Notes under the pieces: model-generated
Seen by the model: only the letters and a program-made list of their open reading frames with translations
Told to the model about the DNA's origin: nothing
Database searches by the model: none
DNA from: a virus
Lineage: Duplodnaviria; Caudoviricetes
Length of the DNA: 64,000 bases
Reading direction: 5' to 3' (one strand)
IMG/VR virus record: IMGVR_UViG_3300044676_005314
Coordinates: 7,807 to 71,806 of that record
Shown here: positions 1 to 64,000 of the stretch, one piece after another
How the letters are laid out: each line of letters begins with the position of its first letter
Numbering within the stretch: the stretch's first letter is position 1
Program-made: the position numbers and the translations under genes

Positions 1-353
1 ACCTAAAAAATCTAAAGTAATTCTTTAGATTTATCCATAAGCAATAATCTCCCCTGCTCCAATATCTCCATAGGACTAGAACGGATGTTCTAAACTCCTG
101 TGGGACTCCATTGGACGAAGGAACGACCCACCTCGTGGGTCCAACCTATCTTCCAACTAGGTTCTCCTTTAGTAAGTCGGGCTCTCTGCGAATTGCTTTG
201 ACTTACTCGCCCATTTCCACATTTCCAAAGTTTTATTCTTTGTACTGTGCTTGGTATTCAGTGGGGGCTTTTCCTAACATTGCAAGTACTTTTCCCACCT
301 GCTCCAATTTTATTTCGCTCTCTCCTTTTATGGTTTAATCAATTTATATATAT

Positions 354-382
354 ATATTGCCACATCATAGGAAGTTTGTCAA
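354..382 (-). promoter_or_regulatory. sigma70-type promoter, divergent from the ArdC-like gene promoter
   Basis: TTGACA-17-CAATAT with TGG extended -10; only micro-ORFs (under 30 aa) follow on the minus strand. Confidence 0.75.
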
Positions 383-413
383 GTCATATCCAAAATATTT
401 TTATTAAATAAAC

Positions 414-442
414 TTGACAACAATCCTACTATATGGCATACT
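414..442 (+). promoter_or_regulatory. sigma70-type promoter, leaderless transcript
   Basis: TTGACA-17-CATACT, TGG extension, ATG at 449 is 6 nt after the -10. Confidence 0.85.
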
Positions 443-448
443 TAAATT

Positions 449-1369
449 ATGAAAACACAAACAACAAAATTAAGCAATAAGGATATAGTCAAGGATTTAT
501 CTGAAAAAATAGATGCATCCATTGATGAGTTGATTGCATCGGATGATTGGACTAAGTACCTATCTTTCGTAAAAGGTCAGCACCCATATTCTTGGAACAA
601 TACATTCCTTATACAATTTGAGGGTTGGGTTAGAGGTTTCAATCCTTCATATGTACGAGGAGCAAAGCAATGGAACGCTGTCAATAGAACTATCAAAAAA
701 GGGGAGAAAGCTATTTGGATTTTAGCACCTCGTTTTGGATATTCTTGTGCAGAAAAAGGATGCGTTGGAAGCAAAGCTGTTTGGAATAAAAATCTAAAGA
801 GAATGGTTTGTAATAAATCCCTATCACATAGAACTGAAAAACAATTATTTGGATTTATGGGCGTACCTGTTTTTGATATATCACAAACAGAGGGAGATGA
901 AATCTCTTTTATTACTCTTAAAGAAAAATGCGAGGGAGCTACAACTCAATTATGGGATGAGCTTATCGTAATGGCAGAGAGTAAAGGATTCAAAGTTGAA
1001 GTGGGCAACGCAAAAGGAGCCGATGGATTCTGCGACCCAAATAAAAAGGAGATTGTTATTGATAGTAATAGTTCCTTTGGGTATCAAGTAAAGACACTAG
1101 TCCACGAAATGGCTCATATGCTCTTACACGATGACTTGGATGCATATAGGCAAAATAGGGCTAGGTTTGAAACCGAAGCCGAAGGAGTTGCGTGGATAGT
1201 CTGTCAAGCACTTGGTGTCCATTCAGAAGGAGATAAATATTCTTTTGGGTATATCAAAAATTGGGGAGGCGATGATGCTAAGGCACTCGTTAAATCTTCC
1301 CTAGCTAGGATACAAAAGACAGCTACACAAATCCTTGATGAGATTGAAAACGATTTGGAGAGTTTGTAA
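449..1369 (+). CDS. ardC: ArdC-like antirestriction / ssDNA-binding protein with C-terminal HExxH metalloprotease-like domain
   Basis: N-term W..YL.F...HPYSWNN..LI.......V.G..QW....R.I.KGEKAIWILAP and F..V.VFDISQTEG; C-term TLVHEMAH..LH and ETEAEGVAWIVC..LG. Confidence 0.85.
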   Translation: MKTQTTKLSNKDIVKDLSEKIDASIDELIASDDWTKYLSFVKGQHPYSWNNTFLIQFEGWVRGFNPSYVRGAKQWNAVNRTIKKGEKAIWILAPRFGYSCAEKGCVGSKAVWNKNLKRMVCNKSLSHRTEKQLFGFMGVPVFDISQTEGDEISFITLKEKCEGATTQLWDELIVMAESKGFKVEVGNAKGADGFCDPNKKEIVIDSNSSFGYQVKTLVHEMAHMLLHDDLDAYRQNRARFETEAEGVAWIVCQALGVHSEGDKYSFGYIKNWGGDDAKALVKSSLARIQKTATQILDEIENDLESL

Positions 1370-1387
1370 AAAAATTCTCCAAAGAAC

Positions 1388-1416
1388 TTGACAAACTTAT
1401 ATGGATGTGGCATTAT
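1388..1416 (+). promoter_or_regulatory. sigma70-type promoter
   Basis: TTGACA-17-CATTAT with TGG. Confidence 0.8.
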
Positions 1417-1462
1417 TAAATTATAGGGAAAGAGATGCCCTAAGAATTCCATAGGAGGAAAA

Positions 1463-1753
1463 TTGGAAAACACAATAAAATTGGACAGTAGGCAAACACT
1501 TACTATCCTTGAGAGCTATTTGAAAGCAGGAGCAAGACTACACCACTTCAATGGAGCACAATGGTATATCGCTATTAGTGAGGACCTAGTTGCAATAATT
1601 GACAGTGGGAGAAGAGATGACTGCACTCTTGACTTCTTTACAGGAGACAAGGCTGTCAGCTATCTTGAGACAGGTAGCAACTGCCAAGAGGAGAACGCGT
1701 TTGAGGATTCGTTTGAAAGCTACAAGGAGCTAATTGTAGGAGTTTGCGTTTAA
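1463..1753 (+). CDS. hypothetical protein
   Basis: GGAGG RBS before TTG, own promoter. Confidence 0.7.
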   Translation: MENTIKLDSRQTLTILESYLKAGARLHHFNGAQWYIAISEDLVAIIDSGRRDDCTLDFFTGDKAVSYLETGSNCQEENAFEDSFESYKELIVGVCV

Positions 1754-1771
1754 TAAATATTGTCATAGAAC

Positions 1772-1800
1772 TTGACAAATGTTGAGTTGTATGGCAATAT
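1772..1800 (+). promoter_or_regulatory. sigma70-type promoter for an ORF-free region
   Basis: TTGACA-17-CAATAT with TGG. Confidence 0.8.
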
Positions 1801-1806
1801 GGATTA

Positions 1807-2235
1807 TAAGAGTTAGACAAAAGAAAGTAGGAAAGTAATTAAAAGGTTCCCTAAATCGCTAAGGTAAAACGGAACGCTAGGATACTTAGGGTGGGTAGCC
1901 CAAAAGGCCTTGTTAGTACAAATTAAAAAGCCATTGAAGCAAGTAGGAAGCAATAACTATCTGAAGCTATATAGAAACCATTTGGATGTGTCATCCGTGG
2001 GGAATGTAAGTCAGCAGTACTGATTTTATAGTGGTTAGACAAGTTACCGAAAGTGTAGAGTATGGGACTTAGTTAAAATTGTTAGGTCTGTATATAAAAC
2101 TTGGAGCAATTGATAAAAAAGTCTTAGGACTCGACCTTGTGGCGTTGCAGAAGCAAAGGACCTTTTAATTCTTTGTTACTTTAGATTTATAGGACAGCTG
2201 TGGATTTAGTTGCTTTCCCCACAGCAAAGTCCTTT
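1807..2235 (+). ncRNA. putative large structured ncRNA (RNA-A)
   Basis: own promoter, no ORF of 60 aa or more, closing helix AATTAAAAGGTTCC (about 1837-1850) / GGACCTTTTAATT (2157-2169), internal helices with G-U pairs valid on the plus strand. Confidence 0.55.
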
Positions 2236-2304
2236 ATCCAATCCAATCCAACGGAGTTTTAGGAGCAGGGGAGCCTATCGCTGTTTTTTGGAACTAAAAA
2301 TAAA

Positions 2305-2478
2305 TTAACCTAAAATATTAAAAGTTGCTAAGAAACAGCCTAAGAGGGTTAACGCATCTAGGTTAATTTGTAGAGCGATATCCATTTCTTTTAGCTTTGA
2401 GCCGTTAGTAATGGAGTTATCTACAAAGTACCATTTACTGTGGTAATTGCCCTTAACTCGGTATTGTGTTGCTTTCAT
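2305..2478 (-). CDS. 57-aa leaderless protein with hydrophobic C-terminus (MKATQYRVKG...LGCFLATFNILG)
   Basis: translated by hand; TTGACA(2513-2508)-17-GATAAT then 6 nt to ATG. Confidence 0.65.
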   Translation of the reverse strand: MKATQYRVKGNYHSKWYFVDNSITNGSKLKEMDIALQINLDALTLLGCFLATFNILG

Positions 2479-2550
2479 ATAAGTATTATCTCATCTTTCC
2501 TAATCTTTGTCAAGTCATATCCAAAAAAGATTTGGAGCCATAGGTTGGGG

Positions 2551-2973
2551 TTACCAACCTACGCTATACTCCTCGAACTCATCTTCGTAGAAGTCGCCTC
2601 CTAAGAAGAACCATTCTTCTTCTGTTAACAGTGTTTTGATAACGAAGATGTCCTTTAATTGGTCCTCTCTACTGAGTTGGTCGTAACCTACTCTCATAGA
2701 GTTATGACTTGCTCTCTTCTCGGGGGTGTAATCTATATCTATTGAATAGAATTCGCCACCGTCCTCAGCTAGAAGTTCCCAAACATATTCGAGGCAACTT
2801 ACCCAATAAGCGTGAACCCATTCAGCTAGCTCCTCTAGGTCTGAGGTGTGTTTTAAGCCCTCTCCTAGCCCTAATTGACTGAACTCGGTAGATAGTTTAG
2901 CCCACTTGATAGTCCTGTAGTCAGTGCCGTTTCCTTGGTTATCGGTCAACGGTCTTTGTGCTTTCGCTTTCAT
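2551..2973 (-). CDS. acidic hypothetical protein (start revised to MKAKAQ)
   Basis: open frame; conserved 21-nt motif ends 6 nt before this ATG. Confidence 0.65.
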   Translation of the reverse strand: MKAKAQRPLTDNQGNGTDYRTIKWAKLSTEFSQLGLGEGLKHTSDLEELAEWVHAYWVSCLEYVWELLAEDGGEFYSIDIDYTPEKRASHNSMRVGYDQLSREDQLKDIFVIKTLLTEEEWFFLGGDFYEDEFEEYSVGW

Positions 2974-3036
2974 ACTTATTACTAGTGGCAAGTTTTCCAA
3001 TATATCCTAAATATAGAAAAAAATCTTTTTTTTTAT

Positions 3037-3065
3037 TTGACATATATCCAATAATCTGTTATATT
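3037..3065 (+). promoter_or_regulatory. sigma70-type promoter
   Basis: TTGACA-17-TATATT. Confidence 0.75.
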
Positions 3066-3101
3066 TAAATTATAAAAGTTAAAAATTAGAAAAGGAATAT
3101 T

Positions 3102-3401
3102 ATGGAAATTATGGACGCAATTATGTTTCTACGCGAGTGGAACGATAAGGAAGCATTTGAAGCTACAGGAATGAGACCACACGAGTTCCAAAAGAAAATA
3201 GTTATGGAAGATATAGTCCAATCAGAGGAACACTTTCTTGGATACAAAGAAGCCCTTTACGACTTATCCCAATACTTTTTCTTTTTAAGAGGACCACTCC
3301 GTGAAAAAGAGTTAGAAATTAAGAAAAAAATTGAAGAACTTGGGAAGAATACCGTTGACCATTATGGTTATGACGGATATATGGACAAGCCGAAAGGATA
3401 A
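3102..3401 (+). CDS. hypothetical protein
   Basis: AAGGA RBS, own promoter. Confidence 0.75.
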   Translation: MEIMDAIMFLREWNDKEAFEATGMRPHEFQKKIVMEDIVQSEEHFLGYKEALYDLSQYFFFLRGPLREKELEIKKKIEELGKNTVDHYGYDGYMDKPKG

Positions 3402-3403
3402 TT

Positions 3404-3553
3404 ATGGAATACATTGTAGATATTGGAAGCTTCGAGATTGCAGAGGAAGAGAAGTCCTTTGTGGAGTCAATGGATGTTTATTCTCAAAGAGAATGGTTAA
3501 TCCAACAAATTCGAAGTGGATTTTGTGATATTGACCAAATAATTCCAAATTAA
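3404..3553 (+). CDS. 49-aa hypothetical protein (MEYIVDIGSF...)
   Basis: AAGGA RBS, starts 2 nt after the previous stop; replaces the track ORF 3331..3528. Confidence 0.6.
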   Translation: MEYIVDIGSFEIAEEEKSFVESMDVYSQREWLIQQIRSGFCDIDQIIPN

Positions 3554-3589
3554 CTTGACAAAGTTTTTAGGATGTGTTATATTTATATT

Positions 3590-3739
3590 ATGAAAGTTAA
3601 AAAATTCAAAGAAATTTTAGACCTCATAGAAGGGCATAACTGCGATGCAGATATGTGCTCCTTGATGTCTTATGAGTGGGCAGAACACTTCCAAGGGGCT
3701 AAGAGCCACCTAGAAGAGCTCCAAGCTTACTCTAGATAG
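3590..3739 (+). CDS. 49-aa leaderless protein (MKVKKFKEIL...)
   Basis: TTGACA(3555)-17-TATATT then 6 nt to ATG. Confidence 0.65.
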   Translation: MKVKKFKEILDLIEGHNCDADMCSLMSYEWAEHFQGAKSHLEELQAYSR

Positions 3740-4042
3740 ACTTGGTTCCTTACTGCAGTGGGCTAACCATCCATTGTAACGGCAGGGATATCGTAGGGAT
3801 ATCTGACGGCTACTAGGAGCAAGAAGGATTGGAAGAGGGTCCACGAAGAAAAAAATGGACCGGCAATAAGCGTGGGATGAAATTGAAGCCCACCTCCATT
3901 CCTGCATCCAACGGAAATAAAAAGGAACTTCGTTCCCTCCCTGTCCTTGCCTCCCCTCCAAGTCCTAAGAGTCCTATGGATATGGTGGAACAGGGGAGCC
4001 TCTGTCTTTAGGGAGTTTTATCTCTCTCATTGCTTATATTCC

Positions 4043-4071
4043 ATAATAACATTTCCTAGGGGAGTTGTCAA
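4043..4071 (-). promoter_or_regulatory. sigma70-type promoter
   Basis: TTGACA-17-TATTAT with TGT extension. Confidence 0.75.
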
Positions 4072-4094
4072 GGTAATTTAAAAGTTTTTTTTAT

Positions 4095-4325
4095 CGTCCA
4101 TAGGAAACAGGAAGAAATTACTTCCTTGGGCAGACCATAAAGGCTCCTTTATCTTTGTGCTACTCCTCGGGTTATTAAGTAGATTACAAGTTATGCGTTC
4201 GTTATCGCTCTACTCCCGAAACTTTCACACTCTGATTAAAGTGCCTTCCTGTCGGTCTGTTATAAAGTTGAGACCGAGAGTCCATTTATAAATCATCTCT
4301 CATTGTGGTGCGTTCTCAACCTTAT
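4095..4325 (-). ncRNA. putative structured ncRNA (RNA-C, about 230 nt)
   Basis: promoter TTGACA(4360-4355)-17-TATTAT; only ORFs under 30 aa; helices AAGGTTGAGA/TCTCAACTTT, TTCGGG/CCCGAG, AGGAAG/CTTCCT. Confidence 0.45.
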
Positions 4326-4379
4326 ATATCCATAATAACATATCCAATTTTATTTGTCAAGTTATTTTGAAACTTTTTT

Positions 4380-4787
4380 TATTTTTTTTTTGGAAGGCTA
4401 GGTGGTTAGGCTCTTGTGCTCCATTATTAATTTTATATTTGGAAGTTTCGTCCCATTCACAAGATTTAGTTATAACCCTCCACTCTAGCTTTCCATTGGT
4501 TAGACAAGGAGCCTGCTTGCAGACCTTATTGTCGGGTCCGATTCCTTGCCTTCCCAAATCTTCTTTCCTTTGTGTATTTAGAGAGGTGTGGACAGAGCCT
4601 TTCGACACTGCCACACGGACCACTATTGTGCATCTCTTAAGGTTGTTGCTTGAAGATGGGGCTCTAGCTAAAGACTTATTACAACCATTCTTCAAGCTGT
4701 CAAATAATTTTGCAACCTTAGTTTCTTAGTGTCATTGGTGGCCATCATTGCTTAGTGGCCGTTCTTCGCAAACCTATCAACTAAGAT
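4380..4787 (-). ncRNA. putative large structured ncRNA (RNA-B, about 400 nt)
   Basis: promoter TTGACA(4822-4817)-17-TATATT; GAAA-capped hairpin 4616-4586; helices that pair only on the minus strand via G-U. Confidence 0.55.
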
Positions 4788-5052
4788 ATAATAAATATAA
4801 CACAAAGCTTTCTATTTGTCAAGTATATTTATAATTTATTTTATACATTTTTTATACATTTATACACAAAATATACATTTTTTATACTTTCTCCAATTTA
4901 GCTCCAATGGCCTGTAGGAGGCTCTCCCTCAAGGCCTTCTTCATCCTCGAACCGTTAGGCCTAGACTTGACAAGTATGCCTTAAAATGTAAATATAAGCA
5001 TACTATATATAGTGGTGTTTTCCGACCAAATAAAAAAAACTTTGGAATTAAC

Positions 5053-5171
5053 TTGACAAACTCCGAACTCCTGCTAGAATGGAAGTAGAACTCCAATTGC
5101 TCCACAGGACTCCACTTTATAAAAAAAAATCTTAAAATTGACTTGACAAAAGGAATGGGGTATGGCAATAT
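5053..5171 (+). promoter_or_regulatory. two tandem sigma70-type promoters
   Basis: TTGACA(5053)-16-TAGAAT and TTGACA(5143)-17-CAATAT. Confidence 0.75.
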
Positions 5172-5199
5172 GGATGTATAAGCAACAGAAAGGTCAGCA

Positions 5200-5433
5200 A
5201 TGACATACATAAGCAAAGAACACGGCGACAAAAAAATTGTTGGAAGATACGAGGTGGAAATGCCTGCTCAAACTTTAGAGTGTAAAACTAGAGGAGAGGG
5301 ATGTTACTTACCGGGATATTTTAAATATCAAGAGGACGAACAAGGACGCAGATATCGTACCAAGTTCCACAGAGTAACAGCTCACACCGTATCAATGCCG
5401 ATTTTTGAGGGAGAATCTAGACCTATACTTTAG
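5200..5433 (+). CDS. small Cys/His protein, paralogue of 6262..6504
   Basis: AGAAAGG RBS; C-x6-C-x-LPGY...KFH-x2-T-x-HT shared with 6262. Confidence 0.75.
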   Translation: MTYISKEHGDKKIVGRYEVEMPAQTLECKTRGEGCYLPGYFKYQEDEQGRRYRTKFHRVTAHTVSMPIFEGESRPIL

Positions 5434-5605
5434 GTTTAGATTTCCACAGGACAGGAAGGGAGACCAAGTGGATGTAAAAATTTATTCCACGGAGGATGGC
5501 TTGTTCATCCAAACCGAGGAAATCTAACAGGACTTGACGATAGGAAATTCGGGGAAAACCCCGAGTTCCTGTATTCCCTCCAAGAAAAAAAATCCTAAAA
5601 AGTCC

Positions 5606-5634
5606 TTGACAAATTCCTTGTCTCCTGTTATAAT
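5606..5634 (+). promoter_or_regulatory. consensus sigma70 promoter with no ORF downstream
   Basis: TTGACA-17-TATAAT, TG extension. Confidence 0.75.
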
Positions 5635-5777
5635 GGAGTTAGAAAAAATAAATAAAAAAAAATAATCTCCCCTGCTCGAGTTTATCCGGAGTGTTGGAAG
5701 AGGACCCTAATGAAGGTTCCGGAGTTTTTGGAGCTCTCTAAATGCGCCTCCAATGGATTTTTTGGCATTTTGTGGAT

Positions 5778-5793
5778 TAGAACATTTGTTCTA
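5778..5793. promoter_or_regulatory. LexA (SOS/Cheo)-like palindrome
   Basis: TAGAAC-ATTT-GTTCTA fits the Gram-positive GAAC-N4-GTTC box. Confidence 0.5.
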
Positions 5794-5795
5794 TT

Positions 5796-5811
5796 TGTGA
5801 AATTTTTCACA
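5796..5811. promoter_or_regulatory. CRP/GlxR-like palindrome
   Basis: TGTGA-AATTTT-TCACA, exact TGTGA-N6-TCACA. Confidence 0.5.
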
Positions 5812-5838
5812 ATCTATATATGGTAATTTTTACCAAAA

Positions 5839-5868
5839 AATTAGAGGGTTATTTCTAGCCCTCTAATT
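5839..5868. terminator. hairpin at the 3' end of minus-strand gene 5855
   Basis: AATTAGAGGG / CCCTCTAATT 10-bp stem. Confidence 0.55.
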
Positions 5869-6010
5869 CTATTAATTCAGCTATAAACATTTCACATTCT
5901 AAATATTCACATATAAAGAAATCAGAAATTTCTGTAACAGCTCGTCTGTCGCAACTATCGCAAAAATTCATTTTGCCCCCTTTCATCTTTTTAGTTTTAT
6001 TTTCTTTCAT
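5855..6010 (-). CDS. small Cys-rich protein (start 6010 or 5971)
   Basis: CDSC...CEYLEC; conserved upstream motif 6 nt before ATG 6010; AAGGGGG before ATG 5971. Confidence 0.55.
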   Translation of the reverse strand: MKENKTKKMKGGKMNFCDSCDRRAVTEISDFFICEYLECEMFIAELIELEG

Positions 6011-6261
6011 ATAAAGTACTAGTGACAAGTTTTTCAAAATCATAGATTTTTACAGAAATATTTTAATTAGAATAGTTTCTAACCTAACTCTAGAAATGAA
6101 AGTCTTAAGCACTTTTAGAGGTAAAATCAGCAAAGTTTTTTTTGGTCAAAATGGTCAATATCTGAAATAGTCAATGTTTATGGGCTTTTATGGGTAAATA
6201 TTTTTTCTGTTTTTCTAACATTTAAGTTGATTAGTGTCTTCTTTTTAGTACACTTAATCTT

Positions 6262-6504
6262 ATGAAAACAACAAAAACAGAAAGAGATACAAAAATGAAT
6301 ACCATAATTAAAGACGGCGTAGAATACTTAGTAGAAGAAATCGGCTCAATGACTGTACCGTGTACAGCTAAGGGTTTCTGTACACTACCGGGTTATTCTA
6401 AAAAAAGACTAATTAAAAGAGAAGATGGTAGCTTCGATGAAAAAGTTAAAAAGTTTCATAAGCTAACACCACACACACTATATACAAAGATAGAGAAAGG
6501 TTAA
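6262..6504 (+). CDS. small Cys/His protein, leaderless, paralogue of 5200..5433
   Basis: TTGATT-16-TACACT, 7 nt to ATG; shared motif. Confidence 0.75.
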   Translation: MKTTKTERDTKMNTIIKDGVEYLVEEIGSMTVPCTAKGFCTLPGYSKKRLIKREDGSFDEKVKKFHKLTPHTLYTKIEKG

Positions 6505-6520
6505 ATAGAAAGGTTAATAA

Positions 6521-6545
6521 AACCCCTAGAAATAGGGGTTTTTTT
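6521..6545 (+). terminator. intrinsic terminator
   Basis: ACCCCTA-GAAA-TAGGGGT followed by T run; near-identical to 12809. Confidence 0.75.
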
Positions 6546-6560
6546 GAAAGGTAAAACATT

Positions 6561-6866
6561 ATGAAAAATTATAAAGACTTAAACACAGAAATATCACTCA
6601 ATATAGAAAATAGAATATTTGAAAATCTTAACAATGGCGAAGACTTTTTTACTGAAGTTTATAACTTATTAAATTCAATAGGGGTAACCGTTGAAGACTT
6701 AGACATTGCTGGGTTAGATTTTATTCTAAACGTAGAATTTGGCGTTAACATTACAGTTAATGAAGAAGAAGAAAACTACGATAATTTTTCGCCACGCTTA
6801 GCTAGATTTATAATAAGCGCGTTAGATTTAGGGTATAGAAGATTTTTAGAAAATAAGAAAGGTTAA
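6561..6866 (+). CDS. hypothetical protein
   Basis: GAAAGG RBS, open frame. Confidence 0.7.
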   Translation: MKNYKDLNTEISLNIENRIFENLNNGEDFFTEVYNLLNSIGVTVEDLDIAGLDFILNVEFGVNITVNEEEENYDNFSPRLARFIISALDLGYRRFLENKKG

Positions 6867-7082
6867 AAATTAACATATAAAAATAACCCCCTGTAATTGG
6901 TAAATTTTACCAAATAGGGGGTAATTTTAAATCGCTAACCAAATCAAGCAAAAGCCCTCGCGGAGCACTGCGTGTGGGAATAACCAAATCAAAGGGTAGG
7001 GGCCCAATCCATCTAAGGAAAGTAAATTAATCTAAATACCGATATGCAAATTTTATTTTTTTAAAAAAACCGGCCTTCGAGT

Positions 7083-7346
7083 TTATTCTTGGTCTTTGTC
7101 ATATGAAGGTAAGTGATACTCAATAGTTAGTAATATAATCTCTAATGACTTATGTAGTTGTGTGTGTAGTTGCTTAGTCATTTTTATGTTATCTATGATA
7201 AGCAATGTATCTAAGATACTGTCACTCATTTCAAACAATAGGCTATTTAATGGCTTGCCTGTGTGCTCTTCTATTACAGAAGCAACCCCTTTATACGCTT
7301 CAAACATTGTTTGCATCTCACTTACTAGTTCTTCGTTTGTCTTCAT
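7083..7346 (-). CDS. leaderless hypothetical protein
   Basis: TTGACA(7381-7376)-17-CATAAT with TGG, 6 nt to ATG. Confidence 0.75.
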   Translation of the reverse strand: MKTNEELVSEMQTMFEAYKGVASVIEEHTGKPLNSLLFEMSDSILDTLLIIDNIKMTKQLHTQLHKSLEIILLTIEYHLPSYDKDQE

Positions 7347-7424
7347 ATTTATATTATGCCACAGGATAGATGAAATGTCAAATTTTAAAATAGTCGCAAA
7401 ACTACTTGCTAGAATATATATGTA

Positions 7425-7826
7425 ATGACAAAAGAAAATGGTAGGCCTTCAAAGCTAACAGCTGAAGTGATAGAGAACATTCAAAATTGGTTACGAATGG
7501 GTTTTTTCGTTGAAGATGCTGCTCGTATGGCTGGTATTCACAAATCAACCCTTTACCGTTGGTTAGAAAAAGGTAGAGAAGATAGAGATAACGAAATAGA
7601 GTCTTTATATGCTGACTTTTGCGACGCTATGGAGAAATCTAGAGCAGAAGCTGAGGGTATGTATCTCAATTCAATCAAGACTGCTGCAAGCCGTGGGCAA
7701 TGGCAAGCTGCTGCTTGGTGGCTAGAGAGAAGCTTTGATAAGTGGTCAAAACCAAACAAAGTTCAATTATCGGGTTCAGATGAAGAACCTGTCAAAATTA
7801 AGATTAAATACTCTGGCGACAAATAA
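7425..7826 (+). CDS. terS: terminase small subunit
   Basis: GRPSKLT...G.FVEDAARMAGIHKSTLYRWL.KG helix-turn-helix, then F.DAMEKSRAEAE and WQAAAWWLER. Confidence 0.75.
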   Translation: MTKENGRPSKLTAEVIENIQNWLRMGFFVEDAARMAGIHKSTLYRWLEKGREDRDNEIESLYADFCDAMEKSRAEAEGMYLNSIKTAASRGQWQAAAWWLERSFDKWSKPNKVQLSGSDEEPVKIKIKYSGDK

Positions 7827-7994
7827 TCGTAAAAATCTGGGTTCGCGCGCCGTTGGCCTAATGCGAGTTGCAATGTCAGATGTCATATCCTTTTTTTCAG
7901 AATCTAGAGTTTTAGTTTAGATTTATTTTGGGCAGGGGGTGTTCTGCACCTTTTGAAGCTGTGCCCTACTCTCTGTTGGTATGTATTTAATTGT

Positions 7995-8054
7995 AAAAAA
8001 AAGAAGTAGGAATTCGTTATCGCTAGTAAACGATTAATCCCCACTTCTTCTTAT
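7995..8054 (-). ncRNA. putative sRNA of about 55 nt (single long hairpin)
   Basis: TTGCTA(8089-8084)-17-TACTAT with TGG; hairpin arms 8048-8029 and 8018-8002, then T8. Confidence 0.5.
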
Positions 8055-8278
8055 ATATTAATAGTACCACATAAGTAGTTTTTTAGCAAGTCAAAAGTAA
8101 AAAATTTTTTTTGGCCCTTTGGGTGATATGAGTGACCTATTGCTTATTCCCAGCCGAGTTTCGCTGGCCTTTTCGGACACCCCAAAACAATTAAGCTTTA
8201 GGGTACATACCGACAGAAAGGAGGCTAATAATGAAATTAGCTTCTACTCCATTATACCACAAGATATAGTATGTGATG

Positions 8279-8463
8279 GTATATACCACTATATTTAGTA
8301 TGTTTTTTGACACCACTATATATTGTGTAGTTCAGTTTTGACACTACCGTAGTATGATTCTGACACTACTGTAGTATGAATTTGAGACTACCGTAGTACC
8401 GCTGATGACACTATAACTATACTAATATAACTAGACATATTAACTATAAGAATATAACTATTT
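8279..8463 (+). repeat. left copy of an inverted repeat of at least 185 bp (origin-like)
   Basis: reverse complement of 63815-64000, one-T indel in a homopolymer. Confidence 0.95.
8339..8463 (+). other. iteron array plus AT-rich tract, putative replication origin
   Basis: TGA(C/G)ACTAC(C/T)GTAGTA at 8339, 8361, 8383 (22-bp period, internal ACTAC-N-GTAGT palindrome), partial copies at 8308 and 8406, then four TAACTA repeats in AT-rich DNA. Confidence 0.6.
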
Positions 8464-8495
8464 GCATTCTAGTAAAGATTTGTTATACTGAAAGT

Positions 8496-8563
8496 ACTCA
8501 TTGCACCTCAATGACAGTGGTGGGAGAGATTTTCTCAATTTTCTCTCCCCACTACTTTTTTTT
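8496..8563 (+). ncRNA. putative sRNA of about 68 nt
   Basis: TTGCAT-16-TGT-TATACT(8484); TCATTG/CAATGA hairpin; 13-bp terminator 8517-8555 plus T8. Confidence 0.55.
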
Positions 8564-8573
8564 AAGTAATGAT

Positions 8574-8602
8574 TTGACTTTCCAAACAATGTGTGGCAAT
8601 AT
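8574..8602 (+). promoter_or_regulatory. sigma70-type promoter
   Basis: TTGACT-17-CAATAT with TGG. Confidence 0.8.
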
Positions 8603-8620
8603 AGATAATCGGAGGTAGTA

Positions 8621-9328
8621 ATGACAAATGAAGACAATATATACGAACTTCAACCAATACAAGCTAACTTAGATGATATTAAGTCACCTATAGAGCAAGT
8701 AAAGGAAGATGGTAACATAGGCCTAAATTGGGACCAATGGATAGAATGCGTTCAATTTATGGCCATAAGATACACAAGCGGTACAGATACACCTAGTTCT
8801 TGGGGAGAAGTAAAACTAAGAGCAATGTATCAAGACCTACAATACTTTACCTATGAAGATGTTCAAAAGGCAATAATAAGACTCCACGAAGAGGGAAGAA
8901 GTTTTGCCCCGAACAGTTCACAGATTATAGGAAAGTTAAATGCATTAAATTCCCAACAGGTTATGTCAGCGTCTCAAATAGAGAGGTTGTCTAAGGGTCA
9001 GTACAGCGAATGTAAAGGTGGTGCACAGCACGAATGGGCAGATTGGGGATGGTTCTTTGATGAACAAGGATATCCAATGTTCTTAGAGGTTTGCTGTTCT
9101 ACACTAGGACCTAATATGCCTACTTGTTTAGCAGAGCGAACGAAATCAAATCCAAGCGAAGCTAACAAAAGTATGCACCCGGGTTTTCATATGACTAGAG
9201 AAAAATTCATAGAGAGTATGAAGAAGCTCAAGTTGAGTGACAAGAAACAAGATGAACTATTGGAATACAGAAACAGGCTACTCACAGAAGAAGAAGTAGC
9301 AAAATTAGGAGTTACATATGATAAGTGA
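8621..9328 (+). CDS. putative replication-associated protein (helicase loader/inhibitor-like segment plus Cys/His region)
   Basis: MYQDLQYFTYEDVQKAIIRL.EEGRSFAPNSSQI resembles the G39P/DnaB-loader-type L...y..V..A......FaP motif; lies next to the iterons. Confidence 0.4.
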   Translation: MTNEDNIYELQPIQANLDDIKSPIEQVKEDGNIGLNWDQWIECVQFMAIRYTSGTDTPSSWGEVKLRAMYQDLQYFTYEDVQKAIIRLHEEGRSFAPNSSQIIGKLNALNSQQVMSASQIERLSKGQYSECKGGAQHEWADWGWFFDEQGYPMFLEVCCSTLGPNMPTCLAERTKSNPSEANKSMHPGFHMTREKFIESMKKLKLSDKKQDELLEYRNRLLTEEEVAKLGVTYDK

Positions 9329-9986
9329 TTTTATAGACAATAATGTAAATGAAGATAAGTCGGTACCGATGTTCTACGCTATGACTTTCTACAATGATTT
9401 GAGACAACAAATCTATGACAAGAATGCAATCTTTATATTAAAAGATAAATTAGATTGGCTTGGTTACAATGGAACAAAACAAGATATGGATGAAGACTTA
9501 TGTGTTTCAGCTGTATTTGCTTATGTTGAACTTTGTATGGCCGAGCTATTGTATGAAGGTATGAGAGACATCAAGAAGATGGATGACTTATACCAAGCTA
9601 CTTACATTAGAGACCATATTCAAAAAGGATTTAAGAAGTATAAGACTTATGGGAATTGGCCCGAAGATATGAAGAAAGATACGATAAGACATTCTTTATG
9701 GAATTATGAAGATGAAGTACTAGCTATGCAAAACAGTGTTAAAAATATTTTAGCAAGTGTTATGAGAGCAGTAGGAGTAATCAATAGAGAAAAAGATAAA
9801 GTTTCTATGAACCATATGCATATGATTTATGATGAACTTTCAGAGGAACTAAAAGAAATGCCTTTACCAAAACTTATGGAAGATGTAGAAGATGATGAAA
9901 AAACTTCTCTAGATTTGATTTCATCTAGTATGTTTTCAGATAACTATATTGAAAATGTGGTTGACTTTTGTTTTAACAAGGGTTAA
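9318..9986 (+). CDS. hypothetical alpha-helical protein
   Basis: AGGAG RBS, overlaps previous stop. Confidence 0.75.
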   Translation: MISDFIDNNVNEDKSVPMFYAMTFYNDLRQQIYDKNAIFILKDKLDWLGYNGTKQDMDEDLCVSAVFAYVELCMAELLYEGMRDIKKMDDLYQATYIRDHIQKGFKKYKTYGNWPEDMKKDTIRHSLWNYEDEVLAMQNSVKNILASVMRAVGVINREKDKVSMNHMHMIYDELSEELKEMPLPKLMEDVEDDEKTSLDLISSSMFSDNYIENVVDFCFNKG

Positions 9987-9995
9987 AATTATCTT

Positions 9996-10375
9996 GCGAT
10001 AATCTTATTACATAGTAGTAAGGTTATGCAGGACAGTGCGCCTGTGGAAAATGATTCGATGGGAAGGTATTGGTTTGGACACTTGTACTATTCATTTGGG
10101 AGCAATACCCAACACAGGCACTAGGGAATCGGAAATATAACTAAATTTGTTTATGTACGGATTTAAATACTAAATGTAGTGTATTAGTAAAAGTTATAAT
10201 TAGATTCCCTTATTTTTACCCTCACACATTATTTAGATAATGATGAATAAGTATTAGTTAGTGAGGTGAAACGGCGAGCAATTGAGAGGGTATAATGGAA
10301 ATGTCGGTGGATAACTAGCAATAGTTGTCCCTTTGCCGATACCCTCCCATCGTCGGCTCTCTTAGGAGAGCCGTA
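9996..10375 (+). ncRNA. putative large structured ncRNA (RNA-E, about 380 nt)
   Basis: TTGACT(9961)-17-TAAAAT; at least six helices, including GGATAACTA-GCAA-TAGTTGTCC and a terminal CGGCTCTC/GAGAGCCG. Confidence 0.6.
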
Positions 10376-10411
10376 TCTAAAATGACTTTACAAAATTTTT
10401 TTTACTTTGAC

Positions 10412-10440
10412 TTGACAAACTAAATATACTATGGCATACT
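10412..10440 (+). promoter_or_regulatory. sigma70-type promoter
   Basis: TTGACA-17-CATACT with TGG. Confidence 0.8.
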
Positions 10441-10474
10441 TAATATATAACGATTAGAAAGGTAGGTATAACCT

Positions 10475-10702
10475 ATGGATTACGATATTAAAGATAGAAT
10501 CATTTCAGAAACAATGTCTGAATATGAAGATATTGACATTAAAAGAACTACAAATGGATTATCTGTAGAAATCCATTTCTCTAGTGACGTAACTAAAGAT
10601 GAAGCAATTGCTTGGTTTGAAGATACTTTATCAAAAGTAGAAAGCCAAAGTTTTTTAAGAGCAAGTCTTGATTTATGGATTACCCCAAAGGAGGAAGTAT
10701 GA
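10475..10702 (+). CDS. hypothetical protein
   Basis: RBS, first gene of a coupled chain. Confidence 0.7.
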   Translation: MDYDIKDRIISETMSEYEDIDIKRTTNGLSVEIHFSSDVTKDEAIAWFEDTLSKVESQSFLRASLDLWITPKEEV

Positions 10703-10884
10703 GTCAAACAGTTTTTTGGAGTAACGAAGCTGAAGATGGTGAAGGCTATGGTGGAATGTTTGTTCGTTCTGACTTAGGTAAGACTTTCACTAAATGGACT
10801 GACAAAGGATTACAAATTGTTGGTATTGTTATTGACGACTCTAATGAAGTAGAGTTCATTCTTAGGGATAAAGAAGAAGAATGA
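10699..10884 (+). CDS. hypothetical protein (start revised to MSQTVF)
   Basis: AAGGAGG RBS, ATGA overlap. Confidence 0.7.
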   Translation: MSQTVFWSNEAEDGEGYGGMFVRSDLGKTFTKWTDKGLQIVGIVIDDSNEVEFILRDKEEE

Positions 10885-10979
10885 AAAAAGTCGAATACGA
10901 ATTTTGGTACGATGACCAAGGTAGAGTTGTAGGTAAAATACCTATTACTGATGTTGTCGGATTAGATGAGGAAGAATAA
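10881..10979 (+). CDS. 32-aa peptide
   Basis: ATGA overlap, hand translation MKKVEYEFWY...DEEE. Confidence 0.5.
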   Translation: MKKVEYEFWYDDQGRVVGKIPITDVVGLDEEE

Positions 10980-11125
10980 TGGGTGGAATATTATTATGCT
11001 CAAAGTGTGATAGCCGTTGGCATTCTCACGATGGTACAGGTTCTTATGTTAATGATGAACATTACTGTGAAAACTGTACTCAAGAGATAGAAGCTCATTG
11101 GTTATTAAAAAGTGAGGAAGAATGA
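10979..11125 (+). CDS. 48-aa zinc-finger-like peptide
   Basis: CSKC...CENC; TAATG overlap. Confidence 0.6.
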   Translation: MGGILLCSKCDSRWHSHDGTGSYVNDEHYCENCTQEIEAHWLLKSEEE

Positions 11126-11283
11126 AAAAACATACAGTATTCTTGTTAGGAAAGCTAACTTATCTAACAGATAGTGAAGATGAAGCTGTAGCTTTTGCAG
11201 AAAAAGATTTAAAATTTCTGCACCCTAAATACAATATGGAAGTTAGTGGATTAATAGCAATCGACAATATGGAGGAAGAATGA
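11122..11283 (+). CDS. 53-aa hypothetical protein
   Basis: ATGA overlap, GAGGA RBS. Confidence 0.6.
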   Translation: MKKHTVFLLGKLTYLTDSEDEAVAFAEKDLKFLHPKYNMEVSGLIAIDNMEEE

Positions 11284-11405
11284 AAGATAACCCTTTTGAT
11301 GGGCCTAGTATAAAAATAGGTTCTGATGAATTTAAAGAAATGATTATGCAAGTTATGATTAACAAACATAATGACGCAGACGAGGATTTCGATTTAAATG
11401 CGTAG
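11280..11405 (+). CDS. 41-aa hypothetical protein
   Basis: ATGA overlap, GGAGG RBS. Confidence 0.55.
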   Translation: MKDNPFDGPSIKIGSDEFKEMIMQVMINKHNDADEDFDLNA

Positions 11406-11488
11406 AAGATTTCGTAAAGAACAACACGAGAGAACTTATCAGATAAATTGGAATCATAGTTTGCCCGTTTATGGTGAAGGGAAAAAAG

Positions 11489-11587
11489 ATGAACCGACAT
11501 CAAAGACGAGCAAGTAAGTCTAAAAAGAAAACACAATATCGAGGTTTGAGTAAGAAACAAATTCTTACGCCCGATAGTTGGAGATAA
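11489..11587 (+). CDS. 32-aa basic peptide (MNRHQRRASKSKKK...)
   Basis: hand translation; MNRxQRR opening is common in small phage proteins. Confidence 0.45.
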   Translation: MNRHQRRASKSKKKTQYRGLSKKQILTPDSWR

Positions 11588-11596
11588 GGGGGAATA

Positions 11597-11983
11597 GTGA
11601 CTGAAGAAAATCACGATTTACATAAAGTAGGTATGGGTAAACTATACGAAAAATATATGATGGCTAAAAATCTATCAGATATGTTAGATGTAGCTTATTC
11701 ATATAACACTGAAACAAAAAGGAACGAAATAATTCTTATCATTAAAGATGGTGAAAGAACAATTCCTTTGGGCAACTTATGGTCTGCAGAAGACTTTGCG
11801 TTGCGTGACTATAAATTAAATGATTCATTGATTATGTCTAGAGTCTTTAAACAGTATGAATCTGTTGACGAAAGAAGTACTCTTGATGAATTCAATGACG
11901 AGTATCATCCTGTTGATAAAAACTATGATGATATTTGGACGTTTATCGATGGTGCTAGACAAGCATTAGACGATACAGAATAA
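11597..11983 (+). CDS. hypothetical protein
   Basis: GGGGG RBS before GTG. Confidence 0.7.
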   Translation: MTEENHDLHKVGMGKLYEKYMMAKNLSDMLDVAYSYNTETKRNEIILIIKDGERTIPLGNLWSAEDFALRDYKLNDSLIMSRVFKQYESVDERSTLDEFNDEYHPVDKNYDDIWTFIDGARQALDDTE

Positions 11984-12078
11984 ATACTTTCAGACTACCG
12001 GCAGAATACAAGTAATACCTACCTACTCATATACCGTTGGTAGTCTGTGAGTATCTATTCGTGAGAATGAATAACTAG

Positions 12079-12804
12079 TTGAAAGGTGCAGAAATGCCTA
12101 ATCAAAATAACAATAGAATAGATACTGAAGATAGTTATGGCTATAACTATCAAACAGACAAATGTGCTGTTCGTAAATGTAAGTGGGAATCTCACGATAC
12201 AAACAACGAAGGTGCCTTAGATTTAATAACACAAGGTGGTTATGGTGATTTTATGGATTACTATGACGAATCTCCTGTGTATTTTCGTCTCTGTCATAAA
12301 CACGCACATCAATTTTCAAGTTGGTTAAATAACACAAATGTCTTACCAAGACACAACGGACACGCCCACAATGGTAGTGAACCGGGTTTTTGGTATGGTC
12401 ATATTGGTTGGGACCAATACACTTGGTTGTCTTACCTAAATAACTTTTTCTATCATCTCCTTAAGGAGAACTTAAAGTTTGCAATAGGTGCTTTTAATAG
12501 ACAATTACGTCATCACATAACTTGGACAAAACAGAATATTAACGACAAAACTACTCCCGTTGTTAAGAAAAGATTTATCTTTAAACTGTTTTTCCTTGAT
12601 AAAGCTTATAAAGGTTTTGTTAACACAAAATTAAGACAAGCTAAAGTAATGTATCGTAATTGGATAAAGAAAACTTATCGTAATTATATCTCTCTAGATA
12701 GGGAAATATGGGAAAAAGTATTACAAGGTAAACTGTCTGACAAAGATTTAGAAATAATGGCTCATATCACTGATGCCAATAGGTCTAACTCTGAAGAAGA
12801 ATAA
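12079..12804 (+). CDS. hypothetical protein with Cys/His cluster (start possibly ATG 12094)
   Basis: CAVRKC...LCHKHAH...HNGHAHNG; long open frame. Confidence 0.7.
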   Translation: MKGAEMPNQNNNRIDTEDSYGYNYQTDKCAVRKCKWESHDTNNEGALDLITQGGYGDFMDYYDESPVYFRLCHKHAHQFSSWLNNTNVLPRHNGHAHNGSEPGFWYGHIGWDQYTWLSYLNNFFYHLLKENLKFAIGAFNRQLRHHITWTKQNINDKTTPVVKKRFIFKLFFLDKAYKGFVNTKLRQAKVMYRNWIKKTYRNYISLDREIWEKVLQGKLSDKDLEIMAHITDANRSNSEEE

Positions 12805-12808
12805 CTAA

Positions 12809-12831
12809 GCCCCCTAGAAATAGGGGGTTTT
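12809..12831 (+). terminator. intrinsic terminator
   Basis: GCCCCCTA-GAAA-TAGGGGGT plus T run. Confidence 0.75.
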
Positions 12832-12851
12832 CTTCGTTATATAATATAAGT

Positions 12852-14111
12852 ATGTCTAGAGATATACTTGAATCAGTAGCTTCAGAACAAGAACAAGTTT
12901 TTGACTTAGAATTTCCAGACCTTCACGAAGCTCAGCAAACGGTAAGAGATGACCCCGCACGTTGGAAAATACTTTGTGCAGGCCGTCGTTTCGGTAAATC
13001 ACGACTTGGAGTACAACTTTGTTTAGAAGAAGCACTCAAAGGTGGCCGTGTTTGGTGGGTAGCACCTACTTTCGCTATTGCTAGAGTTGGTTGGAGAGAT
13101 GTGGTAGCTGCAGCAAATGAGTTTCCAAAAGAAGCAGGCGTAGATGTACGCATTGGTGATATGGAAGTTAAATTTCCCGGCGGCGGTTCTATAGCAGTTA
13201 AATCTGCCGATAACCCTCAGCGTCTTAGAGGTGAAGGTTTGAACTATCTAGTTATGGATGAGGCCGCATTCGTTAGAGAAGAAACTTGGACAGAAGTATT
13301 AAGGCCTACACTTACAGAAAACAAAGGTTCTGCATTATTCATAAGCACCCCTATAGGAATGGACAATTGGTTTTTTCATTTATGGGAGAAAGCAGATAAA
13401 GCTGATGATTGGGCTAGATTTCAATTTCCTACAGTAGCTAATCCTATTATTGACCCTGCTGAAGTTGAATCAGCTAGAGAAGACTTAGGTGAATTAGTAT
13501 TCGCTCAAGAGTATCTTGCAGAGTTTATATCTGAAGGTGCTCAGATGTTTAGAAGTCATTGGTTTAACTATTACAAACTTGGTGTAGGAACACTTTGGTG
13601 TGAAGGTGAAAAATTTGACATAAATAATGATTTAGTAAAGTTTGCTACAGTAGACTTAGCAGCATCAACAAAAGAATCAGCTGACTACACAGTCATATCA
13701 GTATTTGGTTACCATATGCAATCAGACAGATTGTTTATGATTGATATGATTAGAGACAGACTTGAAGCACCCGACATTGTACCTCAAATAAAAAGAGCAA
13801 TAGGTATTCATAATCTTGAATGGGTTGGAATTGAAAAAACAGGATACCAATTAGCTATAGTTCAGTTTGCTAGAAGAGAAGGTCTCAGAATCAAAGAATT
13901 AAGGGCTGACAAAGACAAGCGTTCACGAGCACTTCCTTTGTCTGCTAAGATGGAAAGAGGACTTGTATATTTTCCTCAAAATGAGGAATGGGTAGGTGAA
14001 GTTGAGAGAGAGCTCTTAACTTTCCCTGTAGGTACTCACGATGATATCGTGGATACTCTTGCCTATGCTTGTCTTAGTAGCGGAACGAAAAGAAAATGGG
14101 AAGCATTTTAA
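12852..14111 (+). CDS. terL: terminase large subunit (leaderless)
   Basis: Walker A AGRRFGKS, Walker B LVMDEAAF, nuclease motifs VDLA..DYT and HDDIVDTLAY; TATAAT 6 nt before ATG. Confidence 0.97.
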   Translation: MSRDILESVASEQEQVFDLEFPDLHEAQQTVRDDPARWKILCAGRRFGKSRLGVQLCLEEALKGGRVWWVAPTFAIARVGWRDVVAAANEFPKEAGVDVRIGDMEVKFPGGGSIAVKSADNPQRLRGEGLNYLVMDEAAFVREETWTEVLRPTLTENKGSALFISTPIGMDNWFFHLWEKADKADDWARFQFPTVANPIIDPAEVESAREDLGELVFAQEYLAEFISEGAQMFRSHWFNYYKLGVGTLWCEGEKFDINNDLVKFATVDLAASTKESADYTVISVFGYHMQSDRLFMIDMIRDRLEAPDIVPQIKRAIGIHNLEWVGIEKTGYQLAIVQFARREGLRIKELRADKDKRSRALPLSAKMERGLVYFPQNEEWVGEVERELLTFPVGTHDDIVDTLAYACLSSGTKRKWEAF

Positions 14112-16625
14112 ATGGCTGAAGAGAAAAGTTTTTATAGAAAAACAGTAGATTACTTACAGAGACCACCACAAAGATTAGAAGTTAAAAGAGGGCCTCTAGA
14201 TAAACACGAACAAGTACAAGGCTCTGTTTGGGGATACAATACACAATCCGGTTATTTTCCACAAAAATTAATTGATGACTTAGGAGATGGATTAGGTAAT
14301 TCAGCTGTAGTCGCTTGTCTTAATGTTTTAGCAACATCATTCGCAGAACCTCAATTAAAAGTTTATATAAAAAATGACCAAGGTAAGTTAGAACAAAAAG
14401 CTCATCCATTAGAACAATTACTTCAAAGACCAAATGAATTTATATCCGGTTCTATTCTTTCACACTACATAGTTACTTCTTTATCTGCTCACGGAGATGC
14501 TTTCTTAATGAAAGTTAAAGATGGTCAAGGTAAAGTCGTTCAGTTAGTTCCTTTAATGCCTAGTTATGTAAAGGTTAGAGGAAACACTCGTGAATTAATT
14601 ACTCATTATGAATATCACGCAGTACAAAAAGGCAACGGGTTGCATCAAGAATATATTGAAATACCTAGAGAAAATGTAGTTCACATTAGACAAGGAATGG
14701 ACCCCGATGACCACAGAAGAGGTTTCTCGCCACTTCGCTCAGTTATGAGAGAGTTGGCAGGAGACGAGGCAGCAGGACAATTCGCTGTTGCTTTGCTACA
14801 CAATATGGCTGTCCCGGGAGTTATCTTAAGTCCAAAAGATGACTCTATGGGCGGGCCTACAAGAGAAGAAGCAGAAGGAATAGCACAATCTTTTAAATCT
14901 AAATTTTCCGGTGCTAACAGAGGTGCGCCAATGATTATGACAGGTGCTATGGATGTAGATGTAGTTTCATTTACCCCGGAACAATTAAACTTAACTGCTT
15001 TAAGAAGATTACCGGAAGAAAGAGTTTCTTCTGTTTTAGGTGTGCCCGCAATTCTCGCCGGCCTCGGCGCTGGATTGGACGCAGCAACATACAACAATAC
15101 TCGTGAACTAAGAGAGTTTTTTACTGAACAAAAAATGATTCCAATGTGGTCTTCTGTAGCAGATGAACTTACACATCAATTATTACATCAAGATTTTGTA
15201 GATAGTAACTACGAATACTTCTGTGCTTATGACTTAGACCAAGTTAGAGCATTATCAGAAGACAAGAAAGAACAAGTCCTAACAATGAACTCCGCGGTGC
15301 AAGGGGGCTTCGTCACAATAAGCGAAGCTAGACAAGCATTAGGTTTAGAGGTTGATGATTCTCACGATATCTATTTAAGACCTTTAAATATGGTAGCTGT
15401 GCCGGAAGGAGAGACAGGAATTGTGACTCCTATTGAAGGAGAGCCTGCCCCTTCGGCACAACCACCATCTGATGAAGATGAGCCGGAAGAAGATGATGAA
15501 AAGGCAACTTTAAATACATCTCGATTCCAACCGGAGGTTCGTAGAAGCAAGAGAAGAATAGGAAAGAGAAAATCTGTTATAATTGACACAACAATGGAAT
15601 TTAAAGCATCAGAACAAGACAATATAGTTTTATCAGAAGAAGAAAAAGCTGCTGCTGTCTCTGCTAAAGTAAAAAAAGTATTACAAAAGAAAGTAAAAGA
15701 CCACAATGCAGGAAGTTCAAAATATAAAGTTACTTATGGAAAGTTGGCAATTATATTCAGACGAGGTGTTGGTGCCTATAGAACGAACCCAGCTTCAGTG
15801 CGAGGTAATGTTTCTTCGGCAACACAGTGGGGAATAGCCCGTGTCAACGCTTGGTTAAAAGGACTTAAAGGTTCTTTCCCAAGAAAACCTTTTGATACCG
15901 ATTTATTACCAGCAGGACATCCTCAAAAAAAGAAACAAGATAAAAAAGCTGCATCAGTTAAAGCTGGAGATACAGTTTCTTGGTCAATAAATAAAGACCC
16001 CGACCCACCTTCAACAGTTCACGGTGTAGTTACTTCTGTCAATAGTGAGAAGAAAGAAGCAACTATGATGGTATGGGCAATTATGGATGATGGTTCACAT
16101 CAAAAAACTGATAGAAGCGTTACTCAACCAATTTCTAAATTAAAAAAAATTAAAGATTTTCGTAAAGAATCTAAAGCTAAAAAAGATAAACCAACCAATT
16201 TCCCTTCATCCGGTGATAATCAGAAAATTAGCTTAAGTAATTCTAAATTCAAACAGTTTCCAGATAAAAGATATGTTGATAATTTGAAAGAAAATTATCC
16301 AGCTATATGGAGAAGAGCAGGTACCGGAGGTAATCCACCTACTTCGTTTACTGGAAACGATGCCTACAGAAATTGGAGTAAGTATAAAGCTGGAGACAGA
16401 AGTTCATCAGTTTTATCTTGGGTTAAAAGACGAGAAAGTTTTATGGCCCGACACCAAGGAAATACCAGACTGAACGGAATTATTGCTGTAATGAAATGGG
16501 GAGGTGTGACGAAATCTGGAGTGAGTACTATGAAAAAGATAGTTAATGAGCAAAAGAAAAAAGAAGATGCTCGTAAAAAGAAAGCTCACGAAATGTTGTC
16601 TCACACTGACGATTTAACAAGTTAA
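14112..16625 (+). CDS. HK97-family portal with a long C-terminal multi-domain extension
   Basis: NSAVVAC..VLA, HGDAF, HIRQ...GFSP, NMAVPG.IL, LRRL..E.V..VLGVP, TYNN motifs in the first ~440 aa; position after terL. Confidence 0.92.
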   Translation: MAEEKSFYRKTVDYLQRPPQRLEVKRGPLDKHEQVQGSVWGYNTQSGYFPQKLIDDLGDGLGNSAVVACLNVLATSFAEPQLKVYIKNDQGKLEQKAHPLEQLLQRPNEFISGSILSHYIVTSLSAHGDAFLMKVKDGQGKVVQLVPLMPSYVKVRGNTRELITHYEYHAVQKGNGLHQEYIEIPRENVVHIRQGMDPDDHRRGFSPLRSVMRELAGDEAAGQFAVALLHNMAVPGVILSPKDDSMGGPTREEAEGIAQSFKSKFSGANRGAPMIMTGAMDVDVVSFTPEQLNLTALRRLPEERVSSVLGVPAILAGLGAGLDAATYNNTRELREFFTEQKMIPMWSSVADELTHQLLHQDFVDSNYEYFCAYDLDQVRALSEDKKEQVLTMNSAVQGGFVTISEARQALGLEVDDSHDIYLRPLNMVAVPEGETGIVTPIEGEPAPSAQPPSDEDEPEEDDEKATLNTSRFQPEVRRSKRRIGKRKSVIIDTTMEFKASEQDNIVLSEEEKAAAVSAKVKKVLQKKVKDHNAGSSKYKVTYGKLAIIFRRGVGAYRTNPASVRGNVSSATQWGIARVNAWLKGLKGSFPRKPFDTDLLPAGHPQKKKQDKKAASVKAGDTVSWSINKDPDPPSTVHGVVTSVNSEKKEATMMVWAIMDDGSHQKTDRSVTQPISKLKKIKDFRKESKAKKDKPTNFPSSGDNQKISLSNSKFKQFPDKRYVDNLKENYPAIWRRAGTGGNPPTSFTGNDAYRNWSKYKAGDRSSSVLSWVKRRESFMARHQGNTRLNGIIAVMKWGGVTKSGVSTMKKIVNEQKKKEDARKKKAHEMLSHTDDLTS

Positions 16626-16662
16626 AATAAGTTATAGTATCGAAAGGTATATGAGTAGGTAA

Positions 16663-17940
16663 ATGAAAGATAAATTTAACAAGTCTATTGAGTTTAAAAC
16701 AATAGATGAAGAAAAAGGAAAAGTTGAGGCAGTTTTCTCTGTTTACAACAAATTAGACACAGATGGCGATGTAGTCATTCCCGGAGCAATCAAATCCGGT
16801 TTTAAAGATAATCAAGTTCCTATGGTATTCGCTCACAAGTGGGACCAACCAATTGGTAAAGGGACAATAGAAACAGATGACAACAAAGCTACATTCAAAG
16901 GCACATTCTTTATGGGTACAGAAGCCGGTAAGGAAGCATACAATCTTGCAAAAGAGATGGGCGACTTACAAGAATGGTCATTTGGATTTAGAATCAACGA
17001 TTATGAAGTAGCACCATTTAAAAAAGATGGTATAGATGAAGAAGTTGATGTTCGCTATCTAAAAGATTTAGAAGTATTTGAAGTTTCACCAGTTTTAGTT
17101 GGTGCAAACAGAGAAACCTACACATTAGCAATTAAGTCTGGCGAAGATGCAGTTTATGAATCTAGCGAGGAAAAAGCTGCAAATGATGAGGATATCTTCG
17201 ATAACGAAGAAGATGCTAAAAAAAGAGCAGAGGAACTAGGATGTTCCGGAACTCATCAACACGATGTAGATGGTAAAGAGGTTTATATGCCTTGTTCTAC
17301 ACACACAGCTTATGAAAATATGATTAACGACGAAAAAGATTTAGGTGGAGAACCAGAAGAAGAGTCTTCTTGCAGTTGTGACTGTAAGAAAGAAAATTCT
17401 GAGGAGCCACAAGAAAAGATTTCTGAAGAGGAAAATTCCAGCTTGCAAGGAGTAACTTTTTCAGCCGAGGTGAAGGAAGTGCTTGCTGCTTTAGAGAGCC
17501 TCATAGTACGAGCAAAGGCAATAGCCATTTTGCGCGAAAAAGATGGAAGGACATTATCGGTGAAAGCTAGTTCTGCTTTAAGGGCAGTACAAGATGACCT
17601 AAATGATGCGTGGAACGAGATTGATACAATTATCGATGAAAACATAGAAATCCCAGAAGCCGAAGCTGACGCTGAAGTTGAAACTGCTATTGAAGAAGTT
17701 GCAACTGAGGAAGTTACAGAAGAGGCTGTATCTGAAGAAGTTACTGAGGAAGTATCCGAAGAAGTTTCTGAAGAAGTAGAAGTCGAAGTTTCAGAAGAAA
17801 TTGTAGAAGAAGAGGAAGAAGCTGAAGATGAAGTCGTTGAACTCGAAGAGATTGACGAAGAATTTGAAGCTCTTTTTACAGAAGCTCAAAATACGCTCAC
17901 AGAGGCCACTTTACTTGAATTAGACGACGAAGAAGTATAA
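16663..17940 (+). CDS. HK97-type prohead protease with acidic scaffold-like tail
   Basis: D.DGDV..PGA, PMVFAH...PIG, WSFGF, L.VFEVSPV..GAN. Confidence 0.92.
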   Translation: MKDKFNKSIEFKTIDEEKGKVEAVFSVYNKLDTDGDVVIPGAIKSGFKDNQVPMVFAHKWDQPIGKGTIETDDNKATFKGTFFMGTEAGKEAYNLAKEMGDLQEWSFGFRINDYEVAPFKKDGIDEEVDVRYLKDLEVFEVSPVLVGANRETYTLAIKSGEDAVYESSEEKAANDEDIFDNEEDAKKRAEELGCSGTHQHDVDGKEVYMPCSTHTAYENMINDEKDLGGEPEEESSCSCDCKKENSEEPQEKISEEENSSLQGVTFSAEVKEVLAALESLIVRAKAIAILREKDGRTLSVKASSALRAVQDDLNDAWNEIDTIIDENIEIPEAEADAEVETAIEEVATEEVTEEAVSEEVTEEVSEEVSEEVEVEVSEEIVEEEEEAEDEVVELEEIDEEFEALFTEAQNTLTEATLLELDDEEV

Positions 17941-17965
17941 GCTAACAATTTTGGAGACAAATATA

Positions 17966-19207
17966 ATGTCAAATTATAAAGAACAAATTTCCAAAAAGCG
18001 TGCTGAGTTAAAAGACGTATTTGATAATCCTGCTTTAGAGGACGGAAAATATGATGCCGAGCAAAAAAATGCTATAAACGGTCTTAACACAGAACTTGCT
18101 GGATTAGTTGATGCTGCTAACTTAGAAAAAAGCAAAGCCAAGAATGAAAAAGCTATGGAAACTGAAGCATATGCTCCAGAAGCTCCAAAAGGCGTTGAAA
18201 CCATTGGTGAAGCTTTCATTAAGTCAGAAGCATACAAAGGATATCAAGCAGACGGTGTTAAAGGAATGGACTCAACAGTAGATTTTTCCCCTATGGGATA
18301 CAAAGCTACTTTGGGTGCTGGTTTAACTCAAGCTTACGCTCCGGAAGTTTTAAGGCAACCGGGAATCTTAGAGAAAGCTCTTAGAGACCCAGATGCTGTT
18401 ATTGGTCTATTCGACCAAATCGAAACAACCCAAAATTCCTTCGCATATATGGAAGAAACTACCTTCACTAATGCTGCTGCTGAACAAGCTGAAGAAGCTA
18501 CAACAGCTGAAGCAACATTAGATTTCACAGAACAAACTGCACCAATTAGAAAAGTTGGTGTTTTCTTGCCTGTGACAGAAGAACTTCTTGCAGATGTTGC
18601 TGGAATTCAAGGTTATGTAAACTCAAGACTCGGAACAATGATGAAATTGAGATTAGATTCTCAACTTCTTTCCGGTGACGGTACAGCACCAAACATCGAG
18701 GGTCTCCTTGATGCTGGTAAAACTAATGTCGATTCAATCGACTATAGCTCTTACTCTGGTGAACTGAAGCAATTCGGTGCTATGTATCAAGCAATTACAA
18801 ATATTAGAACTGGTGCTTTCGTAGAACCAGATAATATTGTAATGCACCCTAACGATTGGAACTCAATTGTGACTTCAGTCACAGACTTTGCGGGTACATC
18901 TTCAGCAGGTTATGCTGCTAAGAACCCTCTATATGTCGTTTCTGGTGGTTTTGGAGATTCTCCAACACCTAGAATTTGGGGTCTTCCAGTTGTGCCAACC
19001 ACAGCTATCGCAGAGAACACAGTTCTTATCGGTAGATTTGGTGGCGGTGAAGCTGCTCACGTTGTGATGCGACAAGGTCTCGACCTTGCAGTATCTGATT
19101 CTCATAGTGACTTTTTCCTTAAAGGAAAATTAGCTATTAGAGCAACTATGAGAGTTGGTCTTGTTGTTTATAGACAAGAAGCATTCTCAAAGATTACATC
19201 CTTCTAA
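17966..19207 (+). CDS. major capsid protein, HK97 fold (start revised to MSNYKE)
   Basis: N-terminal coiled coil (delta-like), IRKVGVFLPVTEELL.D, LD.QLL.GDG, VMHP.DW, IWGLPVV.T, LAIRA.MR....VYR.EAF. Confidence 0.95.
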   Translation: MSNYKEQISKKRAELKDVFDNPALEDGKYDAEQKNAINGLNTELAGLVDAANLEKSKAKNEKAMETEAYAPEAPKGVETIGEAFIKSEAYKGYQADGVKGMDSTVDFSPMGYKATLGAGLTQAYAPEVLRQPGILEKALRDPDAVIGLFDQIETTQNSFAYMEETTFTNAAAEQAEEATTAEATLDFTEQTAPIRKVGVFLPVTEELLADVAGIQGYVNSRLGTMMKLRLDSQLLSGDGTAPNIEGLLDAGKTNVDSIDYSSYSGELKQFGAMYQAITNIRTGAFVEPDNIVMHPNDWNSIVTSVTDFAGTSSAGYAAKNPLYVVSGGFGDSPTPRIWGLPVVPTTAIAENTVLIGRFGGGEAAHVVMRQGLDLAVSDSHSDFFLKGKLAIRATMRVGLVVYRQEAFSKITSF

Positions 19208-19223
19208 GGATTAATCTAATTTT

Positions 19224-19252
19224 TGAAGGGGTGGGCAACTGCCCCTTCATTT
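19224..19252 (+). terminator. hairpin/terminator after capsid gene
   Basis: TGAAGGGG / CCCCTTCA stem. Confidence 0.6.
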
Positions 19253-19267
19253 AAAATAAAGGAAATT

Positions 19268-19513
19268 ATGGAATATATAAAAGTAAAAAAAGATATTTGG
19301 AAAATGCAAGACGGTTCTTTATTTGAGGGAAACATCAATGATGTTCCTAAAGGTAATCCTTCAAAAATAGCTAAAGCAGGACACGAATATAAAGTAGAAT
19401 ATTTAGAATCTCACGGTTGGGGTGAAAAGAAAGCTGCTCCTAAGAAAAAAGCTGCAGCAAAAAAATCTCCAGAGACTAAAGCTGTCAAAAAAGACGACGT
19501 AGAAGACAAGTAA
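19268..19513 (+). CDS. small head-associated protein with Lys/Ala-rich tail
   Basis: AAGGA RBS; position after capsid. Confidence 0.65.
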   Translation: MEYIKVKKDIWKMQDGSLFEGNINDVPKGNPSKIAKAGHEYKVEYLESHGWGEKKAAPKKKAAAKKSPETKAVKKDDVEDK

Positions 19514-19523
19514 GGAGTAGCCA

Positions 19524-20210
19524 GTGGCACTTTCAGCAGTTTCTGACGTACAGTCTGCCATTGGTATAGATGTTTCTACAACAGATGAAACTTCTATTAC
19601 AAACATTTTTATACCGGCAGCAGATGCGGCTATTAAAAATTATGTTGGATATGAATTAGAATACTCATCTTCTATCGTTGATACTTTTGACGGTAATAAT
19701 GAAGATGAACTTTATTCTTCAGTGGCACCCATAGTTTCTGTTACTTCTTTAGTGGAAGACGAAGTCACACTTACAGAAGGAAATCAAGAACATTTTGTTG
19801 TGTATAAAGCACTTGGCAAGATAAAAAGAACAAACTATAAAAGATTTAGTGATATTAGATTACAAAATGTAGTTTTAACTTACACAGCTGGTTATTCCGA
19901 TTCTGAAGCAACAGCTGAAGATATACCAAAAGATATAAAGTTTATTAGTGCTAGGGCTTCTGGAAGATTATTTGTTGCATCAGCTGCTTTAGGTTCACAA
20001 CAATCAACAGGTTCAGTAGGAACACACAGTGCAGATAGTTCAACTGATTCACAATTTCAGCTTGTGAGAAACGAAAGAATTGGTGATTATTCAGCAACTT
20101 ATGAGTCTGTAGCAGATTTAATGGGTCAAGATATATTAACTAAAGAAGATAAAGCAGTTTTAAGTAAGTATAAAAGACAATACTTCACATCGGCAACAAT
20201 ACTCGACTAG
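19524..20210 (+). CDS. head-tail connector/adaptor (gp6/gp15-like)
   Basis: AA..AIKNY.G, LTYTAGY...IP.DI, ERIGDYS.TY, L.KYKR; synteny. Confidence 0.8.
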   Translation: MALSAVSDVQSAIGIDVSTTDETSITNIFIPAADAAIKNYVGYELEYSSSIVDTFDGNNEDELYSSVAPIVSVTSLVEDEVTLTEGNQEHFVVYKALGKIKRTNYKRFSDIRLQNVVLTYTAGYSDSEATAEDIPKDIKFISARASGRLFVASAALGSQQSTGSVGTHSADSSTDSQFQLVRNERIGDYSATYESVADLMGQDILTKEDKAVLSKYKRQYFTSATILD

Positions 20211-20220
20211 ACTATATCAT

Positions 20221-20418
20221 ATGGATATAGAAGCAAATAAATCGCAAAGAACAGCATATCTTCGTGGAATCGATGATGCAAAGTTTAAAGAAGCAGTTCT
20301 AGACCAAATGAATTCTTTAAGATTACAAAAAGTAAATCTTGTTGATGATATGGATGTAATATTGAACGAATATCTTAAAGTTTGTAAAAAGTTCCCTACA
20401 AAGATAAAAAATAAGTAA
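20221..20418 (+). CDS. hypothetical protein, leaderless
   Basis: TAGACT 7 nt before ATG. Confidence 0.65.
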   Translation: MDIEANKSQRTAYLRGIDDAKFKEAVLDQMNSLRLQKVNLVDDMDVILNEYLKVCKKFPTKIKNK

Positions 20419-20420
20419 AA

Positions 20421-20660
20421 ATGGCTAGATATGACTACAAGTGTTCTAAATGTGAACATATGTTTGAAGTTACACATTCAATACACGATGAACCAAAGGT
20501 AAAATGTGAAAAATGTAAAGCAATATCTAATAGACAGATTAGCACTAGGGTTAATCTCTATGGAACTGTTGGCATTGATTGGAATACTGACCCTAGCAAA
20601 CTTTCTTCATCAATGAAAGAAAAAGCTAAGGCCGCATCCAAACGTAAAGTTAAATTTTAA
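20421..20660 (+). CDS. FmdB-family zinc-ribbon protein
   Basis: M.RYDYKCSKCEH.FE......DEP...CEKC. Confidence 0.85.
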   Translation: MARYDYKCSKCEHMFEVTHSIHDEPKVKCEKCKAISNRQISTRVNLYGTVGIDWNTDPSKLSSSMKEKAKAASKRKVKF

Positions 20661-20944
20661 GGATTAAAATATCCTGCTATACCGTAGCCACAGCTACCGG
20701 ATTCAATCTCAGAAACTAAACAATCTTCCGGAATTATAGAATCATCGTGTTCATCTACAATTTCTCCGTTATACCAAAATATAGCATTTGAATAATCAGT
20801 TCTATGTTGACAATCAGCAGGTGGTGTTGTTGGGTCTAAATCTTCACAATATATTTCTGTATAGTTGTCCCAATACATAGAAGGCATAGCATTTAAGTTC
20901 GCTCCCCCACCTAATATTGTTATTGTTAATAGTAAACTTATCAT
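20657..20944 (-). CDS. small secreted Cys-containing protein
   Basis: N-terminal hydrophobic signal, four Cys. Confidence 0.6.
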   Translation of the reverse strand: MISLLLTITILGGGANLNAMPSMYWDNYTEIYCEDLDPTTPPADCQHRTDYSNAIFWYNGEIVDEHDDSIIPEDCLVSEIESGSCGYGIAGYFNP

Positions 20945-21159
20945 TCTTCCCTCTTCTCTAATTCTTTAATCTGCTTATCAGACATAAACCACTCAGCAGG
21001 AAAAGAATGATTTCTTTTTTCTATTTCCCACTCTTTCATTTCTACATAATAATCTAGGCGAATACAAAACCAATCTGCTATTTTACCAATAACATTGCTA
21101 GTACTTCTAGCTAACTCCATTATCATAACTTCTATTCGTTGAGCCATTTTATTCTCCAT
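20941..21159 (-). CDS. hypothetical protein
   Basis: coupled overlaps on both sides. Confidence 0.6.
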   Translation of the reverse strand: MENKMAQRIEVMIMELARSTSNVIGKIADWFCIRLDYYVEMKEWEIEKRNHSFPAEWFMSDKQIKELEKREE

Positions 21160-21668
21160 TTCTCTTCATCTTCCCAACACCATTCGCTACTACTCCAATC
21201 TTTCCATTGAGTTCTACCGTAAATTTCCTCTGCAAGAATAGATGCAAATAATATATTGTAATATGGGGTGTATTGAACTTTTGAAAATTCAAAACCTATA
21301 TCTGTTTTAGATGTTGGTCCGTTATATGGTCTTCCATAACGCATAACTACCCATTCATTCCACATAGGTTGATTGTATTTTTCAGCTACCCAATCCCAAG
21401 TCCAAGACACGAATTGCATAACGCCGGTGTCTCCGTTATCTTCTCTATGAGCATTAGATTTACCTCTAGATTCACACCAACCTATTCTGACTGCTGTGTC
21501 TATGTTTTCATAGTTAAAAAACTCTACATATAGAGAAGAATATTGCAACATTGATTTAGGTACATTATCCTTACACTCTATATAAGAGTTGATTTGTTGA
21601 TTTTCTGACATATTTGGCGCATCTGGAGTACCAAAAGTTGCCAAAAAAAGCATACAGCTTGCTATCAT
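21132..21668 (-). CDS. secreted lytic transglycosylase (SLT/lysozyme-like; start revised to MIASC)
   Basis: catalytic AVRI.WCES.G..NA, G.MQF...TW, N...A..L and W..W motifs; signal-like N-terminus; TTGACA(21717)-17-CATTAT promoter overlaps the track start. Confidence 0.8.
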   Translation of the reverse strand: MIASCMLFLATFGTPDAPNMSENQQINSYIECKDNVPKSMLQYSSLYVEFFNYENIDTAVRIGWCESRGKSNAHREDNGDTGVMQFVSWTWDWVAEKYNQPMWNEWVVMRYGRPYNGPTSKTDIGFEFSKVQYTPYYNILFASILAEEIYGRTQWKDWSSSEWCWEDEEKWRIKWLNE

Positions 21669-21723
21669 TATTATCCTTTCTAGAATTAATAATGCCATAC
21701 ATTGACTAGGATGTCAAGTATAT

Positions 21724-21948
21724 TTAGATATTTATTTGAATCGCTTGTTGTATTGTTTCTTTTTCAGAGTTTCCAGTAACAGCAGTTACATATTCGTTGA
21801 CAAAACGACCGTATTGGTCTTGTATCAAACGAAATATTTCCGCTTCCCAGCAGTTGGCCCATTTGTTCCAACTTAAGTAGACTGTCCTATCTCCTATTTT
21901 AAAGATTTTTTGCTTATCATCTTGAGCAATCATCTCTAATTCAGCCAT
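21724..21948 (-). CDS. hypothetical protein
   Basis: AAGGAGG RBS, TGC-TATACT extended -10. Confidence 0.7.
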   Translation of the reverse strand: MAELEMIAQDDKQKIFKIGDRTVYLSWNKWANCWEAEIFRLIQDQYGRFVNEYVTAVTGNSEKETIQQAIQINI

Positions 21949-22054
21949 AAAGGCCTCCTTTGCTACACACTATAAGTATAGCAGATTTTGACTAAATGTA
22001 AAAAAAAACGAAAAAAACTTGACATTTTTTAAAAATTATGGCATTATTGGTGTA

Positions 22055-22843
22055 ATGATGATAAAGGAGGATATATTGAATATCAATATAGACAACAAGG
22101 TTATGGACACAAAACCCACAATAGAACAAGCAGAGTTCTTATTTAAGAGGTTTCCTAATAAACCATTGCGTGAATGGGCTGAAGATTGGGGTGTTTCACA
22201 CGAACAAGTAAGGATTATGAAGATTAGATTAGGAATTCCTACTAGTCGTAAAGTGGAATATTCACTAGAAGTAGCTCAACCTGTAATAGATTTTATTGCA
22301 GAGGGTAGAGGTACTCTTAATACAACTCGTACATTTGCTGGAAGAAAATTCGGCAAAACTACTTTTTTTAATTGGATGGCAGAATATCCGGAGTTAAAAG
22401 ATGCTGTTATGAATGCTTTAGAAGAAGCAAGACATAACAAATTAAACCCAACTCATAAAGTATGTTCTCAAACCGGTAAAAGATTGCCTGTCTCAGAATT
22501 TTATAAAGACAGTAATACTTTAGATGGTTATTCAAGTAGAAGTAAAGAAGCAGTAAAAGCTAATGCTAAAAAGTATTATGAAGCTAGAAATGTTCCTGCT
22601 CCTACAGTAGAGGAAAAAGTATGCCCTGCTGTTTCAGATTTAGGACCACTTCCTGCAAAATATTTTGGACTAAGTTCAAAGCATTCAACAGGATTGCAAA
22701 CATACTGCAAAGAGTTTCAAAAACAATATCAGAGACTCTTGAATCAAGGTGAGGTATCAGAAGGCGAAGCTTACGATTTAGCTAAAGAACCAACATACTT
22801 GTATTTCGAAGACGAAGGATTTTTACCAAGAATTACTAATTAA
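22055..22843 (+). CDS. putative DNA-binding protein (two HTH-like segments plus degenerate zinc-finger-like repeats)
   Basis: LREWAEDWGVSHEQVR; KTTFFNW...PEL; TTGACA(22019)-17-CATTAT promoter; start 22055 or TTG 22076. Confidence 0.6.
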   Translation: MMIKEDILNINIDNKVMDTKPTIEQAEFLFKRFPNKPLREWAEDWGVSHEQVRIMKIRLGIPTSRKVEYSLEVAQPVIDFIAEGRGTLNTTRTFAGRKFGKTTFFNWMAEYPELKDAVMNALEEARHNKLNPTHKVCSQTGKRLPVSEFYKDSNTLDGYSSRSKEAVKANAKKYYEARNVPAPTVEEKVCPAVSDLGPLPAKYFGLSSKHSTGLQTYCKEFQKQYQRLLNQGEVSEGEAYDLAKEPTYLYFEDEGFLPRITN

Positions 22844-22861
22844 GTAAAAACCCAAATCAAT

Positions 22862-22890
22862 AAAACCCCTCCAAAGTGAGGGGTTTTTTT
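22862..22890 (+). terminator. intrinsic terminator
   Basis: AAAACCCCTC / GAGGGGTTTT plus T run. Confidence 0.8.
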
Positions 22891-22907
22891 ATTGGTATAA
22901 TAATAAT

Positions 22908-23252
22908 ATGCCAACATTACCAACATCGTTATTGAACGAAAGCGTGACAATACAATCATTAAGTGGTTCTTCTGTAGATGACAGAGGATTATCCACATCA
23001 ACTTGGTCAGATGCATCAACAAATGTACAAGCTCGTATTATGGATTCGGGCGGTGTAAGTGAAGTAGATGCAGATGGTAGAACTGAACAAAATGTAGAAT
23101 TTAGAATTTATATACCTGCAGACACAACTGTTTCTATGGATAACAGAGTTTCGTATGATGGCGTTTACTACAACATAAAAAATATTAAAAATATCAAAGA
23201 TAGATTTGGTAATACATTTTATAAAGAATTAATAATGGACTCGGGGTACTAA
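22908..23252 (+). CDS. head closure / head-tail adaptor (SPP1 gp16-like), leaderless
   Basis: LL...VTIQ....DD.G....W....V.AR; RIY.P.......RV..DG..Y.I; TATAAT 6 nt before ATG. Confidence 0.85.
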   Translation: MPTLPTSLLNESVTIQSLSGSSVDDRGLSTSTWSDASTNVQARIMDSGGVSEVDADGRTEQNVEFRIYIPADTTVSMDNRVSYDGVYYNIKNIKNIKDRFGNTFYKELIMDSGY

Positions 23253-24238
23253 TGGCTCAAGGACAGCTAAGAATGAAGAACTTATCGCTTAGAAGCTTTA
23301 AGCAAGTAACGGATGGTTTTGCAGGTAAAGGTCGTTATAATTTTCAAAAAATTAAAAGTGTAAAAGATTTAAGAACTTTTTTCTATGAATATTCATTATT
23401 TATTGGCGACTTATCTTCAATACCGGGAATGCCTAATTTTAAAACAGCAAACAACATAAGGCATTTCTTTCTTAAGTCTGCTCGTATTATGGGTGATGCT
23501 AATTCACTTATGGGTACAGCTCAAAAACTAGCTGATGGTTTTCAAATGTCAGACTTAGAAACTGCTGGAGAGCGTGCATTTCGTCGTGTTGGTGGAAGAA
23601 TGACTGGTAAAGCTATGATGACAGTACCCGGAACTAACCCTTTATCTCGTGCAGCTAGGTCTGGTATTGGTGCTAACTTACAAAAAGGATTTGACAGTAT
23701 GACAAAGAAAGCTTTTAGGTCAACTGGTTTGGCCTCAAAACCTGCAGTAAGAGTTTATGGAAAAACAAATGTAGCTAGTCTTTATGACCATTCTTCAGTT
23801 CATAAAATATTAGAGCTTTTTACCGAAGATGTAGCAAGACAAGCTTATATGTTTACTCCTGTAAAAACAGGAAAACTCAGAAGCACTCTTTATCCGTCTT
23901 TTAAAGACACAAAAGTAAAAGGTGGTTTTATAAGAAGAGGAAGAGTAAGCATCGGTGAGGGAACTGATTATGGAATGAAAATAGAGTTCGGTAGCGGTGC
24001 AGGTTTTGATGTAGGTGTCGGTGCTATAAAAGCTAGATACTTTCCAGTGACACCAAAGTCAGTTCAATATCTTAGAAGTGCTAGTGAAAATAGAAGAGCA
24101 GTGACCAATGGTAGAGGTGCTATGTTAAGAAGAGGTTTTGCTAAAGCGGCAGCAAGAATGAAAATGTCTGGATTAGGTACAGTAAGACAACACAATATAG
24201 AAAAAGTAATTAAGGATATGACAGGGAAAGTTAAGTAA
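23252..24238 (+). CDS. HK97 gp10-like neck/tail component, N-terminally extended
   Basis: TPVKTGKLRS.L and YG..IEFG in the C-half; synteny. Confidence 0.6.
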   Translation: MAQGQLRMKNLSLRSFKQVTDGFAGKGRYNFQKIKSVKDLRTFFYEYSLFIGDLSSIPGMPNFKTANNIRHFFLKSARIMGDANSLMGTAQKLADGFQMSDLETAGERAFRRVGGRMTGKAMMTVPGTNPLSRAARSGIGANLQKGFDSMTKKAFRSTGLASKPAVRVYGKTNVASLYDHSSVHKILELFTEDVARQAYMFTPVKTGKLRSTLYPSFKDTKVKGGFIRRGRVSIGEGTDYGMKIEFGSGAGFDVGVGAIKARYFPVTPKSVQYLRSASENRRAVTNGRGAMLRRGFAKAAARMKMSGLGTVRQHNIEKVIKDMTGKVK

Positions 24239-24690
24239 TGGCACAACAATTACCAGACGCAGAAATTTTATTTAGAACTTGGGCTTTATCTCAAGCACCT
24301 ATAACTAACTTAGTAAATACAAGAGTAGCAACAAGACTTCCAACTAGTGGAGATATGCCTTTTTTAGTTTACACAATGCTAGGTGGTGCACCTATTGGTG
24401 GAGAGTCTTTAATATACGAAGCAACTATGTTTATAGATGCATATGCAGGTAAGTATGCTTCTTCAGGAACAAAGGGCCAGCCAGATTTTGCTGGTGCTTT
24501 CGGTTTAGCAAACACGACAATAGAACAAACATTTGATTACACACCAACAAAATTAACTTCAAGTGGTGGAGAAATTGGAGTAATACACGGTTTCTATAAT
24601 CAAAGTGGGCCTGCAAGAGTTGAAGAGCCCGACCTCGGTTTGGCACGCTATAATATAGAAGTAGTAATGGTATATGGAGCGGCAACGTGA
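24238..24690 (+). CDS. tail terminator protein
   Basis: synteny; P..MPF.VY...GG, ..ID.YA, GP..V.EP....ARY. Confidence 0.7.
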   Translation: MAQQLPDAEILFRTWALSQAPITNLVNTRVATRLPTSGDMPFLVYTMLGGAPIGGESLIYEATMFIDAYAGKYASSGTKGQPDFAGAFGLANTTIEQTFDYTPTKLTSSGGEIGVIHGFYNQSGPARVEEPDLGLARYNIEVVMVYGAAT

Positions 24691-24959
24691 AGAATATAAA
24701 ATTAAACCCATTTATTAGGGATTTTGACGCTATTAGAGATGAAAAACTCGATGTCATTATCGGTAAACAATGGGTAGAAGTTAAAGAGTCTGATTGGAAA
24801 AGGCTTGCAGAAGCACAGACCAAACAAGGCGATTCTTTACTTCCAACGTTCATTGCCGAAGGTGATGGAATGGGTGAAGTGAAGTCTATTGTTTCTTCTG
24901 AAGCAATAAACAAAGATGATGAGTGGTTCGGTGCTGACGAAGTAGTAGAAGAAGAGTGA
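24687..24959 (+). CDS. hypothetical tail-region protein
   Basis: GTGA overlap. Confidence 0.65.
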   Translation: MKNIKLNPFIRDFDAIRDEKLDVIIGKQWVEVKESDWKRLAEAQTKQGDSLLPTFIAEGDGMGEVKSIVSSEAINKDDEWFGADEVVEEE

Positions 24960-24998
24960 CAAACTTTTCATAAGTTAAGCATAGGTAGGTAAAACAGT

Positions 24999-25604
24999 AT
25001 GGCACAAAGCATTACAGAAGTAGTCTTGGGAACAGGAAACTTGTTTGTGGCTAGCGAGAGTGATTTAAATGGAAGTAGCCCAAGCGCTACATTCCCATCC
25101 ACTCCTGCAGACACACCAAGTTCGTCTTACTGGGATAACATTGGTTATTCCGAAGGAGGATTTTCCCTTGAGTATGACAAAACTTTTGAAGATGTAATGG
25201 TAGCAGAAGAGATTGACCCAATTAAAACAATTAAAACTGCACAAGAAGTCAGAATAACAGGTGAGCTAGCTCAAGCGTCGTTAAGAAACTTGAAGTTTGC
25301 TATGGCTGGTGGTACAACAACCGCAGACACACCTTCAGCTGGCTATACAGAATTAGTTCCTCCAACAACAGATAGTTTCGAAGAGAAATCATTGTTGTTA
25401 AGAGTTAACGCTCCGGGAACTGATGAAGCAGGAACAACGAAGTTGAGAGACATCCACGTTCCTCGTGCAGTCAATATTGGTGCATTCTCTATGGTTCACG
25501 CAAAAGCACCTCAAAAAGTGACAATCACAATTGAGTACAAAGTGTTGAAACCAAATAGCGATGCTCCATTTGCAAATATCTTTAAAGTTATAGATACAGT
25601 ATAA
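24999..25604 (+). CDS. major tail (tube) protein
   Basis: V.LGTG.LFVA, W..IGYSEGG..L.Y, synteny before chaperones and tape measure. Confidence 0.85.
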   Translation: MAQSITEVVLGTGNLFVASESDLNGSSPSATFPSTPADTPSSSYWDNIGYSEGGFSLEYDKTFEDVMVAEEIDPIKTIKTAQEVRITGELAQASLRNLKFAMAGGTTTADTPSAGYTELVPPTTDSFEEKSLLLRVNAPGTDEAGTTKLRDIHVPRAVNIGAFSMVHAKAPQKVTITIEYKVLKPNSDAPFANIFKVIDTV

Positions 25605-25625
25605 AAAATTAAGTAGGAGGATATC

Positions 25626-25976
25626 GTGGCAGAGTTTAAAGACTTTGACGAAGCATTGGCAGAGGATGCCGAACAAAAGATTACTTTCAAGGTAGGGGGA
25701 CGGAACTACGAAGCTCCAACATCCCTACCTGCGAAAGTCGTTTTAGCACAGTTAAAGCTGTCTAATGACGAAGGTGGCATAGACCAAAAGAACATTGGTG
25801 AATGGCTTGGAGCCGTAATGGGTGAAGCGCAATTCAACGAAATGTTAGAAGACGGCATAAGTTGGATACAGTTGGAGAAAGTATTAGTATTCTTACTTGT
25901 ACAGTACGGTGTAATACCAGACCCCGACGCAGAAGCATCAGATGCTGAAGGGGGAGAAGAAGAAGACCCAAAATAA
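25626..25976 (+). CDS. tail assembly chaperone G
   Basis: synteny; slippery heptamer at the 3' end. Confidence 0.8.
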   Translation: MAEFKDFDEALAEDAEQKITFKVGGRNYEAPTSLPAKVVLAQLKLSNDEGGIDQKNIGEWLGAVMGEAQFNEMLEDGISWIQLEKVLVFLLVQYGVIPDPDAEASDAEGGEEEDPK

Positions 25977-26239
25977 ACCTTACTTGGGATGATGTCCTAG
26001 GAAGGTGGGCTTCTGTAGAATCTGATTTTTTAAGATTTTACAAACTTGACCCTTTGAACATCACTTGGAGATTATTTAAAAATCTTTTATTCAGCTTAGT
26101 CTCCGAAGAATCTTCTTTTTATGCCCCTTATTTAGCTGAGCAAATGCGTGAGTTAAGGGAAGATGCAGAAGAAAAGCAAAACGAAAAGCCAAAAGTCCAA
26201 GTATCTCTTGGAGAAGCTATGAAAGAATTAGGTGTTTAA
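25967..26239 (+). CDS. tail assembly chaperone GT extension via -1 frameshift
   Basis: C CCA AAA (25967-25973); the -1 frame is open: INLTWDDVLGRWASVESDFLRFYKLDPLNITWRLF... Confidence 0.8.
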   Translation, partial: PKINLTWDDVLGRWASVESDFLRFYKLDPLNITWRLFKNLLFSLVSEESSFYAPYLAEQMRELREDAEEKQNEKPKVQVSLGEAMKELGV

Positions 26240-29200
26240 ATGTCAAAAATAGGTGAAGGACATATAGACGTAGATGTAGATGCGTCCAAAGCCGAAGAAG
26301 GTGCTAAAGCCAGTACGCTGAGAATCGGTGCCATTTTATCAAAGGCTTTCTCTGGAATATCTGGAATGATAAATATGGCAGGCATTGGTATGCTTGCCGG
26401 TATTAGTATTTCTTTGACTGCTGGTGTTAGAGCTGCAGTTGAGTTTGAAGATGCATTCGCTATGGTCAAAAAGACTATGGCAGATGTAGATAGTCCGGAA
26501 GTTTTTGATAAAATTGCCGACGACCTAAAAGCACTAGCAACACAAATACCTGTTCGAGCTTCTGAATTAGCAGCTTTGGGTTCTGTTGCAGGTCAGTTAG
26601 GTGTTGGTGCTGATGACGTATCTCGATTCGTTGAAGTCACCGGTAAATTAGGCGTTGCAACAAATATGACAGGTGAGCAAGCGGCTACATCTCTAGCAAG
26701 ATTTCTTAATGTCACAAATCAGTCAACAGATACAGTAGGTAAGTTTGCATCTATATTGGTTCAATTAGGTAACAATGTTGCTGCTCAAGAATCTGAAATT
26801 ATATTATTAGCTCAAAACTTTGGTGCTATTGGTACTGTTGCAGGTTTGTCAGCTACAGATATTCTTGCATTTTCTGCTGCTATGAGGGAAACAGGTCAGC
26901 AAGCATCTGCAGGTTCTACTGCATTAGGTAAGTTATTTACAATTATGGCTGATGCTAATAAGTCTGGTGGTGGCGCTATCTTTGACTTTGCAGAAGTTGC
27001 AGGAATGGAAATGGGTGCATTTGCAGAGTTAGTCGAAACAGATATAGCTAGAGCAGCTCAAGCATTCTTAGCTGGATTAGACAAGATGAATGATTCGGGT
27101 CAAGCATTGACACCAACATTACAAAAATTAGGTCTAAACCAAGTAAGAACTGCAAGAGCAGTACTCTCATTAGCTAACAACCAAGAAGGCCTAAATGAGG
27201 CACTTGCTTTAGCTAGAGAAGAAGCAGTATCACAAAACGCTTTGAATGAAGAAGCTGCAACAAGATTCGAAACAGTTTCACAAAAAGTTGCACAGTTTAA
27301 AGCTATAACAAATGTTGCATCATCTGAAATTGGTGAGGTATTTATGCCAATAGTTAGCAAGCTTATGGATTTCTTTATTACATTAGCAAAAGGTCTAGTT
27401 GGACTAGTAAGAGGTTTTAAAGAACTTGGTACTGCTATGAAAGTACTATTTACAACAGGTGCACTCGGTACAATATTTGCGATGTTTCGAAATCTAGTAG
27501 GAATATTTAAACAGATTATTGGTGCTGCTACTCCTATGGGTAAATTCTTTAATGGCTTCAAAGGTATATTGGGTAAACTTATGGGGCCTCTCAAACTTCT
27601 CACCGGTGCTGTTGGTGTCTTAGTGGCAGCTATTACTGGATTGTTTAAGTTAGGAAAAAAACAAGAAAATTTTGACCAGTTTGAAGAAGGCATCAAAGGA
27701 ATAGCAGATGTACTAAAAGAAGTAGATTCTATGGATGGTGGTATAGCTGGAAACTTGTCTGACGAAGTTGTAAGAGGTTTTATTGAGGGTGTTCCAGAAG
27801 GATACAAAGAAGGTGTTCGTAAAGCTATAGCAGATGGAACAATTACAGGTGCAACCGCTCAAGCAGCTGTTGAAATCGGTAATGTTATGGGAGACAATAT
27901 AAGCGACTCATTAAGAAACGCACTAAGCGTTGGCGATATTATGGATGGGAACGCTTTGACTCAATTAAGTGGCGCTATAGAAGATATGGATTTAGATGGA
28001 GGTGTTGATAAGTTTGGAGTAATATATGAGACTTCAAAACTACTACAAGAAGAATTGAGAAAAGGTGCTAACGCTAACTCAGATACTGTAGATGAATTAA
28101 AAGCACAGCTTGCTTTATATATGCAAATAGCAGAGGCTAGTGGAAATCTTGAAACTAATCAAGAAAAAATGGTTCGACTCATTAAAGATGCAGTTGGTTT
28201 ACAGGCGTTTCAAACACCTTGGATGCAGAAGGCGCTGGAAACCGAAGCCGGAAGAGTTGCGATGGCAAAAAGATTAGTAGGTTCAAGCACAGAACTAAGA
28301 GACCTATTAGTAGAGATGGGGCTAATAGATATATCAGACCCAATAACTGATGCCTTTACACAGTTAGAAAGAGATGTAAATAACTTTTTACAATTAGTTG
28401 AAGATATAACTAGACCACAAGACTTAGTATTCGATGTTGAGATGGCAGAGTTTGATGTAGCTGATGCACATAAAGAACACAATGAATTACATCAAGAATC
28501 TAAGGACTTACATCAAGAAGATGTAGATTTGGCAAATGAGTTAGCAAAAATACAAGCTGCTGATGCTATGACTCAAGAAGAGAAACTTAAGCAACAGGAA
28601 TTATTAAATGAGGCTTTAGTTCTAGAAAATGAGCATAAGACTAAATCATTAATGACTTTACAAGAGCAACAAAAACAACAAGATTTAATTAATGAAGCTT
28701 TAGAAATTGAACAAAGACTTAGAGATGGTTTATCTTTATCAGCTAATGACCAATTACAAAGAGAAAAACTTCGTAAAGATAGAAGAAGAGTTGAGCTAGC
28801 AGTACAGCAGGGTTCTTTAGAGTTTGGAGATTTAGAACTACAAGCTATAGATGAAAACATAGCTGCTATTGAGGGCAAAGCTGTAACCCAACAAGATGCT
28901 GATATAGCTAGAGAAAAAGCTGCTGCAGTATTTCAAAAAGCAGAAGCTCGAAGAGAGAGAGAAATTGCTGAGATTGAAAAAATGCGTGCTGACGCTGCAG
29001 AAATTGCAGCCGATGCTCAGATTAGAAAACAAAAAGAAATTGAAGTTATCCAGAAGCGTCAAATAGAAATACAAGAAAGATTATTAGAACTACCTAGAGA
29101 AATTAAAGAAGCTCATATAGATATACACGATGCACAAATGGATTTGATTAAAGCAAATAGTAATTTACTTTTAAGTTTTAGAGATTTAAGAAGTGTTGTT

Positions 29201-29695
29201 GTAGAAGATGCAATGGCAATGGCAGAAGCATTAGGTATGCCACTGAGTGTTTTAGATGGCATTATGACATTGTTTAATCACGCAAAAGTTGAAGCAGTGC
29301 CAAAAATTAATGATAGATTAGATGCTATTGACCCAGCACTAGCAAATCAACTTTCTGGAATATCATACTCCAACTCAAGAATGGATGAAAGAAGAAAACA
29401 ATACAGTTTATTTAAACAATATGAATTTGGAAACAAACATATTGGTGGTGCTGTTAAGCCATACGGAACATATATGGTTGGTGAGCTTGGACCCGAAATA
29501 CTTAAGATGAACCCATCTGGTGGTGGTTTCATTAACAGAACAGGCCAAAGTGGTGGTATGTCACAGAACAATGTTGTAAATGTAAATGTTACAGGATTAC
29601 CTACTGACCCTATAGCTTCAAGAAGAATTGCACAAAATATTCAAAGAGAACTTAACAAACTATCTAGAGACGGAAGGAGTGGAAGTGTTAGGTAA
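26240..29695 (+). CDS. tape measure protein (TP901-like)
   Basis: A..FE.AFA.VKKT, LA.LG..AGQLG, ..KLG.AT, LGNN.AA.E.EI; long helical; C-term GG.V.....YMVGE.GPE. Confidence 0.95.
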   Translation: MSKIGEGHIDVDVDASKAEEGAKASTLRIGAILSKAFSGISGMINMAGIGMLAGISISLTAGVRAAVEFEDAFAMVKKTMADVDSPEVFDKIADDLKALATQIPVRASELAALGSVAGQLGVGADDVSRFVEVTGKLGVATNMTGEQAATSLARFLNVTNQSTDTVGKFASILVQLGNNVAAQESEIILLAQNFGAIGTVAGLSATDILAFSAAMRETGQQASAGSTALGKLFTIMADANKSGGGAIFDFAEVAGMEMGAFAELVETDIARAAQAFLAGLDKMNDSGQALTPTLQKLGLNQVRTARAVLSLANNQEGLNEALALAREEAVSQNALNEEAATRFETVSQKVAQFKAITNVASSEIGEVFMPIVSKLMDFFITLAKGLVGLVRGFKELGTAMKVLFTTGALGTIFAMFRNLVGIFKQIIGAATPMGKFFNGFKGILGKLMGPLKLLTGAVGVLVAAITGLFKLGKKQENFDQFEEGIKGIADVLKEVDSMDGGIAGNLSDEVVRGFIEGVPEGYKEGVRKAIADGTITGATAQAAVEIGNVMGDNISDSLRNALSVGDIMDGNALTQLSGAIEDMDLDGGVDKFGVIYETSKLLQEELRKGANANSDTVDELKAQLALYMQIAEASGNLETNQEKMVRLIKDAVGLQAFQTPWMQKALETEAGRVAMAKRLVGSSTELRDLLVEMGLIDISDPITDAFTQLERDVNNFLQLVEDITRPQDLVFDVEMAEFDVADAHKEHNELHQESKDLHQEDVDLANELAKIQAADAMTQEEKLKQQELLNEALVLENEHKTKSLMTLQEQQKQQDLINEALEIEQRLRDGLSLSANDQLQREKLRKDRRRVELAVQQGSLEFGDLELQAIDENIAAIEGKAVTQQDADIAREKAAAVFQKAEARREREIAEIEKMRADAAEIAADAQIRKQKEIEVIQKRQIEIQERLLELPREIKEAHIDIHDAQMDLIKANSNLLLSFRDLRSVVVEDAMAMAEALGMPLSVLDGIMTLFNHAKVEAVPKINDRLDAIDPALANQLSGISYSNSRMDERRKQYSLFKQYEFGNKHIGGAVKPYGTYMVGELGPEILKMNPSGGGFINRTGQSGGMSQNNVVNVNVTGLPTDPIASRRIAQNIQRELNKLSRDGRSGSVR

Positions 29696-29804
29696 AGTAA
29701 AAGAAGATTTTCAATTACCGGATGATATGTTTGAAGATAATCCAGTATTTGTAGATACTTCACACGAATTCGATGATGACTGTGGTGACGCGTGCAAAAT
29801 ATAG
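29685..29804 (+). CDS. 39-aa acidic peptide ending DDDCGDACKI
   Basis: AGGAG RBS before GTG; hand translation. Confidence 0.5.
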   Translation: MLGKVKEDFQLPDDMFEDNPVFVDTSHEFDDDCGDACKI

Positions 29805-29880
29805 GATACTCTCACGCTAACTTCCATATGCACAAAGCTACCCACGATAATGAATGGGTAGAATGGGAAGAGGAAGAATA

Positions 29881-30006
29881 ATGCTTCTTAGTAATAAACA
29901 AGATGAAATACTCAAACCTTGTGAATCAGATTCTAAATGTGGTAATTATTTTTATCACAGTACTTATAGATACTGTGAAATATGTAGAGCAAAGGATATG
30001 TGCTAA
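29881..30006 (+). CDS. 41-aa Cys-rich peptide
   Basis: GAGGA RBS; C-x5-C...CEIC. Confidence 0.5.
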   Translation: MLLSNKQDEILKPCESDSKCGNYFYHSTYRYCEICRAKDMC

Positions 30007-31262
30007 TGGCTAACACAATAACAATAGGAAGAATGAGTTTTACTTCTCCTGCTACTTTTAGCATTGCAGCAGTTCCAACTAATCAAAGAAACTCAATGGA
30101 TAGAACATCTACTATGTCTGGAAGGTTTGTAGCTAGTTCTGTCACTGAAGCTAAATTATTAAGAGATGAATTAATATCTATGGCAAATTCAAATTTGCTA
30201 TTACCACTTACTTATACAGGAGACACAACATTTGAAGGTTTTTGTAAGTTACAAAATGCAAGTATTAACCACGCAAAATTAGCTACTGGTGTTTTAGATT
30301 ATTCAATAACAATACTTGTACAAGGTAGAACATCCGAGATGTTATTTGAAAGTAATATGTCGGGTGCTTTACTAACTAATTCTCACAGTCTCACAACTAG
30401 TGATACTACTTATGGACCATTTCACGCTTTGCCTGTAAACGCATATAGTTATAATCACGAAAATGCACCGACTGGTGTTCAGAGAGCAACAGAAGAAGGC
30501 AATGTGACACTATTTTACGGAAGCGACATAAGAGATAAAGCAGCTCAATGGTTAGTTGAACCTGATAATTTTTATAAAGGTGCTTGTAAGGTTTATGTAA
30601 ACAATACTTTAAGAACTGGCTATCTAGCACCAAATCATCCAACAGGTGTTTTATTAACTAATGGAATTATTAGATTAACTTCTGGTTCTACTACTAATGA
30701 ATCAAGATTTACTTTGGAATTTTATGATAACGGTTCTTGGACAAGTTCAAGAGAGATATCATTTAATTCTGGTTCTTCTACTACTGACTGGAATCTATGG
30801 ACAACAGCTCAAATTATAAGAAATGAACCACAAGAATGCGTTGTAAGATTTACTTCGTATTCTTCAGATGATAATGGTGATGGGCGACTCACAGTCGATG
30901 CCACCATAAAAAGGGGTGCTCATCACATATCATTTGTTGCTAATCAAGGACCTACTGCTAGTAGAGCTGCTGCTTCAAGAATAAATTTACAAGTCACTGA
31001 AAATGGTGGAACATTTAGTGACAGCACAGGTTATATGGTTGAGAGTTCTGCAGACTCATCGGGACAAAAACTTATTGTTGGTAGCCCTCAAGGGTATACA
31101 GCAGATACAACTAATAAACTTATACATTTATCAACTGCACAATTTAAAACTTTTGTAGGTTATGTTTATGGAACATCACCTTTAGCACACGATACTGCAG
31201 ACGCTGTAAGAGACCAATACCTTGAAAGTGTTTATGAGAATGTGAGACTAGTGAGGGCATAA
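30006..31262 (+). CDS. distal tail / hub protein (start revised to MANT)
   Basis: synteny after tape measure, beta-rich. Confidence 0.7.
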   Translation: MANTITIGRMSFTSPATFSIAAVPTNQRNSMDRTSTMSGRFVASSVTEAKLLRDELISMANSNLLLPLTYTGDTTFEGFCKLQNASINHAKLATGVLDYSITILVQGRTSEMLFESNMSGALLTNSHSLTTSDTTYGPFHALPVNAYSYNHENAPTGVQRATEEGNVTLFYGSDIRDKAAQWLVEPDNFYKGACKVYVNNTLRTGYLAPNHPTGVLLTNGIIRLTSGSTTNESRFTLEFYDNGSWTSSREISFNSGSSTTDWNLWTTAQIIRNEPQECVVRFTSYSSDDNGDGRLTVDATIKRGAHHISFVANQGPTASRAAASRINLQVTENGGTFSDSTGYMVESSADSSGQKLIVGSPQGYTADTTNKLIHLSTAQFKTFVGYVYGTSPLAHDTADAVRDQYLESVYENVRLVRA

Positions 31263-34200
31263 TGGCGATAACCGAAAGGCTGATGGGGCCGGGGAACTTT
31301 ACGGTCACATTTTCCCAAGAATTTACTCCTACAGCAATAATTGAAGCAATCAAAGAATGGGGACATATTGTTATTACCCCACAAGAAATTGATATAGACA
31401 CGCTTTCAGATAGTGAAATATTAAATTCATCAAGATACACAGGTATTGTTTTAAATAGAACTTTAGAAGAAGGCTCTGTACAAATAAACGGACAAGGCCT
31501 TGAATTATATATGGGTGATGGCAACGCAAAAGGTATGGTAATTGCTGAGTCTAATAATGTAGGTAAAGTAAGAAACTATACAGCAACTACTCTTTCAGAA
31601 ACATTATTTAACTCTACTGCACAAACTAACAAGCCATTAGGAATTATGCTTGATGAAGCTGGTAATACACAAGCTATAACTCAAGGAACGATATCTAATC
31701 CTGCTTCAACATACACAGGTAGTCACTTTGTTGAAACAGCTTTATCTGCACTTAAATTTGTTTGCGAAATATTAAATGTTGAGTACAGAGTCAATTCAAA
31801 CGCAACTATAGATGCTGGACCACAAGCTAACTTGTTTGAAGGAGTGGGAACATCAGAGCCAAATAGTATTATTGTCAAAACTGCTTATGGACAAGACCCA
31901 GAATTTGAAGGTGTCGTACCACAAGGTTTGAGAACAGAATTTGATGCTTCTGATTGGGTATCAAGAGTTGATTTTACTGGTGAAGTAGGTTTCTTTGATA
32001 CAGCTACTGATGTTGCTGGAGAGGCAAACTTAGGTTCTAATCCATATAAAGATTTACACGGAAATGAACTTAAAAGAGTTGCATTAGTACAAGAGCCAGA
32101 TGTTCCAGAAGCTAACTTAAATACAAAAGCTACAACAATGCTTAATGAACTTTCCAGAATAAAGAAAGTACTTAATCTAGATTTAGAACAATATGAAGTT
32201 TCTGGAGATATGAAAGTCGGTGACTACATATATGCTTTTGACCCGGATGTTGGATTTAAAGATACAGCTACTGACGCTACTGCAGAAAGTAGAGATTTAT
32301 ACGAAATAACATTTAGAGGTCAAACAATAACACCTGTAAAAATAAGAGTATTAGGTATTACTTTCCCTGTAACGACAGGAATGGGTTGTTATTACCGTGA
32401 TAAAGATGGAAACTATACAGACATAACTGAATATGTCAATTATGAAAACGGTGCAGCTCAAGTAGAGCTTGGTGATTTAATTAGAACTATAGGTGATGAT
32501 TTAAGATTTTCCGAATTTTCATTATCTAAAAGTACAGCAGGTGCTTTTTCTATACCAAACTTACCTAGTACTCCAACATTGCAATCTGGTACATATTTAA
32601 ACGCAACTGGAGACTCAAGTGGTTTTATAAGGGTGACTGTCTCGAGACCAACTAATATTGATGGTTCTCAAATTACGGATGGTAGTCATTATAAAATCAG
32701 ATATAAAAGAATTACAGAATCTGATTACTCCTATCAAAACTTTCCCTTTACAGGAGTTAGTTCTGAAAGCTTATTAATACAAGACTTAACAGTAGGGGAA
32801 ACTTATGATGTAGGAGTTGCTGTAGTTGATAAATCTGGTTTTAAAAAGATGTCAGCATACGATGGAACTGGTTCAGATTTATATACAAACTCCTCAAGTA
32901 TTAATCCAAGTTTTGCTACAAATGCAAGGGTTGAGATAGAAAAAGATGGTCAAGCACCATCAAAGCCAAAAACTGCAACAATTGCAGCAGGACCATTAAG
33001 AGTTCAAATCACACATTACTTAGGAAAAGATGGTACTGATGGAAATGGTAACCCTTATGGAAACTTCACACTTGAAGGTGATGTTGACCACTTAGATGTA
33101 CACGCAGTGACACAGTCTGGGAACAGTGCAACATTTACTACTTCTGCAAGTACAAAGATTGGTGAAGTAAGAGTCACTTCTGGAAACTTATTACAACAGA
33201 TACCTGTAATTGCAACAATTGAATTAGAAGACTCTGAAGACTACTACTTCAGAATAATTGCTGTAGATAAATCTGGAAACTCCTCAGATGCTTCTGATGG
33301 ACAATCTGCTACAGCTAACTTAATAGCAGAAGCTAATATTGCTGATGCAACTATCACTACAGCTAAAATTGGGGAAGCTCAAATAACAAACGCTCTTATT
33401 GCAGATGCAACAATAACTACTGCAAAGATAAATGACCTATCAGCAGATAAAATAACATCAGGAACTATTACCGGTGGAGAGATAACTGTTGGTGGTGTAT
33501 CTAATACAAGTGGATTTATAAAATCTTATAACTTTTCTAGTGGTTCTGCCGGATGGGCAATCAATTCAGATGGTAGTGCAGAGTTCGCAAATGCAACTGT
33601 AAGAGGAACATTAAATGCTAGTGACATAACAGCAGGAACTTTAGATGCTTCTAATATCACAGTGACAAATTTAAATGCAGGTGAAATTAGTACAGGAACT
33701 TTAAACGTAGACAGATTACCAACAATTACAACTTCTCAAATTAATTTTACTGCTTCTGATATTGATGGTGTTGACCCAGATACAATACTTGCAACTATTA
33801 ATGCATCTTCTGAAGGTATAGAAATAAATGCAAATAAATTAGATTTAAGTGGTTCATTGTCAGTAGGAGATGCTTTAGACGTAGGTGGTTCTGATGCTTC
33901 TAGTTTCCACGTTGATATAGACGGAAATATGTGGTTAGGAGCTGGAACTTATGCAGCTGCTCCATTCAAAGTTTCCAATGCTGGTGCTCTAGAGGCTAGT
34001 TCATTTTCTTTGACTGGTGGTAGTGCAACTAACTTAGCCTTACAAGTAGCAACGCAATCTAGTGGAACACCAACTTCTGCATCAAGTAGTGCAATAAAAA
34101 TAGGTACATCAGTTATGTTTGAACAAAGTGATAAGCTAAAAGTTACTAAACCTTTTGTTGTTTTACCAGATGGAAGTGAATCCGCACCATCTTTAACTAT

Positions 34201-35311
34201 ATCTGGGGATTATGATGAATTAGGTTTTTTTGTAACTAATACAACATCAGAAGGAGGATATTCTACATTTTCAGCTTCTAATGGTACTGATGATATATTT
34301 GCTTTTAACACACTAAGTGACCAATTTAATATAAGAGGAGAGTTACAAGTAGCAGGTAACTTAGCAGTTAACTCTGGTTTAAAAGCTGGGGGAGTAACTG
34401 GAAGCTCTGGACAGGTTTTACAAAGTACAGGCTCTGGTGTTCAGTGGGCAAATGCTGGTGGTTCACACGCAGATAGTGACCATAACAGTTTTGCTGATAG
34501 TACACATAGTCATAATGATTTATATTATACAGAAACAGAAGCAAATAACTTATTAAACAATAAAGCAGATAGCTCTCACGGAACTCACGTTAGTTATGGT
34601 GGAAATGGTAGTCAATCTACTGTATCAAGGTCTGACCATACTCACGCAAGTTCTGGTGGTGTTACTTCTATAACTGGTGGTGGTTCTGCTATGACAGGAG
34701 CAATAGCATTCACAAGTACTGGTGGTGGTTTTTTTGATACAATATCTCAAGATACTCAACAAGTTAAATTTACAAGAAGTGGTGTTAGCTCTGTAACATT
34801 AAGACCATCTTCTTCTAATACAACCACTACACTAGGAACTTCTGGCAACAGGTGGTTGCTTCTTTATTCTCAATTTAGTACAAATGTAAGCTCTGATGAA
34901 ACACTTAAAGAAAATATTAATGTATCGGATTTAGGTTTAGATTTTATCAATGACTTACAACCAAAGAAATTTACATACATAAGACAATTTGGTTGGGTTT
35001 GTCAAAATACAGAAGAAGAAGTGGAAGCAGAAGATTCAGAATGTAATTCTTGTGACGAAGATACTGATTGTGTTATTGAATGGACAGATGTAACAGGTAT
35101 AGAAGAAGATGCAATTTCTTATGGATTAATTGCACAAGAAGTTGAAGCATTACAACCAGAAGGAACTAATTGGAACTTAGTTAGAGGTGAAGGAGACGAA
35201 ACTAAGTCTCTCGCTTATTCAGAATTTATATCTCCATTAGTAAAAGCAGTACAAGAGCTATCTCAACAGAACAGTGATTTACTAGCTAGAATAGAAGTAC
35301 TGGAAGGATAA
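31262..35311 (+). CDS. tail tip/central fibre with FN3-like repeats and C-terminal intramolecular chaperone (peptidase S74-like)
   Basis: TY.VGVA.VDKSG and YYFRIIAVDKSGN; SSDETLKENI...LGLDFI..LQP..F.Y; YGLIAQEVE; LVKAVQEL. Confidence 0.85.
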   Translation: MAITERLMGPGNFTVTFSQEFTPTAIIEAIKEWGHIVITPQEIDIDTLSDSEILNSSRYTGIVLNRTLEEGSVQINGQGLELYMGDGNAKGMVIAESNNVGKVRNYTATTLSETLFNSTAQTNKPLGIMLDEAGNTQAITQGTISNPASTYTGSHFVETALSALKFVCEILNVEYRVNSNATIDAGPQANLFEGVGTSEPNSIIVKTAYGQDPEFEGVVPQGLRTEFDASDWVSRVDFTGEVGFFDTATDVAGEANLGSNPYKDLHGNELKRVALVQEPDVPEANLNTKATTMLNELSRIKKVLNLDLEQYEVSGDMKVGDYIYAFDPDVGFKDTATDATAESRDLYEITFRGQTITPVKIRVLGITFPVTTGMGCYYRDKDGNYTDITEYVNYENGAAQVELGDLIRTIGDDLRFSEFSLSKSTAGAFSIPNLPSTPTLQSGTYLNATGDSSGFIRVTVSRPTNIDGSQITDGSHYKIRYKRITESDYSYQNFPFTGVSSESLLIQDLTVGETYDVGVAVVDKSGFKKMSAYDGTGSDLYTNSSSINPSFATNARVEIEKDGQAPSKPKTATIAAGPLRVQITHYLGKDGTDGNGNPYGNFTLEGDVDHLDVHAVTQSGNSATFTTSASTKIGEVRVTSGNLLQQIPVIATIELEDSEDYYFRIIAVDKSGNSSDASDGQSATANLIAEANIADATITTAKIGEAQITNALIADATITTAKINDLSADKITSGTITGGEITVGGVSNTSGFIKSYNFSSGSAGWAINSDGSAEFANATVRGTLNASDITAGTLDASNITVTNLNAGEISTGTLNVDRLPTITTSQINFTASDIDGVDPDTILATINASSEGIEINANKLDLSGSLSVGDALDVGGSDASSFHVDIDGNMWLGAGTYAAAPFKVSNAGALEASSFSLTGGSATNLALQVATQSSGTPTSASSSAIKIGTSVMFEQSDKLKVTKPFVVLPDGSESAPSLTISGDYDELGFFVTNTTSEGGYSTFSASNGTDDIFAFNTLSDQFNIRGELQVAGNLAVNSGLKAGGVTGSSGQVLQSTGSGVQWANAGGSHADSDHNSFADSTHSHNDLYYTETEANNLLNNKADSSHGTHVSYGGNGSQSTVSRSDHTHASSGGVTSITGGGSAMTGAIAFTSTGGGFFDTISQDTQQVKFTRSGVSSVTLRPSSSNTTTTLGTSGNRWLLLYSQFSTNVSSDETLKENINVSDLGLDFINDLQPKKFTYIRQFGWVCQNTEEEVEAEDSECNSCDEDTDCVIEWTDVTGIEEDAISYGLIAQEVEALQPEGTNWNLVRGEGDETKSLAYSEFISPLVKAVQELSQQNSDLLARIEVLEG

Positions 35312-35312
35312 T

Positions 35313-36554
35313 ATGGCTGATATTATTAATGAAGGTGATTCCAAGTTAGAGGTAGTTGATGCCTCTTCTGATGCCTTAGCTAAAATAATTGCTGAAATCA
35401 ATGGTGTTGAAAGAATACACCAGTCCTCAACACTACTTACATTTTCTAATCCAGCTGACCAAATGGAAACCGGTAATGCTACCGATGACCAAAATGGTGC
35501 TGCTTCTACATTCAATGGATTTACTGTTGCTGATGGTGTAGTTAAAGTTGTATCCGGTGATGGTTCTACAATTCCACAATCTAACTTATATATTGATGGT
35601 AAATCAATCATATCTGACAAAACCCTTGCTATTGGTACTACAGGACAGAAAGAATTACATTTTGGAACTAATGGAACTCAATGGGTAAAGATTACAGAAA
35701 GTGGTTATTTAGACTTTCAAAAAATGACAATCAACGGTTCTCAAGGAACTGCTGGTCAATACATAAAGAATGCGGGAAATGGAACTATTGAATGGGCAAC
35801 TATTGATAGCAACAATGCATTTGGAACTGTTACCGTCGGTGCTACAAGTTTAGATGCAGGAAGTGTAGGAGATACATTTACAATTGCAGCAGGTAGTAAT
35901 ATAACTCTTACACCGGATAGCTCAAATAATACTTTAACAATTGCAGCAAATTCTCAGAATATATTTCAAAATATTGCTGTTTCGGGACAATCAATTGTTG
36001 CTGCTGACGGTTCTTCAGATACACTCAATTTTGCTGCAGGTACAGGAATATCTATAACAACAGATTCTGCTACCGACACAATAACAATAACTTCTACTGG
36101 TGGTGTAGGAGGTTCTACAGAAGATGTATTTAAAACTATTGCAGTTAGTGGTCAATCTAGTGTTGTAGCAGATAGTTCAACAGATACTCTGACACTTGTT
36201 GCAGGCGACGATATGGAAATCACTACAGATGACGCTTCTGACACAATAACCTTCAAAAATGATTCAGCAAGAAAACTATCTAAACTTGGTTACTTAGCTT
36301 TAACAGGAAGTAATGGCTCAGCGAACATATTACCTTTAAAGAATTACTTTATTAATCAAAGTACTTCTTTAAGCGTAAATGGGGGCGGTTCTAACGTAGG
36401 TATGTCAACACGAGCTTTGAGACTGCTACAATCAGATGGTAGCACTTATAGTTTTATGATTATGCCAGCTACAAGCGACGGGGAAAGCTTAATTTTTACA
36501 TACACAAAGACAGATGGGACAACAACAACCAAAAATATAACAATGGCAGCTTAA
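35313..36554 (+). CDS. tail fibre-like virion protein
   Basis: three F..I.V.GQ.S.VAD...DTLT..AG..I.ITTD...DTITI repeats. Confidence 0.7.
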   Translation: MADIINEGDSKLEVVDASSDALAKIIAEINGVERIHQSSTLLTFSNPADQMETGNATDDQNGAASTFNGFTVADGVVKVVSGDGSTIPQSNLYIDGKSIISDKTLAIGTTGQKELHFGTNGTQWVKITESGYLDFQKMTINGSQGTAGQYIKNAGNGTIEWATIDSNNAFGTVTVGATSLDAGSVGDTFTIAAGSNITLTPDSSNNTLTIAANSQNIFQNIAVSGQSIVAADGSSDTLNFAAGTGISITTDSATDTITITSTGGVGGSTEDVFKTIAVSGQSSVVADSSTDTLTLVAGDDMEITTDDASDTITFKNDSARKLSKLGYLALTGSNGSANILPLKNYFINQSTSLSVNGGGSNVGMSTRALRLLQSDGSTYSFMIMPATSDGESLIFTYTKTDGTTTTKNITMAA

Positions 36555-36570
36555 ACGAGTAGGTAGGTAA

Positions 36571-39500
36571 ATGGCTCAAAAATCTCCAATTAGGGGGGAC
36601 TTTAATGGTTCCGATTTAGTTGGTTTAGCAGAATATCAAGCATCAGATTTTATAGGAATAGATGATGGTGGTACAGGTGCAAATACTGCATCTGGTGCTA
36701 GAACAGCTTTGGGACTTGCTATTGGTTCTGACGTACAATCTTACGATGCTCAGTTAACTGATATAGCAGGATTAACACCTACAGATGCTAACTTCATTGT
36801 TGGTGATGGTTCTAACTTTGTCACTGAATCTGGTGCAACAGCTAGAGCGTCTTTAGGGTTAAGCTCTAGTGATTCACCTACGTTTAACAATTTGTCTGTT
36901 TCTGGAAACCTCACAGTTTCGGGTACTCAAACTATCTTATCTACCGAAACATTAACAGTCGATGACAATACAATAGTTTTAAATTCTAATGCTACAGGTT
37001 CTGCTTCAGAAGATGCTGGTATAGAAATAGAAAGAGGAGACGATACAAATGTCACTCTTATCTGGGATGAAACAAATGATAGATGGACTGTCGGGTCATA
37101 TGATTTTGTAGCTGCAACATTTATTGGTAATTTGACTGGTAATGTTACAGGTACAGTATCTGATGTCAGTAACCACAATACTGACGATATATCTGAAGGC
37201 TCAACAAATCTGTATTACACAACTGCTCGTTTTGATACAGCTTTCAGTAGCAAAGACACAGATGATTTAACTGAGGGTTCAACTAATTTATATTACACCG
37301 ATGCAAGGGTTGGAACTTACCTGACAACAAACAGTTATGCTACCGAAAGCTATGTACAAACTCAAGTAGCTACTGCTAATGAATTATCAGAGATGACAGA
37401 TGTTACTTTAACATCTACTACTACTGGCGATTTTATACAATATAACGGTTCTGCTTGGGTCAATATAGCACCTGACACAGACGATATAGCTGAAGGAACA
37501 AACCTTTATTATACAAATACAAGAGCAGATGCTCGTATAGCAGCAGCTAGTATTGGAGATTTATCAGATGTAACTTTAACTTCTACACAAACAGGTGACA
37601 TCCTTAGATACAATGGTTCAGCATTTATTAATGAACCACTTAATTTAGGAACAGATACTGAAGGTGCATACGTTGCAAGCCTTGTTGCTGGAACAGGTAT
37701 AGACCTAAGCAACAATACTGGAGAAACAGCAACACCAACTATTACAGTTGATTTCGGTGACTTTAGCACTAGTGACTTAGCAGAAGGAACAAACCTTTAT
37801 TACACAGATGCTAGGTGGGATACCAAAATGGCAGCAGCAGACACTGGAGATTTGTCTGAAGGTTCTAATCTTTATTACACAACAGCAAGATTTGACACAG
37901 CTTTTACAGGTAAATCTACTTCTGATTTATCAGAGGGAACTAACCTCTACTACACAACAGCAAGATTTGATACTGCGTTTAGTGGTAAAGATACAGATGA
38001 CTTAACAGAAGGAAGTACTAACTTATACTTTACTTCTGAAAGAGTTGATGACAGAGTTGCCGCACTATTAATAGATTCTGCAACAAGTGGTATAGATATA
38101 AGCTATGACGACAATAATAACCAATTAACTTTAACTGTAGATTTACCAGAAGTAGAAGATGCTTTAGAAGACATTGTAAATGGACTTGTAGTTGGAGGAA
38201 CAGGAATAACATCTACTTATGATGACACTGCTGGAACATTAACTTTAACCATACCTCAAGAAGTAGGAACATCAAGCGATGTAACTTTTAATCAAGTTAC
38301 TGCTGACTTAGTTGGTAATGTTACAGGAAATGTAACCGGTACTGTATCTTCTTTATCCAATCACGACACTGATGATGTAACCGAGGGTTCATCTAATCTT
38401 TATTACACTGATGCAAGAGCTAGAGCTTCTGTTTCTGTTACTGATTCCGGAGGAGACGGTTCACTGTCATATGACAACTCGACAGGAGTTATAACATATA
38501 CAGGACCATCTGCTTCAGAAGTCAGAGCACATTTAAGTGGTGGAACGGGTGTAACTATAACATCTGGTTCTATTGCAATAGGACAAGCTGTTGCAACTAC
38601 TGATGATGTAACATTTGCAACTGTAGAAACCACTGGAAACGTAACTGTTGGAGGAAATCTAACTGTATCTGGAACAACTACAACATTAAATACTGAAACA
38701 TTAACAGTTGATGATAACTTAATTATTTTAAATTCAAACGCTGCATCAACACCTACAGAAAATGCTGGTATTGAAATAGAACGTGGTGATTCTTCAAACA
38801 AGACACTTCTATGGAATGAAACAGATGATAAATGGTCAATAGGCTCTGAGACATTTGTAGCAGGGACTTTTGAAGGAGCCTTGACTGGGAATGTCACAGG
38901 AACTGTATCAAGCATCAGCAATCACGACACTGATAGCTTAAGTGAGGGCTCCACCAATTTATACTACACAGATGCAAGAGTTTCTAACTATTTAACTGAT
39001 GGCACTGGTATAAATGAATCTGGTGGTACATTAAGCATAGACTTTAATGACTTTGATACTGATAGTATCACAGAAGGTTCTAGCAATCTATATCACACTA
39101 CTGCAAGAGCTAGAAGTTCAGTATCGGGTGGTACTGGATTAGATTACAATAGCTCAACAGGTGTATTTGATATTGATGCAACTGTAGCAACTCTTACTGG
39201 TTCACAAACATTAACAAATAAAACAATAGACTTTGAAAACAATACTGCTGTATCAGTAATTATGGTCACAGTTGCCAATGCTTCCGGCACTAATAAATAT
39301 TTATTAGATGGTGAAGTAGCAGGTAGTTTACAATTAACTCCGGGAATTACATATAGATTTGATATGTCTGATTCTTCTAACAGTGGTCATCCACTTAAGT
39401 TTTCAGCAACATTAGGTGGAACTCATAACAGTGGTACTGAATACAGTACAGGAGTATCAACAAATGGTACTGCAGGAAATAGTGGGGCTTATGTAGATAT

Positions 39501-42500
39501 AAAAGCAGACGCTTCTACACCGGACAGATTGTTCTATTATTGTGCCAATCACTCTGGTATGGGTGGAGGTGTATTAGAAGTTGCTGGTAATTCGATTGTT
39601 GAATTTGCAGTCACAGTAGCCAACGTAAGTGGTAACAAATATCATCTAGATGGAGAAACTGCTGCAAGCGTTCAATTAGTTCCGGGAACAGTTTATAGAT
39701 TTGACCAAGGAGACAGTTCTAACAATGGACATCCACTTAGATTATCTACTACAAAAGATGGAACATTTAACAGTGGTAGCGAATACACAACTCAAGTTTC
39801 TACTTCCGGAACTCCGGGAACAGCAGGTTCATACACACAAATAATTGTAAATGGTGCCACTGCAGATAAGCTTTATTATTACTGTTCTAATCACTCTGGA
39901 ATGGGTGGAGATTCAGTTGTGTCAGTACAAGGAAGTAGTTTTGTTGCAGGAACTGGAATAAGTATATCCGGTGAAACAATATCAACAACAATAACTCAAT
40001 ATGCAGATAGTGATGCTAGAGGAGCGATATCCGTCACAGATAGTGGTGGGGATGGTTCGTTAGCGTACAATTCAAGCACAGGTGTAATAACCTATACAGG
40101 ACCTAGTTCTAGTGAAATTAGAGCACACTTTAGTGGTGGAACAGGTATTGATATAAACTCCGGCTCTGTTGCTATTGATAGCACCGTATTAACATCAAGC
40201 AATAATACTGACGATATCACAGAAGGTTCTTCAAATCTTTATTACACAGATGCTAGAAGTCGTGCTGCAGTATCAGTCACTGACTCGGGTGGCGATGGTA
40301 GCCTTGCTTACAATAGTTCAACAGGAGTAATTACATACACTGGGCCTTCAGCTGCTGAAGTTAGAGCTCACATTACTGCAGGTACAGGTGTTTCCATAAC
40401 TTCTGGTGAAGTTGCAATAGGTCAGTCAGTTGGAACCTCAGATAATGTAACTTTTAACGATATGACAGTATCCGGTAATTTAACTGTTAGTGGAACTACA
40501 ACAACTTTAAATACAGAAACTCTTACTGTTGACGACAACATAATTGTATTAAATAACAATGTCACAGGTACACCTAGCGAAAACGCAGGTATTGAGATTG
40601 AAAGAGGAAGCTCTACTAATAAAACATTTGTATGGGATGAATCAAATGACAAGTGGACTATCGGTTCAGAAACTTTTGTTGCAGGAACAGTAGAAGCTAG
40701 CTTAACTGGAAATGTCACAGGTGATGTCACAGGTAATGCTGATACAGCAACTGCTTTAGCTACAGCTAGAACTATAGGTGGTGTTTCTTTTGATGGAACA
40801 GCAAATATAGATTTACCGGGTGTTAATACTTCTGGTAATCAAAATACAAGTGGTAGTGCTGCTACTTTAACAACAGCTAGAAACTTTTCTTTAACTGGCG
40901 ATGTAACTGCAAGTGCAGTTAGCTTCGATGGTTCCGGTGCCGTAGCATTAGCTACAACAATAGGTGCAGGTGCTGTTGACTTTGCAATGATTGCAGACAC
41001 TGTAGATGAAGATGATATGACTTCTAACTCTGCAACTAAATTACCAACACAGCAATCAGTAAAAGCTTATGTAGATGCTCAAATAGCTACTAAAGATGCT
41101 TTATCAGAACTTAGTGGAGATACTGATGATATAACTGAAGGCTCTACTAATCTTTACTTTACTAACGCTAGAGCAGACGCAAGAATTACAGCTGCTGATA
41201 TACAAGATTTAAACAATGTAGGATTCTCTGCACCGGGCGCTTCTGATGATGATAAAGTTGTCACTTGGGACAACTCAGCAGGAACATTTGCTCTAAAATC
41301 TGTTAGTGGTATATCCGGTTCGGGTGAAACAAACACAGCTTCTAACATTGGTACTGCAGGTGTAGGACTTTTTGATGGAAAAGTTGGAGAAGATTTACAG
41401 TTTAAGAAGATTAATGCAGGTTCTGCAAAAATTACAATTACTGATGATACTTCAAATAACGAAGTAGATATAGACTTTGGTTCTGTATCAATTGATGATT
41501 TAAGTGATGTAGATACAACAAGTTCAGCACCTACAAGCGGTCAAGCTCTTAAATGGTCTGGTTCGCAATGGGAACCGGGAGATGCTAGTTCACAAGTAGC
41601 ACAATTAACAGATGTTACTCTTACATCACTAGCAACCAATGAAGTATTAAGATATAACGGCAGTGCTTGGGTTAATGTAGCTTTAGATACTGATGACATA
41701 GGAGAAGGTTCTACAAACCTTTACTACACAGACGCTAGAGCTGATGCAAGAATAGCTGCAGCAACAACAGATGACCTAACTGAAGGTTCAACCAATCTTT
41801 ACTATACAGATGCAAGAGCTAGAGGTTCTATTAGTGTAACAGATAGTGGTGGCGATGGTTCACTAGCTTATAACTCAAGTACCGGTGTTCTTACTTACAC
41901 AGGTCCTAGTGCCTCTGAAGTTCAAGCACACATTACAGCTGGTACTGGTGTGTCAATTAGCTCTGGTGAAGTATCTATAGGTCAAGCTGTAGCTACAACT
42001 TCTGATGTAACATTTAATGACTTAATAGTATCTGGTGACTTAACAGTTTCTGGTACTACAACTACTGTCAATACAGAAACAATAGCTTTAGCTGATAATC
42101 AAATTGTTCTTAATTCCAATGCAACTGGCTCTGCTTCAGAGAATGGTGGTATTGAAATTGAGAGAGGTGATGATGCTAATAAGACACTTATATGGGATGA
42201 AAGCATAGACAAGTGGACAGTTGGCTCAGAGACTTTTGTAGCTGCAACCTTTGAAGGTGATGCTACAGGTATTACAACAGCAGCAATAACTGCTTTAACA
42301 GAAGATAGCTCTCCAGCAGAAGATGACTTCTTAGTAACATTTGATACAAGTGCTTCTGCATTAAAGAAAGTTGCAAAATCAAATATCGCAGCAGCAGTTA
42401 GCTTCAGTGTAAATGATGAAATGCCTCTTACACTTTCAGACGCAAGTTCAGACCCAATAGATTTTACAAACGTTGGTACCTCAGCTACAGACATAGACTT

Positions 42501-43176
42501 AGTTCTTTCTGATGGTACTAGTGACCCAATACAAATTGTAGGAACATCAAACTCTGCAACAGTATTTAGAGATGGCGATACAGATACTTATATCAAAGTA
42601 GAAGAAACTACTGATGATGACACGATTAGAATGGCTACTGCTGGAACTGAAAGACTTGTTATTGAAAGTACAGGTGAAGTTAAAGCAAATGGTAAAGACT
42701 TAGCTGGCTATTCAGATGGTGTAGAATTTAGCGTTCAACAGTTTAGGGTTACATCAGACCAAACTACTACTGGTGCTAATGCAGATGTAGGAAACTGGGA
42801 AGTTCCAGATAGCACATTACAAGCAAACTTTGGTAGTAATGTTAGCGAAAGTTCTGGAACATTTACATTTAGCAAAACAGGTTACTACAAAGTAGAAATT
42901 GTAGGATTAGGTGCAGCTGGAACTGATGGCTCTGCACATCACAATATATACATACACGCTACAGATGATAACTTTAGCAATGGAGTAGATATTGCTAGAG
43001 GTATTACACAAGCAGGTGGTGGTGGAGATAGTGCTTACGCTTCAGCAATTATAGATGTAACAGATTTGACAAATCACAAAATTAAATTTAGATATTTCAA
43101 CACAGGTGGAAGTTTTATAGGAGATAGCGCCCAAAATAAAACTTATGCAACATTCACAAGACTAGGAGATACATAA
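36571..43176 (+). CDS. giant repetitive tail fibre (2201 aa) with two cupredoxin-like modules
   Basis: 14 TDD.TEGS.NLYYT.AR repeats, 4 NLTVSGT..GIEIERG..WDE..DKW modules, 4 SVTDSGGDGSL.Y modules, 2 HP..FS...YYC.NHSGMGG modules. Confidence 0.85.
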   Translation: MAQKSPIRGDFNGSDLVGLAEYQASDFIGIDDGGTGANTASGARTALGLAIGSDVQSYDAQLTDIAGLTPTDANFIVGDGSNFVTESGATARASLGLSSSDSPTFNNLSVSGNLTVSGTQTILSTETLTVDDNTIVLNSNATGSASEDAGIEIERGDDTNVTLIWDETNDRWTVGSYDFVAATFIGNLTGNVTGTVSDVSNHNTDDISEGSTNLYYTTARFDTAFSSKDTDDLTEGSTNLYYTDARVGTYLTTNSYATESYVQTQVATANELSEMTDVTLTSTTTGDFIQYNGSAWVNIAPDTDDIAEGTNLYYTNTRADARIAAASIGDLSDVTLTSTQTGDILRYNGSAFINEPLNLGTDTEGAYVASLVAGTGIDLSNNTGETATPTITVDFGDFSTSDLAEGTNLYYTDARWDTKMAAADTGDLSEGSNLYYTTARFDTAFTGKSTSDLSEGTNLYYTTARFDTAFSGKDTDDLTEGSTNLYFTSERVDDRVAALLIDSATSGIDISYDDNNNQLTLTVDLPEVEDALEDIVNGLVVGGTGITSTYDDTAGTLTLTIPQEVGTSSDVTFNQVTADLVGNVTGNVTGTVSSLSNHDTDDVTEGSSNLYYTDARARASVSVTDSGGDGSLSYDNSTGVITYTGPSASEVRAHLSGGTGVTITSGSIAIGQAVATTDDVTFATVETTGNVTVGGNLTVSGTTTTLNTETLTVDDNLIILNSNAASTPTENAGIEIERGDSSNKTLLWNETDDKWSIGSETFVAGTFEGALTGNVTGTVSSISNHDTDSLSEGSTNLYYTDARVSNYLTDGTGINESGGTLSIDFNDFDTDSITEGSSNLYHTTARARSSVSGGTGLDYNSSTGVFDIDATVATLTGSQTLTNKTIDFENNTAVSVIMVTVANASGTNKYLLDGEVAGSLQLTPGITYRFDMSDSSNSGHPLKFSATLGGTHNSGTEYSTGVSTNGTAGNSGAYVDIKADASTPDRLFYYCANHSGMGGGVLEVAGNSIVEFAVTVANVSGNKYHLDGETAASVQLVPGTVYRFDQGDSSNNGHPLRLSTTKDGTFNSGSEYTTQVSTSGTPGTAGSYTQIIVNGATADKLYYYCSNHSGMGGDSVVSVQGSSFVAGTGISISGETISTTITQYADSDARGAISVTDSGGDGSLAYNSSTGVITYTGPSSSEIRAHFSGGTGIDINSGSVAIDSTVLTSSNNTDDITEGSSNLYYTDARSRAAVSVTDSGGDGSLAYNSSTGVITYTGPSAAEVRAHITAGTGVSITSGEVAIGQSVGTSDNVTFNDMTVSGNLTVSGTTTTLNTETLTVDDNIIVLNNNVTGTPSENAGIEIERGSSTNKTFVWDESNDKWTIGSETFVAGTVEASLTGNVTGDVTGNADTATALATARTIGGVSFDGTANIDLPGVNTSGNQNTSGSAATLTTARNFSLTGDVTASAVSFDGSGAVALATTIGAGAVDFAMIADTVDEDDMTSNSATKLPTQQSVKAYVDAQIATKDALSELSGDTDDITEGSTNLYFTNARADARITAADIQDLNNVGFSAPGASDDDKVVTWDNSAGTFALKSVSGISGSGETNTASNIGTAGVGLFDGKVGEDLQFKKINAGSAKITITDDTSNNEVDIDFGSVSIDDLSDVDTTSSAPTSGQALKWSGSQWEPGDASSQVAQLTDVTLTSLATNEVLRYNGSAWVNVALDTDDIGEGSTNLYYTDARADARIAAATTDDLTEGSTNLYYTDARARGSISVTDSGGDGSLAYNSSTGVLTYTGPSASEVQAHITAGTGVSISSGEVSIGQAVATTSDVTFNDLIVSGDLTVSGTTTTVNTETIALADNQIVLNSNATGSASENGGIEIERGDDANKTLIWDESIDKWTVGSETFVAATFEGDATGITTAAITALTEDSSPAEDDFLVTFDTSASALKKVAKSNIAAAVSFSVNDEMPLTLSDASSDPIDFTNVGTSATDIDLVLSDGTSDPIQIVGTSNSATVFRDGDTDTYIKVEETTDDDTIRMATAGTERLVIESTGEVKANGKDLAGYSDGVEFSVQQFRVTSDQTTTGANADVGNWEVPDSTLQANFGSNVSESSGTFTFSKTGYYKVEIVGLGAAGTDGSAHHNIYIHATDDNFSNGVDIARGITQAGGGGDSAYASAIIDVTDLTNHKIKFRYFNTGGSFIGDSAQNKTYATFTRLGDT

Positions 43177-43280
43177 TGGAAGTATTTATATCATTTGCAT
43201 CAGGTTTTGCAATAGGTTGGGGTAGTGTATGGTTTATTTTTTGTATCAAAGAAATAAGAGGAACAAAAGAGGAGATATAA
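43176..43280 (+). CDS. 34-aa single-TM peptide
   Basis: AGGAG RBS, TAATG overlap, hydrophobic. Confidence 0.45.
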   Translation: MEVFISFASGFAIGWGSVWFIFCIKEIRGTKEEI

Positions 43281-43331
43281 TGACGCTTATACTTGCTATA
43301 ATTAGAGTGTTTAATTCTATAAAGGAAAACG

Positions 43332-43790
43332 ATGGCAACTAGACAACATCTTATTCGTGTATCTACCACAGCTGGTGGTGATAGTAATGGATTATCCGAA
43401 TTTATACCGGGTTCTACAGATGGTGGGCCTTTAATCCCATCATATACAACAACAGAAAGAAATGCCATATCAAGTGCAAATGCCGGTATGGTGATATACA
43501 ACTCTACAGATAGCCGTTTACAGGTATATACAGGCTCTAGCTGGCAAGTATTAGAACAAGGTGATGTTACAGGTGTAACAACAGCAGCAACTTCTGGTCT
43601 TGATGGAGGTGCCGATTCTGGTGCAGTCACACTAGTAGTTGACGCATCAAGACTTACAGACGGAACATCAATAGATGTTGATGAGGACAATGACTTAGTA
43701 ATGTTATACGACAATTCCGCTTCAGCAATGGTAAAGGTGAAAGCTCAACAACTTCACACTACCGAAGCTTTACAGTGGATGGGATTATAG
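43332..43790 (+). CDS. virion structural protein
   Basis: P..TTTER.AI...AGM.IYN.T...LQVY.G..W fibre motif. Confidence 0.7.
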   Translation: MATRQHLIRVSTTAGGDSNGLSEFIPGSTDGGPLIPSYTTTERNAISSANAGMVIYNSTDSRLQVYTGSSWQVLEQGDVTGVTTAATSGLDGGADSGAVTLVVDASRLTDGTSIDVDEDNDLVMLYDNSASAMVKVKAQQLHTTEALQWMGL

Positions 43791-43799
43791 GAGAAATAA

Positions 43800-44129
43800 A
43801 TGGCAGTATATACAGCAGCAGAGTTGAATGCTAGCGAGACACTTGGTACTTCTGAAGCTGAAATTTTCAGCAATAGCAATAAAATAATTATCAAGCAAAT
43901 CTTATTAGCAAACTACACAGCTACTGATAGAACAGCACAGATTAAAGTTGTACCTTCAGGTGGAACTACAGGAGATGAGCATATCATTTTTGGAGATATT
44001 ACTGTGCCAGCTAACACAACCTCAGTTATTGACTTAGCAATGGTTGTAGCAGCAAGTGCGTCTATCAGAGGATTAGCTAGTGCAGCAAGCTCTATCAATG
44101 TACATATATCCGGTGTAGAGGTTAGTTAA
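43800..44129 (+). CDS. small beta-sandwich virion protein
   Basis: IIKQI.LAN....R and IN..ISG.E pattern. Confidence 0.6.
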   Translation: MAVYTAAELNASETLGTSEAEIFSNSNKIIIKQILLANYTATDRTAQIKVVPSGGTTGDEHIIFGDITVPANTTSVIDLAMVVAASASIRGLASAASSINVHISGVEVS

Positions 44130-45457
44130 TGGCTGAAATAGAGATACCAGAACCCCTGTTGTTAGACAGACTAGGGGGAGATGAAGTATACGGTTTTGGT
44201 CAAGACGGAGATGTAACAATCGCAGCTGATACCGTTCTTACTAGAGATATGTACTACAACGATTTAAATATTAATTCATCTTGTACATTAGACACAAATG
44301 GTTATCGTGTCTTCGTTAGAGGAACATTAGCTTTTACAGATGCTACTTCTCGTATTGGTAGGTTCACATCTAAAACAACAGCAGGAACACTTAAGGGTGG
44401 ATTTGCTAAGGGTGTAGATGCTACAGATACACTTGGTGGAGCTTCCGGTGAACAAGGTGGTTCCCACTCTTCCGGAGATGAATTCTTTAAAGGTGATAAC
44501 GAAATGTTTAACCTTACAGTAGCTTTATTAGGAAAAAAATTCGACCCTTCAGATAATACCACTAAGTTTATTGGTGGAGGTTCTGGAGGAGACGACGGAG
44601 CCATCACAGCAAATGAGGGAGCAGGTGCAGATGGTGGAGACTCGGGCTGGGGAGACTACCAAACAGTAGGAGCAGCTGGAGGTAAAGGGTCTTCTGGTAA
44701 CGCAGCAACACCGGGTTCAGGTGCTGTAGGTGGTGGAGTTGTATTAGTAATAGCTAAGACAATCACAGGTGAGGGAACAATTAGAGCTGATGGAGATGCT
44801 TCAACAGCAGCAACAGCAGGTAATGCTGGAACACCAGCACCAAACGCATCAACACCGGGAAATACAAACCCAACAAACTATGGTGCTAACAATCCTAGCC
44901 CTTACTCTTATTCTGGTAATAACTATTCTTACAATAACAGTGGTACTAACCCAACTAACTATGGTTCTAATCCACCAAGCCCCTACACAAACTATGGTTC
45001 TAATCCACATACACATTATCATTGGCATCCATCTCCTAACCCAATAAATAACTTTGCCAATGGTTTTTATCATTACCACTATGCACATTCACATCCATAT
45101 TCTTATAGTGGCAGTAATCCGGGGAACCCTTACTCTTATTCGGGTAATAATTATTCTTATACAAACTATGGCTCTAACCCAACTAACTATGGTGCTAATC
45201 CCGGTAATAACTACTCTTACCCGGGCAATACTAATCCAACAACACCTCATCCGGGTGGTGCAGGTGGTTCAGCAGGAACTGCTTCAGATGGATACAATGC
45301 TGGTGGTGGGACAGTAGTTTTAGTTACAGGAACAAAGCCGTTACCTTCTTTAACATTGGCGGCAGCAGCAGGAACTGGTGGAACTGGTTCTGCAAGTGCT
45401 GGCTCAGTAATTACAGTTTTCAATATAAACGCAGACGACACAGACCCGGGAGCATAA
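44129..45457 (+). CDS. Gly-rich fibre/adhesin with a Pro/Asn/Tyr/His repeat insert
   Basis: YG.G.DG.VTI...T.LTRDMYYN.L head shared with 45459; insert at about 44855-45245. Confidence 0.75.
   Translation: MAEIEIPEPLLLDRLGGDEVYGFGQDGDVTIAADTVLTRDMYYNDLNINSSCTLDTNGYRVFVRGTLAFTDATSRIGRFTSKTTAGTLKGGFAKGVDATDTLGGASGEQGGSHSSGDEFFKGDNEMFNLTVALLGKKFDPSDNTTKFIGGGSGGDDGAITANEGAGADGGDSGWGDYQTVGAAGGKGSSGNAATPGSGAVGGGVVLVIAKTITGEGTIRADGDASTAATAGNAGTPAPNASTPGNTNPTNYGANNPSPYSYSGNNYSYNNSGTNPTNYGSNPPSPYTNYGSNPHTHYHWHPSPNPINNFANGFYHYHYAHSHPYSYSGSNPGNPYSYSGNNYSYTNYGSNPTNYGANPGNNYSYPGNTNPTTPHPGGAGGSAGTASDGYNAGGGTVVLVTGTKPLPSLTLAAAAGTGGTGSASAGSVITVFNINADDTDPGA
44855..45245 (+). repeat. intragenic low-complexity repeats (NPTNYG, PYSYSGNNYSY) flanking HxH motifs
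   Basis: read directly from the translation. Confidence 0.9.
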
Positions 45458-45458
45458 T

Positions 45459-46118
45459 ATGGCAATAACAGAAATAGGGAAAATACCTTCAGACTTTGAA
45501 ACTTTTGATGTCATTCCGGATAGCATTTACGGTTCCGGTATGGATGGAAATGTGACTATATCAGCCAACACAACATTAACAAGAGATATGTATTATAACA
45601 ATTTAACGGTAGGTGCTGGTTACACATTAAATACAGCAGGATACAGGGTGTTTGTTAGAAATACATTGACTGGTGCAGGAACATCAGCAAATCAATCAGA
45701 TACAATAATTGGTCGAGTAGGTGCAGCATCCACTTCCGGGACACTTAGTGGTGGTGCTCAATCCGCAGCTACAGATTCTTTAGGTGGTAATGGAAATGGA
45801 TACACAGCTACTGAACCAGCAGAAGGTGCAGAATATTTTAATCATCCCGATATAGCAATAGATGGAGTGATTCAGCACGGTGGTTCCACAACTGCTACAG
45901 CTTTAGTAGGTGGAGCAGGAGACTCTGTCAACTATGGTGGTGGAGTTGTTGTAGTTTGTGCTAGAAAAATACAAGGATATGGAACATTTGAAGCTAGTGG
46001 GGAAACAACTACTGGTGGAGGAGTAATATTTATTGTTTCGCAAAATATACCGTTAACAGGTTTTGCAACAGATGTTACAGGATACGCAAGCGGGACCGTT
46101 AAGACATTTAAGGTGTAG
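45459..46118 (+). CDS. paralogue of 44129..45457 lacking the insert
   Basis: same N-terminal motif and C-terminal GGGVVV..A..I.G.GT..A.G. Confidence 0.75.
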   Translation: MAITEIGKIPSDFETFDVIPDSIYGSGMDGNVTISANTTLTRDMYYNNLTVGAGYTLNTAGYRVFVRNTLTGAGTSANQSDTIIGRVGAASTSGTLSGGAQSAATDSLGGNGNGYTATEPAEGAEYFNHPDIAIDGVIQHGGSTTATALVGGAGDSVNYGGGVVVVCARKIQGYGTFEASGETTTGGGVIFIVSQNIPLTGFATDVTGYASGTVKTFKV

Positions 46119-46120
46119 TA

Positions 46121-47023
46121 ATGAGTACACCATCATATATTCGTGTACACTTTAGTAAATTAGGTTCTGACATTGAACTCTATAAAATACATTATTTTTT
46201 AGGTATTTATAAACCCGATTTTACCAACCCATTATTTCCAGATTTTACAACTGATGTTGATTTACCAACATACCCAAGAAAAGAGATAGCATTTAATAGT
46301 GAGGGCTATGTTGATATCCCTATGAATAATTCTGATGTAGTAAGTTTTTATATATTAAGAAAAGACGGTTACTACGAATATAACGATGAAATATCTGGAG
46401 CAGAGAACTTAAAAACTGGTGCATTAGACCCTTTTAAGTATGAAACAGGATATTTATATACAATTGATAAAAGTTTAAATCCACAAAGTAATTTTTATAT
46501 AAAACAAAACAAACCATATCTATACAAAGATAATACTTATAACGAGTTATTAGCTATGGGTGTTTCTTTTGCAGTTACTGAGGGTGACTTAGATGATGAC
46601 GAAGATGAAAACACAAAGACTTATGGAGATAAATTTAGAATATTTTATGACTTTAAAAACTACGAAGAAATAGACGTTCCAGAAGAAGCATATATGACCC
46701 CTACTTTGTGGGGTGGTGACACTGAACCATCGCAGTTTACAATGCTATACTTAAGGGGTAAAACGTTTAATAATATAGGAGTAAACAATATGGACTTATC
46801 ATTAAGTGCAGAAGCTTTACAAACTCAAAAAGATGACGCAGTAGCAATGCTAGAAGGTGGCGTAGCTAATAGTCTTTTTAAATTAGGCGAAGACATAGCT
46901 GCTTTTGACGAAGCTGCTTTCTTGGCTGATGTAGATGCATATAAAGCTACCAAAGATGCTTCTTTGCATACTGTGATTGATTATATGAAAGTTTGTTTAG
47001 ATAATTTAGCAGCAATCGAATAA
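46121..47023 (+). CDS. hypothetical protein, possible internal start at 46790
   Basis: long ORF; AGGAG RBS before in-frame ATG 46790. Confidence 0.65.
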   Translation: MSTPSYIRVHFSKLGSDIELYKIHYFLGIYKPDFTNPLFPDFTTDVDLPTYPRKEIAFNSEGYVDIPMNNSDVVSFYILRKDGYYEYNDEISGAENLKTGALDPFKYETGYLYTIDKSLNPQSNFYIKQNKPYLYKDNTYNELLAMGVSFAVTEGDLDDDEDENTKTYGDKFRIFYDFKNYEEIDVPEEAYMTPTLWGGDTEPSQFTMLYLRGKTFNNIGVNNMDLSLSAEALQTQKDDAVAMLEGGVANSLFKLGEDIAAFDEAAFLADVDAYKATKDASLHTVIDYMKVCLDNLAAIE

Positions 47024-47040
47024 TTTTACGAGGAGGGTTC

Positions 47041-47514
47041 GTGCGAAAAATATTTTATGTCCCAAAAGAAGAAAATATTGATGAATATAAATCTCAATGG
47101 GAAAATGTTTATGCTGAAATCCAACACGGTATAAGTGAAAACACAAAAGATTTAATTAAAGATGTCGATAAAGCTGGTGAAGTTTCTATCCCTGAATATA
47201 GATTTCTTGAAGTACCGATAAATTTTTCTGATAAAGATTATGTACAATTTAATTATTGGGATGATTTTGAAGTAATCAAAAAAGATAAACCAGAAATTAT
47301 TTCTGAAATATATACAAATGATTTAGACAATCCAAGTTCTCAATCTGTATTGTTAAAAACATTACCTATGCATTATGTTGAAATAGGAAATCATTGGCAA
47401 TCAGATTTTTTAAAACTTGACATAGGTTGGTATGAAGTCGTTATAAAAGTAGATGGTATAGAAGTCGAAACTAAAGAAACTTCTGTATATGAATATTATT
47501 TTGAAGAAGAATAA
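47041..47514 (+). CDS. hypothetical protein
   Basis: GAGGAGG RBS before GTG. Confidence 0.7.
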   Translation: MRKIFYVPKEENIDEYKSQWENVYAEIQHGISENTKDLIKDVDKAGEVSIPEYRFLEVPINFSDKDYVQFNYWDDFEVIKKDKPEIISEIYTNDLDNPSSQSVLLKTLPMHYVEIGNHWQSDFLKLDIGWYEVVIKVDGIEVETKETSVYEYYFEEE

Positions 47515-48209
47515 TGCAAGAAAATATTTGGAAATCAGTACAACCAAAAATTTTAGCACCCGGAATAGTTGCTTTTGAAAAATGTATAGAAACATATTCA
47601 GAAGTTATAGATATTATGAATTCAGAAGTAGATGAATGGAAAAAATATAACGTAACACAAGATGGTCAAGGTTATGGTAAAGCAAATGGCCCTATAAGAT
47701 TTAGTCCTGAAAGTAATTTTAAAGCAAAAGAATCTATTTCATACTTTAAACAGGTGCAAAGAAATGCAATTGATAAAGCAGCATCATATATGCAAATATA
47801 TCCAGAAGTTGAAAGAGAAGTAAATTGGATGGAATCTTGGCAATATATATCTTATAGACCTCCTAAGCATATGGAATTTCATAGTGATAACCATTCTGTA
47901 AGAGATAAAAGAACAAATAAACATCATATAGCACCTTATTTGAGAAGATTTACTATCCTTACTTATATGAATGATAATTTTAAAGGAGGAGATTTATTGT
48001 TTAGGTATTTTCCAGAAATGGGTGCTTATAAAGCACCTGCTGGTACTTCAGTTATTATGCCTAGTGCGTTTGTATATTCACACGCAACAACTCCACTTTT
48101 AAATGGTAGAAAAACAGCTTTCCTAGTATCTTTTTCAAGTCACTATAACGTTGATGGAGAGATGGCAGGAGAACCTGTACAAGAATTAGCTAGAAGGGAA
48201 TTAAGATGA
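47514..48209 (+). CDS. 2OG-Fe(II) oxygenase, P4H-like
   Basis: FHSD...RRFTILTYMND.F.GG.L.F...P..F.YSH...P...G.K. Confidence 0.9.
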   Translation: MQENIWKSVQPKILAPGIVAFEKCIETYSEVIDIMNSEVDEWKKYNVTQDGQGYGKANGPIRFSPESNFKAKESISYFKQVQRNAIDKAASYMQIYPEVEREVNWMESWQYISYRPPKHMEFHSDNHSVRDKRTNKHHIAPYLRRFTILTYMNDNFKGGDLLFRYFPEMGAYKAPAGTSVIMPSAFVYSHATTPLLNGRKTAFLVSFSSHYNVDGEMAGEPVQELARRELR

Positions 48210-48886
48210 TAAAAAAAGCAGGAACTATACATATTTATGATGATTTTTTAACAGATGTGCAAGCTGAAGAAATTATAAAAACAACAGAGGAAATAGATAA
48301 CTCAAAATTAAAAATGGGTTATATAAGTGCAAAAGTTGGTAAAGGTCACGAAGGTGGAAATATAAGAAGCAATATGACTTTTAATTTAACTGAGCACGCA
48401 TTTACAGACCCGTCGTCTCGTGAATATAGAGAAGCAGTTAAAGCAGACTTGGATGATTACTATTTAAAATGTAAGCAAATTCAAGATTTAATTAGCAAAA
48501 AGTTGCAAGAATATGTAGGACTATATTGCGAAGAATACGAAATCCCTATACATTTTGACGAAGGTTTTACAATTCTCAGATATCAAGGTGGTCAAGAGTA
48601 CAAAAGTCATTGTGACTATGCACCTCACATACCTAGGTATTTATCAGCATTAATACTTCTAAACCCACAAGATTATGAAGGTGGTGGAACATACTTTGAA
48701 TATTTTGATGAAAATATTAAACCCGACAAACCATCACTAGTTTTATTTCCTAGTAACTATGCATACGCACATAGAGCTATGCCTGTAATTAAAGGAACTA
48801 AATATGCAATAGTGACTTGGTTGGGTCACGTTTTAGATTGGGATGGAATGCCCGTTATGTATACGCCACAAGGAGGACAGAAATAA
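48206..48886 (+). CDS. prolyl 4-hydroxylase-like 2OG-Fe(II) oxygenase
   Basis: YKSHCD...R.LSALILLN..YEGG.TYF...KP....VLFPS...AHRAMPVIKGTKYAIVTW. Confidence 0.92.
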   Translation: MIKKAGTIHIYDDFLTDVQAEEIIKTTEEIDNSKLKMGYISAKVGKGHEGGNIRSNMTFNLTEHAFTDPSSREYREAVKADLDDYYLKCKQIQDLISKKLQEYVGLYCEEYEIPIHFDEGFTILRYQGGQEYKSHCDYAPHIPRYLSALILLNPQDYEGGGTYFEYFDENIKPDKPSLVLFPSNYAYAHRAMPVIKGTKYAIVTWLGHVLDWDGMPVMYTPQGGQK

Positions 48887-49431
48887 TGGATGCTGTAAAA
48901 ATTACGGATTTATTCAAAGGTAATCAATTAGAAGAATTAAAGTATTTTCTGGATAATGAAAGTCCTTTTATTGACGAACATAACTGGAATAAAAAAATAA
49001 ATCATTATTTTAAAAGGTCCTATGAAATTGATGTTCTTGCAACTTATCTAATAGATAAAGCAAGAGAAGTTTTTGAAGTACATAATCTACTTCCAACAAT
49101 TTCAGGAATAAGATGGTATGAAGAGTCACCTCCAACAATAGAACACATAGATTTTGGGCCTGCACAATATAACATTTTGTATAACTATTATTCTGTAGAA
49201 CCTGTAACTATTACATACGATAATCACGAAATTGTATTAGAAAATGAAGAAGCATTAGCTTATTTTGGAGAATTTCCGCACTCAAGAAAAAAAACAGATG
49301 ACATATCAATATGTTTAAGTTTTGGGTTTAATACACCGGACAGTCCACACTTCGCTTTAGCAGAGTATAATGATAAAGGTAATTATGTTTATAAATCAGA
49401 TAAACCGGAGGTAGAAGTAGATTGGCTATAG
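48886..49431 (+). CDS. divergent 2OG-Fe(II) oxygenase (start revised)
   Basis: EHID...YNI...L....AL.YFG..PHSR; similar layout to 51784. Confidence 0.6.
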   Translation: MDAVKITDLFKGNQLEELKYFLDNESPFIDEHNWNKKINHYFKRSYEIDVLATYLIDKAREVFEVHNLLPTISGIRWYEESPPTIEHIDFGPAQYNILYNYYSVEPVTITYDNHEIVLENEEALAYFGEFPHSRKKTDDISICLSFGFNTPDSPHFALAEYNDKGNYVYKSDKPEVEVDWL

Positions 49432-50132
49432 TATCACAAGTTTTTAGATGTGGACCAACATTAGATTATGATGATTCTGATTGGTATGAATCTCGTGTTT
49501 CCGATTTAGGCCACATAAACCCTTCCTTAGAATTTTGGTTAAAAGATAACGCTTCTAGTTACACAAATGCCATTGTTATTGGTGCTGGATTCGGTTTGTC
49601 TTCTAAACAGTTAATAGATGCTGGTACTTCAGTTACTTCATTGGAACCTATAGCTTCTAGATTTGCTTTACTAGAAACAAATGTGCCAACAGGAACAAAT
49701 CTTAATAAAGGTGCTGGTGCGTTGCCGGGTACTGAAATTGTCTATTACAACAGTGATAACAAATCTGGAGCAGTAATTGATAAAGAAGTAGGTTTACAAT
49801 CTCAAGAAGTAGAAGTAATAACTATCGACAGCTTAGATTTATCACCAGATTTAATGATTATCTATGCCAATGGAAAAGAAATGGAAGTTTTAGATGGTGC
49901 TTCACAAACAATTGCAGACAACCCTAGTTGTAAAATAATAATAAGATGGGTTCCTGATAAATTTGAAAATATAGATACTGCTTACAATAAATTAACTTCA
50001 CTAGGGAAAACAATAGACATTATCCACTGGGAAGAAGACGGAGATGAAATTTCTGTTAAAAGACAACTTGATGGTATAAAACCAAATGATAATCTAAAAG
50101 CAGTTACAACAGCAGATTTACTATTGGAGTAG
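49422..50132 (+). CDS. FkbM-like methyltransferase fold, degenerate
   Basis: IVIGAGFG.SS, LEP......L..N, V.TIDSL...PD..I...G.E..VL.GA. Confidence 0.6.
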   Translation: MAIVSQVFRCGPTLDYDDSDWYESRVSDLGHINPSLEFWLKDNASSYTNAIVIGAGFGLSSKQLIDAGTSVTSLEPIASRFALLETNVPTGTNLNKGAGALPGTEIVYYNSDNKSGAVIDKEVGLQSQEVEVITIDSLDLSPDLMIIYANGKEMEVLDGASQTIADNPSCKIIIRWVPDKFENIDTAYNKLTSLGKTIDIIHWEEDGDEISVKRQLDGIKPNDNLKAVTTADLLLE

Positions 50133-50133
50133 T

Positions 50134-50961
50134 ATGAAAAAATGGTGGGAGACAAAAAAATACTCTAGAATATTAGAAAATAAAACTCATATTCTTGGAA
50201 AAGAAGAAGAAATACTATTTTTGGTTAATCCGGGCCACGCACACTATGTAGACTTAGCACCCGTAAAACCCTCAAAAGAATTTATGCCTGCTTGGTATAA
50301 AAATTTACAGAGAGAGTGGTCTTATATGAACGAAGCGGACCATTCTTGGAACACTATTCCATATAGAGATAACTCTGTAAAAAAATGCCCTACTGTCAAA
50401 GATATGATGTTTGCTGGTTACATAATACCTTTGTGGCTAGATTTAAGAATAGATTATAACGTACAAACTGGATTTAACTGGTATAACAAGCACGCTAATG
50501 AAGAAACTGTAACTTACCACGAACCAAGTTCTATAGGTTCTATGCCTATAAATGATAACTCTTTTAATACTGCACTAAAATTTACTAACCCTTGGGATAT
50601 TATTACCCCACCGGGTTGGTCTATATTAGTTACTTCACCTTGGTACCACAGAAATTGGGAAATAGAAATTATGCCGAGCATTGTAGAAACTGATAGTTAC
50701 CATCAAATGAATATACCTTTTTTATATCACGGTCAAGGTGAAAGAACATTTAGACAAGGTATGCCATTAATACAAATAATTCCTTTTAAAAGAGAAGGTT
50801 TTGATAACTTAGGTTATCAATCAAGAATTATGAATGAAGATGAAAAGCTTTATTACGATAAAAGTAGAGAGGCAGAACGAACCAAACAAAATGGATGGTA
50901 TCGATGGTTGACTCAACAAAATAAAAAAATATGGAAAAGAGATGGGATTATAGATGAATAA
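50134..50961 (+). CDS. DUF6065-like / DSBH-fold protein
   Basis: P.WYKNL, KKCP...D....GY.IPLW, KF.NPW...TPPGWS, P.IVETD. Confidence 0.65.
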   Translation: MKKWWETKKYSRILENKTHILGKEEEILFLVNPGHAHYVDLAPVKPSKEFMPAWYKNLQREWSYMNEADHSWNTIPYRDNSVKKCPTVKDMMFAGYIIPLWLDLRIDYNVQTGFNWYNKHANEETVTYHEPSSIGSMPINDNSFNTALKFTNPWDIITPPGWSILVTSPWYHRNWEIEIMPSIVETDSYHQMNIPFLYHGQGERTFRQGMPLIQIIPFKREGFDNLGYQSRIMNEDEKLYYDKSREAERTKQNGWYRWLTQQNKKIWKRDGIIDE

Positions 50962-51802
50962 ATGTCCAGTACCACAAAATTATAGATTAAAGATACCAAA
51001 GATTACTGATTTATGGAGTAAGAAGTTAAGTTCACTCAATAAAGATATGCCAACTGTAGCATTTACATTACCTCGTAAGAATTTAGAGTGGGGCCAAATG
51101 GAAAATAACGAAACTCAAAGTGAACAACCGGCTATTAATTTTAGAACACCTAGCAAGTTTGTTAAAGCACCTAATGGTTGCGTATCTACACAATTTATGA
51201 GACATAGAATGTATGAAATGTATTTTCCTTGGTCATATGTAAAACTTAAATTAAGAAAGAATACATTTGCTGATGAAGTAGATAGGTATGGTGGATATGA
51301 TGTTTCTGCAAGATTTACAGGCCTAGTAAAGCATCACGGACCATTTAATGATTTTATATTAGAAGAAAAAGAAGCTTGGGGAGACAGGGATACCCCTGTA
51401 ATGCAAATAACAATGCCTGTTATGTTGTTTACTGACGATGAAGAAGTTTGGATGGATGTTATACCCTCAGATAGAAACACAGGACAAAATTTGCCTATAT
51501 CTACTATTCCGGGATTTATGCCAATATATGCTTGGTCAAGAGGATTGTCTTGGGCTTTTGAATGGACAAACTTAGAACAAGATGAATGCATAATTAATCA
51601 CGATACAGTTATGTTTAACTTGTTATTCAGTAAGCCAGTCAAACTCAAATATGTAGAGTGGAATGAAACCTTTTCAAAACAATGGAATCAAATAGTTGGT
51701 TCAAGTGTAAATAGAAGAGATAGTAATATGCTTTATCCAGATATGCTTGATAGAAGACCAGATAAAGTAATGCCCAAGGAGAAATGGTGGAAGAAGCTTT
51801 AA
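50954..51802 (+). CDS. DUF6065-like protein (distant paralogue)
   Basis: V.IPG..PI..W.R.L.WAFEW pattern; cluster context. Confidence 0.5.
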   Translation: MNKCPVPQNYRLKIPKITDLWSKKLSSLNKDMPTVAFTLPRKNLEWGQMENNETQSEQPAINFRTPSKFVKAPNGCVSTQFMRHRMYEMYFPWSYVKLKLRKNTFADEVDRYGGYDVSARFTGLVKHHGPFNDFILEEKEAWGDRDTPVMQITMPVMLFTDDEEVWMDVIPSDRNTGQNLPISTIPGFMPIYAWSRGLSWAFEWTNLEQDECIINHDTVMFNLLFSKPVKLKYVEWNETFSKQWNQIVGSSVNRRDSNMLYPDMLDRRPDKVMPKEKWWKKL

Positions 51803-52362
51803 TACTCGATAATGTTTATCCTAAAAATATATTTGAAAGACTAGTAACCATTGCTAAGAGACAAGCCCATTTAGGGTTATATTCATCTGATTTTGGTAGA
51901 TTTGGTTTAACTTACGGTGATGAAGAAAGAAAAGATAGTGAAAACGCTAACTGGATAAGACAATTTAAACCCGTCCTTGTTCCTTTAGCTAGAGAAATAT
52001 TTAATTCTCCTAACCTAGAAGCATCTTATTCAATGTTTGCAGAATATAAATTAGTAGATGACAATATACCTAATTTACCAAAACACAAAGACAACAACGC
52101 TTGTACTTACACGATTGATGTTTGTTTATATCAAGAAACAGAACCTTGGGGTATTTGGATTGAAGGTAAAGAATATTTCTTAGAGCCTAATCAAGCAATT
52201 ATTATTTATGGCGAAGAACAAGAGCATTGGAGAGAAGAATTTCCGGACCCTAATAATAATAAAATAGGTATGATGTTTAATCACTATGTAGAGCCAGACC
52301 ACTGGTGGAACAATCCTGTACTTAATACAAGAGAAAAAAGACAAGCAGCGGGTTTAATTTGA
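51784..52362 (+). CDS. 2OG-Fe(II) oxygenase
   Basis: LPKHKDN.ACTYTI..CL....PW.IWIEG....L.P..A...GE..EHWRE. Confidence 0.85.
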   Translation: MVEEALILDNVYPKNIFERLVTIAKRQAHLGLYSSDFGRFGLTYGDEERKDSENANWIRQFKPVLVPLAREIFNSPNLEASYSMFAEYKLVDDNIPNLPKHKDNNACTYTIDVCLYQETEPWGIWIEGKEYFLEPNQAIIIYGEEQEHWREEFPDPNNNKIGMMFNHYVEPDHWWNNPVLNTREKRQAAGLI

Positions 52363-53108
52363 AATCTTTTAAAACACCAACTATAACTTTTAAAACACAA
52401 AATCCTGCACTCTTAGATTTAGAACCACCAATACCTGCAGCACAAGCAATACCCGAATGGTTTCAAAATCTAAATATGGATTTACCAAGACCCGACCATA
52501 AACCATTTCCAGTATTAGGAAAAATACTTAAGAAGTGGTCTTCACATACTATTAAAAAATGTCCAGCAGTAGTAGATTATTTTTCACAAGGATACATTAT
52601 TCCTATGTGGTGCGACTTTTTAATACAAAGACACGGTCAAGAGTTTTATTTTGAAACAAATGGCATACAAGATGGAATTGGAAGTGGTATCGAGTTTCAC
52701 GAAGAAGGACAATTTAAAACATATCCGTTTAAAAGAAATGATTACAGAAGAGCAGTAAAGTTTACAAGTCCTTGGTTCTTTCATACTCCACCGGGATGGT
52801 CTACCTTATTTATACAACCATTGATGCATCCACAAGATAATTACACATTATTTCCGGGAATTGTAGAAACAGATAGTTTTCATCAAGTTAATTTTCCTAG
52901 CATATGGCATACAGAAGGGGATAGAATCTTACAAAGGGGATACCCGTTTCTACACGTCATACCTTTTAAGAGAAGTAAAACAAAATTAAATATTGAAGAG
53001 TTCACACAACAAGACCATAAAGAAAATAATATTGAGTCATATAAACTTCGTAGCAAGATGACAGCAGGATATAGGGAGATAACACGACGAAATAGAAAGC
53101 TACAATAG
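52359..53108 (+). CDS. DUF6065-like protein, paralogue of 50134
   Basis: IPEWF..L, TIKKCPA..DY..QGYIIP.W.D, KF.SPW...TPPGWS, PGIVETD. Confidence 0.65.
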   Translation: MKSFKTPTITFKTQNPALLDLEPPIPAAQAIPEWFQNLNMDLPRPDHKPFPVLGKILKKWSSHTIKKCPAVVDYFSQGYIIPMWCDFLIQRHGQEFYFETNGIQDGIGSGIEFHEEGQFKTYPFKRNDYRRAVKFTSPWFFHTPPGWSTLFIQPLMHPQDNYTLFPGIVETDSFHQVNFPSIWHTEGDRILQRGYPFLHVIPFKRSKTKLNIEEFTQQDHKENNIESYKLRSKMTAGYREITRRNRKLQ

Positions 53109-53112
53109 TTAT

Positions 53113-53367
53113 ATGAAAGTGTGGATTGACCAAGATTTATGTACCGGTGATGGTCTTTGTGCAGAAATTTGTCCCGAAGTATTCACTATGTTGCCGGATG
53201 GATTAGCTTATGTGCAAGAACACACACCATATCCTAAAATATACGCTGCTTCACAAGGTAACCCCGAAGGTGCAGAAGGCACAGCAGTAGTTCCAATAGG
53301 TAAAGAAGAGTTGGTAAAAGAAGCTGCAGAAGAGTGTCCCGGCGAGTGCATTTTTATAAGTTTATAA
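53113..53367 (+). CDS. fdx: ferredoxin (single-cluster, actinobacterial type)
   Basis: MKVWIDQDLCTGDGLCAEICPEVF...EAAEECPGECI. Confidence 0.92.
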   Translation: MKVWIDQDLCTGDGLCAEICPEVFTMLPDGLAYVQEHTPYPKIYAASQGNPEGAEGTAVVPIGKEELVKEAAEECPGECIFISL

Positions 53368-53373
53368 TGGAGT

Positions 53374-53511
53374 ATGGTAAATTTATACAACTTAGAGTGG
53401 GAACTTCTTAAAAAAAGTAGATTAACAGATAGAGCCCCTTCTTCTATCTTAGATTCTCCAGATTATGAGTCTACTTCTAAGCAATATACAAAATATAAAC
53501 AAGATATATAA
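53374..53511 (+). CDS. 45-aa hypothetical protein
   Basis: GGAG RBS; hand translation MVNLYNLEWELLKKSR... Confidence 0.5.
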   Translation: MVNLYNLEWELLKKSRLTDRAPSSILDSPDYESTSKQYTKYKQDI

Positions 53512-53581
53512 AAAATAATACAAAACTGTCATACCTTGTATGTAAAATGCTATAATAGTATTAACGCGAACAAGGAGAGTA

Positions 53582-53794
53582 ATGACAGAAGAAAATCAAA
53601 AGATTGATATAGAACAAGTTGTAGCTGCTTATAATCAAAATTTAGCAGAGCTTGACAAAGCCAGAAAAATGATTGATAAAATGGCTATCAACGAAGCTAG
53701 ACATACCGTAGAAATCGCTGAGCGAGATGTTGTTATTGACAACTTAAGAGCAATAGTAACTAATGCACAAGCACCTGTTTCCGAAGAGGAATAA
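53582..53794 (+). CDS. coiled-coil hypothetical protein
   Basis: AAGGAG RBS. Confidence 0.7.
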   Translation: MTEENQKIDIEQVVAAYNQNLAELDKARKMIDKMAINEARHTVEIAERDVVIDNLRAIVTNAQAPVSEEE

Positions 53795-54048
53795 TGAATA
53801 AATTTGATGAGGCGTTAAATGCATTACACGCACAGAGGGTTCAGAAACTTAAAATAGATAAAATATTAGCAAAGCTCAATCGTGGTTCAGACGAAGAAAA
53901 AGAATATGCAAGTACTCTTGAAACTGCACTTTTAAATACTGCTTATAATAATCAGACAATTGTAGATGCTTTAAAATCAGTTGATATTGAAATATCTTTA
54001 TCTGCTGTTAGAGCTTGGAGGATGAAAAGAAATGACACAGAAGCCTAA
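53794..54048 (+). CDS. small HTH-like protein
   Basis: I..ALKS..I.ISLSAVR.WR pattern. Confidence 0.55.
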   Translation: MNKFDEALNALHAQRVQKLKIDKILAKLNRGSDEEKEYASTLETALLNTAYNNQTIVDALKSVDIEISLSAVRAWRMKRNDTEA

Positions 54049-55282
54049 TAAGTTTCAACAAGCTTTAGAGTTTGCTAAAGCACAACAAGCAAAAATCCCA
54101 AAAAGAGAAGTTCCTAATGGTGTAGAACCGTATGTAGAGTTTGACCAAAATACAGGGGAAGGAACTGTTGCAGCCAATAGAGGAATCAATGAACCTTCAC
54201 CTGCAGAAAACTGGGATAGTTTTCTTTTAGAAAATGGCATAAGTCCCGAACATTTTAAAGTTTTAGACGACACAATGAAGTTTAGAACTTGGGATGGTGT
54301 AGATGGAGAAAAGAAAGTTCATTACACCTGTACAATTGTAGCTCGTATTCCGGGTGTTCTTGATGAAGAACTACAAGAAAGCTTAGTTAAAAAAATAAAT
54401 AAGTTTTCTGCTAAAGCTCCTAAAAAATCAAAAGGCAATGGAGCGTTCGTCACTCTTTTTTCTGACTGGCAAATCGGAAAAAATGAAGGTGGGGGAACAG
54501 AAGCATTAGTCAATAGAGTTGAAGTAGGGGTAGCCGAAACAATACAAAAGTTTAAACAGTATCAATCAATGGGATATAATTTAGATGAAATTGTTATAGG
54601 TTGTATGGGTGATATCGTCGAAGGGTGCGATGGGTTTTACGCACAACAAACCTATTCAGCCGAATACGATGACCGTGCTCAGCAAAAGATAGCAACTGAA
54701 CTTATGTTTGCAAGTATCAAAGAGTTTTCAAGACTTGATGTACCTGTCACAGTAATAAGTGTTCCCGGCAATCACGGAGAAAACAGAAAAAATGGTAAGA
54801 GCTATACAACATTTATGGATAATAAAGATTTAGCTGTTGCTTACTATACAGATTTTGCAATGAGACAAAACCCAAGTTCTTTCAGCCACATTGAACACAT
54901 ATATCCGGAACACTTAGATGACGACATAACTCTTACTTACAACTGTCACGGAAATATATTAGGATTCGTTCACGGCCATCAGTTTAGGTCGGGAGGTGGA
55001 GCCTTTGTTCCTGCTAAAGCTCAAGCTTGGCATAAGAATCAAAAGTATGGTGACTACCATATAGGTTTTGCAAACATTTTAAACTTTGGTCACTTTCATC
55101 ATTACACATTCGTAGAAGACCCACAACAAATTATTGGTGCCCCTGCACTAGATGGTGGTTCTAAATGGATAGAACAAACACACGGCAAATTGACAAAGCC
55201 GGGGATGTTAAGCTACACAGTTGATAAATATGGAGTTAACAATCTATATAAAGCACAGAAAAAGTCTATAAAAGAGTTATAG
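54032..55282 (+). CDS. calcineurin-like metallophosphoesterase / nuclease
   Basis: SDWQIGK, GDIVEG, PGNHG, HGH, GHFHH motifs in order. Confidence 0.88.
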   Translation: MTQKPNKFQQALEFAKAQQAKIPKREVPNGVEPYVEFDQNTGEGTVAANRGINEPSPAENWDSFLLENGISPEHFKVLDDTMKFRTWDGVDGEKKVHYTCTIVARIPGVLDEELQESLVKKINKFSAKAPKKSKGNGAFVTLFSDWQIGKNEGGGTEALVNRVEVGVAETIQKFKQYQSMGYNLDEIVIGCMGDIVEGCDGFYAQQTYSAEYDDRAQQKIATELMFASIKEFSRLDVPVTVISVPGNHGENRKNGKSYTTFMDNKDLAVAYYTDFAMRQNPSSFSHIEHIYPEHLDDDITLTYNCHGNILGFVHGHQFRSGGGAFVPAKAQAWHKNQKYGDYHIGFANILNFGHFHHYTFVEDPQQIIGAPALDGGSKWIEQTHGKLTKPGMLSYTVDKYGVNNLYKAQKKSIKEL

Positions 55283-55323
55283 TATAAAATAGACAATATA
55301 TAAATGTGTAGTACCATATACAT

Positions 55324-56115
55324 ATGGGATATTATTATTTACTAGATAATGAAAATCCATACGCGACAGTAAGAGAGAATAATAAGAAAGGGAACTACTA
55401 CCCATTTAGGGGGAGAGATATACAAGGAATAGTAGTTCACACTGCCGAAGGTGGCAGAGTTGCTAAAAATGTAGCAAAATACCTATCCGAAACAGAAAGA
55501 ACAGCGTCTGCACACGTCGTTGTAGATGATAAAAATATAGTTAATTTATTACCAGATGACTTTACTGCGTTCCACGTTAGAGGACATAACAGTAAATCTT
55601 TAGGATTAGAGTTAGCTTACTATGCTTCCGAATGGGGGCAAGACAAAGAATACGAAGATGCACTCATTACAACTGCGGCCAAGTGGGCTACAGATAAGTG
55701 TGAAGCGTATGAGATACCAGCAAGAAGATTAAATATCAACGAATGGTTAAAAGGTCAAAGAGGATTTATTTCTCACGCTGAACTCGACCCTGTAAGAAGA
55801 ACAGACCCGGGAATAAATTTTCCTTGGGAACAGTTTTTTACATTAATTAAAGGTAAAGCCTACAGAAAAGCACAGCGACAAGCACCAAAATGGAATGGTA
55901 GAATATTAGTGGTACAGTCACCGTACATCAAAGGAGATGATGTTTCTCAGTGGCAAGACTCTGCTGGAGGACTGACGGTTGACGGTATCTATGGAAGAAA
56001 TTCCGCTAAACGATGTAGGGAAATACAAAAATTAGCTGGGCTAGTTCAAGATGGTTTAGTCGGACCACAGACTTGGTACGCAACTTTTGGGCTTCCAGAG
56101 ATAACAGGAGAATAA
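55324..56115 (+). CDS. endolysin: amidase_2 plus peptidoglycan-binding domain
   Basis: GIVVHTAEG, SAHVVVD, AFHV, SLGLE, HAELDP.RRTDPG; DGIYG..S and DGLVGPQTW. Confidence 0.92.
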   Translation: MGYYYLLDNENPYATVRENNKKGNYYPFRGRDIQGIVVHTAEGGRVAKNVAKYLSETERTASAHVVVDDKNIVNLLPDDFTAFHVRGHNSKSLGLELAYYASEWGQDKEYEDALITTAAKWATDKCEAYEIPARRLNINEWLKGQRGFISHAELDPVRRTDPGINFPWEQFFTLIKGKAYRKAQRQAPKWNGRILVVQSPYIKGDDVSQWQDSAGGLTVDGIYGRNSAKRCREIQKLAGLVQDGLVGPQTWYATFGLPEITGE

Positions 56116-56116
56116 G

Positions 56117-56662
56117 ATGGAACTTGAAGTATTAAGAATAAGTTCACAAGCTGACTCTACAAACGGAATATTGTTCGATATCACTGATGGTGTTCGTAAA
56201 TTTCTTTGCTACACAATCGAAGATGAATTCAGAGCAGAAAAAATCAGAGGCGAAACAAGAATTCCAGAAGGTAAGTATAAACTTACTCTTCGTAAAGAAG
56301 GCGGTTATCACAATCGCTACACTGCAAAATATGGTGCTTGGCACCGTGGAATGATTTATGTAAATAATGTTCCAAATTTTGAGTGGATTTTATGGCACAC
56401 GGGAAATACCGACGAATCGACCGCCGGTTGTTTAATTTTGGGTTCTTCTCAAAACGAAAATATAACCAAAAAAGACGGCTTTGTCGGAGCGTCCGTTGTG
56501 GCATATAAAAAGGTTTACCCGGAAATTGCAGATGCAATAGAGTCGGGTGAAGAAGTCACAGTCAATTATGTTGATTATGACTACAGAGAAGGTGGAAAGT
56601 TTCTTTTACCATTGTCACCAAAAACTGGTGCTAGTGGTGGAGGAGTTAAAAAAATACTGTAG
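56117..56662 (+). CDS. DUF5675-family protein (putative cell-wall enzyme)
   Basis: T.G.L....FLCYTIED, RIPEG.Y.L, VPNF..IL.H.GNT...T.GCLILG. Confidence 0.8.
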   Translation: MELEVLRISSQADSTNGILFDITDGVRKFLCYTIEDEFRAEKIRGETRIPEGKYKLTLRKEGGYHNRYTAKYGAWHRGMIYVNNVPNFEWILWHTGNTDESTAGCLILGSSQNENITKKDGFVGASVVAYKKVYPEIADAIESGEEVTVNYVDYDYREGGKFLLPLSPKTGASGGGVKKIL

Positions 56663-56672
56663 GAGGTATTAA

Positions 56673-56885
56673 ATGCCAGATTACTGGAGAACAGCTCTAA
56701 TTAGAGCAGCAAGAACTGCAGCACAAACTTTTGTGGCTGTGATGATGGCTAACCAAGCTGGAATGTTCGAGGCAGATGTTATTATGGCTGCAAGCGTAGC
56801 AGCTGCATCAGCACTCGTTTCTGCAATTCAGAATGCATTAGAAGATGCACCATTCCCATTTATGTCTAAGATTCCTAAAGGATAG
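56673..56885 (+). CDS. holin, r1t-like
   Basis: W..A.IRA.RT.AQT..A, two TM segments. Confidence 0.8.
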   Translation: MPDYWRTALIRAARTAAQTFVAVMMANQAGMFEADVIMAASVAAASALVSAIQNALEDAPFPFMSKIPKG

Positions 56886-57019
56886 TCAAGATATAATCGG
56901 TTATAATAGATAGAGATGGTCGGGATATTACCCGACTATTTCTATTTATGGAGGTTATATAAATGATTTGTGGATTATGCAGCGGTGTTTGCTCAAATTG
57001 TCCTATTGGGTCAAAGTAA

Positions 57020-57280
57020 ATGACACAAAGGTTACAAGAAGGTTGGAGCCTGTATTTAAATATAGCTAAGAGAATATTAGCTGTGTTTATAGCACAAAGC
57101 CTATCAATATTAGGTGCCGGTTCGTTAGTAGGTATTGACGTATACCAATCTGCGTTGCTAGCTGGAATAATGGGGGTTGCACACGTCTTAGAGATGTTGG
57201 CAAGAAAATATATAGACGATGGAAAAATTACTTTAGAAGAAGTTAACGAGGTTTTCAATAGCGTTCCTACTAGAAAGTAG
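57020..57280 (+). CDS. second holin-like membrane protein
   Basis: two TM segments, DDGK.T.EE.N tail. Confidence 0.55.
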   Translation: MTQRLQEGWSLYLNIAKRILAVFIAQSLSILGAGSLVGIDVYQSALLAGIMGVAHVLEMLARKYIDDGKITLEEVNEVFNSVPTRK

Positions 57281-57283
57281 TAG

Positions 57284-60046
57284 ATGCTTAGGTCAATTAA
57301 TACATTTCTTAGATTAGCAATTGTTGGATTACTTATATATCCTTTACCTATTGCTATGGCTGACCACGTTCCAACACAACCACCTTATGGTACAAATGCT
57401 AGTGATGATGCTAACGCAGGAACTTTTACTATTGGTATATTAGGTTCAGATGGATTTGAAGATAGTCCACCAGAAAGTTATACAATATTCTTTAGTCAAT
57501 CTAGTGGTGTAACTGAAACAAATAGTTTTTGTGTCACTACTTCTTTTGGACATTCCACAAACACTTGGCAGTATCACACATTTAGTCTCGACAACTTAAA
57601 GTATTATTTTAATAACCCATCAGGAACAAATATTTATTATAGAGTTAGGTCTAACAACATAACTGATTACAGTTTTTCTACATTAACAGACCAAAATACT
57701 TGGAATTTATATGCAGGTACACCATTTGATTATAACCAAACAAATTGGTCTGCACCAACAGGAGATAATGCTTGTGATGACCCAAAGATACTTGATGGTA
57801 TAGGTGACCCAAGTAACTTAACTACTTCAGCTAATTTACACGATGGAAGTATAACTATTGACTGGGACGCAGCACCAGACAGATATGAATATAGTGCAGA
57901 ACGATACGCGATAGGTTTCGACAAAGCAAATCCACCTATGTATGGTGTAGCGACAGGTAATGTTGGCGATAGTAATGCTTTAAATACAGAATACACTTTT
58001 AGTAAGTCTTACTTAGAATCAGCTCTTAGTGCGACAGTTGGAGACACTATATACTTTAAAATAAGGTCAGACAACGATACAAACTCTAAATACTCTAATT
58101 GGACTTCTATAGCTAGTTATACGATACAAGATGTAGCTAGTGGTGTTACTAATTTATCTATTTCTAATACTGAGTATCAAGGTTTAGATTTTAGTTGGAC
58201 ACAACCCAATACAGGTTGGTCAGCAGTAGAGTCTTATAAAATTGAATATAAACTATCTAGCGAAGAAACATACACAAGTATTGATATTGCAGACGCTAGT
58301 GCTACTTCTTACACAATAGAAGACATAGCAGCAGGAACTTATGATTTTGTTGTTTATTCTTGCACACAGAGTGGTAGTTATTGTCACGGAGGTCAAGCAG
58401 GTCCAGTAACTAATTATGAAGTAGTATCTACTACTGCTACAACAACTATTGTTTATACTTTAGGACCACCTATGAATACTACTGCTACTAATGAATATAA
58501 CTCTGGTGTAAAAGTAGATTGGGAAGCACCTAATACAGGAAATGCAACTGCTGATACTTATGAACTATATTACAGAACAAGTCCTACAGATGAAGTAGTG
58601 ATTTACAATATAAGCAATACTGAATATACTATTCCTTATGCAAACATTTCTAATGGAACTTACACCTTTTCAATTAGAGCTTATGACTCTGTCAATAATG
58701 TTTATAGTGGTTACTCTACTGAGCCTACGCTAGCAGTATTCAATAAAAAAGCCCAAGATGACTCAGATGCAGCAGCCCAAGCAGCTTATGAAGCCGAACA
58801 AGCCCGTATAGCCGAAGAGGAGCGTAAAGCTGAGGAAGCTCGTAAGGCTGAGGAAGATAGAATAGCTAAAGAAAAAGCTGAGGAAGAAGCTCGTATTGAG
58901 GCAGAGCGTAAAGCTGAAGAAGAGCGTTTAGCTGAAGAAGAGCGTCTTCGTTTAAAAGAGGAAGCTAGAATCAAAGCTGAAAAAGAAGAGTTAGCTCGTC
59001 TCGAGGCTGAAGCAGAAGCTAAGATACAAGCTGAACTAGAAGCATCTATACTTAAAGATGTAGATACTGATAATTTATCAGACGATGAAAAAGAAGATTT
59101 AAAAGTATTAGTTGATACGATACAAGAGTTACAAGAAACATTAGAGGTTATTGAATATGAAGAAGAAATTTTTGAGTTGGAAGAAATTGTTATTGTTGCT
59201 CCTAGTACCACAACTACTACTACAACAACGCTCCCAATTAAAGAAGATTTTGCTGATGAAGAAACCGAACTTGATGAAGTGGAGATTGAGCCACTACCTA
59301 GTGAGGAAAGAGATACAGAGATACAACTTACAGAAGAAGAAGTAGAAATTCTCGTTGAGGAAACTGAAGAAGCTATCGCAGAAGTTATTACTATTGAGAT
59401 AGTAGAAGAGGAGCCTATCGATACCGAAGGTTTAACAGAGGAGGAAGTCGTTGAAGCAGAAGAAAAAGCTGACCAAGAGCTTACAGAAAAAGTTGAAGCA
59501 GCCGTTAAAGAATTACCTACAGAAGAAAAGGTTAAAGTTGTACAAGCCGTTGCAAAAACCAAGATACAGAACTTAGGTACTGCTGATAAAACTACACAAA
59601 AGGTAGTTCAAGCTGTTGTTAAAGAAGTAACTAAAGTCGAAACAGTTGCTACTTTATCTGAGGAACAAAAGACAGAAGTTGGTCAAGTATTAGGTTTTAC
59701 CGAAGAAGAGGCCTCTGAAGACCTTACAATCATTGCAGAACAAGCATCTAAAGATGAGAATACAGCACAAGCATTAGACGAGTTTGTTGAAAGGTCAATT
59801 GCAAGTTCTGATGTAGAAAACTTTACACTTGCTGATGTAGTTACAGAGGTACAAATAGAGGCGTTTATCAGCGACCCTATAGGTGCTATAATAGATGTAG
59901 ATTTAGAAAGTATTGACTTTGCGACTATAGGTCAAGATATGACCCAAGACCAAAGGCAAAAATCTAAAGAAGTAGTAGTTCCAGTGATTATTGCTTCGCA
60001 AATAGTTGCACAGGCAGGTGCACTCATAACTAGGAGACCATTTTGA
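57284..60046 (+). CDS. large membrane-anchored/exported protein with FN3-like repeats, E/A/R coiled coil and acidic stalk
   Basis: N-terminal signal, W..P...Y...Y repeats, AEEER coil, hydrophobic C-terminus VVVPVIIASQIV. Confidence 0.8.
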   Translation: MLRSINTFLRLAIVGLLIYPLPIAMADHVPTQPPYGTNASDDANAGTFTIGILGSDGFEDSPPESYTIFFSQSSGVTETNSFCVTTSFGHSTNTWQYHTFSLDNLKYYFNNPSGTNIYYRVRSNNITDYSFSTLTDQNTWNLYAGTPFDYNQTNWSAPTGDNACDDPKILDGIGDPSNLTTSANLHDGSITIDWDAAPDRYEYSAERYAIGFDKANPPMYGVATGNVGDSNALNTEYTFSKSYLESALSATVGDTIYFKIRSDNDTNSKYSNWTSIASYTIQDVASGVTNLSISNTEYQGLDFSWTQPNTGWSAVESYKIEYKLSSEETYTSIDIADASATSYTIEDIAAGTYDFVVYSCTQSGSYCHGGQAGPVTNYEVVSTTATTTIVYTLGPPMNTTATNEYNSGVKVDWEAPNTGNATADTYELYYRTSPTDEVVIYNISNTEYTIPYANISNGTYTFSIRAYDSVNNVYSGYSTEPTLAVFNKKAQDDSDAAAQAAYEAEQARIAEEERKAEEARKAEEDRIAKEKAEEEARIEAERKAEEERLAEEERLRLKEEARIKAEKEELARLEAEAEAKIQAELEASILKDVDTDNLSDDEKEDLKVLVDTIQELQETLEVIEYEEEIFELEEIVIVAPSTTTTTTTTLPIKEDFADEETELDEVEIEPLPSEERDTEIQLTEEEVEILVEETEEAIAEVITIEIVEEEPIDTEGLTEEEVVEAEEKADQELTEKVEAAVKELPTEEKVKVVQAVAKTKIQNLGTADKTTQKVVQAVVKEVTKVETVATLSEEQKTEVGQVLGFTEEEASEDLTIIAEQASKDENTAQALDEFVERSIASSDVENFTLADVVTEVQIEAFISDPIGAIIDVDLESIDFATIGQDMTQDQRQKSKEVVVPVIIASQIVAQAGALITRRPF

Positions 60047-60240
60047 AAGTAATTAAAAAAATGGTGGGAGTAGGCGACTGGATTATTGACGTTATAAAAG
60101 AGTCAATAGCACAGATTTTCACCCTCCTTGGGTTTTACATTGCTTGGTTCACATTGACCGGAACCGCCCAAGACATAGTAGGTATAGCAATAGTTATATC
60201 TACGGTAATATGGCTTTTAACAATAAGACTTAGAGATTAA
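60043..60240 (+). CDS. small two-TM membrane protein
   Basis: TTGA overlap, hydrophobic. Confidence 0.65.
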   Translation: MKVIKKMVGVGDWIIDVIKESIAQIFTLLGFYIAWFTLTGTAQDIVGIAIVISTVIWLLTIRLRD

Positions 60241-60342
60241 GGTATAATAAAGTATGTGTTATATAAATCAAAAAGAAGATGGTTCATTCATACAGATATG
60301 CAATTGCAAGTATGGTAGTGAGCATTGTGAGGATAGAAACTA

Positions 60343-60534
60343 ATGTCTAGTTCAAGTAATAGTAATGGTTTAACACAAAAAGAAATGTTGATGATGGTTT
60401 TAGAAGGACAGGAAAAAATTAATGAGCGTATTGACTCGCTCCACGAAAAAGTCAACGCAAAGATTTCAAGACAGGAACTCGCAGGATGGGTTGTCGTTGT
60501 AGGCACACTCTCCGCACTATCAACTCAAATGTAA
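60343..60534 (+). CDS. coiled coil plus C-terminal TM protein
   Basis: sequence pattern. Confidence 0.6.
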   Translation: MSSSSNSNGLTQKEMLMMVLEGQEKINERIDSLHEKVNAKISRQELAGWVVVVGTLSALSTQM

Positions 60535-60558
60535 TCAGTCGCCTCGAAAGGAGGTATT

Positions 60559-60699
60559 ATGACAGAAATCATATTAGTATTAACAGTCTCACTTATATCT
60601 ATTGGTCTTCTTATATGGGTAGGTGTAATGAGCAACAAATTTTTTAAGTATTTTAAAGAGATAGCACAGGAAATTTATAATGAGCAGAAAAAAAATTAA
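60559..60699 (+). CDS. 46-aa single-TM protein
   Basis: AAGGAGG RBS; hand translation. Confidence 0.6.
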   Translation: MTEIILVLTVSLISIGLLIWVGVMSNKFFKYFKEIAQEIYNEQKKN

Positions 60700-60853
60700 T
60701 AGATGTGATGAGTGTAAACAGCCACTCAAACACATACAGACAAATCAATGGATGTGTGACCAATCACCAAGTAATTGTATATTATCGTTAAAAATTTTGT
60801 TTTTAAACAACCCGGAAGATGAAGAAGAATGAGCCAATGGATAATTATGTTAT

Positions 60854-61039
60854 TTGCAGTTACGTTGCTTTATGTATCTGCTTATATTGGTTCTTCAAAA
60901 TGATGCAGGAGTGAGTCCTCCTTGCCCCATATGTCAGTCAGTTCTATTCGAAAGACACGCAGGACTTTACTGCTATAATGCAAAGTGTCCAGCATTTAGC
61001 CAAAAAGTAGTGGCTTGTTGTGAAGGAGGGGCGTGTTAA
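60854..61039 (+). CDS. small zinc-ribbon protein (start uncertain)
   Basis: CPIC...C..AKCP...CCEG. Confidence 0.55.
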   Translation: MQLRCFMYLLILVLQNDAGVSPPCPICQSVLFERHAGLYCYNAKCPAFSQKVVACCEGGAC

Positions 61040-61899
61040 AAACAATATTTGTAAAAATACCATCATTAGATGATAAAGAGTTAGTACCTACATTAAAAGA
61101 TTGCTTAAACAAAGCAGAGCATCCAGAAAGAGTTTATATAGCCGTATCTTTAATTTATAAAGATAGAAAAAGCTTAGACGAATTAATGATTTTTAAATCT
61201 CAATATGCAAACGCAAATGTAAAAATAGTTACTAGAGAGTTTGATATAAATTATATGGGTGTAGGCAAACAGCGAAAATTGGTTGGTGATATGTATGATA
61301 GTCAAGATTATGTATTGCAAATAGATTCTCATACTTGGTTTTGTAAGAATTGGGATACTAAACTTATAGACCTACACGATGGTGATGACAAAACAATTCT
61401 TACAGCTTACGCAGGGCAATATGGTTATGTAGATGGAATTAGAAAACCAATTGGAGATGGTAAGTTTAGATACACAACAATAGTAGAAGGTGATAGACAG
61501 TTCACACAGTTTACAGATGCTTGGGTAGATGAACCTATATACGATGATGATAGAGAATTTATACCTATCTCTAAGTTTTGTGCAAATTTTGCTTTTGGTA
61601 CTAAAGAGTGGGCTTTAAAAACAGGTTTAGTAGCTGAGTCAATTTTTTGGAGTGAAGAGCCTTTGCAAACAGAATATCTTAAAATAAATAAATTTAATTT
61701 ATTATATCCAAATATAGATGAACCAATTATATGTCATTTATATGCTCAACACATAACAGAGCAAAGTAGAAGAGAACCTTACACAAATTACCTAACAGTA
61801 GAGGAACACGAATATTTAGACCATTACGATAGTGAGGTGTATCACGGGCATATGAACCGAATAAAAAACTATACGCATATACAAGAATCTAGGAGGTGA
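61033..61899 (+). CDS. Gnt1/GT60-like glycosyltransferase (hydroxyproline O-GlcNAc transferase family)
   Basis: IFV.I.S.DD.EL..T.......A..PE.VYI.V; Y.LQIDSH..F..NWD..LI; NF.FG, EE and I.HLY motifs. Confidence 0.85.
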   Translation: MLKTIFVKIPSLDDKELVPTLKDCLNKAEHPERVYIAVSLIYKDRKSLDELMIFKSQYANANVKIVTREFDINYMGVGKQRKLVGDMYDSQDYVLQIDSHTWFCKNWDTKLIDLHDGDDKTILTAYAGQYGYVDGIRKPIGDGKFRYTTIVEGDRQFTQFTDAWVDEPIYDDDREFIPISKFCANFAFGTKEWALKTGLVAESIFWSEEPLQTEYLKINKFNLLYPNIDEPIICHLYAQHITEQSRREPYTNYLTVEEHEYLDHYDSEVYHGHMNRIKNYTHIQESRR

Positions 61900-61901
61900 T
61901 T

Positions 61902-61964
61902 GTGCCGTATCATAGAGGTAAGAAAAAGCCAAAGTCAAATGGTAAAAAACCTAAAAAAAGGTAA
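61902..61964 (+). CDS. 20-aa basic peptide MPYHRGKKKPKSNGKKPKKR
   Basis: AGGAGG RBS before GTG; terminator follows. Confidence 0.5.
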   Translation: MPYHRGKKKPKSNGKKPKKR

Positions 61965-61971
61965 ATGAGTA

Positions 61972-61998
61972 AGGCCCCTTCACAATAGGGGCCCTATT
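61972..61998 (+). terminator. hairpin terminator
   Basis: AGGCCCCT / AGGGGCCC stem. Confidence 0.6.
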
Positions 61999-62057
61999 CT
62001 TACTATGACACGAGACCATAGATGATTACCCTAATATTATAAGGCTATAATGAATAT

Positions 62058-62387
62058 ATGTTTTACTATAAAGTAGATGTTTTAAGGATTGTAGATGGAG
62101 ATACGGTAGATGTTAGAATTGATTTGGGTTTTAATGTGTGGCATAAATGTCGTGTACGACTCTTGGGCATTAATGCTCCAGAATCACGAACAAGAGATTT
62201 GGAAGAGAAAAAACGAGGGCTTGCTGCGAAACAGTGGCTTATTGATAAAGTAGAGTTCAAAGATGTGGAAATGCAATCTCACGGAACAGGTAAGTACGGT
62301 AGAGTACTAGGTGAATTATTTGTCGAAGGTGTAAATATAAATAAACTTATGGTCAAAGAAGGCCACGCTGAAGAATATAATGTTTAA
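62058..62387 (+). CDS. SNase-like (thermonuclease) protein, leaderless
   Basis: RIVDGDT.D...DLGF....RVRL.GI.APE; GKYGR.LG; TATAAT 6 nt before ATG. Confidence 0.92.
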   Translation: MFYYKVDVLRIVDGDTVDVRIDLGFNVWHKCRVRLLGINAPESRTRDLEEKKRGLAAKQWLIDKVEFKDVEMQSHGTGKYGRVLGELFVEGVNINKLMVKEGHAEEYNV

Positions 62388-62772
62388 AAAAATAAAAGAT
62401 AATCTAGGTTTAATAGCAACAGCTATAGCTCTTATGGGTTCTGTTGGTGCAGGTTTATCTACTGCTGGAGACATAGTCAATACACTACAAAACATTGATG
62501 ACAGAATGAATCAAGTTGAAGTAGATTTTGAAATGCTTAAAGATAGCACAATGGTACAAGGCGATATAGCTGTACTGTTTGAAAAAGTGCAGAAACTAGA
62601 AATAGATAATGATACTAACCAATATGTTCAAATTCAAAAATGGGAATGGGACGATATGAAAACACAAGTTATTCGTCTTGAATCACAACTTATGGACCAA
62701 GAACAAGATTTAATGGTAGTCAGAGAAATACAAACTAGATTAGCTTGGATAGAAGCTAATTGCTGTCGATAG
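62380..62772 (+). CDS. N-terminal TM plus coiled-coil protein
   Basis: LGLIATAIALMGSVGAG then heptad repeats. Confidence 0.65.
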   Translation: MFKKIKDNLGLIATAIALMGSVGAGLSTAGDIVNTLQNIDDRMNQVEVDFEMLKDSTMVQGDIAVLFEKVQKLEIDNDTNQYVQIQKWEWDDMKTQVIRLESQLMDQEQDLMVVREIQTRLAWIEANCCR

Positions 62773-62786
62773 CTGATATAAAGAGG

Positions 62787-63012
62787 GGGTGGGCCCAAGT
62801 TAAATACACTTACCTCAGTCTTTCGACACAGATAGATTTTTCACCTATCTAGGTTCAGCTTCTTTCCCACTAAGGCCGGTGAAACGGGGACTACCGAAGT
62901 TATATGGTAGTACACTATCCCCTTGCCTGCGAACTATAACAGACTTGCAGTTCAACTGCCCAGTTTAGCTACTGAGAAGCATCTCAGTGTATCAGAAAGG
63001 AGGAACCCACCC
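62787..63012 (-). ncRNA. putative structured ncRNA (RNA-D, about 226 nt)
   Basis: GC-rich, ORF-free; closing helix GGGTGGGTTC/GGGCCCACCC (two G-U, minus strand only), GTC-GAAA-GAC and four more hairpins. Confidence 0.5.
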
Positions 63013-63019
63013 TTACAAC

Positions 63020-63403
63020 TCAAAGAATGTCTTTTTCGTCCTCTTGCAGCATCATTTGTGCTACTGTTATTCTTCTACTTCCAAGTTTGGCTAACTCTTT
63101 AACCATTTCAATGAACACATTTAATTGCCCGGTTCTAAATTTATAGATAGGATGTTTGGTCTTACCAATGTCAATACCGCTTTCAAACTTTTTACAGTAC
63201 ATCTCAATCTCTTTAGCTCTTGCGTAGTAAGCTACTGCTAGCTCATACATTGTAGATACACCGTTAGATACGGGTGTTTCTTCTCTACCAAAGATAACAT
63301 TGTTGTAAGACTGAAGCTCACGTTCAAAGTTCCTAATCTGTTCCATAGAGGCACCTATGTTCTCTATTTCGTTAAACTGTACCGGTAGTAAGTTATTTTT
63401 CAT
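63020..63403 (-). CDS. hypothetical helical protein
   Basis: AAGGAG RBS. Confidence 0.75.
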   Translation of the reverse strand: MKNNLLPVQFNEIENIGASMEQIRNFERELQSYNNVIFGREETPVSNGVSTMYELAVAYYARAKEIEMYCKKFESGIDIGKTKHPIYKFRTGQLNVFIEMVKELAKLGSRRITVAQMMLQEDEKDIL

Positions 63404-63538
63404 TATTCTCCTTGTCTATAATATATCCATAGAGAAAGTTTAAATACTGAGTTCGCTTTTCTGCAGGTACCCAACTGTTAATAATGACAGCGACAAACAT
63501 CAAAAGTTTTTTGATTTTCCTGTCAGCAGCTTGTTCGT

Positions 63539-63775
63539 TCATTCTTCCTCTCTTAGCACCATCACATATTGGTCTTGTAGTTCAATGAGGTGGTCTTCAT
63601 ATTGTAGCACATATTTTTCTACCTTGCTTAGTGTGTCAGACAAAATAAACTTGGCAGTTCTTGCATCGGGCTCGGGAATCTTCATCAGCTCTTGTTCAAA
63701 TTCTCTTAGCTCATCAATTATTTCTGTTAGTTCATCTATAGATTCTAGTAGTTCAATTAAAAGTATTGGTCTCAT
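63539..63775 (-). CDS. acidic coiled-coil hypothetical protein
   Basis: open frame, first gene inward of the right repeat. Confidence 0.65.
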   Translation of the reverse strand: MRPILLIELLESIDELTEIIDELREFEQELMKIPEPDARTAKFILSDTLSKVEKYVLQYEDHLIELQDQYVMVLREEE

Positions 63776-63814
63776 CTAATAATTATAAACCATAATTTAG
63801 AAATCACATAAGTT

Positions 63815-64000
63815 AAATAGTTATATTCTTATAGTTAATATGTCTAGTTATATTAGTATAGTTATAGTGTCATCAGCGGTACTACGGTAGTCTCAAATTC
63901 ATACTACAGTAGTGTCAGAATCATACTACGGTAGTGTCAAAACTGAACTACACAATATATAGTGGTGTCAAAAAAACATACTAAATATAGTGGTATATAC
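63815..64000 (-). repeat. right copy of the inverted repeat (truncated by the window end)
   Basis: reverse complement of 8279-8463 including all iterons. Confidence 0.95.

What the first reader, a model, noticed from the sequence alone, without database searches (positions are those of the whole stretch)
9996..10375. RNA-E: ~380-nt RNA with two mutually exclusive long-range folds
Seen: AGTGC(GC)CTGTG/CACAGGCACT, GGTATTG/CAATACC, GGGAATC/GATTCCC, CCTCAC/GTGAGG, GAGGGTA/TACCCTC enclosing TCGGT/GCCGA and a 9-bp GCAA-tetraloop stem, and a final 8-bp hairpin. In addition CGATGGGAAGGTA (10057-10069) matches TACCCTCCCATCG (10340-10352) at 12/13, competing with two local helices. It has its own promoter, and the next gene has a separate one, so it is not simply a leader. 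This is the strongest single ncRNA candidate.
Basis: seen in the sequence. Interest (0 to 1): 0.75.

Follow-up and report, generated by a model that had tools for sequence, protein, structure and literature searches.

The report
Marine phage RNA with tRNA-like unit
This is a real, strongly conserved structured non-coding RNA of an uncultured group of marine and estuarine phages: it joins a tRNA/tmRNA-like unit to a near-invariant 3' core, matches no curated RNA family, and its function is still unknown.

Summary
The RNA is not an orphan. It belongs to a family in about 100 viral and metagenome loci (68 distinct sequences), all from one syntenic phage lineage.

Family members share a ~130-nt 3' core. 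Within it, a 19-nt block (10337-10355) is identical in all 49 distinct copies, although the neighbouring proteins are only 16-50% identical. Covariation supports the plus-strand RNA helices, with one exception: GGTATTG/CAATACC competes with a covarying T-arm-like hairpin.

New here:
- 10040-10120 is a tRNA-like minihelix unit (7-bp acceptor plus 5-bp/7-nt T arm). In relatives it carries tmRNA/alanine identity (G3.U70, A73).
- The same phage genome carries a separate tmRNA-like gene that keeps only the tRNA-like domain (TLD-only).
- One metatranscriptome contig ends exactly at the discriminator position of the unit.
- The 12/13 long-range pairing is real and nearly isoenergetic with the local fold. 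It recurs in only some subclasses and cannot be tested by covariation.

There is no Rfam, tRNA or tmRNA call for RNA-E. My best reading is a processed composite phage RNA that uses the host's tRNA/tmRNA-handling enzymes. The job of the core is unknown. It is interesting and probably uncurated.

The parts
9961..9989 (+). Sigma-70-type promoter-like site TTGACT-17-TAAAAT. The predicted transcript start is about 9995-9997.
   Evidence: 10 of 12 matches. Both hexamers are kept in the class-a relatives, and the -10 reads TATAAT in L013 and L012. No equivalent site in classes c and d.
9992..10033 (+). P1, the 5' hairpin: TCTTGC...GCAGGA closing an inner stem-loop.
   Evidence: RNAalifold on 11 class-a sequences shows pairs with changes on both sides (e.g. 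columns 22/46, 25/43, 28/40). Compensatory changes were already visible.
10028..10036 (+). Conserved word GCRGGACAG. It recurs in most subclasses at different positions relative to the tRNA-like unit.
   Evidence: Scripts. Its role is unknown.
10040..10120 (+). tRNA/tmRNA-like unit of 81 nt: acceptor GCCTGTG (10040-10046) / CACAGGC (10113-10119), T-arm-like TTGGG-AGCAATA-CCCAA (10096-10112), discriminator A10120. The body carries GATTCGATGGGA, which resembles the tmRNA 5' word GGAUUCGACGGGA.
   Evidence: Seven different, fully paired acceptor stems across the family, each directly after a 5-bp/7-nt hairpin and followed by N + CTAGGGA. Covariation in the acceptor and T arm. The equivalent units in L023 and L028 have G3.U70 and A73 and give weak tmRNA hits. 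An RNA-library contig ends at 10119/10120 next to adapter sequence. ARAGORN and Rfam make no call on the window's own unit.
10057..10069 (+). G-rich segment CGATGGGAAGGTA inside the tRNA-like unit, complementary at 12/13 to 10340-10352.
   Evidence: Invariant in class a except L093. Analogous G-rich complements occur in class c and in the L028 and L111 types, but not in the L011 or L041 types or in most of class d.
10121..10212 (+). Three-way-junction domain: CTAGGGAATC / GATTCCC outer helix, TATAACT (10136-10142) / AGTTATA (10192-10198), and the conserved word TAAATGTAGTG (10171-10181).
   Evidence: At least 7 compensatory variants of the outer helix. Pair counts.
10218..10267 (+). Hairpin domain: ACCCTCAC / GTGAGGT closing the conserved palindrome CATTATT-TAG-ATAATG (10227-10242).
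   Evidence: The stem sequence differs but stays paired among class-a relatives: CCATCCC/GGGGTGG, TTGTACC/GGTGCAA, TCCTAAG/CTTAGGG.
10272..10385 (+). Universal 3' core. P_a CGGCGA (10272-10277) / TCGTCG (10350-10355). P_b GAGGGTA (10286-10292) / TACCCTC (10340-10346), followed by an unpaired CCA (10347-10349). P_c TCGGT (10304-10308) / GCCGA (10335-10339). P_d, the GCAA-loop stem (10309-10330). P_e GGCTCTC-TTAG-GAGAGCC (10355-10372). Tail GTATCTAAAATGA (10373-10385).
   Evidence: 49 distinct copies aligned (A5). 93.6% of cells are paired against 85.1% in shuffles, 0 of 500 shuffles as high. All 9 P_d pairs covary, and the base pair of P_e switches between A-U (27) and G-C (21). The block 10337-10355 is identical in all 49 copies. 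A second probe that leaves out most of that block (only its last 4 bases) recovered the same loci.
10412..10440 (+). Strong promoter of the next transcription unit, TTGACA-17-TG-CATACT. It is not part of the RNA but always follows it.
   Evidence: Equivalent sites with 10-11 of 12 matches plus an extended TG follow the core in L011, L027 and L037. Spacing to the core varies from 12 to about 45 nt.

Best explanation
RNA-E is one member of a conserved family of composite phage non-coding RNAs.

Shown:
- It is a plus-strand structured RNA of about 390 nt, from about 9992-9997 to at least 10385.
- It is present at one syntenic site: after a G39P-like gene and a helical-protein gene, and before a strong promoter that leads towards the large terminase.
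- It occurs in one lineage of uncultured marine and estuarine tailed phages.
- It is built from a 5' hairpin, an 81-nt tRNA/tmRNA-like unit, two variable middle domains and a near-invariant ~130-nt 3' core.

Inferred:
- Transcripts coming from its own promoter, or read through from the upstream gene, are cut at the tRNA-like unit by the host's tRNA-maturation enzymes: RNase P at about 10039/10040 and an RNase Z-type cut after A10120.
- This would release an ~80-nt tRNA-like RNA and a ~265-nt 3' RNA carrying the core.
- The tRNA-like piece resembles the tRNA-like domain (TLD) of tmRNA. It probably engages tRNA/tmRNA-handling factors, for example by titrating SmpB as proposed for TLD-only RNAs.
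- Its G-rich body can pair with the invariant C-rich strand of the core. That gives a switch, in cis or in trans, between an open form with folded core and folded tRNA-like unit and a closed form held by the long-range helix.
- The core is the effector. Its P_b + P_c stack (7 + 5 bp followed by CCA, with paired leader and trailer) also looks like an RNase P-type minihelix substrate. Its biochemical job is not known.
For: Reality and strand:
- Fold z-score -6.7.
- Compensatory changes in P1, acceptor, T arm, GGGA helix, hairpin domain, P_d and P_e.
- Many G-U pairs that are valid only on the plus strand.
- Indels break both candidate small ORFs (read directly).

Family and synteny:
- 41 viral plus 57 metagenome loci, 68 distinct full sequences.
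- Conserved gene order c1-c0-RNA-promoter-...-terL-portal.
- Neighbouring proteins are 16-50% identical, whereas the core block never varies.

tRNA/tmRNA-like unit:
- Seven distinct perfect acceptor stems plus a T arm, followed by N73-CUAGGGA.
- L023 and L028 units have G1-C72, G2-C71, G3.U70 and A73. Their 3' half is nearly the tmRNA consensus, giving about 15 bits, E about 6e-4.
- The same genome holds a TLD-only tmRNA-like gene at G000:C1:7213-7293: 44.9 bits, E 3.7e-18.
- Published precedent: phage DS6A carries a TLD-only tmRNA, and such a molecule inhibits tmRNA, perhaps by titrating SmpB (PMC4131195).

Processing:
- An RNA-library contig covers 9713-10120 and ends at the discriminator position, followed by Illumina adapter sequence.

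Switch:
- Local fold -122.0 kcal/mol against -121.0 with the distal helix forced.
- The distal fold dominates the modelled ensemble in L004, L013, L048, L104, L125, L126, L143, L023, L028 and L111.
Against: - No direct evidence of cleavage. The only RNA data are one low-depth contig (5.7x) from an RNA library that may contain DNA.
- The window's own unit lacks alanine identity (C3-G70) and has a non-canonical T loop (AGCAATA). ARAGORN does not call it, and the tmRNA and tRNA models give no hit even at E 10.
- The minimal class-d members lack the tRNA-like unit altogether, so it is an accessory and says nothing about what the core does.
- The distal helix is missing in several subclasses and shows no covariation. 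L093 carries an uncompensated change.
- P_a and P_b of the core are almost invariant, so their pairing rests on a few wobble changes only.
- The CCA lies directly after a 7-bp stem with no discriminator base, so the resemblance to a minihelix substrate may be chance.
- No SmpB gene in the phage, and the host is unknown.
Confidence: 0.42

Rival explanations
1. A cis-acting boundary element (attenuator or insulator). The bistable RNA would decide whether transcription or RNA stability carries on from the upstream unit (the G39P-like gene and its neighbour) into the next operon. The tRNA-like unit would serve only as a cleavage point that uncouples the two units.
For: It always lies between the end of one gene block and a strong promoter. 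In classes c and d it starts right at the upstream stop codon. Two near-isoenergetic folds are predicted. An RNA contig bridges the upstream gene and the RNA.
Against: No intrinsic terminator follows the core (none found; the tail is GTATCYAAAAT, not a U run). The downstream genes have their own consensus promoter, so read-through control would matter little. About 50 invariant nucleotides is far more than an attenuator needs. The alternative helix is absent in the minimal class.
Confidence: 0.2
2. A self-contained large functional RNA (ribozyme, protein scaffold or multimeric assembly) of the kind of GOLLD, ROOL and other ornate phage RNAs. The invariant core would be the active or assembling part, and the long-range complementarity could be intermolecular.
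For: Multi-domain architecture with a conserved 3' half and a variable 5' half next to tRNA-like elements. GNRA loops and extreme sequence invariance, as seen in catalytic or tertiary-contact cores. It is phage-borne and abundant in estuary DNA runs.
Against: No match to GOLLD, ROOL, HEARO, group I/II introns, RNase P or any self-cleaving ribozyme model, even at E 10. No pseudoknot or tertiary contact is supported by covariation. The minimal form is only about 165 nt.
Confidence: 0.13
3. An origin-associated transcript: a primer or R-loop RNA in the manner of ColE1 RNA II, whose alternative folds decide whether the G-rich and C-rich segments engage the DNA.
For: The upstream gene c1 (8621-9328) has an N-domain matching the SPP1 G39P helicase loader (Z 8.7, rmsd 1.9 A, 67 of 67 residues; a language-model feature lead). 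An iteron-like repeat block lies at 8279-8463 (first-reader note, repeat checked). The RNA has its own promoter, an AT-rich tract downstream, and mutually exclusive folds.
Against: The G39P-like match covers one small helical domain, and Z below about 13 is common for helical folds (note). No origin has been mapped. GNRA hairpins, a tRNA-like unit and a 3' hairpin are not features of known primer RNAs. The core is separated from the iteron block by two genes.
Confidence: 0.1
4. A rearranged two-piece tmRNA-like system. After the cut at A10120, the tRNA-like piece stays joined to the 3' RNA through the 13-bp helix, which would be the counterpart of tmRNA helix 2, and the pair acts on stalled ribosomes.
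For: The G-rich strand sits exactly where tmRNA helix 2 begins, after GAUUCGA (read directly). L023 and L028 units could be charged with alanine once CCA is added. A palindromic hairpin always carries UAA, UAG or UGA in its loop (35 of 35 sequences), much as tmRNA helix 5 does.
Against: No conserved tag reading frame: indels between relatives are not multiples of three and the residues are not conserved (read directly). The absence of UGG from the loop is not significant. The window's unit has no alanine identity. Class d has no tRNA-like unit. There are no pseudoknots.
Confidence: 0.05
5. A DNA-level site (cos/pac, recombination hot spot or protein-binding palindrome) rather than an RNA.
For: Perfect conservation of about 20-50 bp next to the packaging gene block. 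P_e is a palindrome in DNA. Contigs tend to break near this region.
Against: Compensatory changes in five or more helices, G-U pairs valid on one strand only, GNRA and UUCG loops. The 18-mer core is not found with its hairpin in any of 185,579 species genomes, so it is not an attachment site.
Confidence: 0.03

Closest known systems
TLD-only tmRNA of mycobacteriophage DS6A, and tmRNA tRNA-like domains in general (Rfam RF00023)
   Same: Phage-borne. A 7-bp acceptor stacked on a T arm with no anticodon arm. A GAUUCGA-type word follows the acceptor. Relatives (L023, L028) have G3.U70 and A73 and a 3' half close to the tmRNA consensus. The same genome has a clear TLD-only gene (PMC4131195).
   Different: The window's unit has C3-G70, a divergent T loop and no encoded CCA, and is not hit by the tmRNA model. 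It is embedded in a longer RNA and followed by about 265 nt of conserved structure that tmRNA lacks. There is no tag frame and no pseudoknots.
P1/P7 C4 RNA and P4 CI RNA: small phage regulators cut from a longer transcript by RNase P, which pair with targets on that transcript (from memory, not tested here)
   Same: A small tRNA-like RNA lies inside a phage transcript. Its exposed segment is complementary to a site further along the same transcript.
   Different: No sequence or model match: Rfam holds C4, and there was no hit. The target here lies in an invariant structured core, not at a ribosome-binding site or terminator. The complementarity is absent in some subclasses.
MALAT1/MEN-beta mascRNA and the gammaherpesvirus 68 tRNA-like-miRNA transcripts (tRNA-like units used as RNase P / RNase Z cutting points)
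   Same: A non-chargeable tRNA-like unit lies inside a longer non-coding RNA and is followed by further structured RNA. One observed fragment end sits at the discriminator. The TLD-only neighbour gave a faint mascRNA-model match (14.7 bits).
   Different: Those are eukaryotic and viral nuclear systems. No homology, and no processing has been shown here.
GOLLD and ROOL, large ornate phage-associated RNAs (Rfam)
   Same: Phage-encoded, multi-domain, with a conserved 3' part and a variable 5' part near tRNA-type elements (this description of GOLLD is from memory). Function unknown.
   Different: No match to either model. RNA-E is smaller (165-470 nt) and has a different core.
The catalogue of 10,006 candidate structured RNAs from IMG/VR (PMC10690425)
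   Same: Same data source and the same kind of object: anonymous covarying intergenic RNAs of uncultured phages, some of them tRNA-like.
   Different: Whether this family is among them could not be checked, because no supplementary files are held. That paper describes no composite of a tRNA-like unit with an invariant core.

Membership tests
tmRNA (RF00023), for the unit 10040-10120 | Covariance-model score at or above the gathering threshold (47 bits) | tested here: not met
   No tmRNA hit for window 10025-10135 even at E 10. The own-genome search finds only G000:C1:7213-7293. The equivalent units in L023 and L028 reach about 15 bits.
tmRNA (RF00023), for the unit 10040-10120 | Acceptor stem with G3.U70, A73 and a 3' CCA (alanine identity) | tested here: not met
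   The window has G1-C72, C2-G71, C3-G70, A73, followed by CUA rather than CCA. G3.U70 and A73 are present in L015, L023, L028 and their near-identical copies L053 and L131.
tmRNA (RF00023), for the unit 10040-10120 | T arm (5 bp, 7-nt loop) stacked directly on a 7-bp acceptor, with no anticodon arm | tested here: met
   TTGGG-AGCAATA-CCCAA is directly followed by CACAGGC. This geometry is kept with 7 different acceptor sequences. The loop sequence is not the canonical UUCGAAU.
tmRNA (RF00023), for the unit 10040-10120 | mRNA-like domain with a resume codon, tag frame and stop codon, plus pseudoknots | tested here: not met
   Only 49 nt lie between the acceptor and the T arm. The candidate frames further downstream are not conserved.
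tRNA (ARAGORN; Rfam RF00005) | Cloverleaf with D arm and anticodon arm | tested here: not met
   ARAGORN finds nothing in the window, in 19 family loci or in L159. No tRNA hit at E 10.
Any Rfam 15 family (including HEARO/omega RNA, group I and II introns, RNase P, GOLLD, ROOL, C4, T-box, riboswitches) | Match at the gathering score, or any plausible sub-threshold match | tested here: not met
   0 gathering-score hits in the window, in 13 family loci or in L159. The E<=10 scans return only unrelated low-score hits.
RNase P / RNase Z substrate (functional class, not a sequence family) | Cleavage at the 5' end of the acceptor and after the discriminator | not testable with these tools
   Only a hint: a contig from RNA library X19 ends at 10119/10120 next to adapter sequence. 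An enzymatic assay or end-mapping is needed.
Bistable (two-state) regulatory RNA | Two mutually exclusive helices, both conserved and both supported by covariation | tested here: inconclusive
   The two folds differ by about 1 kcal/mol, and the distal complement is non-random in classes a, c and the L028 type. However, the shared 3' strand is invariant, the distal strand is absent in other classes, and L093 has an uncompensated change.

The most novel reading that the evidence does not exclude
The invariant core with its detachable tmRNA-like unit is a new kind of phage effector RNA aimed at the host's ribosome-rescue or tRNA-maturation machinery. It could work as a rearranged two-piece tmRNA-like particle held together by a helix-2-like duplex, or as a decoy and inhibitor whose activity is switched by that duplex. 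Its ~50 invariant nucleotides would be fixed because they contact a universally conserved host component.
Probability: 0.15. Interest if true: 0.9.

Novelty: new variant of a known kind. Interest (0 to 1): 0.7.

Why it matters
If the reading holds, this widespread group of uncultured ocean and estuary phages carries a dedicated RNA that plugs into the host's tRNA/tmRNA processing and ribosome-rescue systems. These phages occur in Tara Oceans and many estuary samples.

That would add an RNA-based route of host takeover beyond phage tRNAs and the single reported TLD-only tmRNA. It would also offer a natural example of a tRNA-like cutting handle fused to a functional RNA in bacteria.

The core is a good target whatever its role. 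A 19-nt block identical across phages whose neighbouring proteins have diverged to 16-50% identity implies a very tight constraint: a catalytic site or a contact with a conserved host machine. The family is also ready material for a new curated RNA family, with 49 distinct core sequences and clear covariation.

Tried and rejected
- Rfam: gathering-score scans of the window, 13 family loci and the upstream 7.9 kb, plus E<=10 scans of four stretches, gave no family for RNA-E.
- ARAGORN found no tRNA or tmRNA anywhere.
- GenBank phages: no DNA match to the RNA. The only hits (Staphylococcus Kayvirus) cover the downstream promoter at about 80% identity and reflect promoter consensus. Megablast of 12 kb found nothing. 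The upstream protein had no tblastn hit. The large terminase is at most 27% identical to any cultured phage.
- Paralogues: no second copy of RNA-E in the genome.
- Species genomes: the 18-mer core gave 11 hits, all without the following hairpin and in GC-rich unrelated DNA, which is close to the number I estimated from the collection's size. So there is no prophage, attachment site or host copy.
- A variant core seen in DNA run X9 (GACCTCCTCCCATCGTCG) was not found in viral contigs.
- Coding potential: two small ORFs in 10027-10140 are broken by a 1-nt indel in L004. A tag-like frame ending at the hairpin-loop stop codon is not conserved, and the absence of UGG from that loop is not significant.
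- The neighbouring proteins gave no Pfam, PHROG or PDB-sequence match. Foldseek found nothing for either model. Only the VIA search gave the G39P-like lead for c1.
- The phage has no SmpB gene.
- RNA runs X20 and X21 did not cover RNA-E; this says nothing about expression.
- Supplementary tables of the IMG/VR structured-RNA catalogue are not held.
- The complex-prediction tool was not used, because no protein-protein claim is made.
Full report
**What is in the sequence**

The interval 9987-10474 is a 488-nt gap between two plus-strand ORFs, 9318-9986 and 10475-10702. The plus strand folds to -127.1 kcal/mol, against -92.5 +/- 5.2 for dinucleotide shuffles (z -6.7). The minus strand gives z -5.1. 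A promoter-like site, TTGACT-17-TAAAAT, ends at 9989, and a second one, TTGACA-17-TG-CATACT, lies at 10412-10440. The 13-nt long-range match has one mismatch, A10065/C10344.

**What the surroundings are**

The window is bases 7807-71806 of a 71.8-kb IMG/VR virus record. The record encodes a portal, a major head protein, a tape-measure protein and tail proteins, and a large terminase at 12852-14111. So it is a tailed phage. Its terminase is at most 27% identical to that of any cultured phage. Near-identical DNA occurs in many estuary metagenomes.

**It is a family, not an orphan**

The upstream protein led to three related contigs that carry the RNA. Exact-word scans and an nhmmer profile then found it in 41 viral loci. 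A metagenome scan added 57 loci, including Tara Oceans assemblies. Together these give 68 distinct full sequences and 49 distinct cores.

All loci share one gene order: c1 (window 8621-9328), c0 (9318-9986), the RNA, a strong promoter, small variable genes, c2, large terminase, portal. The c0 proteins are 16-41% identical to the window's, and c1 proteins 38-52%, outside the closest relatives.

In contrast, the block CGATACCCTCCCATCGTCG (10337-10355) is identical in all 49 cores. My search words lay in or beside this block, so part of the invariance could come from how the loci were found. A second probe, using the following hairpin and only the last four bases of the block, recovered the same 37 viral loci and no others. 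The metagenome word required only the last 8 bases of the block.

**Architecture**

Members fall into classes.
- The minimal class d (about 165 nt) has a small hairpin carrying UGYGGGACAG, a CAG-GCAA-CUG hairpin and the core. It starts right after an upstream stop codon.
- Classes a-c, including the window, insert three elements between these parts: a tRNA-like unit, a three-way-junction domain and a hairpin domain.

**Covariation**

- In the core, 93.6% of cells pair against 85.1% in shuffles (0 of 500 as high), and sliding the partners drops this to about 40%. All nine pairs of the GNRA-capped stem P_d covary. The basal pair of P_e is A-U in 27 sequences, G-C in 21 and G-U in 1. The top pair of P_c is U-G, C-G or U-A. 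P_b is invariant, and P_a varies only by wobbles and a one-base register shift.
- In 11 class-a sequences, P1, the acceptor, the T arm and the GGGA helix all show double changes.
- The GGGA helix has at least seven compensatory versions across classes.
- The hairpin-domain stem changes completely yet stays paired.
- GGTATTG/CAATACC shows no covariation, is broken in L012, and overlaps the covarying T arm. I therefore replace it with the T arm.
- The outer AGTG/CACT of the first helix is lost in L004.
- G-U pairs are frequent and would be A-C mismatches on the other strand, so the RNA is read from the plus strand.

**The tRNA/tmRNA-like unit**

Positions 10040-10120 form a 7-bp helix (GCCUGUG/CACAGGC) that encloses 49 nt and a 5-bp/7-nt-loop hairpin. 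The hairpin abuts the 3' strand of the helix, which is the acceptor/T-arm geometry of tRNA. One variable base follows, then the conserved CUAGGGA.

A script looking for this geometry finds it in the family with seven unrelated but perfectly paired acceptor sequences. Unit lengths are 78-82 nt in two classes. In L015, L023 and L028 the unit has G1-C72, G2-C71, G3.U70 and A73. The T loop is UUCGAUU in L028 and UGCAAAU in L015 and L023. The 3' half differs from the Rfam tmRNA consensus at only a few positions, giving about 15 bits and E about 6e-4 in truncated alignments.

The window's unit has lost these identity elements and is not hit by the tmRNA or tRNA models. Its body still carries GAUUCGAUGGGA, which is close to the tmRNA 5' word GGAUUCGACGGGA. 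That comparison is from memory of the E. coli sequence and from the consensus line printed.

The same geometry scan of the whole record found a second unit 2.8 kb upstream of the gene pair, at G000:C1:7213-7293, which lies outside the window. It reads GGGGCUA...GGGGGUUCGACUCCCCC-UAGCUCC-A. The tmRNA model matches it end to end with the 280-nt middle deleted (36-45 bits, E 1e-13 to 4e-18, just under the 47-bit threshold). So this phage has a TLD-only tmRNA-like gene. Hudson, Lau and Williams (PMC4131195) list such a gene in mycobacteriophage DS6A. They note that a similar molecule strongly inhibits tmRNA, perhaps by titrating SmpB.

**Expression and processing**

Only Logan contigs were available. 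In one estuary metatranscriptome, a 430-nt contig (depth 5.7) covers 9713-10120 and then runs into Illumina adapter sequence. Its insert therefore ends at C10119 or A10120, the last acceptor base or the discriminator.
- This is what an RNase Z-type cut would leave.
- It also shows a molecule that spans the end of the upstream gene and the 5' part of RNA-E.
- It is a single observation in a library that may hold DNA, so it is a hint only.

**The two folds**

Forcing the 12 pairs of the distal helix costs only 1 kcal/mol relative to the MFE (-121.0 against -122.0). In the window's modelled ensemble the local fold has about 0.9 probability. In many relatives the balance flips to the distal fold: 0.7-0.9 in L004, L013, L048, L104, L125, L126, L143, L023, L028 and L111.

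A non-random G-rich complement to the invariant C-rich strand exists in several classes with different sequences and positions, usually inside the tRNA-like body:
- class a: z about -4
- class c: z about -3
- the L028 type: z about -2
- L111

It is absent from the L011 and L041 types and from most of class d.

It is not a defining property of the family, and covariation cannot prove it because one strand never varies.

**The core**

On its 3' strand, P_c (5 bp) and P_b (7 bp) are contiguous and are followed by an unpaired CCA. After that, a helix (P_a) pairs the flanks. This is the shape of a pre-tRNA acceptor/T minihelix with paired leader and trailer, but with no discriminator base. I record it as an inference. 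No known family matches the core, and no terminator follows it.

**Context proteins**

AlphaFold models of c1 (pLDDT 80) and c0 (pLDDT 84, all-helical) gave no Foldseek match. The exhaustive aligner placed c1 residues 35-104 on the SPP1 G39P helicase-loader N-domain (Z 8.7, rmsd 1.9 A, 67 of 67 residues). The next row is at Z 6.9, with DnaD domains lower down. This agrees with an independent language-model lead to lambda P / G39P families.

Together with the iteron-like inverted repeat at 8279-8463 (first-reader note; repeat confirmed), this puts RNA-E beside a possible replication module. That is why I keep a primer/R-loop rival.

**Verdict**

The best-supported account is a composite phage RNA with a tRNA/tmRNA-like handle that host tRNA-maturation enzymes probably cut. 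The handle may double as a decoy, and it is joined to an invariant effector core of unknown function. Structure, conservation and family membership are shown. Processing, decoy action and switching are inferred.

It is not a member of any curated family. It may sit anonymously among published IMG/VR candidates, which I could not check.

Noticed in passing
G000:C1:7213-7293 (= L159 7213-7293; window coordinates -593 to -513, outside the window): A TLD-only tmRNA-like gene: GGGGCUA...GGGGGUUCGACUCCCCC-UAGCUCC-A with G3.U70 and A73, and no encoded CCA. The tmRNA model matches end to end with the mRNA-like middle deleted (36-45 bits, just below the 47-bit threshold). ARAGORN does not call it.
   Followed up: partly
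window 8279-8463 and 63815-64000: A 186-bp inverted repeat (99.5% identity) whose right copy runs off the end of the record. The early region left of 8279 could therefore be repeated in inverted form beyond the contig end, or the assembly breaks here. Related contigs also tend to start near this point. The left copy carries short iteron-like repeats.
   Followed up: partly
window 8621-9328: Residues 35-104 of the protein match the SPP1 G39P helicase-loader N-domain fold (Z 8.7). The protein also has an invariant Cys/His set (C131, H137, C158, C169), which suggests a zinc site. No sequence family matches.
   Followed up: partly
window 10217-10223 and 10340-10346: The word TACCCTC occurs twice in RNA-E, so GAGGGTA (10286-10292) has a second possible partner in the hairpin domain. 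This is specific to the window's close relatives.
   Followed up: no
window 10227-10242: The loop of the conserved palindrome CATTATT-NNN-ATAATG reads TAA, TGA or TAG in all 35 family sequences that have it, and never TGG. By my count this is not statistically significant, but it recalls the stop codon in tmRNA helix 5.
   Followed up: partly
L159 7307-7355 and 7851-7899 (the second = window 45-93): Two roughly 70%-alike elements, AATCTCCCCTGYTCCAA...GAACRNATGTTCTAAA. The first lies just after the TLD-only gene. A short-word BLAST did not link them, so the similarity is weak.
   Followed up: partly
DNA run X9, contig laid on window 10343-10379: A very abundant contig (depth 364) shares only the 37-nt heart of the core (2 differences) and has unrelated flanks, with GTCGGATTCCACACCGACCT just upstream. 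More divergent lineages carrying the core exist; an exact 18-base scan for this variant found nothing in IMG/VR viral contigs (the only collection scanned for it).
   Followed up: partly
window 10381-10450: The downstream promoter region is about 80% identical over 70 nt to early-promoter regions of Staphylococcus Kayvirus phages. This looks like shared promoter and UP-element consensus, not relatedness.
   Followed up: no
window -7800 to 8620 (left part of the record): Many ORF-free gaps of 300-1000 nt lie among small genes. I did not test whether they are conserved or carry tRNA-like units.
   Followed up: no

Follow-up and report, generated by a model that had tools for sequence, protein, structure and literature searches.

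The window, the whole stretch of 64,000 nucleotides analysed here, comes from an uncultured 72-kb tailed phage. The fibre-like gene 44129 (genes are named by their first nucleotide in the window) is followed by a tight, conserved 13-gene operon, located directly behind the late tail genes and not among the early genes. The ORFs from 44129 to 53367 are consecutive and abut or overlap. They encode 2OG/Fe(II) oxygenases, dUTPase-fold proteins of the DUF6065 family, a methyltransferase and a ferredoxin (Table 1). The position behind a fibre gene is also the usual place for phage accessory genes. Gene 61033, the sole glycosyltransferase (GT) gene detected in the genome, lies 7.7 kb away from the block in the window; slight indications suggest that it may form its own transcription unit.

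Table 1. Genes of the fibre-to-ferredoxin block, its 5′ neighbour and the glycosyltransferase (coordinates in the window).
Coordinates	Strand	Product	Basis or remark
43800..44129	+	small protein, 109 aa	immediately 5′ of fibre-like gene
44129..45457	+	fibre-like protein, 442 aa	end of tail module; candidate substrate
45459..46118	+	paralogue of 44129, 219 aa, without insert	BLASTP 6e-21 to 44129
46121..47023	+	conserved block protein, 300 aa, no assigned function	orthologues in L004, L009
47041..47514	+	conserved block protein, 157 aa, no assigned function	same-position orthologues, 37–39% identity
47514..48209	+	2OG/Fe(II) oxygenase 1	HSD...H...GRK, Lys at +10
48206..48886	+	2OG/Fe(II) oxygenase 2, P4H/PKHD type	HCD...H..PV.KG.K
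48886..49431	+	HID...H protein, 181 aa	hhalign 96.9% to 51784 family
49422..50132	+	FkbM-like methyltransferase	TIGR01444, phrog_8156
50134..50961	+	DUF6065 protein, paralogue A, dUTPase-like fold	PF19541 28.8 bits; phrog_7084 7e-51
50954..51802	+	282-aa protein, no assigned family	best-conserved gene of the block
51784..52362	+	HKD...H protein, 192 aa, 48886 paralogue	phrog_2954 6e-11; hhalign
52359..53108	+	DUF6065 protein, paralogue B	phrog_7084 1e-55; AF2 model
53113..53367	+	ferredoxin, small, single-cluster	Fer4_15 68 bits
61033..61899	+	GT-A glycosyltransferase, Pfam GlcNAc / CAZy GT60 type	PF11397; DxH (D98, H100), H235

Protein 44129 matches neither a Pfam nor a PHROG family. Between conserved N- and C-terminal parts it carries an insert of 132 residues (243–374, nt 44855–45250) with the composition N30 Y22 P20 S18 G14 T11 H9 and with no lysine or any charged residue. 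The insert is built of NP(T/S)NYG and PYSYSG units; neither X-Pro-Gly repeats nor a Gly-X-Y periodicity of the collagen type was found in it. The description of the fibre as Pro/Asn-rich fits the window phage, whereas the orthologous inserts consist chiefly of YSYG/NYGSN. Tyr, Asn, Ser, Thr and Gly, and frequently Cys, are common to the inserts across phages; proline is not. The small protein 43800 has orthologues of 71% identity in the related contigs L009 and L010 and weak matches (E 1e-5 to 1e-7) in L062, L067, L069, L076 and L079; its weak relatives in distant phages lie 2–3 kb upstream of a DUF6065-GT pair.

Protein 48206 matches PF13640 with 53.4 bits (E 5e-14, cut-off 27) and phrog_61 at 4e-31. 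Its paralogue 47514 (BLASTP 7e-8) scores 25.2 bits against PF13640, just below the 27-bit cut-off, and 47514 orthologues are flagged as PF13640. The former contains HRAMPVIKGTKYAIVTW and the latter HATTPLLNGRK. These motifs and those quoted for 61033 were all found in the sequences; the oxygenase motifs lie near the C-termini but not at the very ends as first described. Both proteins have the HxD...H triad followed by a Lys ten residues past the distal His, as do their orthologues of L009, L074 and L084, and it aligns with the motif of the Bacillus anthracis prolyl 4-hydroxylase (P4H). Searches of the PDB with the 48206 sequence gave 3dkq (1.3e-6), a PKHD-type hydroxylase without assigned substrate, as the best match, and the B. 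anthracis P4H (3itq/5hv0, 3e-6); the clade of 48206 also includes lysyl hydroxylases and PKHD enzymes without assigned substrate.

The predicted run of oxygenases behind the fibre is real but is not limited to two genes, as 48886 and 51784 also carry HxD...H. By their sequences, 48886 is probably a further double-stranded beta-helix oxygenase and 51784 is probably oxygenase-like; a structure lead for 51784 from the Atlas, to be taken as a lead only, is a viral cluster with 72% PF13640 members (TM 0.75). The ORF list starts the 48886 frame at a TTG at 48817, and its true start is likely the ATG at 48886, behind AGGAGG. The FkbM-like protein 49422 scores 27.6 bits against TIGR01444, under the 37.7 cut-off, and matches phrog_8156 at 1e-10. 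Orthologues of 46121 in L004 and L009 keep its position with 40% identity, and a weak PUD match was obtained on the L009 orthologue only. Protein 50954 is 72–74% identical in L004 and L009. An Atlas lead from 50954 to DUF6065 clusters was followed, and hhalign did not confirm that relationship.

The DUF6065 paralogues 50134 and 52359 are 31% identical, and the copy that relatives have next to the GT or ferredoxin is 52359. The AF2 model of 52359 (pLDDT 84.5) exhibits the dUTPase/dCTP deaminase fold. In the VIA comparison the top 22 chains belong to this superfamily with Z from 9.3 to 5.0, followed by 4.6 and 3.3, and the best Foldseek match is 2zdc (E 5e-4). By sequence the relationship is faint: the Pfam dUTPase model matched one of 34 DUF6065 members, at E 0.14, a DUF6065 profile search of the PDB gave no match, and the segments PPGWS and GIVETD resemble dUTPase motifs II and III by eye only. 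The C-terminal P-loop-like motif V of the superfamily is replaced by helices in the DUF6065 model.

Protein 61033 contains IFVKIPSLDDKELVPT and LQIDSHTWFCKNWD. It matches PF11397, as predicted, with 63.1 bits (E 4e-17, cut-off 21), the alignment covering only profile positions 1–41 and 95–169 of 352; all 38 near-length homologues carry this family. Residues D98, H100 and H235 are invariant across the 27 sequences of the homologue alignment. The AF2 model (pLDDT 94.8) has a GT-A fold, for which pp-GalNAc-transferases (E 5e-11, TM 0.66) are the closest in the PDB, in keeping with the proposed protein O-glycosyltransferase. Sequence searches of 61033 against solved structures gave no sequence-level match.

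Synteny of the whole fibre-to-ferredoxin block extends to L004, L009 and L010 (37–84% identity). There the GT lies on the opposite strand at about 100 bp (L010 and L004) or 360 bp (L009) from the ferredoxin, while L074 has it within the block and in the same orientation. The ferredoxin and GT genes are neighbours in three arrangements other than that of the window, those of L009, L074 and L039–42, and every block-bearing contig that extends far enough has the GT. Farther afield, the near-universal partner of the GT is DUF6065, not the P4H-type enzyme; the original prediction had overlooked this commonest partner, which occurs in 2–4 paralogous copies next to the protein GT. Six distant phage GT groups have PF13640 genes in the DUF6065-GT module: L083 has DUF6065-2OG-GT as contiguous genes, and L093 has a 2OG gene within the module, one DUF6065 gene ahead of the GT. 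The other 25 of the 31 distant groups have no PF13640 gene within 8 kb; a hydroxylase is therefore not a general requirement of the GT. In 20 of the 31 groups, the gene immediately 5′ of DUF6065-GT encodes a protein neighbouring the fibre and carrying an insert rich in Tyr/Asn/Ser/Thr/Gly(/Cys), whose flanks have no detectable homology to those of 44129. A low-complexity fibre-like protein is the usual upstream neighbour, in support of the proposed link between GT and fibre. PF11397-PF13640 fusions make up more than 40 of the 120 long homologues listed, and three of them were rechecked. They are large bacterial proteins, often with a peroxiredoxin domain, and JGI names them 'Tpa1-like'. The pairing of a P4H-type oxygenase with a GT60-type transferase is therefore recurrent, in the relatives' synteny, the six distant groups and the bacterial fusions.

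With this observed gene content, conserved synteny and set of folds, we tentatively propose, at somewhat under even chances, that the genes form a late-gene protein-modification module whose likeliest substrate is the low-complexity insert of 44129; the phage would probably hydroxylate and sugar-coat its own fibre. The hydroxylating set would comprise the two P4H/PKHD-type enzymes whose 2OG position holds Lys, together with the two divergent HxD...H proteins, which may hydroxylate side chains of the insert. By family analogy, the likeliest target would be the proline of the SNPTNYG-type repeats. The 61033 enzyme, presumably Mn-dependent, polypeptide-GalNAc-T-like and of the GT60 family, would then move HexNAc from a UDP-sugar to hydroxyl groups, either newly made or already present. 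The FkbM-like enzyme could methylate the sugar or a side chain, and the ferredoxin may keep the catalytic iron reduced or work directly with the GT. The DUF6065 proteins would handle the uridine nucleotide, either by clearing away UDP or as binders of the UDP-sugar. The fibre tip would end up hydrophilic and glycosylated, with consequences for stability, adsorption or shielding.

Several observations count for this proposal. Both enzyme families operate in the Skp1 pathway of Dictyostelium and Toxoplasma (the prolyl 4-hydroxylase PhyA, then the GT60 enzyme Gnt1), H..PV.KG.K aligns with the B. anthracis P4H, and the synteny, the six PF13640-bearing groups, the bacterial fusions and the 20 insert-bearing neighbours all speak for it. 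For glycosylation in particular, the GT has the DxH and distal His and has protein O-GalNAc-transferases as its first model match. Against it count the Arg or degenerate residue at the Lys position of the distant module oxygenases, the PKHD enzyme as top match, the distance of the GT, the accessory-gene position and the DUF6065 genes found beside nucleotide genes. Hydroxyproline as the acceptor, the most specific part of the original prediction, remains no more than a candidate: most related inserts have few prolines, 1–8% at loci with no visible 2OG gene and 3–5% in three distant 2OG-bearing loci, and most distant groups lack a nearby PF13640 gene.

A rather unlikely alternative is mucin-type O-glycosylation without hydroxylation. 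GT and DUF6065 would attach HexNAc straight to Ser/Thr (or Tyr) residues in the insert, and the oxygenases, methyltransferase and ferredoxin of the window's lineage would be independent add-ons with other target residues (Asn, His, Tyr) or other target proteins. Structurally, Ser/Thr pp-GalNAc-transferases match best, and most of the 25 groups without a nearby PF13640 gene retain DUF6065 and a Ser/Thr/Tyr-rich neighbour. GT60 also includes Ser/Thr-specific enzymes and so is not Hyp-specific as a family (PMC6939170). However, the bacterial fusions argue for coupled action, as do the 2OG genes placed in the modules of L083 and L093, and within the lineage of the window the oxygenases and the GT are never found apart.

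It is less probable still that the enzymes modify some other protein, of phage or host origin, instead of the fibre. Bacterial and eukaryotic PHD/Tpa1-type hydroxylases act on translation factors or ribosomal proteins, and such host proteins would be candidates, in line with the 'Tpa1-like' fusions and with a PKHD/YbiX-type enzyme as the nearest solved relative of 48206. The phage candidate is 57284, a 920-aa Thr-rich fn3 membrane protein about 1 kb upstream of the GT in the window, whose orthologues contain Thr-rich stretches (41–48% Thr in L025 and L074). Yet no relatives of 57284 were found in the distant GT loci, which do have low-complexity fibre neighbours, and the block is packed behind late tail genes.

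Modification of nucleotides or DNA, giving pyrimidines that are hydroxylated and glycosylated in the manner of base J or glucosyl-hmC, seems quite improbable. It would account for the fold of DUF6065, and the location of DUF6065 beside thymidylate synthase and PolB in HRTV-2 and beside ribonucleotide reductase in S-RIM4, both cultured viruses, points to nucleotide chemistry. But the oxygenases are PF13640 and not Tet/JBP (a sub-threshold Tet_JBP match occurs in L052 only), the GT model matches protein transferases, and the module is consistently beside fibre genes. Neither thymidylate synthase nor a family-A polymerase was found in the genome, nor were large replication ORFs in its early region. 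Least probable of all are cyanophage-like auxiliary metabolic or small-molecule genes without a link to the virion: 2OG oxygenases without assigned substrate are common in cyanophages, and distant relatives of 48206 occur in 208 phage records, almost all from cyanophages and annotated merely as 2OG-Fe(II) oxygenase, but the tight operon behind the fibre gene, the linked GT with its protein-GT fold and the recurrent low-complexity neighbours argue against this.

Returning to hydroxylation followed by glycosylation of the fibre, the closest known system is the Skp1 pathway, in which Gnt1 is a Hyp-specific alpha-GlcNAc-transferase that takes UDP-GlcNAc as donor and 4-hydroxyproline as acceptor. 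It has PF13640 and PF11397 in common with the phage and also uses cytoplasmic, soluble enzymes; the same order, hydroxylation and then HexNAc, is plausible in the phage, where synteny and fusions suggest the coupling. The phage differs in having no Skp1 and no extension transferases, in a GT that aligns to only about one third of the Pfam profile, and in the added DUF6065, methyltransferase and ferredoxin. The GT27 pp-GalNAc-transferases and the GT60 pp-alpha-GlcNAc-transferase of Trypanosoma cruzi exhibit the same GT-A fold with DxH and distal His. A Ser/Thr-rich low-complexity acceptor, presumed for the phage enzyme, would be a further likeness to these mucin-type enzymes, but the phage enzyme has no lectin domain and would act in the bacterial cytoplasm.

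On the hydroxylase side, the HxD...H...K spacing and H..PV.KG.K of 48206 are shared with the P4Hs of B. anthracis and chlorovirus PBCV-1 (5c5t) and with PKHD enzymes (3dkq, PiuC). The identity is low, so the substrate can not be inferred from the likeness; 3dkq has Arg at the Lys position, and the 44129 fibre has no X-Pro-Gly or PAPK-type repeats. In PBCV-1 there is already a viral example of a P4H whose substrates are Pro-rich repeats of the same virus. Collagen hydroxylysine glycosylation by LH3 and COLGALT1 and the Mimivirus L230 system, the latter on virion fibres, also apply a 2OG oxygenase and then a glycosyltransferase to a repetitive structural protein, and LH3 and COLGALT1 turned up among the weaker matches in the searches with the 48206 sequence and the 61033 model; their GT family is different, and the insert of 44129 offers neither lysine nor collagen repeats. 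Mycobacteriophages encode GTs that decorate their own structural proteins, with other GT families and targets and no hydroxylase or dUTPase-fold partner. To our knowledge, phage virion glycosylation has so far been demonstrated only there, and no description of a phage module of the present kind was found in the literature searched.

We read the module as a novel form of protein glycosylation coupled to hydroxylation. Such glycosylation is known in eukaryotes and their giant viruses. The gene pair itself is widespread in uncultured phages and bacteria, so the pair is not confined to eukaryotes, and the PF11397-PF13640-peroxiredoxin fusions suggest the same chemistry in Alphaproteobacteria. A bolder and unlikely extension is that tailed phages of several unrelated morphotypes share a dedicated system for O-glycosylating the hypervariable low-complexity tips of their fibre-like proteins. 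In this extension dUTPase-fold DUF6065 would be a new kind of UDP-handling partner acting obligatorily with the GT60-type enzyme. In the lineage of the window the sugar would be attached to hydroxyproline produced by the phage P4H-type enzymes, which would make the system a prokaryotic-virus equivalent of the protist Skp1 pathway and perhaps even its evolutionary source.

If the proposal is true, it would give the first functional context for DUF6065 and DUF6171. It would also provide compact, soluble P4H-like and polypeptide HexNAc-transferase enzymes that act in the bacterial cytoplasm and could be useful for producing hydroxylated or glycosylated repeat proteins. For the phages themselves, such a widespread aquatic module would give host recognition and virion stability a further, post-translational dimension.

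The original prediction placed the glycosyltransferase (GT) 61033 in one module with the oxygenases and conceded an 8-kb gap between them. Synteny in relatives bears out the placement. Where the GT is 40–41% identical (the related loci L004 and L009/L010, and others), the entire block of genes from the fiber-like 44129 to the ferredoxin is syntenic at 37–84% identity. There the GT and the ferredoxin are on opposite strands, separated by about 100 bp in L010/L004 and 360 bp in L009. In locus L074 it sits within the block on the same strand, with DUF6065 on one side and ferredoxin on the other, and in L039-42 the ferredoxin is relocated together with the GT. The GT is present on every block-bearing contig reaching far enough. 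The 7.7-kb gap in the window is therefore one of several layouts of a single gene set. Judged by gene order, the GT belongs to the gene set of the block.

A small Cys-rich metalloprotein accompanies the GT. It is a ferredoxin in the window lineage, adjoining the GT in three differing arrangements, and a DUF6171 protein after the GT in distant phages, in one locus fused to it. The genes 44129 to 53367 abut or overlap one another, and the block holds members missing from the earlier list, which named two oxygenases that are real. The assignment of 50954 as DUF6065-like came from the Atlas; hhalign shows no homology, so it remains a lead. A BFVD match of the GT model (A0A6J5M7M7, rank 47) is a 787-aa uncultured Caudovirales protein named 'Methyltransferase FkbM'. 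It contains a GT-A domain resembling the window GT, a hint that the sugar could be the substrate of the FkbM-like enzyme 49422.

Features of the window and corresponding genes in other loci
Locus	Feature	Start or positions	Remarks
Window	His cluster HTHYHWH...YHYHYAHSH	45005-45094	insert center, residues ~293-322 of 44129
Window	Conserved proteins	46121, 47041, 50954	block members; function unassigned
Window	HxD...H protein	48886	paralog of 51784 (hhalign 96.9%); Atlas lead to PF13640 cluster
Window	FkbM-like methyltransferase	49422	block member
Window	HxD...H protein	51784	paralog of 48886 (hhalign 96.9%); Atlas lead to PF13640 cluster
Window	Two DUF6065 proteins	within 44129-53367	profile matches
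Window	Single-cluster ferredoxin (Fer4_15)	53113-53367	block member
Window	Lysis cassette	55324-56885	Amidase_2 + PG_binding_1 endolysin, DUF5675 protein, 70-aa ORF
Window	920-aa protein	57284-60046	N-terminal hydrophobic segment, fn3 domains, long acidic coiled region, poly-Thr run, hydrophobic C-terminal tail
Window	65-aa membrane-like protein	60043-60240	directly after 57284 product
Window	GT	61033-61899	
L009	Ferredoxin adjoining GT	6407-6670	
L074	Ferredoxin adjoining GT	9814-10086	
L042	Ferredoxin adjoining GT	9608-9856	
L011	DUF6171 protein after GT	10983-11246	CxxC...CxxCGC...CPxGKW
L045	DUF6171 protein fused to GT	9971-11419	
L094	DUF6065, HRTV-2 (Halorubrum virus)	4809-5681	adjoins thymidylate synthase and PolB
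L095	DUF6065, S-RIM4 (cyanophage)	3818-4612	adjoins ribonucleotide reductase

All motif strings quoted in the original prediction occur in the window sequence. In the PF13640 profile check, 48206 scores 53.4 bits, a clear member. Its paralog 47514 reaches 25.2 bits, just below the 27-bit cut-off, but its orthologs are flagged PF13640. Both have HxD...H with the predicted Lys at the 2-oxoglutarate (2OG) position, ten residues past the distal His. The H..PV.KG.K string is shared with Bacillus anthracis P4H, with which it aligns in the PDB sequence search, whereas a slightly better match, a PKHD-type hydroxylase (substrate unknown), has Arg at the Lys position. For 48886 and 51784, the HxD...H motif, a PHROG match and the Atlas give a lead to oxygenases; hhalign found no significant similarity of either to the PF13640 alignment.

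The GT60-type assignment of 61033 holds at 63 bits in the PF11397 profile check, but only about one third of the profile is aligned. All 38 near-length homologs are PF11397 (38/38), and D98, H100 and H235 are invariant across 27 homologs. PDB sequence searches with the protein and with its profile gave no match. AlphaFold models the GT with confidence (pLDDT 94.8), and the best PDB matches of the model are nearly all polypeptide GalNAc-transferases of the mucin type, the closest solved folds (top E 5e-11, TM 0.66); in BFVD the nearest models belong to uncultured Caudovirales and are named 'Glycosyltransferase, GlcNAc'. Since these folds match and 61033 is the sole glycosyltransferase detected in the genome, transfer of a single sugar to a protein acceptor is favored. 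GT60 also holds a Trypanosoma cruzi Ser/Thr enzyme (PMC6939170), so membership alone does not imply hydroxyproline. The only cultured-phage relatives are distant, in two Xanthomonas jumbo phages, where the GT neighborhood (carbamoyl transferase, NUDIX) is uninformative.

Scanning IMG/VR with the GT profile yielded 80 GT loci, and 88 once those fetched earlier are included. Clustered at 70% GT identity they make 45 groups, of which 14 belong to the window lineage and 31 do not. In 26 of these 31 distant groups a DUF6065 gene occurs no more than 8 kb from the GT, and in 23 the distance is at most 1 kb. Twenty groups have a member of the family f394 inside the 8-kb range, mostly immediately upstream of DUF6065, and 18 have f121, a family of about 120 aa. 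The common order in myovirus-type contigs is fiber, f394, DUF6065, f121, DUF6065, GT and the Cys-rich DUF6171 protein. In f394 proteins the two ends are conserved, and the center is a hypervariable insert in which Tyr/Asn/Ser/Thr/Gly and often Cys are abundant. They share the architecture of 44129; the flanks show no detectable homology, and hhalign found none between f394 and either 44129 or its paralog 45459, nor between 46121 or 47041 and f394 or f121. No f394 relatives were found in cultured phages.

The predicted co-occurrence of P4H and GT is narrower, with PF13640-like genes near the GT in only 6/31 distant groups (L052, L083, L084, L088, L090 and L093; Pfam confirms the oxygenases of L052, L084 and L090). 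Because DUF6065 and f394 are so frequent near the GT and 2OG genes are confined to these six, the recurring unit, by gene content, is a triad of low-complexity fiber-neighbor protein, DUF6065 and GT, to which P4H-type oxygenases appear as a facultative but recurrent addition. Longer GT homologs bear on the coupling: more than 40 among 120 listed are PF11397 fusions of about 950–2,060 aa with PF13640 or PF13661, often adding peroxiredoxin (AhpC-TSA) and GT2 domains. Their named sources are Alphaproteobacteria or Rickettsiales MAGs, and three were rechecked with hmmscan. Some large fusion proteins within P0165-P0284 (e.g. P0165, P0265, P0270) have several PF11397 domains each. These bacterial PF11397 and PF13640 fusions lend independent support to a hydroxylase-GT coupling.

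The proposed substrate is the low-complexity insert of 44129, 132 residues of N, Y, P, S, G, T and H with few A, F, W and I. It has 20 prolines and zero lysine; its DNA repeats are only weak by TRF. The orthologous inserts of L009 and L004 consist chiefly of YSYG and NYGSN around a conserved His-rich center, with fewer prolines. The His cluster is kept in both while the flanking repeats vary, which suggests metal binding at the turn of the insert. Counted by the criterion of the scan, proline makes up a fraction of 0.13 of the window insert; the fraction is 0.06–0.11 in the window lineage, 0.03–0.05 in three distant 2OG-bearing loci and 0.01–0.08 in loci without a 2OG gene. Proline content has no clear relation to the presence of a 2OG gene, the window lineage counting as one event. 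In the oxygenases of distant GT modules the Lys is replaced by Arg or the site is degenerate. A hydroxyproline acceptor is possible for the window lineage, but with low proline and an altered Lys site elsewhere it is not the shared denominator; hydroxyproline specifically as the anchor is doubtful. Mucin-type glycosylation, in which the hydroxylase is not required, is the foremost alternative to coupled modification and itself fairly unlikely.

That another protein is the target is rather improbable. One candidate would be the 57284 product, conserved across the lineage with its 65-aa neighbor; its orthologs contain stretches of 41–48% Thr, and it may therefore be a mucin-like substrate of the GT, whose gene follows closely downstream.

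The IMG/VR record is 71.8 kb, 64 kb of it in the window, and is rated complete by CheckV. The window is low in G+C and contains large terminase, portal, protease, HK97-type capsid, tape measure and large tail protein genes, and by this content the phage is a siphovirus-type tailed phage. Searched by megablast, the block had no match among 50,697 phage records, and no close cultured phage was found. The 70-aa ORF of the lysis cassette has an r1t-type holin as counterpart in relatives. A promoter and terminator scan gave no excess over shuffled sequence. Window 1-12800 and L096 (the first 7.9 kb of the record), together about 20 kb, have mostly very small ORFs and lack a polymerase-sized gene.

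In both structure searches the leading matches of the DUF6065 model (pLDDT 84.5) are exclusively dUTPases and dCTP deaminases (Foldseek E 5e-4; VIA Z 9.3–5.0 over 22 chains, then 4.6 and 3.3). Sequence profiles, in contrast, show no link to Pfam dUTPase, and a PDB sequence search with the DUF6065 profile gave no match. The cultured haloarchaeal-virus and cyanophage homologs are without a PF11397 GT. The S-CREM1 record names its homolog triphosphate nucleotidohydrolase. DUF6065 is predicted to bind a uridine or cytidine nucleotide, and beside a UDP-sugar enzyme it might remove UDP or handle the donor. This putative role keeps alive a rival reading in which the module performs nucleotide or DNA chemistry. 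Against it stand the protein-GT fold of 61033, oxygenases that do not belong to the Tet/JBP type, and a genome in which neither thymidylate synthase nor a family-A DNA polymerase was found; this reading is quite improbable. Auxiliary metabolism is very improbable.

The literature searched on DUF6065, phage GT60 and phage P4H with hydroxyproline yielded no description of such a phage module. The observation behind the original prediction is confirmed and its interpretation is supported in part: with slightly less than an even chance, the module would modify the fiber insert by coupled hydroxylation and glycosylation.
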